A DNA stretch of 32,000 nt, taken from positions 30,001-62,000 of the forward strand of contig NZ_SNUY01000007.1 of assembly GCF_004376175.1 (NCBI RefSeq), given 5' to 3'. How positions within the stretch are numbered: position 1 is the first letter of the stretch; each line of letters opens with the position of its first letter. This stretch comes from Halalkalibacterium halodurans (GTDB lineage: Bacteria > Bacillota > Bacilli > Bacillales > Bacillaceae_D). The position numbers and the translations under genes were made by a program. The notes under the pieces were generated by a model, which saw only the letters and a list, made by a program, of their open reading frames with translations, was not told the origin of the DNA and did no database searches. This document shows positions 1 through 32,000 of the stretch, in pieces.

Positions 1-663
1 TCACGGACAGCATCACCTCTAGATCCTTGACGGAGAACGGTCGTTTGCTGTACCGGGGCATTGTACTGCGGGGCAGATGCAGCCGGTGCTTGATTCGTCA
101 ACGCAGCTAACGTCTGTGGCCCTGCAATTCCATCAACTGATAAACGATTCGCCCGTTGAAACTCTCTAACAGCCTCCGTTGTGATACGTCCATATTGACC
201 CGTGATCGAGTGATTATAAAAGCCTTTCGCTTTCAGCTTTTCCTGCAAATCTCGAACCGCTTGTCCACTGGAGCCGAAACGTAGAATCGTAGAATTCGAT
301 GTGGAGCTAGGCGTAGAACTAGACGTTTGCTGTCCCCCATTATTCCCATTCATTTGGGAGAGCAACGCATTCAGTGTCTGTGGTCCCGCAATTCCATCAA
401 CCTGCAAGCCGTGCTTCATTTGAAATTCACGAACAGCGTTCTCTGTAATAGAACCAAAGTACCCAGTAGAAGTGTGATAGTTAAAAAAACCTTTCTTCTT
501 CAAAGCCTCTTGCAGTTCTTTCACATCCGGATGAGATTGGCCTTTTCGAAGTGTTTGATCCCCTAACGCGGCATCAGCCGTGTCATATTGAGTCGCAAGA
601 AAAAGACCCGTGGCAAAAGTCGATGAAATCACTACTTTTTTTAATGTGGATGATCCTTTCATG
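1..663 (-). CDS. Secreted peptidoglycan-binding repeat protein, N-terminal part (gene continues beyond the window start)
   Basis: It runs off the window edge, so it is absent from the ORF track. Minus-strand ATG at 663-661 with AAGGAGG 6 nt upstream. Translation starts MKGSSTLKKVVISSTFATGLFLATQYDTADA (signal peptide). At least three PG_binding_1-type repeats follow, each ending ...AVxxFQxxxxLxVDGIAGPQTL (VDGIAGPQT encoded around 378-402 and 114-138). The repeats are separated by S/T/N/Q-rich linkers. Track ORF 327..566 (+) is its antisense shadow. Confidence 0.75.
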
Positions 664-954
664 GAGTACCTCCTTAAGTTTTTCAATCATCGCTAATAAT
701 ATCGGCTAAATTCCTTAAGACTTAAGGACATTCCCTTGATTTTTTGTTCCAATTTTTATGAAATATTAAAAGAGTAGCGACAATAGGCGCCCAACCTCGG
801 ACTATTCTAGCCTTAATTCATTTAAAATAAGTATATTTTCCTATAAAAAAACCAACCAAAAATTTAAGAGTAAATTAAGAATTTTTCGGTTGCTAGTTTA
901 AGGAATTTACTTCATAATAATGACAGTAATAACTCGGAAGGGGTCAATTATCGA

Positions 955-2154
955 ATGAAGAAAAAAGTTGTGCTTATTGTTTCAATCTCCCTTGTAGCCC
1001 TCATTGCAATTGGCTTTGTCGGCTACCGCTACCTGCTACCCGCTCAATTTGCGTCATCAGATTTCATGGATGACGGCGAGATTTTCGGAGAAAGAGTAGG
1101 AGATTTAATGATGGTTCAAGAGTCTCACGGACTTTTCTCAGGGAAAGTAGAACCGGAAAAGAATGAAAACATCTACTATGATCCCGAAAAAGGAGCAATA
1201 AAAGAAGTGTTCGTCGAGGAAGGCGATGAAATTGATGAGGAGACACCTCTTTTTGAATACGAATTAAACGAGGATATCGATGATGAGCGAGATCAACTCC
1301 AGCTCCAATTAGATCTAGCATACTTGCAAATCAACGAGTCAGAGAAAAAGAAACAGAAGCTAGACAAATCAATTAAGAATGCAGTGGATGATGAAGAAAA
1401 GGAAATGCTTGAAGAGGAGCGCGCACAGCTAGATTTTGAGTTACGCCAGCTTAATTTAGAAGCTGCGCAAACAAAGAAACAACTAGACCGTCTCGTGCCG
1501 GCTGAGGAAGAAGCGATCGTGATGAGTAAAAGCAGCGGGATCGTGCAGTCAATCAATCAAGATTTAGTTGAAGGGATGCAAGGTGAAGCGATGAATTCAC
1601 CGTTTATTCAAGTCGTCTCAACGGGCTCTTATCTTGTAAAAAGCCAAGTTAATGAATTTATTCTTGATACACTTGAAGTGGACATGCCAGTAAAAATCAC
1701 AAAGAAAACAGGTGGAGACGAGGAATGGGTTGGTGTGATTACCGATATCGGTAAAATTCCTGTTGGCAGTGATCAGGACGACATGGGGTACGACATGTAC
1801 GATTCAAATCCTCAATCTTCAAATTATCCGTTCACTGTTCGAATTGATGAACATGAAGGGCTTGAAATTGGCTTTCATGTCAACATCGAACCAGTGCTTC
1901 ATGATGAAGAGGGCGGAACGGTCGTCCTTTTTGAAGAATATGTACAGTTCGATGACGATGGACAAGCTTTTGTATGGGTAGCTGATGAAAACTTGTTAAC
2001 CGCCAAACGATTTGTTGAAACAGGAGCTAGTGATCCTGAAAACTTTACAATTGAAATCGTTGACGGCTTAACGGAAGATGATATTATCGTAGGCCCTAGT
2101 CCTTCGCTCGAAGAAGGAAGAGAGGTTATGATGTATGATGATTTCCTTGAATAA
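955..2154 (+). CDS. HlyD/MacA-like periplasmic adaptor (membrane fusion protein) of an ABC efflux system
   Basis: N-terminal TM anchor (VVLIVSISLVALIAIGFVGY), a long charged coiled-coil segment (LQLQLDLAYLQINESEKKKQKLD...), then a beta-barrel-like C-terminus. It overlaps the start of the downstream MacB-type ATPase. The gene order adaptor-ATPase-FtsX permease matches YknXYZ/YvrPON-type systems. Confidence 0.8.
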   Translation: MKKKVVLIVSISLVALIAIGFVGYRYLLPAQFASSDFMDDGEIFGERVGDLMMVQESHGLFSGKVEPEKNENIYYDPEKGAIKEVFVEEGDEIDEETPLFEYELNEDIDDERDQLQLQLDLAYLQINESEKKKQKLDKSIKNAVDDEEKEMLEEERAQLDFELRQLNLEAAQTKKQLDRLVPAEEEAIVMSKSSGIVQSINQDLVEGMQGEAMNSPFIQVVSTGSYLVKSQVNEFILDTLEVDMPVKITKKTGGDEEWVGVITDIGKIPVGSDQDDMGYDMYDSNPQSSNYPFTVRIDEHEGLEIGFHVNIEPVLHDEEGGTVVLFEEYVQFDDDGQAFVWVADENLLTAKRFVETGASDPENFTIEIVDGLTEDDIIVGPSPSLEEGREVMMYDDFLE

Positions 2155-2821
2155 CATTTCAAAGTCGTACAAGCTAGGAAAAGAGGAAGTCCCAATTTTA
2201 AAAAACATCTCCCTATCGATTAAGGAAGGCGAGTTTGTCGCCATTATGGGCCCTTCTGGGTCTGGGAAATCGACACTCATGAACATTCTCGGCTGCCTCG
2301 ATCGGCCTTCGACAGGTCATTACTTACTCGATGGGCAAGATTTATTAACGCGAAAAGACGGCTTACTTGCAGACATTCGCAACCGCTCGATCGGCTTTGT
2401 CTTTCAACAGTTCCACCTGTTACCTCGGCAAACGGCGCTACAAAATGTCGAATTGCCTCTTGTCTACGCAAAGGCGAAAAAACAAGAACGGCGTGAGCGA
2501 GCGCTAGACGCATTAAAAAAAGTAGGTCTTGAGGACCGGGTGCGCTTTAAGCCCACACAGCTTTCTGGAGGACAAAAACAACGCGTGGCTATCGCTCGTG
2601 CGTTAGTCACCAATCCTCGATTTATTTTAGCCGATGAGCCGACAGGCGCCTTAGACTCTCGGTCCAGCGAACAGGTATTAGAGCTATTTTCTTCTCTTCA
2701 TCAAGAAGGAAAGACTGTCGTGATGATTACACATGACCACGACGTTGCAAAAAAGGCAGAGCGTACGATCTTCATTCGTGACGGCGAACTACTCACGGAG
2801 GAGGAGACGTCTCATGTTTGA
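2135..2821 (+). CDS. ABC transporter ATP-binding protein, MacB/FtsE (LolD-like) type
   Basis: Walker [11 protein letters not shown]-loop, ABC signature LSGGQKQR, Walker B ILADEPT and H-loop ITHD are all present. The start could be 2135 or 2138 ([12 protein letters not shown]). Confidence 0.93.
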
Positions 2822-4055
2822 ACATATTCGCATATCGTTTCAATCGATCTTTGCTCATAAGCTTCGCTCCGCTCTTACGATGTTAGGAGTCATTATTGGG
2901 ATCGCCGCCATTATTGCGATTGTGTCCATTATTGAAGGACAAAGTGAAGCATTGAAAAGTTCTATGATTGGTTTAGGGAACAATACGATTAATGTTGTTT
3001 ATGAAAGTACGGACATGATCCGCGGCAGGGGTGAAGATCACTATTATTACGAAACGACCTCGTACATGGCAGCACCTCCAATTGAGGAGGAGACGGTCGA
3101 AGCGATTCGTTCCTATCCAATGGTGAATCAGATATCCCTTTACCATGAATCGTGGAATACACAGGCTTATCATATGACGAACTCATCCTACCCACAAATG
3201 TTCGGTGTGGACGAGACATTTTTAGAGCTTTTTCCGATCTATATGGTCGAAGGGCGGACGTTCCGACCAGGCGAGTTTGACTCGAAAAACCAAATCATCC
3301 TTATAAGTGAAGGCGCAAGAGATGAGCTATTCCCTGATGGAGATGCCGTGAATCAACTTGTCGATTTGTCTGGTATTCCATTTCGTGTCGTCGGTGTCTT
3401 CTCAGAACGAACGGAAGATGACTGGCTTTACGGTGGTTGGTCACAGCCAAAGATCTATGTACCAAAAGGGGTTTGGCCATTACTTGAAGGTTTTGATAGC
3501 CCCACGCAAATCGCAGTGCAGGCCACCTCTTCCGATCATATTCAGGAGGCAGGAGAACTAGCGGCCATCCATTTAAACAGTGATTTAAGTCCATACGAAA
3601 TGGAAGCCGCTCAGTATACGGTTGCTGACATGGAAGCTATCGCAGAAGAAATGGCCGAATTTAACCGAGCATTTGCATTGTTACTCGGTGGAATCGCCAG
3701 CATTTCCTTATTAGTTGGCGGCATCGGGGTGATGAACATTATGCTCGTGTCCGTCACAGAACGAACACGGGAAATCGGAATTAAAAAAGCGCTCGGAGCA
3801 AAACGACACGTTATTCTCCTTCAGTTTTTGACGGAAGCCGTTGTCCTTACAAGCTTAGGAGGAGCGCTCGGAATTTTACTCGGGCTTGGCGGAGCGAAAG
3901 TGATTTCCTCCTTCATCGGAATGCCTTTTATTATTTCCCTTCCAGCTGTCATCGGTGGTTTATTGTTTTCGATGATCGTCGGAATCATCTTCGGCTTTTT
4001 GCCGTCCTTTAAAGCATCAAATTTACAGCCAGTAGACGCATTACGTTATGAATAA
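2814..4055 (+). CDS. ABC transporter permease, FtsX/MacB family
   Basis: The track ORF starts at 2733 inside the ATPase gene. The in-frame ATG at 2814 follows GGAGGAGGAG and gives the typical N-terminus [34 protein letters not shown]. This is followed by a large extracytoplasmic domain and a C-terminal FtsX 3-TM bundle (...GIKKALGAKR...). It overlaps the ATPase stop by 8 nt. Confidence 0.9.
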   Translation: MFEHIRISFQSIFAHKLRSALTMLGVIIGIAAIIAIVSIIEGQSEALKSSMIGLGNNTINVVYESTDMIRGRGEDHYYYETTSYMAAPPIEEETVEAIRSYPMVNQISLYHESWNTQAYHMTNSSYPQMFGVDETFLELFPIYMVEGRTFRPGEFDSKNQIILISEGARDELFPDGDAVNQLVDLSGIPFRVVGVFSERTEDDWLYGGWSQPKIYVPKGVWPLLEGFDSPTQIAVQATSSDHIQEAGELAAIHLNSDLSPYEMEAAQYTVADMEAIAEEMAEFNRAFALLLGGIASISLLVGGIGVMNIMLVSVTERTREIGIKKALGAKRHVILLQFLTEAVVLTSLGGALGILLGLGGAKVISSFIGMPFIISLPAVIGGLLFSMIVGIIFGFLPSFKASNLQPVDALRYE

Positions 4056-4058
4056 ACG

Positions 4059-4088
4059 AACAGCCACGCCCATAATGGTGTGGCTGTT
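4059..4088. terminator. Bidirectional intrinsic terminator between the efflux operon and the convergent MerR gene
   Basis: AACAGCCACGCC-cataat-GGTGTGGCTGTT forms a 12-bp stem with one G-T pair. It is A-rich on the left (aataaacg) and T-rich on the right (ttt). It sits between the stop at 4055 (+) and the stop at 4089 (-). Confidence 0.6.
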
Positions 4089-4847
4089 TCACTTATGATG
4101 TTCATATTGATAAGGCAAATACAACAGAGACGGATCGTTATATTCCATCATACCTACTTCAATGCACAGCTCGATCATTTGATGAACCCCGTTAAATTGT
4201 TGACGATTGCGCTGGTGGATACTCACAAGTGCCTCTTCTGTAATCTTTTTTGCTTTTTCAATGCTTTGATGTTCAACCGCATCAACGACTTCCTTCATCT
4301 TATCTAGAAAGTAGACCGTTTTTCTTAACGTCCGAATCAATAAAATTTGTCGTATATGGACAGGTGTATATAATCTATACCCGTTCTCGAGATTCCGCTC
4401 TGGTGAGAGAAGGCCTTCCTTTTCCCAATGACGGATGGCTGACGTCTGGACATTAGTCAATTCCGCAGCCTCACCGATTGTCATTTTATTTTTAATACGC
4501 CTATTGTTCAAGGTGGTAACATCGGGTTCTTGCAGCATCGCCAACGTTTGATCCGCTAGCCGTTTTTCCTCATGCAATTTCGCTTGTTCCTCATTAACGA
4601 GCCAAAACGCCTCATTCATCTCTTTCTTTTGGATGTGTCGAAGCACGTCATAGGTCAGTTGATAGCCAAAGCCAGGAACCATGGATCGTAAACAACGAAA
4701 ATAGGCAAGATGAACCTTCGTGTAGAGACGGTACCCATTCTCGGCACGCTCAGGTGCTGGGACAACTCCCCACGATTCATAGTGTCTTAATGCACTTGTA
4801 CTAATATGTAGCTCATCGGCAATTTCCTTTGGCTTGAAATAGCGCAT
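4089..4847 (-). CDS. MerR-family transcriptional regulator with two tandem HTH_MerR domains
   Basis: Two copies of the MerR winged-HTH signature: MRYFKPKEIADELHISTSALRHYESWGVVPAPERAENGYRLYTKVHL and MTIGEAAELTNVQTSAIRHWEKEGLLSPERNLENGYRLYTPVHI. The track start at 4862 is a TTG. The ATG at 4847 is preceded by GGAGGTGGGAGG and is preferred. Confidence 0.85.
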   Translation of the reverse strand: MRYFKPKEIADELHISTSALRHYESWGVVPAPERAENGYRLYTKVHLAYFRCLRSMVPGFGYQLTYDVLRHIQKKEMNEAFWLVNEEQAKLHEEKRLADQTLAMLQEPDVTTLNNRRIKNKMTIGEAAELTNVQTSAIRHWEKEGLLSPERNLENGYRLYTPVHIRQILLIRTLRKTVYFLDKMKEVVDAVEHQSIEKAKKITEEALVSIHQRNRQQFNGVHQMIELCIEVGMMEYNDPSLLYLPYQYEHHK

Positions 4848-5252
4848 CCTCCCACCTCCCAATAAATTAGGTACTTTAGGTTAGCAAAAATGAAAGCAAA
4901 ACACAAACCTTACTGAAGAACATTAAAGTATAAAGAGAAACGATCCTTCAACCTATTATGCTTTATTCCTTTCTATATTGCTCTTACATCATTGTTATAC
5001 CAACGATTGAGGCATTATACAGACGGGAAAAACGTTGCCATGAACTTTCCAATGGGATTCCAATTCCTAAGCAGTACATGTCCTAACGATCCGATCCATG
5101 AGCAAAGTATCTCGCTAAACTTGCTTTGCCCTCTTTCGTCCAAATATGTTAGTCTAACCGCTTTCCATAACATAACGAGCAAAACATCCATTCCCTACCA
5201 TTCTCTAATTTCCTTAATTTGTATTTATTCATAGTCGTTTTATCATAGGGAA

Positions 5253-5280
5253 GGTTGCAAAGCTATGTCTCTTTGCAACC
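5253..5280. repeat. Perfect 10-bp inverted repeat in the long MerR/levansucrase intergenic region
   Basis: GGTTGCAAAG-ctatgtct-CTTTGCAACC. There is no U-tract on either side and no gene ends here, so it is more likely a protein-binding site or structured RNA than a terminator. Confidence 0.4.
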
Positions 5281-5749
5281 GTGTTCATTACAGAAAAATA
5301 CTTTTTAAAGATCATTTTTCTCCACTTAAACAGTGAAAGAATCCGTTTCCATCTAGTCTATTTACTATTTTTACATATAAAATCAAGTCATTCCATTAAA
5401 CATCTCATAGATTTGATATAAATCTACTAGTTGCCCTTATAAATACGATGAGTTTTTGATTATTTTCCTTCATCATGAAATCACTTTCATAAAAAGGGAA
5501 AACGTTTTTAAATCCTAATCTGACAAGGTGCTTGTATACATTTTCCTACCTTTTCTCCCCCGTTTTCCCGTCATTGCACGGGTCTTGCGAGAAAGCTAGA
5601 CTGAATGTGTACATCGATATTGGGGGGAGAAAGAGCGGATAGGTCTGGTCTAACAAAGTAAAAAAAGGATTAAATTTCCTCTTGATTGTCTCAGGCCTTT
5701 GTTTGCTCTGGATGTTCCTTCACTATCAAAATCCTAAGGAGGAATGAGT

Positions 5750-7051
5750 ATGGAGAGAATGAAACCAAATGCTTGGAAAGGAGTCGTACTATCAACAGCG
5801 ATCGTTGTCAGTTCGCTACTTCCTTTCACAGCACATGCAGCTGAAAGGGAGTCTGATACCCCAGTATGGACACGTCAGCACGCATCAAATTTTGTTCTTA
5901 CTGAGGACAACACGGCACCTGAAATCAATGATTTTGAACATGTGGCTCCTGATTATTGGATTTGGGATACATGGCCGTTAAAAGATCGTGATGGGAAGGT
6001 TGCTACTGTCAATGGCTATAAGGTGGCTTTCGCTTTAACTGCTTCTAAAGAGTACACATGGCACGGACGTCACGATGTAGCAGAAATTCGTTATTTCTAC
6101 TCTAAAAACGGTAAGGACTGGACGATGGGTGATATCGCCTATGATCCAGACGAAGCCTACGGTTCAAGACGTTGGGCAGGATCGGCCATCATTGATGAAA
6201 ACGATCGAGTCCATCTTTTTTACACTGCGACTGGTCGTGAAGGAGAAGAGGTACCATCCGTTGAACAGCGACTAGCCAAGGTGACATTTGACATTGAGGC
6301 GAAAAAAGGAAACAAAGGTGTCTCGCTTTCTAATTGGGGTGAGCATGAACTGTTGCTTGAAGCAGACGGAGAATACTACGAAACAATGGATCAAGCGACG
6401 GGAGACATTCTCTATTCATTCCGCGATCCTGAGTTTTTCAAAGATCCAAAGACTGGTGAAGAGTACCTTCTCTTCGAGGGTAATACGGCTGGCTATGAAA
6501 AAGTAGTAGAACCTCACCATATCGGAGATGAAGAATTCCGTAAAAATCATGAGGTCCCTAAGGGTGCCGAAGACTTTAACGGAAACATCGGCATTGCTAA
6601 GGCGTTAGATGATGATTTATCCGAGTTTGAGTTACAGCCTCCTCTTCTTGAGGCAATGGGTGTGAACCAGCAGCTTGAGCGTCCACACGTACTTGAAAAA
6701 GGCGGAAAGTATTACTTGTTCACGATTAGTCATGAGTTTACGTTTGCACCAGGATTATGGGGTCCAGATGGACTGTATGGGTTTGTCGCTGACTCACTTC
6801 ATGGTGACTATAAACCATTAAATGAAAACGGACTTGTTGTCGCAAACCCTGAAAACAATCCATTCCAAGCCTATTCATGGTATGTCATGCCTAATGGAAC
6901 AGTGCTCAGCTTTGTCAACGAGTTTCTTGATGTAAACGGCGACCTACAATTTGGTGGGTCATTCGCGCCAACTCTTAAACTATCCATTTCAAACGATACG
7001 ACAAAAGTGACAGGTGAGCTTGGCGAAGGACAAATCATTCCTTCAAACTAA
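5750..7051 (+). CDS. sacB: Secreted GH68 levansucrase (beta-fructofuranosyl transferase), copy 1
   Basis: GH68 catalytic motifs are present: IWDTWPL (nucleophile Asp, codon 5966-5968), FRDPEFF (RDP) and QLERPHV...YYLFT (acid/base Glu). Signal peptide ...LLPFTAHA/AE. AAGGAGG at 5736-5742 is too close to the track ATG at 5744. The in-frame ATG at 5750 has 7-nt spacing. Confidence 0.9.
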   Translation: MERMKPNAWKGVVLSTAIVVSSLLPFTAHAAERESDTPVWTRQHASNFVLTEDNTAPEINDFEHVAPDYWIWDTWPLKDRDGKVATVNGYKVAFALTASKEYTWHGRHDVAEIRYFYSKNGKDWTMGDIAYDPDEAYGSRRWAGSAIIDENDRVHLFYTATGREGEEVPSVEQRLAKVTFDIEAKKGNKGVSLSNWGEHELLLEADGEYYETMDQATGDILYSFRDPEFFKDPKTGEEYLLFEGNTAGYEKVVEPHHIGDEEFRKNHEVPKGAEDFNGNIGIAKALDDDLSEFELQPPLLEAMGVNQQLERPHVLEKGGKYYLFTISHEFTFAPGLWGPDGLYGFVADSLHGDYKPLNENGLVVANPENNPFQAYSWYVMPNGTVLSFVNEFLDVNGDLQFGGSFAPTLKLSISNDTTKVTGELGEGQIIPSN

Positions 7052-7073
7052 AACGAATAGAGGAGGTCCAAAC

Positions 7074-8402
7074 ATGAGAAAGCAAAGCATGTTAGTGGCG
7101 ACTGCAATCATCGGCCTTTCGACGATCTTTTCACCACTAGCAGATTCTGCTACGGCTGAAGATCGAACCGGTTCCAATTGGACGAGAGAGCACGTTTCAA
7201 AAATCGAATTAAACGAACAAAACACCGCACCGATCATTAACGCTGACGAATTGGAAAAACTCGATGACGACTATCATACGTGGGACACTTGGCCGTTAAA
7301 AAACAAAGATGGCTCGGTGGCAACCGTTAACGGGTATAAAATCATTTTTGCCTTGTCGGCCCCAAGTGATGTCTTACCAGGAAAAGTCCACGACATCGCT
7401 GAAATCCGTTATTTTTACTCGAAGAATGGCAAAGATTGGGTAAGTGGCGGTCCAGTGTTTGAGGAAGGAGACGCCCTAGGCTCAAGGCAGTGGGCTGGAT
7501 CAGCGATGATCGATGAAAATAACCAAATCCACTTCTTCTATACGGCGACTGGTCGAGAAGGTGAAGAGCCTCTTACCTATGAGCAACGATTTGCGAAAGC
7601 TTCGGCTGATGTCGTTACGTCAAAAAATGGCGTTTCGTTCGATAACTGGTCAGATCACCAGATCATCCTAGAAGCTGATGGTGAATACTATCAAACAAAA
7701 GAGCAAGGAGATCAAGGGGATATTGCTTACGCGTTCCGTGATCCAGAATTTTTTAAGGATCCGAAATCTGGAGAAGAGTACATTATCTTTGAAGGTAATT
7801 CAAGCGGTGCACCAGCCGACCGCTCATGCTTACCTGAACATAGCGGATCTCCAGAATTTGCTGAACATCACGAAGTTCCAGAAGGGTCTGTGTTGTTCAA
7901 TGGTAGCATCGGGATCGCCAAAGTGACGAATGACGATTATACAGAATTCGAATTGCTCCCTCCTTTACTAGAGGCGAACTGCGTCAACCAAGAGCTTGAA
8001 AGGCCTCACATTATCGTAAAAGGGAATCAATATTACTTGTTTACAGACACCCATTTTGATAAATTCGCCCCTGGTATTACAGGGCCAGAAGGGTTATATG
8101 GCTTTGTGTCTGATGAGTTATTTGGTGACTATGAACCGTTAAATGGCAGTGGATTAGTCATTGCCAATCCTGAGGAAAACCCATTTCAAGCCTATTCCTG
8201 GTTAGTGCTGCCGAACGGTACGGTCATTAGCTTTGTCCACTTCACCGACATTGGTGACTTAACGATTGGAGACATCGGTCACCAGCCGGAGGAGTTTCAA
8301 TTTGATCACTTTGGTGGTATGCCTGCCCCATCTTTAAAAATTGCATTAAACCAAGATCGCTCACGCATTGTTACTGAGTTAGGGCAAGGTGTCATTAAAT
8401 AA
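7074..8402 (+). CDS. sacB: Secreted GH68 levansucrase, copy 2 (tandem paralog)
   Basis: It has the same motif set: TWDTWPL, FRDPEFF, ELERPHI...YYLFT. By eye it is roughly 60% identical to copy 1. The track ORF (7014) begins inside copy 1. The ATG at 7074 follows AGAGGAGG and gives the signal peptide MRKQSMLVATAIIGLSTIFSPLADSATA. Confidence 0.9.
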   Translation: MRKQSMLVATAIIGLSTIFSPLADSATAEDRTGSNWTREHVSKIELNEQNTAPIINADELEKLDDDYHTWDTWPLKNKDGSVATVNGYKIIFALSAPSDVLPGKVHDIAEIRYFYSKNGKDWVSGGPVFEEGDALGSRQWAGSAMIDENNQIHFFYTATGREGEEPLTYEQRFAKASADVVTSKNGVSFDNWSDHQIILEADGEYYQTKEQGDQGDIAYAFRDPEFFKDPKSGEEYIIFEGNSSGAPADRSCLPEHSGSPEFAEHHEVPEGSVLFNGSIGIAKVTNDDYTEFELLPPLLEANCVNQELERPHIIVKGNQYYLFTDTHFDKFAPGITGPEGLYGFVSDELFGDYEPLNGSGLVIANPEENPFQAYSWLVLPNGTVISFVHFTDIGDLTIGDIGHQPEEFQFDHFGGMPAPSLKIALNQDRSRIVTELGQGVIK

Positions 8403-8411
8403 TGTTCACTT

Positions 8412-8440
8412 GGAGTCAGTCTTCCCTTTAGACTGGCTCC
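8412..8440 (+). terminator. Stem-loop between levansucrase 2 and the LamG-GH32 gene (possible partial terminator or attenuator)
   Basis: GGAGTCAGTC-ttcccttta-GACTGGCTCC forms a 10-bp stem with one G-T pair. It is followed by tctctat, which is only weakly U-rich. Confidence 0.35.
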
Positions 8441-8479
8441 TCTCTATACACAAGGTAAAGGAGGAGAGCGAAAAACATC

Positions 8480-17175: not shown

Positions 17176-17192
17176 TTGAAAATCGTTCAAAC
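17176..17192 (-). promoter_or_regulatory. Degenerate LacI-type operator-like site upstream of the giant GH32 gene
   Basis: The + strand reads TTGAAAATCGTTCAAAC. It has TTGAA/TTCAA inverted arms. The core AAATCGTTCAAA resembles the TAATCGTTTAAA half of the three strong sites at 23964, 26522 and 27616. Confidence 0.3.
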
Positions 17193-17212
17193 ATTGTTCA
17201 AATCACTTAAAA

Positions 17213-17226
17213 TAAAAGCGCTTTCA
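17213..17226 (-). promoter_or_regulatory. cre-like catabolite-responsive element upstream of the giant GH32 gene
   Basis: The minus strand reads TGAAAGCGCTTTTA, matching 13 of 14 positions of the Bacillus cre consensus TGWAANCGNTNWCA. It lies in the 103-bp gap between the 760-aa gene stop and the giant gene. Confidence 0.5.
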
Positions 17227-17245
17227 TTTTTATCTGCGCCTTTCT

Positions 17246-17269
17246 CCCCTGCCGCAAAAGCCGCAGGGG
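17246..17269 (-). terminator. Weak stem-loop after the cytoplasmic LamG-GH32 gene
   Basis: CCCCTGC-cgcaaaagcc-GCAGGGG forms a GC-rich 7-bp stem. There is no clear U-tract in the gene direction, so termination is probably partial at best. Confidence 0.3.
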
Positions 17270-17277
17270 GGCACCTG

Positions 17278-19545
17278 TTACGCGTAAATTCCGTTCAACT
17301 CCCAAACGACCATCGACTCCACCACAAGAGCTTCGTCCCCAAAGAGCGATAGCCCCTTTGCGCTCCCCAATGTAGGGTATACTCGTGTCGTTAAACTTTT
17401 CACGTCATTCATATACGCTTCAACGAGAGACTTATCTAAAAACACTCGCAGCCGAAGCGGTTCATTTTTGGCAATGCCTGTCGCTCCACCTTGAACTCCC
17501 TTTGTTTTTTCATGCTGATCAAGCGTGGTCTTACTACGATCGACGAAAAAAGCTTGGGTGGAGAAGTCATAATAAAGCAACGTCTCCTCCTTACGATCAT
17601 CGGACTGACGGACGTACAAGCCGCAGCACCCTTCCTCTCGGGCTTGAAACGTCACTTGAATTTCCAACATATCACCTGAGATTTCTTTTAATTCTTGATT
17701 GACGGCAGCAACCGTTTTCTGACTCACGTCAAGTAATTTCCTTTTACGAAGAGTCTCTACTTCTATGATCGGCCTGAATTTTAGCCGATCATCTCCCGCC
17801 AAGTAAAGCTCAACAGGCAACCCGCCATTGTGGGCCCAACCCGAAGCGTATTCATACTCGATCGGCCGTTCCCCTTGAGCAATCGTAAAAAGGATGAGGC
17901 GTCCAGTCTTTGGATCGATCATCGCCGAAGGTCCGGTAAAGTGAAAATCACCTAAATCAAATAGCTGCGGCTCTTCCTCGTCAGGGAGAAACCGTCCGTT
18001 TTCACGATCCCACGTCCCGATCCAGTAAAAAACCTCCACATCTGCCTCATCCCCTATCGGACTAATGATGAAAATGTGCTTTTCTTTCCCGCGACTATCG
18101 GTTCCGAGCGGAAGCAAAATCGGGAGCTCCCACACCCTCCCTAAAAAAGGGTACTTCGCTCGATCACTTATGTAGAGGGGGCCTTTAAACGTCCATTCAT
18201 ATAAATCGTCTGATTCAAATAACAGCGCTGTTCCACCCCGGCCGTTCATACCAGAGCCGACTAGTTGGTACCAGATCGCCCCTTCTTTCCAAACAAACGG
18301 ATCGCGAAATCCATCGTCATCTAAATCGAACCCTTCTGGCTGAATCAATACAGGCTCTGAGTGCTTTATCCATTTCTTGAGCTCTATGTCGCCATCTTGC
18401 TTCACGGTACTTCGCGCTAAGCCGATCCGCTGATTCGGAAGACAGCGATTGTCACCAGCAGTAAAAAATAAAACCGGAACACCTTCTTCATCGTAATGGG
18501 CACATCCTGACCACGTTCCATCAGGGTCCACATGATCTTTTTCAGGTGAAAGGGCAACAGGCAGATCCCGCCAATGGATCAAATCCTCACTAATCCAATG
18601 ACCCCAATGAATGTTTCCCCAATACGGTCCTTGTGGATTGTGCTGATAAAAAAGGTGATACCGCCCTTTATAGTAAAGCGGGGCATGGGGTTCATTCATC
18701 CAGTGTCCCGGCGGTGAAAGGTGATATTGCGGTCGATGGACATCGGATCCAAACTCCTCACGCTGAATCGCCATATCCTTTTCAGCAATTTCCGGGATTT
18801 GCCCATCATAAATAGACAAATACGCTCGCCATTCCTTAAGAAGTTCTTCTTCCGTTAACGCTCGGCTATATATGCGGACATCATCGATCAAGCCACTAAA
18901 CATCCCGAGTGAAAACGTGTCCTCGATCATCTTCGGATCATTGTGCTTCCCAATGAGCAAATCCGTATCGGCGCAAGCAATCGGAATGCCTTTCTCTCCG
19001 TATGTGTTCGCCACTTGTGTTCCATTTAAGTAGAGAGCCATAAAGCCGTCGGTAGGATCATAGGTGGCCGCAACGTGCGTCCATTCGTTTTTCGGCACGG
19101 TGATCTCCCTGCTAGAAACTTTCAACCAGCCCTTCGCTAATCCGACGTGAAATGCCACCACGCCATGGGGTTGAAAGCCAAGGATGAATCCTGTCTTATC
19201 CTTCGGTACATGCTGATTAACGAGCGCTGCCATTACATCGTCATCAATGCCGCCATAGGAATGGGGGGCGACCCAAACGGATATGGTGAGCCCCTCTTTT
19301 AAAGGGGGGAATGCCTCCTTCTTCCTTCTCACATATGTTGAATACCCATCAAACCACAACGAATGCCCGCGAATCCCCTGTCGTCGTTTAATCGTTCGAC
19401 TAGGCTGAAACACAGCCTGCTGGAACACGTGATGAACCGCGTCTTCGATGTGTTGAACCTTATCTCGCGTAACGTGCCCTTCTCGTTCGTTAAACGGCCA
19501 ATGGGCCAAAAGGGCATGATCAATTAAACCTGCTTCACCTCTCAC
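17278..19545 (-). CDS. Cytoplasmic LamG-domain GH32 fructanase or fructotransferase (Glu-nucleophile type)
   Basis: No signal peptide or TM segment. LamG domain: LWFDGYSTYV...LTISVWVAPHSY...LYLNGTQV...FSGLIDDVRIYSRAL. GH32 motifs: RPQYHL, HWMNEPHAP (Glu codon 18693-18691), FRDPFVW, VWELPILL, and the beta-sandwich LRVFLDKSLVEAYMN. The track ATG at 19560 has no ribosome-binding site. The in-frame GTG at 19545 lies 6 nt after GGAGGGG and is preferred. Confidence 0.88.
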   Translation of the reverse strand: MRGEAGLIDHALLAHWPFNEREGHVTRDKVQHIEDAVHHVFQQAVFQPSRTIKRRQGIRGHSLWFDGYSTYVRRKKEAFPPLKEGLTISVWVAPHSYGGIDDDVMAALVNQHVPKDKTGFILGFQPHGVVAFHVGLAKGWLKVSSREITVPKNEWTHVAATYDPTDGFMALYLNGTQVANTYGEKGIPIACADTDLLIGKHNDPKMIEDTFSLGMFSGLIDDVRIYSRALTEEELLKEWRAYLSIYDGQIPEIAEKDMAIQREEFGSDVHRPQYHLSPPGHWMNEPHAPLYYKGRYHLFYQHNPQGPYWGNIHWGHWISEDLIHWRDLPVALSPEKDHVDPDGTWSGCAHYDEEGVPVLFFTAGDNRCLPNQRIGLARSTVKQDGDIELKKWIKHSEPVLIQPEGFDLDDDGFRDPFVWKEGAIWYQLVGSGMNGRGGTALLFESDDLYEWTFKGPLYISDRAKYPFLGRVWELPILLPLGTDSRGKEKHIFIISPIGDEADVEVFYWIGTWDRENGRFLPDEEEPQLFDLGDFHFTGPSAMIDPKTGRLILFTIAQGERPIEYEYASGWAHNGGLPVELYLAGDDRLKFRPIIEVETLRKRKLLDVSQKTVAAVNQELKEISGDMLEIQVTFQAREEGCCGLYVRQSDDRKEETLLYYDFSTQAFFVDRSKTTLDQHEKTKGVQGGATGIAKNEPLRLRVFLDKSLVEAYMNDVKSLTTRVYPTLGSAKGLSLFGDEALVVESMVVWELNGIYA

Positions 19546-19572
19546 AAGCTTCCCCTCCATCTTTCATATAAA

Positions 19573-19600
19573 AGCCGGAACAGTAGATTCAGCTCCGGCT
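19573..19600 (-). terminator. Intrinsic-terminator-like hairpin just upstream of the 760-aa gene start
   Basis: In the minus orientation: AGCCGGA-(14-nt loop)-TCCGGCT followed by TTTATAT. The loop and stem contain the 14-mer CGGAGCTGAATCTA, which is also present in the hairpin at 19665-19732. Confidence 0.45.
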
Positions 19601-19664
19601 CATAGACTTGCTGCTTATAAAACGAACCTTTAATCAGTGGGCGTTGAGTGAATCAGGACATTAG

Positions 19665-19732
19665 CGTCCGTTATCTCCCGCCTAAATAGATTCAGCTCCG
19701 CTCTCTATTTTGAGGCGGGAGTTTTACGGACG
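19665..19732 (-). other. Long three-segment stem-loop immediately after the solute-binding-protein stop codon
   Basis: The paired arms are CGTCCGT/ACGGACG, CTCCCGCC/GGCGGGAG and AAATAGA/TCTATTT, around a 13-nt loop. No U-tract follows. It may be an mRNA stabiliser, a processing site or a regulatory structure. Confidence 0.45.
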
Positions 19733-19733
19733 G

Positions 19734-21338
19734 TTATTGTGATAAATTTTCGTTAAAACGATCGAGGCCCTCTTGATAAATCTCCATTAATTCATCAAGC
19801 CCCATTCTCTCAAGCTGGTTCACATACGAATCCCATTCTTCCTCAACTCCGCCATTTAACAACCAAAGGGCTTGTTGCTGATTCACGAAATCTAAAATTT
19901 CCATTTCCAAACGGTTGATGCGGTCAAGCTCTTCCTCCGTGAAAAAGATATCTGGGTAATTCTCTTCCACTAAATAAGGAGCATACACTTCTTCAATGTC
20001 GTTCAGACGCTGCTTCGCACGCGGTTCCATATCGACAACCGTTCCAAAGTGCTCAGCTAGTACGACCGTCGGACCGTTCGGTGCTACTTTTTGCCGCAGT
20101 TCGCCCATCGCAACGCCTTCGTCTAGCTCTTTATTGACGAGCATCCCCTTTTCATCTTCCTCATAAATGATCCCGATCGGACCCCAACTTATTTGCGCGG
20201 ACATCTTCGGATCATAGAGCTGATCGACCCAGCGCATCGTAATTTCCGGATGCTTGTTCGCAGATGTAATCACGAACGCGCCTCTATCGTATTCGGAGTA
20301 ATTCGATCGACCGACCATTTGATGACCATTTGGCCCTTCTAACGGTGGTAAGAGCACATAGTCGTCCGCACGCTCCGGCCCAACAATTTCCTCTGTCTCC
20401 CACCAAATGTAGGCACCTAGCGTTGGTGGGTTCGTCTTCCCTTTAGCAAAATATTGACTGACATCATGGGTAAATGCTTCTGGATCAATTAGCCCTTCAT
20501 CCACCCAATCGTGGAAATAGGCAATCGCTTCTTTATACTCTGGCTGAACAGCAGTAAAAATGACATTACCGTCGCGAACGATACGATGATCCACATTATC
20601 TGGAATCCCGAAGGCGGCAAACATATCGCCGAAGTTCCCTGTCCAGTGATTGTGCATAAAGCTAAAAGGAATGACATCCTTCTTTCCAGTGCCATTCGGA
20701 TCTTCATCGCGAAAGGCACGGAGCACATCCCCAAGTTCATCAAGGGTGGTCGGCATCTCAAGTCCTAGCTCATCTAACCAAGCTTTGTTGATCGATGTAA
20801 AGTTCGGGACCGCGGCTAATCCCATCTCTTCCGCTTTCGGCAACGAATAAATGTGGCCATCAGGAGCCGTTACCATACTTTTTAGCTCTGGGCGTTGCTC
20901 AAAGATGGCTTGCAGGTTTGGCGCGTACTCCTCAATTAAATCTTCTAACGGGATGATCGTACCTGCTTGACCGTATTTGACAATCTCATGATCGGAAAAC
21001 TCAGCATTGTAAAAAGCATCGGGGAGATCGTTGCTCGCAAGCATTAAATTTTTTCGTTCTTCATAGCCATCACCAGGGATATTATCCCAAGCGATATGGA
21101 CATTGGTCATCTCCTCTAACGATTGAATGATTTCCATTTCATTAAAATCTGGTGCTAATGGCGCTTTTGGTGACACAAACTTTAACGTGACTTTTTCATC
21201 GACGATCGGCAATCCCTCTCGATGAAACTCATGGGCTCCTTCACCGTCGCCCTCCTGACTGCCAGTGCTGTTTGAACACGCGATCACCCCTACCATCAGT
21301 GCCATGATTAGTAAACATACAGCTAATCGTTTTCTCAT
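19734..21338 (-). CDS. Extracellular solute-binding lipoprotein of a carbohydrate ABC importer (large LplA-like type)
   Basis: Lipoprotein signal MRKRLAVCLLIMALMVGVIAC with the lipobox Cys, then an S/T/G linker. At ~530 aa it has the size typical of oligosaccharide-binding proteins that partner LplB/LplC-type permeases. It is strongly acidic. Confidence 0.85.
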   Translation of the reverse strand: MRKRLAVCLLIMALMVGVIACSNSTGSQEGDGEGAHEFHREGLPIVDEKVTLKFVSPKAPLAPDFNEMEIIQSLEEMTNVHIAWDNIPGDGYEERKNLMLASNDLPDAFYNAEFSDHEIVKYGQAGTIIPLEDLIEEYAPNLQAIFEQRPELKSMVTAPDGHIYSLPKAEEMGLAAVPNFTSINKAWLDELGLEMPTTLDELGDVLRAFRDEDPNGTGKKDVIPFSFMHNHWTGNFGDMFAAFGIPDNVDHRIVRDGNVIFTAVQPEYKEAIAYFHDWVDEGLIDPEAFTHDVSQYFAKGKTNPPTLGAYIWWETEEIVGPERADDYVLLPPLEGPNGHQMVGRSNYSEYDRGAFVITSANKHPEITMRWVDQLYDPKMSAQISWGPIGIIYEEDEKGMLVNKELDEGVAMGELRQKVAPNGPTVVLAEHFGTVVDMEPRAKQRLNDIEEVYAPYLVEENYPDIFFTEEELDRINRLEMEILDFVNQQQALWLLNGGVEEEWDSYVNQLERMGLDELMEIYQEGLDRFNENLSQ

Positions 21339-21367
21339 TTACATGCGCCCCCTTTTTATATCGTTTG

Positions 21368-21979
21368 CTATCCTTGAAACCCGTCGTATGCTGCCCCTAC
21401 ATTTTTGAACGCTTCATAACAAAGAACATAAATCGCATAACACGTAAAGCTCGTCATGAACACCATCAATACAGGGATCTGATAAATGAAATATCCAGCT
21501 AAAACGATAACGCCCACGCTTAAGCTTGTATATTTAAGTTGACTTGTCGCGATCAAAAACGCATTGCGAACTAAATGCACGACCGGCAAGTCAAAATGAA
21601 CAATAACCGGAAATAAATACACCGTTGTAAAGCTGAAAAGGATCAACATGAAGCCAATAAGTACTGTGACACCGAAACCGCCAATGGATTCCATTGGCTT
21701 TAACAATGGTAGATTGGCAAATAAAAGTCCCGCAAGCGGTAGCCACACCAAGGTGAGACCGATACTGACTTTCACGTTTTTTCGACAATGGTGAATAAAT
21801 GGCTTCAGCACATTCGTTTCTTTTTTCATATGCCAATCACGAAGTACACCAAACATTGCTAATGTAGCCGGAACGAATGTAATAACAGGCAAGCAAGCAA
21901 GAAGCCATAACAAGTTCAAAAGAAAGAAATTCACGCAGCGTTCTACTAGTTGATAGAGCTTGGAATCTAACAAACTCAT
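21368..21979 (-). CDS. YesL-family (DUF624) integral membrane protein
   Basis: N-terminus ...VERCVNFFLLNLLWLLACLPVITFVPATLAMFGVLRDW and about 5-6 TM segments. This family commonly accompanies LplABC-type sugar transporters in Bacilli. Confidence 0.75.
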   Translation of the reverse strand: MSLLDSKLYQLVERCVNFFLLNLLWLLACLPVITFVPATLAMFGVLRDWHMKKETNVLKPFIHHCRKNVKVSIGLTLVWLPLAGLLFANLPLLKPMESIGGFGVTVLIGFMLILFSFTTVYLFPVIVHFDLPVVHLVRNAFLIATSQLKYTSLSVGVIVLAGYFIYQIPVLMVFMTSFTCYAIYVLCYEAFKNVGAAYDGFQG

Positions 21980-22006
21980 TAGTCATCTCTCCTTATATGG
22001 CAGGAC

Positions 22007-22903
22007 TTAACCTTTAATCCCACCAATCATGACGCCTTGAACGAAGTATTTTTGCACAAACGGATAGACGATGAGAAGTGGCAAACTTCCGACGATAATC
22101 ACCCCGTATTTAATCAAATCAGCAATTCGTTGTTGGGCAGCCATCGACTCTAAGTCGCCGACCATCGTGGCCGCAGCCTCATTTTGGATTAGAATGTTCC
22201 GCAAAATGAGTTGAAGCGGGTACAGGCTTTCATCGTTTAAATAGACGAGAGCATCAAAGTACGAATTCCAATGTCCAACCGCATAGAACAGAACCATGAC
22301 AGCAATAATGGGCTTCGACAAAGGTAAGACAATCTTCGTGAAAAACTTCGTATTGGAGCATCCATCAACCTTTGCGGCCTCTAGCATTTCCTGCGGGATC
22401 GTCGCCTGGAAGAACGTCCTTGCGACGATAATATTCCAAATCGCCACCGCCTTCGGAATGATCATCGCCCACATCGTGTTGACCATCCCAAGGTTTTGGA
22501 CAACCAAGTAAGTCGGAATCAAGCCACCTGAGAAAAACATCGTAAACACGAACATCATCATGAAAAACGTGCGACCGTAAAAGTCTTTGCGTGACAAAGC
22601 ATAGGCTGCTGTTAACGTCAGGCTGACATTAAGAGCAGTACCGAGCACCGTGTAGATAATCGTATTTTTATAACCGGTCCAAATTTTCCCGTCTTGGAAA
22701 ATACGGGAATACCCTTCGAACGTAATCTCCACCGGGTAGAGCCACACATCCCCAGCAAAAATGCGATCGGGATTGCTGATAGAGGCAATGACGATAAAAT
22801 AGAGCGGGTAAAGAACCGCAAGCAACATGAGCGTTAAAAGCGTGATGTTGATCACATCAAACAGTTTGTCTTCCTTTGATCGTCTAATTGTGGACAAGCT
22901 CAT
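22007..22903 (-). CDS. Carbohydrate ABC transporter permease (LplC-like, MalG-type)
   Basis: The start is moved to the ATG at 22903 (AAGGAGGGTGG upstream), giving MSLSTIRRSKEDKLFDVINITLLTLMLLAVLYPLYF. The EAA-loop region reads EAAKVDGCSNTKFFTKIVLPLSKP. The track start at 22966 would overlap the upstream permease. Confidence 0.88.
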   Translation of the reverse strand: MSLSTIRRSKEDKLFDVINITLLTLMLLAVLYPLYFIVIASISNPDRIFAGDVWLYPVEITFEGYSRIFQDGKIWTGYKNTIIYTVLGTALNVSLTLTAAYALSRKDFYGRTFFMMMFVFTMFFSGGLIPTYLVVQNLGMVNTMWAMIIPKAVAIWNIIVARTFFQATIPQEMLEAAKVDGCSNTKFFTKIVLPLSKPIIAVMVLFYAVGHWNSYFDALVYLNDESLYPLQLILRNILIQNEAAATMVGDLESMAAQQRIADLIKYGVIIVGSLPLLIVYPFVQKYFVQGVMIGGIKG

Positions 22904-22919
22904 CTTTTTCCACCCTCCT

Positions 22920-23915
22920 TTACCATAAGCCGCTACCTGAAAGGCGTTTGGCGACTCGATTGACATACCATAGCAGGAAGAGATTAATCACGGCATTAAA
23001 TAAACCGACAGCAGCGGCAAAGCTATACTGTGCTTGCTGAAGACCGACCTTATAAACATAGGTTGGGATGATTTCAGATGCACTTTGATTCAGCGGTGTC
23101 TGCAGCAAATACGCTTTTTCAAATCCAATATTCATGATGTTTCCAACGGATAAGACGAGCAAAATCACCGCAATCGGGAGGATGGCTGGTATATCGACGT
23201 GAAGAATCCGTTGAAACTTGTTTGCACCGTCCATTATCGCGGCCTCATGAACCTCAGGATTTACCGCGGCAAGGGCAGCTAAATAAATAATCGCGGCCCA
23301 GCCTGTTTCCTGCCAAAGACTTGAACCAACGTAGAGCGGTTTAAACCACGACGCCTCTGCCAAAAAGCGAATCGGCTCCACGCCTACTAGCATTAAAAAG
23401 TTGTTCACTAATCCATTATTCGAGAAAAACACGTAGGCCATCCCGACTAACACTACGACGGAGATGAAATGCGGCGCATAAATGACCGTTTGGACAAATT
23501 TTTTATACCGTTTGAACACCAATTGATTCAGCATTAACGCAACAATGATCGGCGTCGGGAAAGTTAGAATTAATTGCAACGCACTTAAGGAAAAGGTGTT
23601 ATACATTAGATCCCAAAATTGATATGACTCAAAAAAACGGATAAAATGTTCAAGCCCTACCCACGGACTTCCGGTAATCCCTAGGCCCGGGGAGTAGTCA
23701 CGAAAGGCAATTTGCACGCCGTACATCGGAATATAGTGAAAGACAATAAAGTAAACTAGCGTAGGCAGCAGGAACAAATAAAGCTCCCAATTTTGTTTGA
23801 TTTGTTTCCAGCGCTTATTTTTCTGTCGTCTTGTTGGCTTAGAGTTGTTCACTGGGTGCAAAGGAACTTGTGGCGGCTGCTGCGAGAAGGTTTGTTTCTT
23901 TGCTGCTGGCTCCAC
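22920..23915 (-). CDS. Carbohydrate ABC transporter permease (LplB-like, MalF-type)
   Basis: Conserved WELYLFLLPTLVYFIVFHYIPMYGVQIAFRDY and the EAA loop EAAIMDGANKFQRILHVDIPAILP. The track start at 23942 is a TTG. The GTG at 23915 lies 8 nt after AGGAGGG and is preferred. The exact start is uncertain. Confidence 0.85.
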   Translation of the reverse strand: MEPAAKKQTFSQQPPQVPLHPVNNSKPTRRQKNKRWKQIKQNWELYLFLLPTLVYFIVFHYIPMYGVQIAFRDYSPGLGITGSPWVGLEHFIRFFESYQFWDLMYNTFSLSALQLILTFPTPIIVALMLNQLVFKRYKKFVQTVIYAPHFISVVVLVGMAYVFFSNNGLVNNFLMLVGVEPIRFLAEASWFKPLYVGSSLWQETGWAAIIYLAALAAVNPEVHEAAIMDGANKFQRILHVDIPAILPIAVILLVLSVGNIMNIGFEKAYLLQTPLNQSASEIIPTYVYKVGLQQAQYSFAAAVGLFNAVINLFLLWYVNRVAKRLSGSGLW

Positions 23916-23963
23916 GGCGCCTTCCCTCCTTTTTTTCTTCAAAGTCTCAAATACGCGCTTTGA

Positions 23964-23986
23964 TTTAAACGATTACGTAAACGTTT
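23964..23986 (-). promoter_or_regulatory. LacI-type operator candidate A (abuts the stop codon of the cytoplasmic GH32, upstream of the permease genes)
   Basis: The + strand reads TTTAAACGATTACGTAAACGTTT. Its reverse complement contains TACGTAATCGTTTAAA, identical over 16 nt to site C. The sequence is a near-palindrome around TTACGTAA. Confidence 0.55.
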
Positions 23987-25501
23987 TTATTTCCTCCCTG
24001 TCACGTGCTCCCACGTGCTCTGCAACGCATAAAGCTCTAACGAAACTAACCTCACCTCTCCCCCTTTCACATAAAATTCCATAGCCTTGCTATCATCTTC
24101 TGGGAAAATCAAATCGGTTATGACCACTTCGCCATCGTTTAAAAAAAGCTCAACAGAAGATTTATCCACAAAGATGTGGAACGTCACACAGCCTGTTTCT
24201 CCTTTCACCTGTATTGAATGCCGACCTTTAAACGCCTGATGGAACTCGCTCTCACCTGAATGTTCACGATCGACAAACACTTGCTGATCATTCGTCCGAT
24301 AGCCGATAATAGTTCCCTGATCGTGACCAGAGGATTTCCTCACGTTAAAGCCAAATTCTGAGGCGGTGAGATTTTCGACTGTTGCGACAATTTCAAATAC
24401 ATTTTCCGCTTGATTGGCTAGCACATTCACCGTCTCATCCACCATTTCATTTTCTATCACGAGCTTGCTCTGACGGAGGGTACGCAATTCGGCAATCGGC
24501 TGTTGCACCAATGTAATGTCTCCATTGACCGTTTCTCGAAGCCCCACTTCACGAGGAATTGACATCGCGCTCCTCCACGGGTTAGTCGGCAATTCATTGG
24601 CATATGTCCAATCGCTCATCCACGCGAGCCATATTCGCCTGCCGTCCGCACTTGGTAGATCGGAAAACGACTGAGCTGCGTAAAAATCCCGTCCGTAATC
24701 GACCCATAACGTTTCAGATGCCGGACGATCATTGGTAAAGGACACGCCGTCAAACTCGCCGATAAAATATTGACCACCGGAACCGCCTGCAATCGCCCCT
24801 GCGCCTAAATCCACTTGCAGCACCCATTTTTTCTTTGCATGATTCCCGTCGACTGGAAGCGGGAAAAGGTCTGGGCATTCCCACACACCACCATGGGCAC
24901 CGTCTGTACTACCGAATTCGCTCAAGTAATCCCACTCGATAAGATTTTTCGAGCCGTACAGCATCACTTTTTGTCCTGCCGCTACCACCATGACCCACTT
25001 GTTCGTGTCATCGTGCCAAAACACTTTTGGGTCGCGAAAATCCTTTTCTTCTCCATTGGTGAGCACCGGATTGCCGTCATACTTCTGCCATGTTCGGCCT
25101 TTGTCCTGGCTATATGCAAGACTCTGAGATTGTATCCCCAGTTGTTCATCGTGGTGGGTAAAAATGGCGACAAGTCCCTCACCACCAGTGAATAGTCCTG
25201 ACGTATTCTCCCAATCGACAACAACACTCCCTGAAAAAATCATTCCATACTCATCGGGCTCCAAGGCAATCGGCAGGTGCTCCCACCTTAGCAGATCTTG
25301 GCTCACGGCGTGACCCCAATGCATCGGTCCCCATTTCCGGCCATTCGGATGGTACTGATAAAACAAATGATATTCACCCGCATAATAGACGAGCCCATTC
25401 GGGTCATTCATCCAATTCTCCTCGGGGGTAAAATGAAATTGCGGTCGGTACTTTTCCGTATAATCGCTCACTCTATCTGTCGGTCTTTTTACATTTGGCA
25501 C
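23987..25501 (-). CDS. Cytoplasmic exo-type GH32 beta-fructosidase (exo-inulinase, levanase or sucrase type)
   Basis: YRPQFHFTPEENWMNDPNGLVYYAGEYHLFYQYHP, FRDPKVFWH, VWECPDLFPLP, and a C-terminal beta-sandwich (FHIFVDKSSVELFLNDGEVV). No signal peptide. The track start is a GTG at 25510. The in-frame GTG at 25501 lies 8 nt after GAGGAG. Either start is possible. Confidence 0.9.
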   Translation of the reverse strand: MPNVKRPTDRVSDYTEKYRPQFHFTPEENWMNDPNGLVYYAGEYHLFYQYHPNGRKWGPMHWGHAVSQDLLRWEHLPIALEPDEYGMIFSGSVVVDWENTSGLFTGGEGLVAIFTHHDEQLGIQSQSLAYSQDKGRTWQKYDGNPVLTNGEEKDFRDPKVFWHDDTNKWVMVVAAGQKVMLYGSKNLIEWDYLSEFGSTDGAHGGVWECPDLFPLPVDGNHAKKKWVLQVDLGAGAIAGGSGGQYFIGEFDGVSFTNDRPASETLWVDYGRDFYAAQSFSDLPSADGRRIWLAWMSDWTYANELPTNPWRSAMSIPREVGLRETVNGDITLVQQPIAELRTLRQSKLVIENEMVDETVNVLANQAENVFEIVATVENLTASEFGFNVRKSSGHDQGTIIGYRTNDQQVFVDREHSGESEFHQAFKGRHSIQVKGETGCVTFHIFVDKSSVELFLNDGEVVITDLIFPEDDSKAMEFYVKGGEVRLVSLELYALQSTWEHVTGRK

Positions 25502-25513
25502 CGTACCCACTCC

Positions 25514-26500
25514 TCACACTCTGTTTATTTGGTCTTTCAATAATGATTGTACGTCTTCAAGTCTCGGTAACGCGGAAATCGCCCCTCTTCTTGTAGCCGT
25601 TAACGCCCCGCAAACATTGGCAAACGTTAAAAGCATCTCAAGCAAGTCTGGATCGCTTAGAATGTCTTGCAACAGCTCATACTTGAGCAACGGGGCAAGT
25701 CTATAAAGAAATCCGCCCACAAAAGCATCTCCTGCTCCCGTCGTATCGACCGCTTTCACCTTGATGGCTGTCATATAGCCTGAGCTTGTTTTCGTGTAAT
25801 ACGCGCAGCCAGCTTCTCCCTTTGTCACGAGCACGAGCTTGACCGAGCCTATGAACAAGGATTTGGCGGCAGTGAGTTCTTCCTCATCGCCAGTTAAGAA
25901 GGCCAGCTCCTCTTCACTTAGTTTTAAAATGTCTACATTGGGAACCTGCCCGAGAATGGCCTCCCTTGCTTGCTGTTCATCTCCCCATAACGGCAGCCGG
26001 ATGTTCGGATCAAAGCTAATGATCATCTCGTTTTGCTTCGCGTAGTGTATGGCTTGAAGTGTCGCCTCTCTCACCGGATTGGTAATGAGCGAAATTGAGC
26101 CAAAATGAAAGATAGCCGCACGTTTAAACCACTCTTCTTGTAAATCAGTAGGTTTGAACAGCATATCGGCTGACGGCTCACGGTAAAAGAGAAAATCCCG
26201 TTCACCATCATTGTCTAAGGATACGAAGGCGAGAGCGGTCTTCGCCTCTGTTGTTTGCAAAAGGGGTTTTGTGTCCACCCCTTTTTTGCGAAGCGTCTCG
26301 ATTAAAAAGTCACCAAATGGGTCGGCCCCTACCTTTCCAATCATGGATACGTGACCGCCGAGATGAGCGATCGCTGCACTCACATTAGCAGGGGCACCGC
26401 CTGCCTCTTTTTGAAACTGATGAACATCCTTTAATTTGTCTCCGTTTTTTAACGGGACAAAATCGATTAATAGCTCGCCAAAGCACAGTATATCCGCCAT
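25514..26500 (-). CDS. PfkB-family sugar kinase, fructokinase-like
   Basis: ADILCFGELLIDFVP...GGAPANV at the N-terminus and the PfkB C-terminal signature DTTGAGDAFVGGFLY. It lies in an operon with GH32 genes. The ATG at 26500 (GAGGTG 5 nt upstream) is preferred over the track GTG at 26506. Confidence 0.88.
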   Translation of the reverse strand: MADILCFGELLIDFVPLKNGDKLKDVHQFQKEAGGAPANVSAAIAHLGGHVSMIGKVGADPFGDFLIETLRKKGVDTKPLLQTTEAKTALAFVSLDNDGERDFLFYREPSADMLFKPTDLQEEWFKRAAIFHFGSISLITNPVREATLQAIHYAKQNEMIISFDPNIRLPLWGDEQQAREAILGQVPNVDILKLSEEELAFLTGDEEELTAAKSLFIGSVKLVLVTKGEAGCAYYTKTSSGYMTAIKVKAVDTTGAGDAFVGGFLYRLAPLLKYELLQDILSDPDLLEMLLTFANVCGALTATRRGAISALPRLEDVQSLLKDQINRV

Positions 26501-26521
26501 GATCACACCTCGTCAGTTTAA

Positions 26522-26550
26522 TTTAAACGTTTACGTAATCGATTACGTCA
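26522..26550 (-). promoter_or_regulatory. LacI-type operator candidate B, in the promoter region of the fructokinase-GH32-transporter operon
   Basis: TTTAAACGTTTACGTAATCGATTACGTCA. It contains the perfect 16-bp palindrome ACGTAATCGATTACGT (26533-26548), whose core GTAATCGATTAC fits the LacI/GalR pattern (TG)TAAnCGnTTA(CA). It shares TACGTAATCG.TTA with sites A and C. Confidence 0.65.
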
Positions 26551-26573
26551 TGAGCATAGGAGATCGCTCTCCA

Positions 26574-27581
26574 CTACACAGAGTCACGTGAAATCAATTG
26601 GGTCGGCAGTAAGATCGACTTTTTATCTGATCGCTTCTGATGCCCTTTCTCGATCCGCTCCAATAAAACATGGACCGCCTTCTCCCCTATTTCATAGGAT
26701 GGCTGCTCGACGACGGATAGTGGTGGGGTCGTAATTTTCATCCAATCATAATTATCAAAGCCGATAATCGCGATTTCTTCTGGGATGTTGATCTGATGTT
26801 CATTGATGTACCGCAATGCTCCCATCGTCATTACATTATTCGACACAAACAAGGCCGTAACCTGCTCCTCTGAGATTAATTTCTTGGCCAAATTGTACCC
26901 TTCCTGAAAATTAGGATGACCTTCTTTAATAAAAGTTGGCTTTACTTCCAAATGATAGCGTTCATGGGCTTCCTTATACCCTCGCAACCGTTCATCACTC
27001 GTTGTAATCCCTAAATAGCCTGAAATAAAGCCAATTCGCTCGTGCCCTTTCTTAATGAGTGTTTCAATCGCTTGGAACGTGCCTTGATACCCATCGGCCA
27101 TCACCAGATCGCCGTCATAGCCCTGCGGTTTCCGGTCGATAAAGACGACGGGGTAATCCCCGGAAAAAACGCCGTCATACTGAGAGATGTCGGAAGCCGT
27201 CGGTGCAATGATGAGTCCATCAATTAACTGGGTATTAAAAAGTTTAATTTGCTCAAGCTCCGTCTGCAGATCTTCATGGGAATTCCCTAAAATGAGGTTA
27301 TAGCCTTTCTGTTTCACAATTGTTTCAATCCCATTTGCGATCGACATAAAAAAGAAATTTGACGTGTCCATATGCAGCATCGGCACGATTAGCCCGATCG
27401 TCATAGATTTCCGACTGCGCAAGCTTTTCGCGACTAAGTTTGGCTTATAGTCTAGCTCCTTCATCGCTTGAAAGACTTTCACCTTCGTTGATTCTGATAC
27501 AAACCTCGTCTCATTAATCACATGAGAGACGGTTGCGGTTGACACATTTGCTTTTTTTGCCACATCCTTAATACTCGCCAT
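26574..27581 (-). CDS. LacI/GalR-family transcriptional regulator
   Basis: The N-terminal HTH reads MASIKDVAKKANVSTATVSHVINETRFVSESTKVKVFQAMKELDYKPNLVAKSLRS. A periplasmic-binding-protein-like sugar-sensing domain follows. It heads the minus-strand fructan block. Confidence 0.92.
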   Translation of the reverse strand: MASIKDVAKKANVSTATVSHVINETRFVSESTKVKVFQAMKELDYKPNLVAKSLRSRKSMTIGLIVPMLHMDTSNFFFMSIANGIETIVKQKGYNLILGNSHEDLQTELEQIKLFNTQLIDGLIIAPTASDISQYDGVFSGDYPVVFIDRKPQGYDGDLVMADGYQGTFQAIETLIKKGHERIGFISGYLGITTSDERLRGYKEAHERYHLEVKPTFIKEGHPNFQEGYNLAKKLISEEQVTALFVSNNVMTMGALRYINEHQINIPEEIAIIGFDNYDWMKITTPPLSVVEQPSYEIGEKAVHVLLERIEKGHQKRSDKKSILLPTQLISRDSV

Positions 27582-27594
27582 AAGTTCTCCTCTT

Positions 27595-27608
27595 TCGAAG
27601 CGCTTTCA
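27595..27608 (-). promoter_or_regulatory. cre-like box in the 5' leader of the LacI gene
   Basis: The + strand reads TCGAAGCGCTTTCA, matching 12 of 14 positions of TGWAANCGNTNWCA. It shares AAGCGCTTTCA with the box at 17213-17226. Confidence 0.35.
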
Positions 27609-27615
27609 TCATTGA

Positions 27616-27640
27616 TTTAAATACTACGTAATCGTTTAAA
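27616..27640 (-). promoter_or_regulatory. LacI-type operator candidate C, upstream of the LacI gene (probable autoregulation)
   Basis: TTTAAATACTACGTAATCGTTTAAA. The 16-mer TACGTAATCGTTTAAA (27625-27640) is identical to the reverse complement of site A. Confidence 0.55.
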
Positions 27641-27747
27641 TGAAGCTTATAATATTCCGAACTTTTTGTCAATGGAGGAATAAAAATAATCAGAAAACCC
27701 TTTGCCCTTATTTAGTTAAGTTTTTGTATCCGTTTCTCTTTTTCTTG

Positions 27748-28086
27748 CTAAAGCTCATTCACTTTATTTAAGTAAGGAACCACCCAATAATCTGCCACTC
27801 GATCAACCTCTCTTTTCTCCATAAACAATATTTCATTAGTCTCTTGATTTCTTGAATATAGATAAATATGATCTTGATCATAAGTATAATAAACCCCTAC
27901 ACGCGGAAAGCCCTTTTTATATACATAAGGGGCTACAATTTCAGATTCAGTCACACCTTCACTTTCCATTACATGTTCAACTACATCTTGTGTAAGATGA
28001 TTATACATAATCATGTTTGGAATAAAGAAAGCGCCGGCTAACAGCAAAATTATGAATACAAACAAAAACCACCATTTTCCCTTCAC
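27748..28086 (-). CDS. Small membrane-anchored protein of unknown function
   Basis: GTG start 6 nt after AGGAGG, overlapping the NUDIX stop codon by 1 nt (TAGTG). It has an N-terminal TM helix (WWFLFVFIILLLAGAFFIP) and a ~85-aa extracytoplasmic domain. I did not recognise a family. Confidence 0.6.
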   Translation of the reverse strand: MKGKWWFLFVFIILLLAGAFFIPNMIMYNHLTQDVVEHVMESEGVTESEIVAPYVYKKGFPRVGVYYTYDQDHIYLYSRNQETNEILFMEKREVDRVADYWVVPYLNKVNEL

Positions 28087-28520
28087 TAGGAACCTCCTAC
28101 TTTAGTGACCACTTTCCCTCTCGGCAAGTAAGGAACGATGGAAGGCTGATTGATCAGACCGTTCATCTCACTTGAAAAGTGTATGTACTCCTCTGCTTTT
28201 TCTCGAGCCATCCACGTAATCTCTTCAATTTCTTCTGGAATTGAAATGTTCAGCTGTCCACCGATGATAGTTCCTTGAAACATAAAGAAAATTACGTGGT
28301 GCTGACTCTCCTCGAAAAAAACTTCACTGATGGAAAAGGTCCCACCCACTTCCACGTCAAGTCCGGTTTCCTCTTTCACTTCCCGAATCGCGGCTTTTTC
28401 CAAGGTTTCACCCGGTTCCACCATTCCACCTGGAAGCGTGTAATAAGAATCGGCTTTTCCTTTGTTTTTCACCATAAGTACGTTCTCTTTCTTTTCATCA
28501 AAAAGCAGCACATAGGCCAC
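28086..28520 (-). CDS. NUDIX hydrolase
   Basis: The Nudix box is GGMVEPGETLEKAAIREVKEETGL (GX5EX7REUXEEXGU). The start is annotated at the GTG at 28520. See the finding about the upstream RBS+ATG and the in-frame TGA. Confidence 0.85.
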   Translation of the reverse strand: MAYVLLFDEKKENVLMVKNKGKADSYYTLPGGMVEPGETLEKAAIREVKEETGLDVEVGGTFSISEVFFEESQHHVIFFMFQGTIIGGQLNISIPEEIEEITWMAREKAEEYIHFSSEMNGLINQPSIVPYLPRGKVVTKVGGS

Positions 28521-28619
28521 ATCTACTCATTTCATCGGCAATCCTCCTTTGTTTAATCCCCTCTTAAAGCGGTGACGTTCTACTATTGTTGCTTCTACCT
28601 TAGCAAAATCTTCTTGTAG

Positions 28620-28796
28620 TTATGATTTTAAAGCTGTCGTTTTTCCCATGTCCGTGCCCGAAAGGCTCATCGAACGAATAGAGACGAGAAAAACGATTCC
28701 GACAAGGACCTCGAAAAATCCAGTAACCACGGGTACGTATTTCAGCCCAAAACCTGAAATAATAAGACCTGTCAAAAAGGCTCCTAGCTGCTTCAC
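28620..28796 (-). CDS. Possible 58-aa small membrane protein (alternative frame to track ORF 28600..28800)
   Basis: The GTG-initiated frame gives VKQLGAFLTGLIISGFGLKYVPVVTGFFEVLVGIVFLVSIRSMSLSGTDMGKTTALKS, which has two clear hydrophobic helices. The track frame is R/F/W-rich and looks non-protein-like. The ribosome-binding site is weak. Confidence 0.35.
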   Translation of the reverse strand: MKQLGAFLTGLIISGFGLKYVPVVTGFFEVLVGIVFLVSIRSMSLSGTDMGKTTALKS

Positions 28797-28875
28797 TCAT
28801 CCTCTCTCATTCTAGCATAGACATTGTCACATTGTGGTATTTTCGTTAAGATGAGGGTAAAAAGGAGCGGATCGG

Positions 28876-29675
28876 TTGACCATTATCAAAAACATTGGGC
28901 GTTACTGTCCAACAGATAAGCAAGGGTTTATCTTAAATGACGCGAGTGTAGCCAAGATTCAACCTGAACACATGACGCTCATCGAGGATGTGGTAGAAGA
29001 CTATCGGCTACATATGGGGGATCACATCCATAGTCTCTATATTAGAGGTTCCATTCCTCGTGGTTTAGGGATATACGGAGTGTCTGATTTGGATACTCTT
29101 GCTGTTACCCATGTCGCCCCGGGGTCATTAGATTTACGATGGGTAGAGGAGGCGGAAAGAATACGGAATCATCAATATCAAGGTGTAAACGGAATAGAGT
29201 TCAGTTTTTATAGCTTAAAAGATCTATTAAACAAGACTATAGCATTTGTGTATACGGCGATGATTTAGCGAACCATCTACCATCCTTTAAAGCCGATAAG
29301 GCACTCGGAAATGAACACCTTTTGCCGTTAAAACAGCAAATCATTCGAGCAAAAGAAGACCTTTTGGATAATGAAGATCGTGCAGATATTATTGATTGTT
29401 GCATCTGGATTATGAAGCTCATCGTTCGAGCTGGACTCGCACTAGTCATCGAGAAAGAGCACCGTTACACAAGAGACTTATACCCAGCGTATCAAATCTT
29501 TGCTAAACATTATCATGAGAAAGGAGCTGAGATGAAACAAGCCTTACAATACGCGATTGCCCCAGTCGACAATCCTAAGGAAATCAGCCGATTTTTAGAA
29601 CACTTCGGCAGCTGGATGATAGAAGAGTCTGAGAAATGGCTAGAGGTTCACAACCCTACTAGATTGAAACATTAG
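28876..29675 (+). pseudogene. Nucleotidyltransferase-fold protein (ANT/AadA-like architecture) split by a frameshift
   Basis: ORF 28876..29268 carries the minimal nucleotidyltransferase motif YIRGSIPRGLGIYGVSDLDTLAV (GS...DxD). ORF 29322..29675, in a different frame, is the helical C-terminal half. The second frame is already open from 29214 (...KQDYSICVYGDDLANHLPSFKADKAL...). The two frames therefore overlap at 29214-29268 and a 1-nt indel near 29220-29240 would fuse them. Confidence 0.6.
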
Positions 29676-29697
29676 AAGAATGCGGGGGATGATTGAG

Positions 29698-30726
29698 ATG
29701 GATACAAACCGCCTATCCGCGTGGTTCAACACGTTTGCAAAAGCTGAATGTGCATGTTCGAGTGACCTTTACGAATATTTGTCGCTCAAAATCGCGGAGG
29801 ATCATGACTTACTGGCATTGAGTTCGAATGCGAAAGAAGGACAGCCTGTCCCGAATTTATTTTTTGGCGTGATTCATTTCCTTCTCCTTAACGGGGTGGA
29901 ACACCCATTATGCGAGTTTTACCCTAGCATCGTTGAGAAACCACAACCACCTCAAAAAAGCTTTCCGTACTTCAAGAGCTTTTGTTTAACCTATAAAGAT
30001 CAATTGATTTCACTCTTAAACGAAAGAAAAGTACAGACAAATGAAGTGAGGCGTTGTGGCTATTTATATCCGACTTTCTTCTATATTTATGAGAAGGTGA
30101 AAAAGCCATTAGCATTGATTGAAATCGGAACGAGTGCAGGATTTCAGCTATTATGGGATCATTACTCCTACTCTTATCATGCGGATGAGCGGTATGGAAA
30201 TCATCATTCGGCGGTACACATTTTCTCAGAAATAAAAGGGAAAAACATGCCCCCTCTTCCCAACGTGAGTCCTCCTGTTACGTATCGATATGGACTGGAT
30301 TTACACATCAATGATTTATCAAAAACAGAGGATACCTTATGGCTAAAAGCGTTAATCTGGCCGGAGCATCAAGAAAGGCGGGCGTTATTCGAACAGGCTT
30401 CCGGCTACGTAAACAAGCATCAAGATGACCTTCACCTCATTGAAGGTGATGGAGTAGAACACCTCCCTCGGATTGTCGAGCACATTCCGAATGATTCGGC
30501 TATCTGTATTTTCCATACTCACGTAGCGAATCAAATGCCCCTAGATAAAAAACAAGCATTATTAGCGATCGTTAAAAAGATCGGGAAGAACCGGGATGTG
30601 TTTCATCTTTATAACAACATCTGGGACGGAGATCTCCACCTTGACTCCTTCATCTACGGAAAGGAAGATAACGAAATCATTGCCCAAACTGACGGTCATG
30701 GAAGATGGTTTAAATGGCTAGCCTAA
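29698..30726 (+). CDS. DUF2332-like protein (possible class-I methyltransferase fold), function unknown
   Basis: The pattern FNTFAKAECACSSDLYEYLSLKIAEDHDLLAL...PVPNLFFGVIHFLLLNG..HPLCEFYPS is as I recall for DUF2332. LIEIGTSAGFQLLWD resembles SAM-MTase motif I. The ATG at 29698 (8 nt after GGGGGA) is preferred over the track's 29680. It follows the nucleotidyltransferase gene within about 20 nt. Confidence 0.6.
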   Translation: MDTNRLSAWFNTFAKAECACSSDLYEYLSLKIAEDHDLLALSSNAKEGQPVPNLFFGVIHFLLLNGVEHPLCEFYPSIVEKPQPPQKSFPYFKSFCLTYKDQLISLLNERKVQTNEVRRCGYLYPTFFYIYEKVKKPLALIEIGTSAGFQLLWDHYSYSYHADERYGNHHSAVHIFSEIKGKNMPPLPNVSPPVTYRYGLDLHINDLSKTEDTLWLKALIWPEHQERRALFEQASGYVNKHQDDLHLIEGDGVEHLPRIVEHIPNDSAICIFHTHVANQMPLDKKQALLAIVKKIGKNRDVFHLYNNIWDGDLHLDSFIYGKEDNEIIAQTDGHGRWFKWLA

Positions 30727-30944
30727 CGATAGGAATGTCCAAGAATTCACCTCGGTTACTTGAATTTTCAAGAGTTCTAGAATCGAAAAACAACGATCAC
30801 TTCTTGAACCTTTGAGAAGCCCGGACATATGCAGAGGAATGTTTGAAGAATATGCGTATCATTAGAGGATGGAAGACAGCTATAGTAAGGGCTCTGGATC
30901 AGGCTAAAGCATAAATTGACTAGACTCTATTTGAAGCAAGATAA

Positions 30945-30981
30945 AAACAAAGACCCCCGCAATGAAATAGCGGGGGCGCAA
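30945..30981 (-). terminator. 37-bp repeat copy 1: intrinsic terminator for the 108-aa gene
   Basis: AAACAAAGACCCCCGCAATGAAATAGCGGGGGCGCAA. On the minus strand, CCCCCGC-tatttcatt-GCGGGGG is followed by TCTTTGTTT. It is identical to 31798-31834. Confidence 0.65.
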
Positions 30982-31038
30982 CGGAACAACGTTTAATTGA
31001 GATGCAAACAACATAATCTCACCGAAACTGGTACGTGT

Positions 31039-31365
31039 TTAATCCCCTTGATTAAACTCTTTTGTAACGGAGATTCCAAGCTTGCTTAATTCCTTATGAA
31101 TCATATGGCTATCTTCAATCCCTTGGCGATATGCAAACTCTTGCATTAATCCTCCTGCGTAAGTCCAAGCTGCTTCTAAGTCATCAAGAAGCCTTTTCTG
31201 CTTTTCAGTCGTTAAGGAGTCTCTTAATAGCTCAAATATACTTGACTTTTTCGCATCAACTGAGATGTATTCTGGATCGCTCATTGCTTTTTCTCGCGCC
31301 ATTTGATGGATACGTTCTTCCATGATCCCGATAAATGCTTTTTCAACAACCGTTCTCTTAATCAT
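31039..31365 (-). CDS. Hypothetical all-helical 108-aa protein
   Basis: Clean ORF with GGAGGA 7 nt upstream of the ATG (rc of 31373-31378). It is charged and its composition suggests a helical protein. I did not recognise a family. Confidence 0.55.
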   Translation of the reverse strand: MIKRTVVEKAFIGIMEERIHQMAREKAMSDPEYISVDAKKSSIFELLRDSLTTEKQKRLLDDLEAAWTYAGGLMQEFAYRQGIEDSHMIHKELSKLGISVTKEFNQGD

Positions 31366-31500
31366 AGCAATCCTCCAATATTTCCCTTTACCAACGGAGA
31401 ACTCCCTTGCTATAATAATAACAGCACACTCCTGTAAAGGGTTTGTGTGATGGGGAATCCGTTGTCTCTGTGGTAGGGGAGACGGGTTCCCTAATTGCGT

Positions 31501-31644
31501 TCATTTAGAAGGCTTCTCCAAGTCTTGCTTAATAAGTGAAACAATGTAGTCTTGCATTGTTGTTCCTTCTGTAATTGTTTTAATTTTGACTTCTTTATGC
31601 AACTCGTCATCAAGCCTTAGTGTAATTGTTTTTATGTTTTTCAC
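31501..31644 (-). CDS. Ribbon-helix-helix (CopG/Arc/MetJ-like) small DNA-binding protein
   Basis: It is below the track's size cutoff. Translation (V K N I)KTITLRLDDELHKEVKIKTITEGTTMQDYIVSLIKQDLEKPSK shows the classic RHH beta-strand, helix, helix pattern. GGGAGGTGA precedes it. The only canonical start (GTG at 31644) overlaps the ribosome-binding site. The codon at ideal spacing is ATA (31635). Confidence 0.5.
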   Translation of the reverse strand: MKNIKTITLRLDDELHKEVKIKTITEGTTMQDYIVSLIKQDLEKPSK

Positions 31645-31797
31645 CTCCCTACTGCTTCCAGTTTAACATTCAAACATTCTATCAGTCAAGAATGTTTGAG
31701 GTATAATTTTCTAATTTTCTTCTTTAGCTTTTTGGGTTCTCCTTTCAATACTCCTCTATCTAGTTTTCCAGCAAATAAATTGCTTAGAAAGGTAGAG

Positions 31798-31834
31798 AAA
31801 CAAAGACCCCCGCAATGAAATAGCGGGGGCGCAA
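31798..31834 (-). terminator. 37-bp repeat copy 2: intrinsic terminator for the partial membrane-protein gene at the window end
   Basis: Identical 37-mer to 30945-30981. It lies 44 nt downstream (in the minus direction) of the stop at 31879. Confidence 0.6.
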
Positions 31835-31878
31835 TAGATCTTACAGCTCATGTTCAATGTCTTTGTTAAACAAGTGAT

Positions 31879-32000
31879 ATTAGCCAAACATGAATAAAAA
31901 GAAGCCTGCCCCTAGTATCATTAAACTAACAACCGTCAAAGACGCTAGGGTCATCGAAACAGTATAATCCTTTTTTGCATAAGTTATAATTTGAATAGGT
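31879..32000 (-). CDS. C-terminal end of a membrane protein (gene starts beyond the window end)
   Basis: The minus-strand frame is open to the window edge: ...PIQIITYAKKDYTVSMTLASLTVVSLMILGAGFFLFMFG*. It ends in a hydrophobic helix and is followed by the repeat terminator. Confidence 0.35.

Follow-up and report, generated by a model that had tools for sequence, protein, structure and literature searches.

Two juxtaposed fructan modules in Halalkalibacterium halodurans point to inulin rather than levan

Background

Two GH68 genes and five GH32 catalytic domains lie within 22 kb of the genome of Halalkalibacterium halodurans, an alkaliphilic relative of Bacillus, which raises the question whether they form one integrated fructan locus, which polymer this locus handles and how unusual it is. 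A preliminary description had read the region as a single locus with levansucrases and considered its organisation atypical for Bacilli. Here, the 32-kb window (the whole stretch of DNA analysed) was followed up by domain searches, motif reading, structure matches and a survey of 78 loci. The parts proved real but their design ordinary, and the evidence points to inulin rather than levan.

Results

Domain searches and motif reading recovered every part of the earlier inventory at its coordinates. Pfam profiles, which had been proposed as a check, upheld the GH68 and GH32 assignments (PF02435; GH32N/GH32C), and the nucleophile, RDP and acid/base motifs are intact in all five GH32 catalytic domains. 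The genes are as tightly packed as had been claimed, with gaps of 3-173 nt. Genes for a PTS, a BglG/SacY-type antiterminator or LevR were absent from the whole 32-kb window, in line with the earlier reading.

The plus-strand arm (5744-10939) would constitute a three-gene operon, in which two GH68 genes precede a gene for an anchored LamG-GH32 protein. GH68a (5744-7051; PF02435, 5e-107), for which translation from an alternative start at 5750 yields the 433-aa protein present in databases, is predicted to be a secreted fructosyltransferase of class A (inulosucrase-like). GH68b (7074-8402; PF02435, 2e-97; 442 aa, identical to TES56773.1) represents a separate paralog class and is predicted to be a secreted fructosyltransferase or beta-fructofuranosidase. 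Both N-termini resemble signal peptides (K/R, hydrophobic stretch, AXA-type site), and the catalytic motifs WDTW, RDP and ERP are intact in both proteins.

The best PDB match of GH68a was the inulin-synthesising enzyme InuHj (7bj4, 3.6e-100), which GH68b matched at 2.1e-120, whereas levansucrases reached at best 7e-79 and 1e-73, respectively, and B. subtilis SacB only 1e-27. Within GH68a, LERPH...HEFT fits the proposed inulosucrase marker HX(H/F)T, a motif whose own authors state that inulosucrases and levansucrases are not yet reliably separable by sequence; GH68b is without the marker and has HFDK at this position. Identity of GH68a to the class A enzyme of Salipaludibacillus agaradhaerens was only 57%, and GH68b showed 84% identity to the copy of Halalkalibacter lacteus and 58-60% to classes B and C. 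Kralj 2018 is cited as having shown that the GH68 pair of a sister species, FosA and InuO of B. agaradhaerens, makes fructo-oligosaccharides (FOS) and inulin. Judged by sequence, the pair belongs to an 'inulosucrase subfamily' common to halophilic or alkaliphilic bacilli and haloarchaea. The name levansucrase had been a label rather than an observation, and the proximity to InuHj, the marker in GH68a and the products of the sister-species pair indicate that it is probably wrong for both proteins.

The third gene of this arm (8480-10939, plus strand; LamG 1e-22, GH32N 8e-65, GH32C 6e-32) encodes a LamG-GH32 protein with the motifs WMNEPHA, RDP and WELP. The N-terminus has one strongly hydrophobic segment (KD19 2.57) and no cleavage motif, and the protein is predicted to be membrane-anchored with an extracytoplasmic catalytic domain. 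This form adjoins GH68 genes in five other species. The ortholog P0280 has 792 aa, and the ancestral stop codon lies at about 10856-10858; the 819-aa ORF carries a 27-codon read-through extension. Inside this extension, and not in the 37-nt gap between the arms, lies the bidirectional intrinsic terminator that both arms had been proposed to share (10872-10920). It forms a hairpin with U-runs on both strands (dG -27.1 kcal/mol and z -6.9 on the plus strand, -29.1 kcal/mol and -5.8 on the minus strand), and none of 200 shuffled sequences folded as well.

The minus-strand arm (27672-10977) ends with a gene for a secreted multidomain enzyme of 2047 aa (10977-17120; 100% identical to TES56775.1) containing two GH32N/GH32C pairs. 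From the N-terminus, it consists of a signal peptide, an exo-type GH32 domain, three CBM38-like modules, a LamG-GH32 unit, a Big_2 domain, a fourth CBM38-like module and a Lys-rich tail. The N-terminal GH32 domain (15555-16967; WMNDPNG, RDP, WEC) is exo-inulinase-like, with 8i12 (exo-inulinase, 7e-104) and 1y4w (6e-99) as best PDB matches. The LamG-GH32 unit (11778-14015; WQNEPGG, RDP, WELP) forms its own clade with P0122-P0141, and Big_2 maps to 11547-11768 (PF02368, 9e-11). Modules 1-3 (14016-15476) share 47-48% mutual identity and have no sequence match in Pfam or PDB; module 4 lies at 11043-11531. For the repeat, AF2 predicted a confident beta-sandwich of CBM-type fold (pLDDT 95). An HMM of the repeat matched the CBM38 span of a cluster named cycloinulo-oligosaccharide fructanotransferase (CFTase). 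Based on profile and fold model, we assign the four 160-aa repeats, which previously had no assignment, to the fructan-binding modules of CBM38 type. Despite its two GH32 domains the giant protein is not unusual, as dozens of relatives of about 1800-2400 aa contain both domains in either order.

Two further GH32 enzymes of this arm lack a hydrophobic N-terminus and are predicted to be cytoplasmic. The exo-type enzyme (23987-25510, minus strand; GH32N 3e-103; WMNDPNG, RDP, WECP), also without a signal peptide, had the exo-inulinase 8i12 as best PDB match (5e-132). The other one (17278-19560, minus strand; LamG 2e-24, GH32N 3e-62, GH32C 2e-29; WMNEPHA, RDP, WELP), a LamG-GH32 protein of 760 aa (755 aa in RefSeq), has more than 1800 homologs, none of them functionally named, and the role of this large family is the main question that the region raises. 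Like endo-inulinase, the LamG-GH32 domains have a Glu as nucleophile; in INU2 this residue is catalytic and E43D lowers activity to about 5%. Their match to the fungal endo-inulinase 3rwk is distant (1e-26 to 1e-35), and their top PDB match is annotated as sucrose-6-phosphate hydrolase. Among the PDB matches a characterised endolevanase was not closest for any GH32 domain, and LevB1 (9h8i) ranked low. A PfkB-family sugar kinase (25514-26506, minus strand; PF00294, 2e-74) is a probable fructokinase, the best NCBIfam model being fructokinase at 259 bits, below the 450-bit cut-off.

The claimed ABC importer is present as far as the binding protein, two permeases and a DUF624 partner are concerned, but the locus contains no ATPase gene; an orphan ATPase is the norm among such importers. 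The lipoprotein binding protein (19734-21338, minus strand; lipobox VIAC, 534 aa) was most similar to FusA (5g5y, 1.2e-119, 44% identity), which binds GF3, GF4 and inulin. Its residues E170, W313, R415 and W385 correspond to FusA Glu167, Trp314, Arg419 and Trp384; hence the triad Glu167, Trp314 and Arg419, essential to binding β2-1 FOS, is conserved, and four peripheral contact residues differ. By homology it is a FusA-type FOS receptor. The LplB/FusB-like permease (22920-23942, minus strand; PF00528, BPD_transp_1, 9e-14) is accompanied by an LplC/FusC-like one (22007-22966, minus strand; PF00528, BPD_transp_1), whose true start is probably at 22903, giving the 298 aa of its ortholog. The DUF624 (YesL/MusI-like) polytopic membrane protein (21368-21979, minus strand; PF04854, 6e-17), with five TM-like windows and a weak MusI_fam match, is a likely importer accessory.

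A LacI-family regulator is encoded at 26574-27581 (minus strand; LacI HTH, 4e-20, and Peripla_BP domains). Upstream of it, a putative minus-strand promoter (27646-27672; TTGACA, 15 nt, TATAAG, a short spacer) was read off the sequence; a scan did not call it. The palindrome TGAAAGCGCTTCGA (27595-27608), a candidate operator or cre site, lies between this promoter and the lacI RBS, and S. agaradhaerens has a counterpart at the equivalent position (L081:2777, TGAAAGCGCTTTAA). Another palindrome, TGAAAGCGCTTTTA (17213-17226), a candidate LacI/CcpA operator, lies upstream of the giant gene; such palindromes are no more frequent in the window than expected by chance. No intergenic terminator was found in the minus-strand arm. 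We infer its operon structure and LacI effector, and the arm is probably one long LacI-controlled transcript.

The neighbourhood survey, likewise proposed earlier, revealed that the catabolic cassette LacI-permeases-SBP-(PfkB)-exoGH32-LamGGH32-(secreted multidomain GH32) recurs in 33 of the 78 loci, with Paenibacillus, Cohnella, Metabacillus and Priestia among its hosts, and at least two LamG-GH32 domains occurred in 37. Thus, the organisation is not atypical for Bacilli. Nor is it one integrated locus: in S. agaradhaerens, the GH68 pair, which there adjoins a histidine kinase, an AraC-type response regulator and an SBP, is separated from the cassette by about 2 Mb, and the modules are therefore independent. 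Only a single surveyed locus (L033) united both modules; in Priestia megaterium S2 they were joined independently and are oriented differently. We conclude that two separately conserved and individually widespread modules are juxtaposed here tail to tail.

Discussion

Altogether, the region is probably best explained by a GH68 arm and a fructan-utilisation arm, both of inulin type, as two independent modules. In the pathway that we infer, the GH68 enzymes would convert sucrose at the cell surface to beta-2,1 fructan and FOS, and the anchored LamG-GH32, with its nucleophile like that of endo-inulinases, would trim the surface polymer. The minus-strand arm would act as a Gram-positive polysaccharide-utilisation locus, possibly re-harvesting the cell's own polymer. 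Its CBM38-type modules would target to the polymer the 2047-aa enzyme, in which the LamG-GH32 would be endo-type and the other GH32 exo-type. The receptor, permeases and DUF624 accessory would import FOS, possibly of long chain length, with energy from an orphan MsmX-type ATPase whose gene lies elsewhere. In the cytoplasm, the third LamG-GH32 (presumably endo-type) and the exo-GH32 would release fructose, plus sucrose or glucose, and the PfkB kinase would phosphorylate the fructose. The compartment logic proposed earlier, to make and cut outside, import oligomers and finish inside, fits the signal peptides, membrane anchor, lipobox and leaderless N-termini.

The arms might instead be functionally unrelated, the minus-strand arm scavenging plant inulin or FOS and the GH68 exopolymer serving biofilm formation or osmoprotection without passing through the importer, a reading to which we give appreciable weight while thinking it rather doubtful. 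The arms are convergent and therefore not co-transcribed, the wide separation in S. agaradhaerens comes with a different regulator set, locus L033 stands alone in the survey, and many genomes have the catabolic cassette without GH68 genes nearby. On the other hand, the predicted product of the GH68 arm equals the predicted substrate class of the catabolic arm, both modules contain paralogous LamG-GH32 enzymes, and the fusion in P. megaterium arose independently.

We regard as unlikely that the region is a levan system, in which levansucrases, endo-/exo-levanases and an importer of levan oligosaccharides cooperate. GH68 entries, many homologs included, are mostly annotated as levansucrase, levan is a ligand of CBM38 alongside inulin, hydrolysis of both linkages is common among exo-GH32 enzymes, and the poor separability of GH68 specificities leaves room for this view; against it stand the far greater proximity of both GH68 proteins to InuHj than to any levansucrase structure, SacB included, the inulin and FOS reported for the sister-species pair, the retained FusA triad and the lack of a characterised endolevanase as closest PDB match of any GH32 domain. 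Still less probable is a pathway analogous to those for cyclodextrins, with extracellular LamG-GH32 enzymes acting like CFTases to produce cyclic or anhydro fructans that are imported and ring-opened by the cytoplasmic LamG-GH32. This would explain an endo-type paralog beside the cytoplasmic exo-GH32, the altered peripheral contacts of the receptor are compatible with it, and the CFTase-named cluster (P0240) has the same domain order, CBM38-LamG-GH32-CBM38. However, this name is an annotation by similarity, and the clade, with the motif WMNEAHA and only about 45% identity to each copy in the window, has no member there.

Taken as two independent modules of inulin type, the region has known counterparts. 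LacI-ABC-GH32 loci for FOS are known from characterised examples in two members of the class Bacilli, S. pneumoniae and L. acidophilus, and the GH68 arm appears as an inulin-flavoured counterpart of B. subtilis sacB-levB.

Components of the locus and their predicted localization

The components of the locus were established from an ORF map and Pfam scans, and every part named in the preliminary description was recovered. On the forward strand, GH68a (5744-7051; PF02435, 5e-107) is followed by GH68b (7074-8402; PF02435, 2e-97), which with the start codon used here encodes a 442-aa protein identical to TES56773.1, and by the gene of an 819-aa anchored enzyme with LamG, GH32N and GH32C domains (8480-10939). 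The reverse strand carries, in order of transcription, the genes for a LacI regulator (26574-27581), a PfkB kinase (25514-26506), a 507-aa GH32 protein (23987-25510), two BPD_transp_1 permeases, a DUF624 protein, a 534-aa solute-binding protein (19734-21338), a 760-aa cytoplasmic LamG-GH32 protein (17278-19560) and, at the end, a giant protein of 2047 aa (10977-17120). The giant protein contains two GH32N/GH32C pairs, a LamG and a Big_2 domain and is 100% identical to TES56775.1, deposited as a hypothetical protein.

The Pfam scans confirmed the GH68, GH32, LamG and Big_2 domains proposed earlier, with intact catalytic motifs in the GH68 and GH32 domains. In total the window encodes five GH32 catalytic domains, each an N+C pair; two of them show the motifs WMNDPNG/RDP/WEC and three W(M/Q)NEP../RDP/WELP, and the nucleophile, the RDP motif and the acid/base Glu are present in all five. 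In NCBIfam, no equivalog reached its cut-off for any component.

Simple N-terminal sequence analysis was used to recognize sorting signals, and it backs the compartments originally assigned. Signal-peptide-like leaders were seen on GH68a, GH68b and the giant protein, a lipobox (VIAC) on the solute-binding protein, and on the 819-aa enzyme a single strongly hydrophobic segment (KD19 2.57) that looks like an uncleaved anchor. An export signal was absent from the 760-aa and 507-aa GH32 proteins, PfkB and LacI. The record from which the window derives (TES56773-TES56777) bears the name Halalkalibacterium halodurans. As the window proteins fall into clusters of at least 90% identity with Salipaludibacillus agaradhaerens, the assembly may be mislabelled as to species.

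GH68 enzymes of probable inulosucrase type

Against the Pfam Glyco_hydro_68 profile (gathering cut-off 27), GH68a and GH68b scored 358.8 and 327.2 bits, and both carry the catalytic Asp (WDTW), the RDP motif and the Glu (ERP) expected of the family. Among PDB sequences they matched 7bj4, the inulin-synthesizing enzyme InuHj of Halalkalicoccus jeotgali, at 3.6e-100 (GH68a) and 2.1e-120 (GH68b), whereas the best levansucrase matches reached 7e-79 and 1e-73, respectively, and B. subtilis SacB (1oyg) only 1e-27. The label 'levansucrases' first given to the pair is thus likely wrong, both proteins being far nearer to InuHj than to any levansucrase structure.

In PMC8066391, GH68 enzymes of S. agaradhaerens and Pontibacillus were grouped with haloarchaeal inulosucrases, FosA and InuO of B. 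agaradhaerens were cited as biochemically characterized producers of FOS and inulin, respectively, and the motif HX(H/F)T, located 18-21 residues past the acid/base Glu, was proposed as an inulosucrase marker, which its own authors regard as tentative. At this position of the alignment GH68a reads HEFT and fits the marker; GH68b reads HFDK and does not, yet InuHj is its closest match. The marker and overall relatedness therefore disagree, the copy nearer to InuHj being the one that lacks HX(H/F)T. GH68a groups with the 453-aa enzyme of S. agaradhaerens (HTFT, 57% identity), the 439-aa GH68 of that species shows HINK at the marker position, and GH68b forms a class of its own together with an enzyme of Halalkalibacter lacteus (84%). 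Because the marker is tentative, we regard inulin-type products of the two GH68 enzymes as probable.

Some homologous loci contain three GH68 genes (L033, L051, L058, L067), and their paralogs keep a constant order A, B, C, with the class signatures H-T-F-T for A, HINK for B and H-x-E-K with ERPS for C. This constancy in all four loci suggests that a division of labour among GH68 paralogs arose early and has been conserved. Of these classes the window has only a copy resembling class A, its other GH68 being of a fourth type (HFDK).

LamG-GH32 enzymes and the giant protein

The three LamG-GH32 copies of the window share 44-49% identity with each other and belong to three separate, well-populated clades. 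All three have Glu instead of Asp at the nucleophile position of the WMN(D/E)PN motif. In the fungal endo-inulinase INU2 this Glu acts as the catalytic nucleophile, and the E43D variant retains about 5% activity. Endo action of the LamG-GH32 enzymes is what we infer from this residue, as INU2 (3rwk) is only a distant relative (1e-26 to 1e-35) and the cytoplasmic clade bears no functional name. The cytoplasmic family of about 750 aa comprises more than 1800 homologs and is conserved beside FusA-type importers across Paenibacillaceae and Bacillaceae; we found no characterized member, and no protein of the clade carries a functional name.

One related clade includes a protein named cycloinulo-oligosaccharide fructanotransferase (CFTase) by its depositor, with a motif variant of its own, WMNEAHA. 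Membership in this group was considered for the LamG-GH32 enzymes of the window, including the giant enzyme, and rejected: they fall into other clades, at 45-46% identity, and have a different motif variant. A bolder scheme, which we rate as improbable, is that the extracellular LamG-GH32 enzymes are themselves fructanotransferases making cyclic or 'privatized' fructans, which a modified FusA-type receptor imports and the cytoplasmic LamG-GH32 re-opens; the starting material in this equally doubtful scheme would be self-made or plant inulin. If true, the widespread cytoplasmic LamG-GH32 family would supply the intracellular reaction so far missing from a pathway for cyclofructans comparable to that of cyclodextrin metabolism. 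Endo-type cleavage by the LamG-GH32 enzymes remains our preferred reading.

The giant protein contains four repeat modules of 155-165 aa with a mutual identity of 47-48%. Single repeats gave nothing in Pfam beyond a sub-threshold match to CBM_4_9, and a repeat profile run against PDB sequences gave no match at E<=10 except a chance one to a Fab. The repeat is predicted to fold as a β-sandwich (pLDDT 95), and the solved folds nearest to the model are assorted CBMs (TM <=0.62). CBM66, known from B. subtilis SacC, was rejected as an identity for the repeats, which had no PDB sequence match to it and no CBM66 entry among their top 50 fold matches. The repeat HMM matched residues 64-240 and 250-391 of the CFTase-named cluster P0180/P0240, through which the comparison with the P. 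macerans CFTase (reference AAG47946.1) was made. CBM38 was defined as residues 32-389 of that CFTase, which form two β-sandwiches and bind inulin and levan; the coincidence of the two spans points indirectly to CBM38-type modules in the giant protein.

Among the homologs P0166/P0167 and P0196-P0208, CBM38-like modules occur in up to eight tandem copies in some bacterial GH32 proteins and are detectable at lower scores in fungal GH32 proteins of about 1400 aa (Aspergillus, Penicillium, Stachybotrys). The reverse-strand segment 10977-11045 encodes the C-terminus of the giant enzyme, a tail rich in Lys that contains two Cys residues, SECSKKAKKDKKGKKSKARECNE, and may serve in cell-envelope retention; the tail is missing in the Halalkalibacter flavus ortholog P0122 (78% identical).

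A FusA-type importer

The solute-binding protein matched S. pneumoniae FusA (5g5y and related entries) over its full length at 1.2e-119, with 44% identity across 476 aligned residues, and its next-best PDB match reached only 1e-47. Glu167, Trp314 and Arg419 of FusA are essential to FOS binding, and this triad is kept in the window protein as E170, W313 and R415, as is Trp384 (W385). Full-length homology and the triad characteristic of FusA-type FOS binding are hence both found, and four secondary contacts of FusA, His177, Asn318, Lys353 and Glu423, are changed to Ala, Glu, Ala and Ala, respectively. Firmicutes sugar importers of the FusA/Lpl type share an orphan MsmX/MsmK ATPase, so that the lack of an ATPase gene in the locus is normal.

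Two modules that abut

In the preliminary description the region was taken for a single integrated locus of 22 kb, with a paralog density and LacI/ABC wiring atypical for Bacilli. In the complete genome of S. agaradhaerens (CP058292), the two halves lie about 2 Mb apart, and the locus is thus better described as a composite. In this genome the catabolic cassette, in the order LacI-GH32-permease-permease-DUF624-SBP-LamGGH32-giant (2025 aa), lies at 3.09 Mb. Two tandem GH68 genes (products of 453 and 439 aa) are located at 1.10 Mb, where their neighbours encode a histidine kinase, a response regulator of the AraC type, an SBP and another, different GH32.

We surveyed relatives of the cytoplasmic LamG-GH32, taking one genome per species (at least 588 confirmed, 78 loci kept), and mapped all window proteins onto the 78 loci by tblastn. 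Among the matches listed, a FusA/Lpl-type importer, an exo-GH32 and a LamG-GH32 occurred together in 33 of the 78 loci, 21 of these 33 additionally containing a secreted enzyme with repeat modules; 37 of the 78 had at least two and nine at least three LamG-GH32 domains. The genera included Paenibacillus (with P. polymyxa and P. macerans), Cohnella, Metabacillus, Guptibacillus, Sutcliffiella, Alteribacter and Priestia. Full-length relatives of the giant protein with its two GH32 domains were found in Halalkalibacter flavus (78%) and several Paenibacillus (43-45%), and in another large group of such giants the exo domain is C-terminal, so that giants of this kind are frequent. Given the recurrence of the cassette, of loci with several LamG-GH32 domains and of dual-GH32 giants, the alleged atypicality is unsupported.

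A GH68 gene within 10 kb of a LamG-GH32 gene was present in six loci among the matches listed, usually as the triple A-B-C, and in five of these species a LamG-GH32 of about 800 aa with the same N-terminal membrane anchor lies adjacent. Because the same anchored enzyme adjoins GH68 in five species, one or more GH68 genes plus the anchored LamG-GH32 form a conserved module of their own, which can be compared with sacB-levB of B. subtilis. Both modules are widespread, but only one of the loci listed, that of Priestia megaterium S2 (L033), unites them, and there they are co-directional. The window locus is therefore two common modules that happen to abut. In the literature we found no paper characterizing the catabolic cassette in Paenibacillus or Bacillaceae; a paper on Priestia koreensis describes the classical sacB-levB pair only.

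Relatives of the LamG-GH32 enzymes at 39-46% identity were also seen in haloarchaea (e.g. L027 from Haloferax gibbonsii, and P0186/P0187), in a Vibrio MAG (L037) and in many actinomycetes (Streptomyces, L041-L059), some haloarchaeal proteins being fused to a second GH32 and to ricin-type lectin domains. Transfer of GH68 genes from bacilli to archaea has been proposed previously. The degradative genes seem to be as widely transferred, which suggests that haloarchaea share with these bacilli fructan-degrading LamG-GH32 genes besides the GH68 genes.

Transcription signals and regulation

The shared bidirectional terminator proposed at the outset was confirmed as a 49-nt hairpin (10872-10920) that is very stable on both strands (-27.1 and -29.1 kcal/mol; z -6.9 and -5.8) and flanked by U-runs on both sides. 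It was found by eye and folding. A pattern-based terminator scan of the convergent gap gave no match, owing to an internal loop in the hairpin and its position inside an extended ORF, and folding of 10900-11010 alone gave no signal. The hairpin sits within the final 60 nt of the 819-aa ORF because the ancestral stop codon is missing from the window copy of the anchored LamG-GH32 gene. The ortholog P0280 (99% identical, 792 aa) ends in RLSSAF; in the window (10848-10939) GCT TTT AAT replaces the expected GCT TTT TAA, the T-run being short by one T, and the ORF continues for 27 codons straight through the hairpin. Either a genuine mutation or a sequencing error in the homopolymer could account for the loss.

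In agreement with the earlier observation that PTS, BglG-type antiterminator and LevR are lacking, PTS, PRD/CAT and sigma-54 activator domains were absent from all window ORFs of at least 100 aa. Fructan regulation of the B. subtilis type (levDEFG, LevR, SacY/SacX) was accordingly rejected as a model for the window. An Rfam scan of the window detected no leader RNA or riboswitch. As intergenic terminators were not evident in the reverse-strand arm, this arm is probably one long transcript starting at a TTGACA/TATAAG element upstream of lacI.

The regulator combines an N-terminal LacI HTH with a periplasmic-binding-protein fold. Two almost identical palindromes (TGAAAGCGCTT..A) occur, one shortly before lacI (27595-27608) and one shortly before the giant gene (17213-17226); only the one at lacI is conserved in S. 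agaradhaerens, and in a search for cre sites and LacI operators the number of palindromes was not above chance. The candidates are suggestive of a LacI operator or a CcpA cre site, with equal fit. A GC-rich hairpin without U-tract (17246-17269, reverse strand) follows directly on the stop codon of the cytoplasmic LamG-GH32, about 20 nt ahead of the 17213-17226 palindrome, and could act in mRNA stabilization or processing, setting the giant gene apart from the genes upstream of it.

Upstream of the GH68 arm only a double-MerR gene was found. This gene (region 4089-5743), whose 257-aa product has two MerR HTH domains, is divergent from GH68a, from which it is separated by an unusually long gap of 880 nt. 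The gap contains a hairpin with a 10-bp stem (5253-5280) and cre-like palindromes (5274-5287 and 5476-5489) and could be the control region of the GH68 operon.

Significance and comparison with known systems

The mechanism originally envisaged, with extracellular synthesis and cleavage, ABC import and cytoplasmic finishing, is broadly right, probably with inulin-type fructan in place of levan. Systems of this kind are already known, FOS loci with LacI, ABC importer and GH32 having been characterized in S. pneumoniae and L. acidophilus. The present analysis is of modest, practical value, in that a likely mislabelling, from levansucrase to inulosucrase type, is corrected in an alkaliphile whose close relative is already a source of industrially interesting inulin- and FOS-forming enzymes. 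It opens no long-standing question and will not surprise a specialist in carbohydrate enzymes; the most interesting remainder is the cytoplasmic LamG-GH32 family, for which no characterized member was found.

The fus (formerly sus) locus of S. pneumoniae consists of FusABC, a GH32 and a regulator and is energized by the orphan MsmK. Like the window, it is of the type ABC plus GH32 plus LacI-type regulator, with two permeases, a cytoplasmic GH32, no ATPase gene and a binding protein homologous over its full length with the FOS triad kept. Beyond fus, the window has secreted or surface endo/exo enzymes with CBMs, a second cytoplasmic GH32 with LamG, a DUF624 protein and a probable fructokinase, and four peripheral ligand contacts differ.

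The GH68 genes of S. agaradhaerens likewise form a tandem pair for secreted enzymes in a very close relative, and both pairs probably fall within the 'inulosucrase subfamily' of bacilli and haloarchaea. The class A motif (H-x-F-T) of the 453-aa enzyme recurs in GH68a, which is 57% identical to class A, and GH68b is 58% identical to class B. Unlike the window pair, the S. agaradhaerens pair has no downstream LamG-GH32 and lies behind a two-component system. FosA and InuO were reported for B. agaradhaerens WDG185 (Kralj et al. 2018, Carbohydr Polym 179:350), and we infer from the motif which S. agaradhaerens gene is InuO.

In B. subtilis, sacB-levB-yveA similarly places a GH68 synthase before an extracytoplasmic endo-acting GH32 in one operon, and levDEFG-sacC represents separate catabolic genes including an exo-GH32. 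In contrast, the window GH68 enzymes are of a different branch from SacB, their GH32 partner is a LamG-GH32 and not of the LevB type (9h8i ranked low), uptake would proceed by an ABC importer instead of a PTS, control would lie with LacI instead of LevR/SacY, and the binding modules appear to be of the CBM38 and not the CBM66 type.

As is predicted for the giant protein, the P. macerans CFTase (GH32 plus CBM38) has repeated β-sandwich fructan-binding modules flanking a LamG-GH32 core, and it shares the Glu nucleophile, RDP and WELP with the LamG-GH32 enzymes of the window. However, the window copies belong to other clades (about 45% identity) with different nucleophile-motif variants, and the giant protein adds an exo-GH32 and a Big_2 domain. 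The fructan PUL of Bacteroides thetaiotaomicron, which Sonnenburg and co-workers reportedly described in 2010, follows the same logic of a surface endo-enzyme, oligosaccharide import, internal exo-GH32 enzymes and a fructokinase within the locus. The window represents a Gram-positive counterpart: an ABC importer and a lipoprotein receptor stand in for SusC/D, the regulator is of the LacI family where B. thetaiotaomicron has a hybrid two-component sensor, and finishing would take place in the cytoplasm, not in the periplasm.
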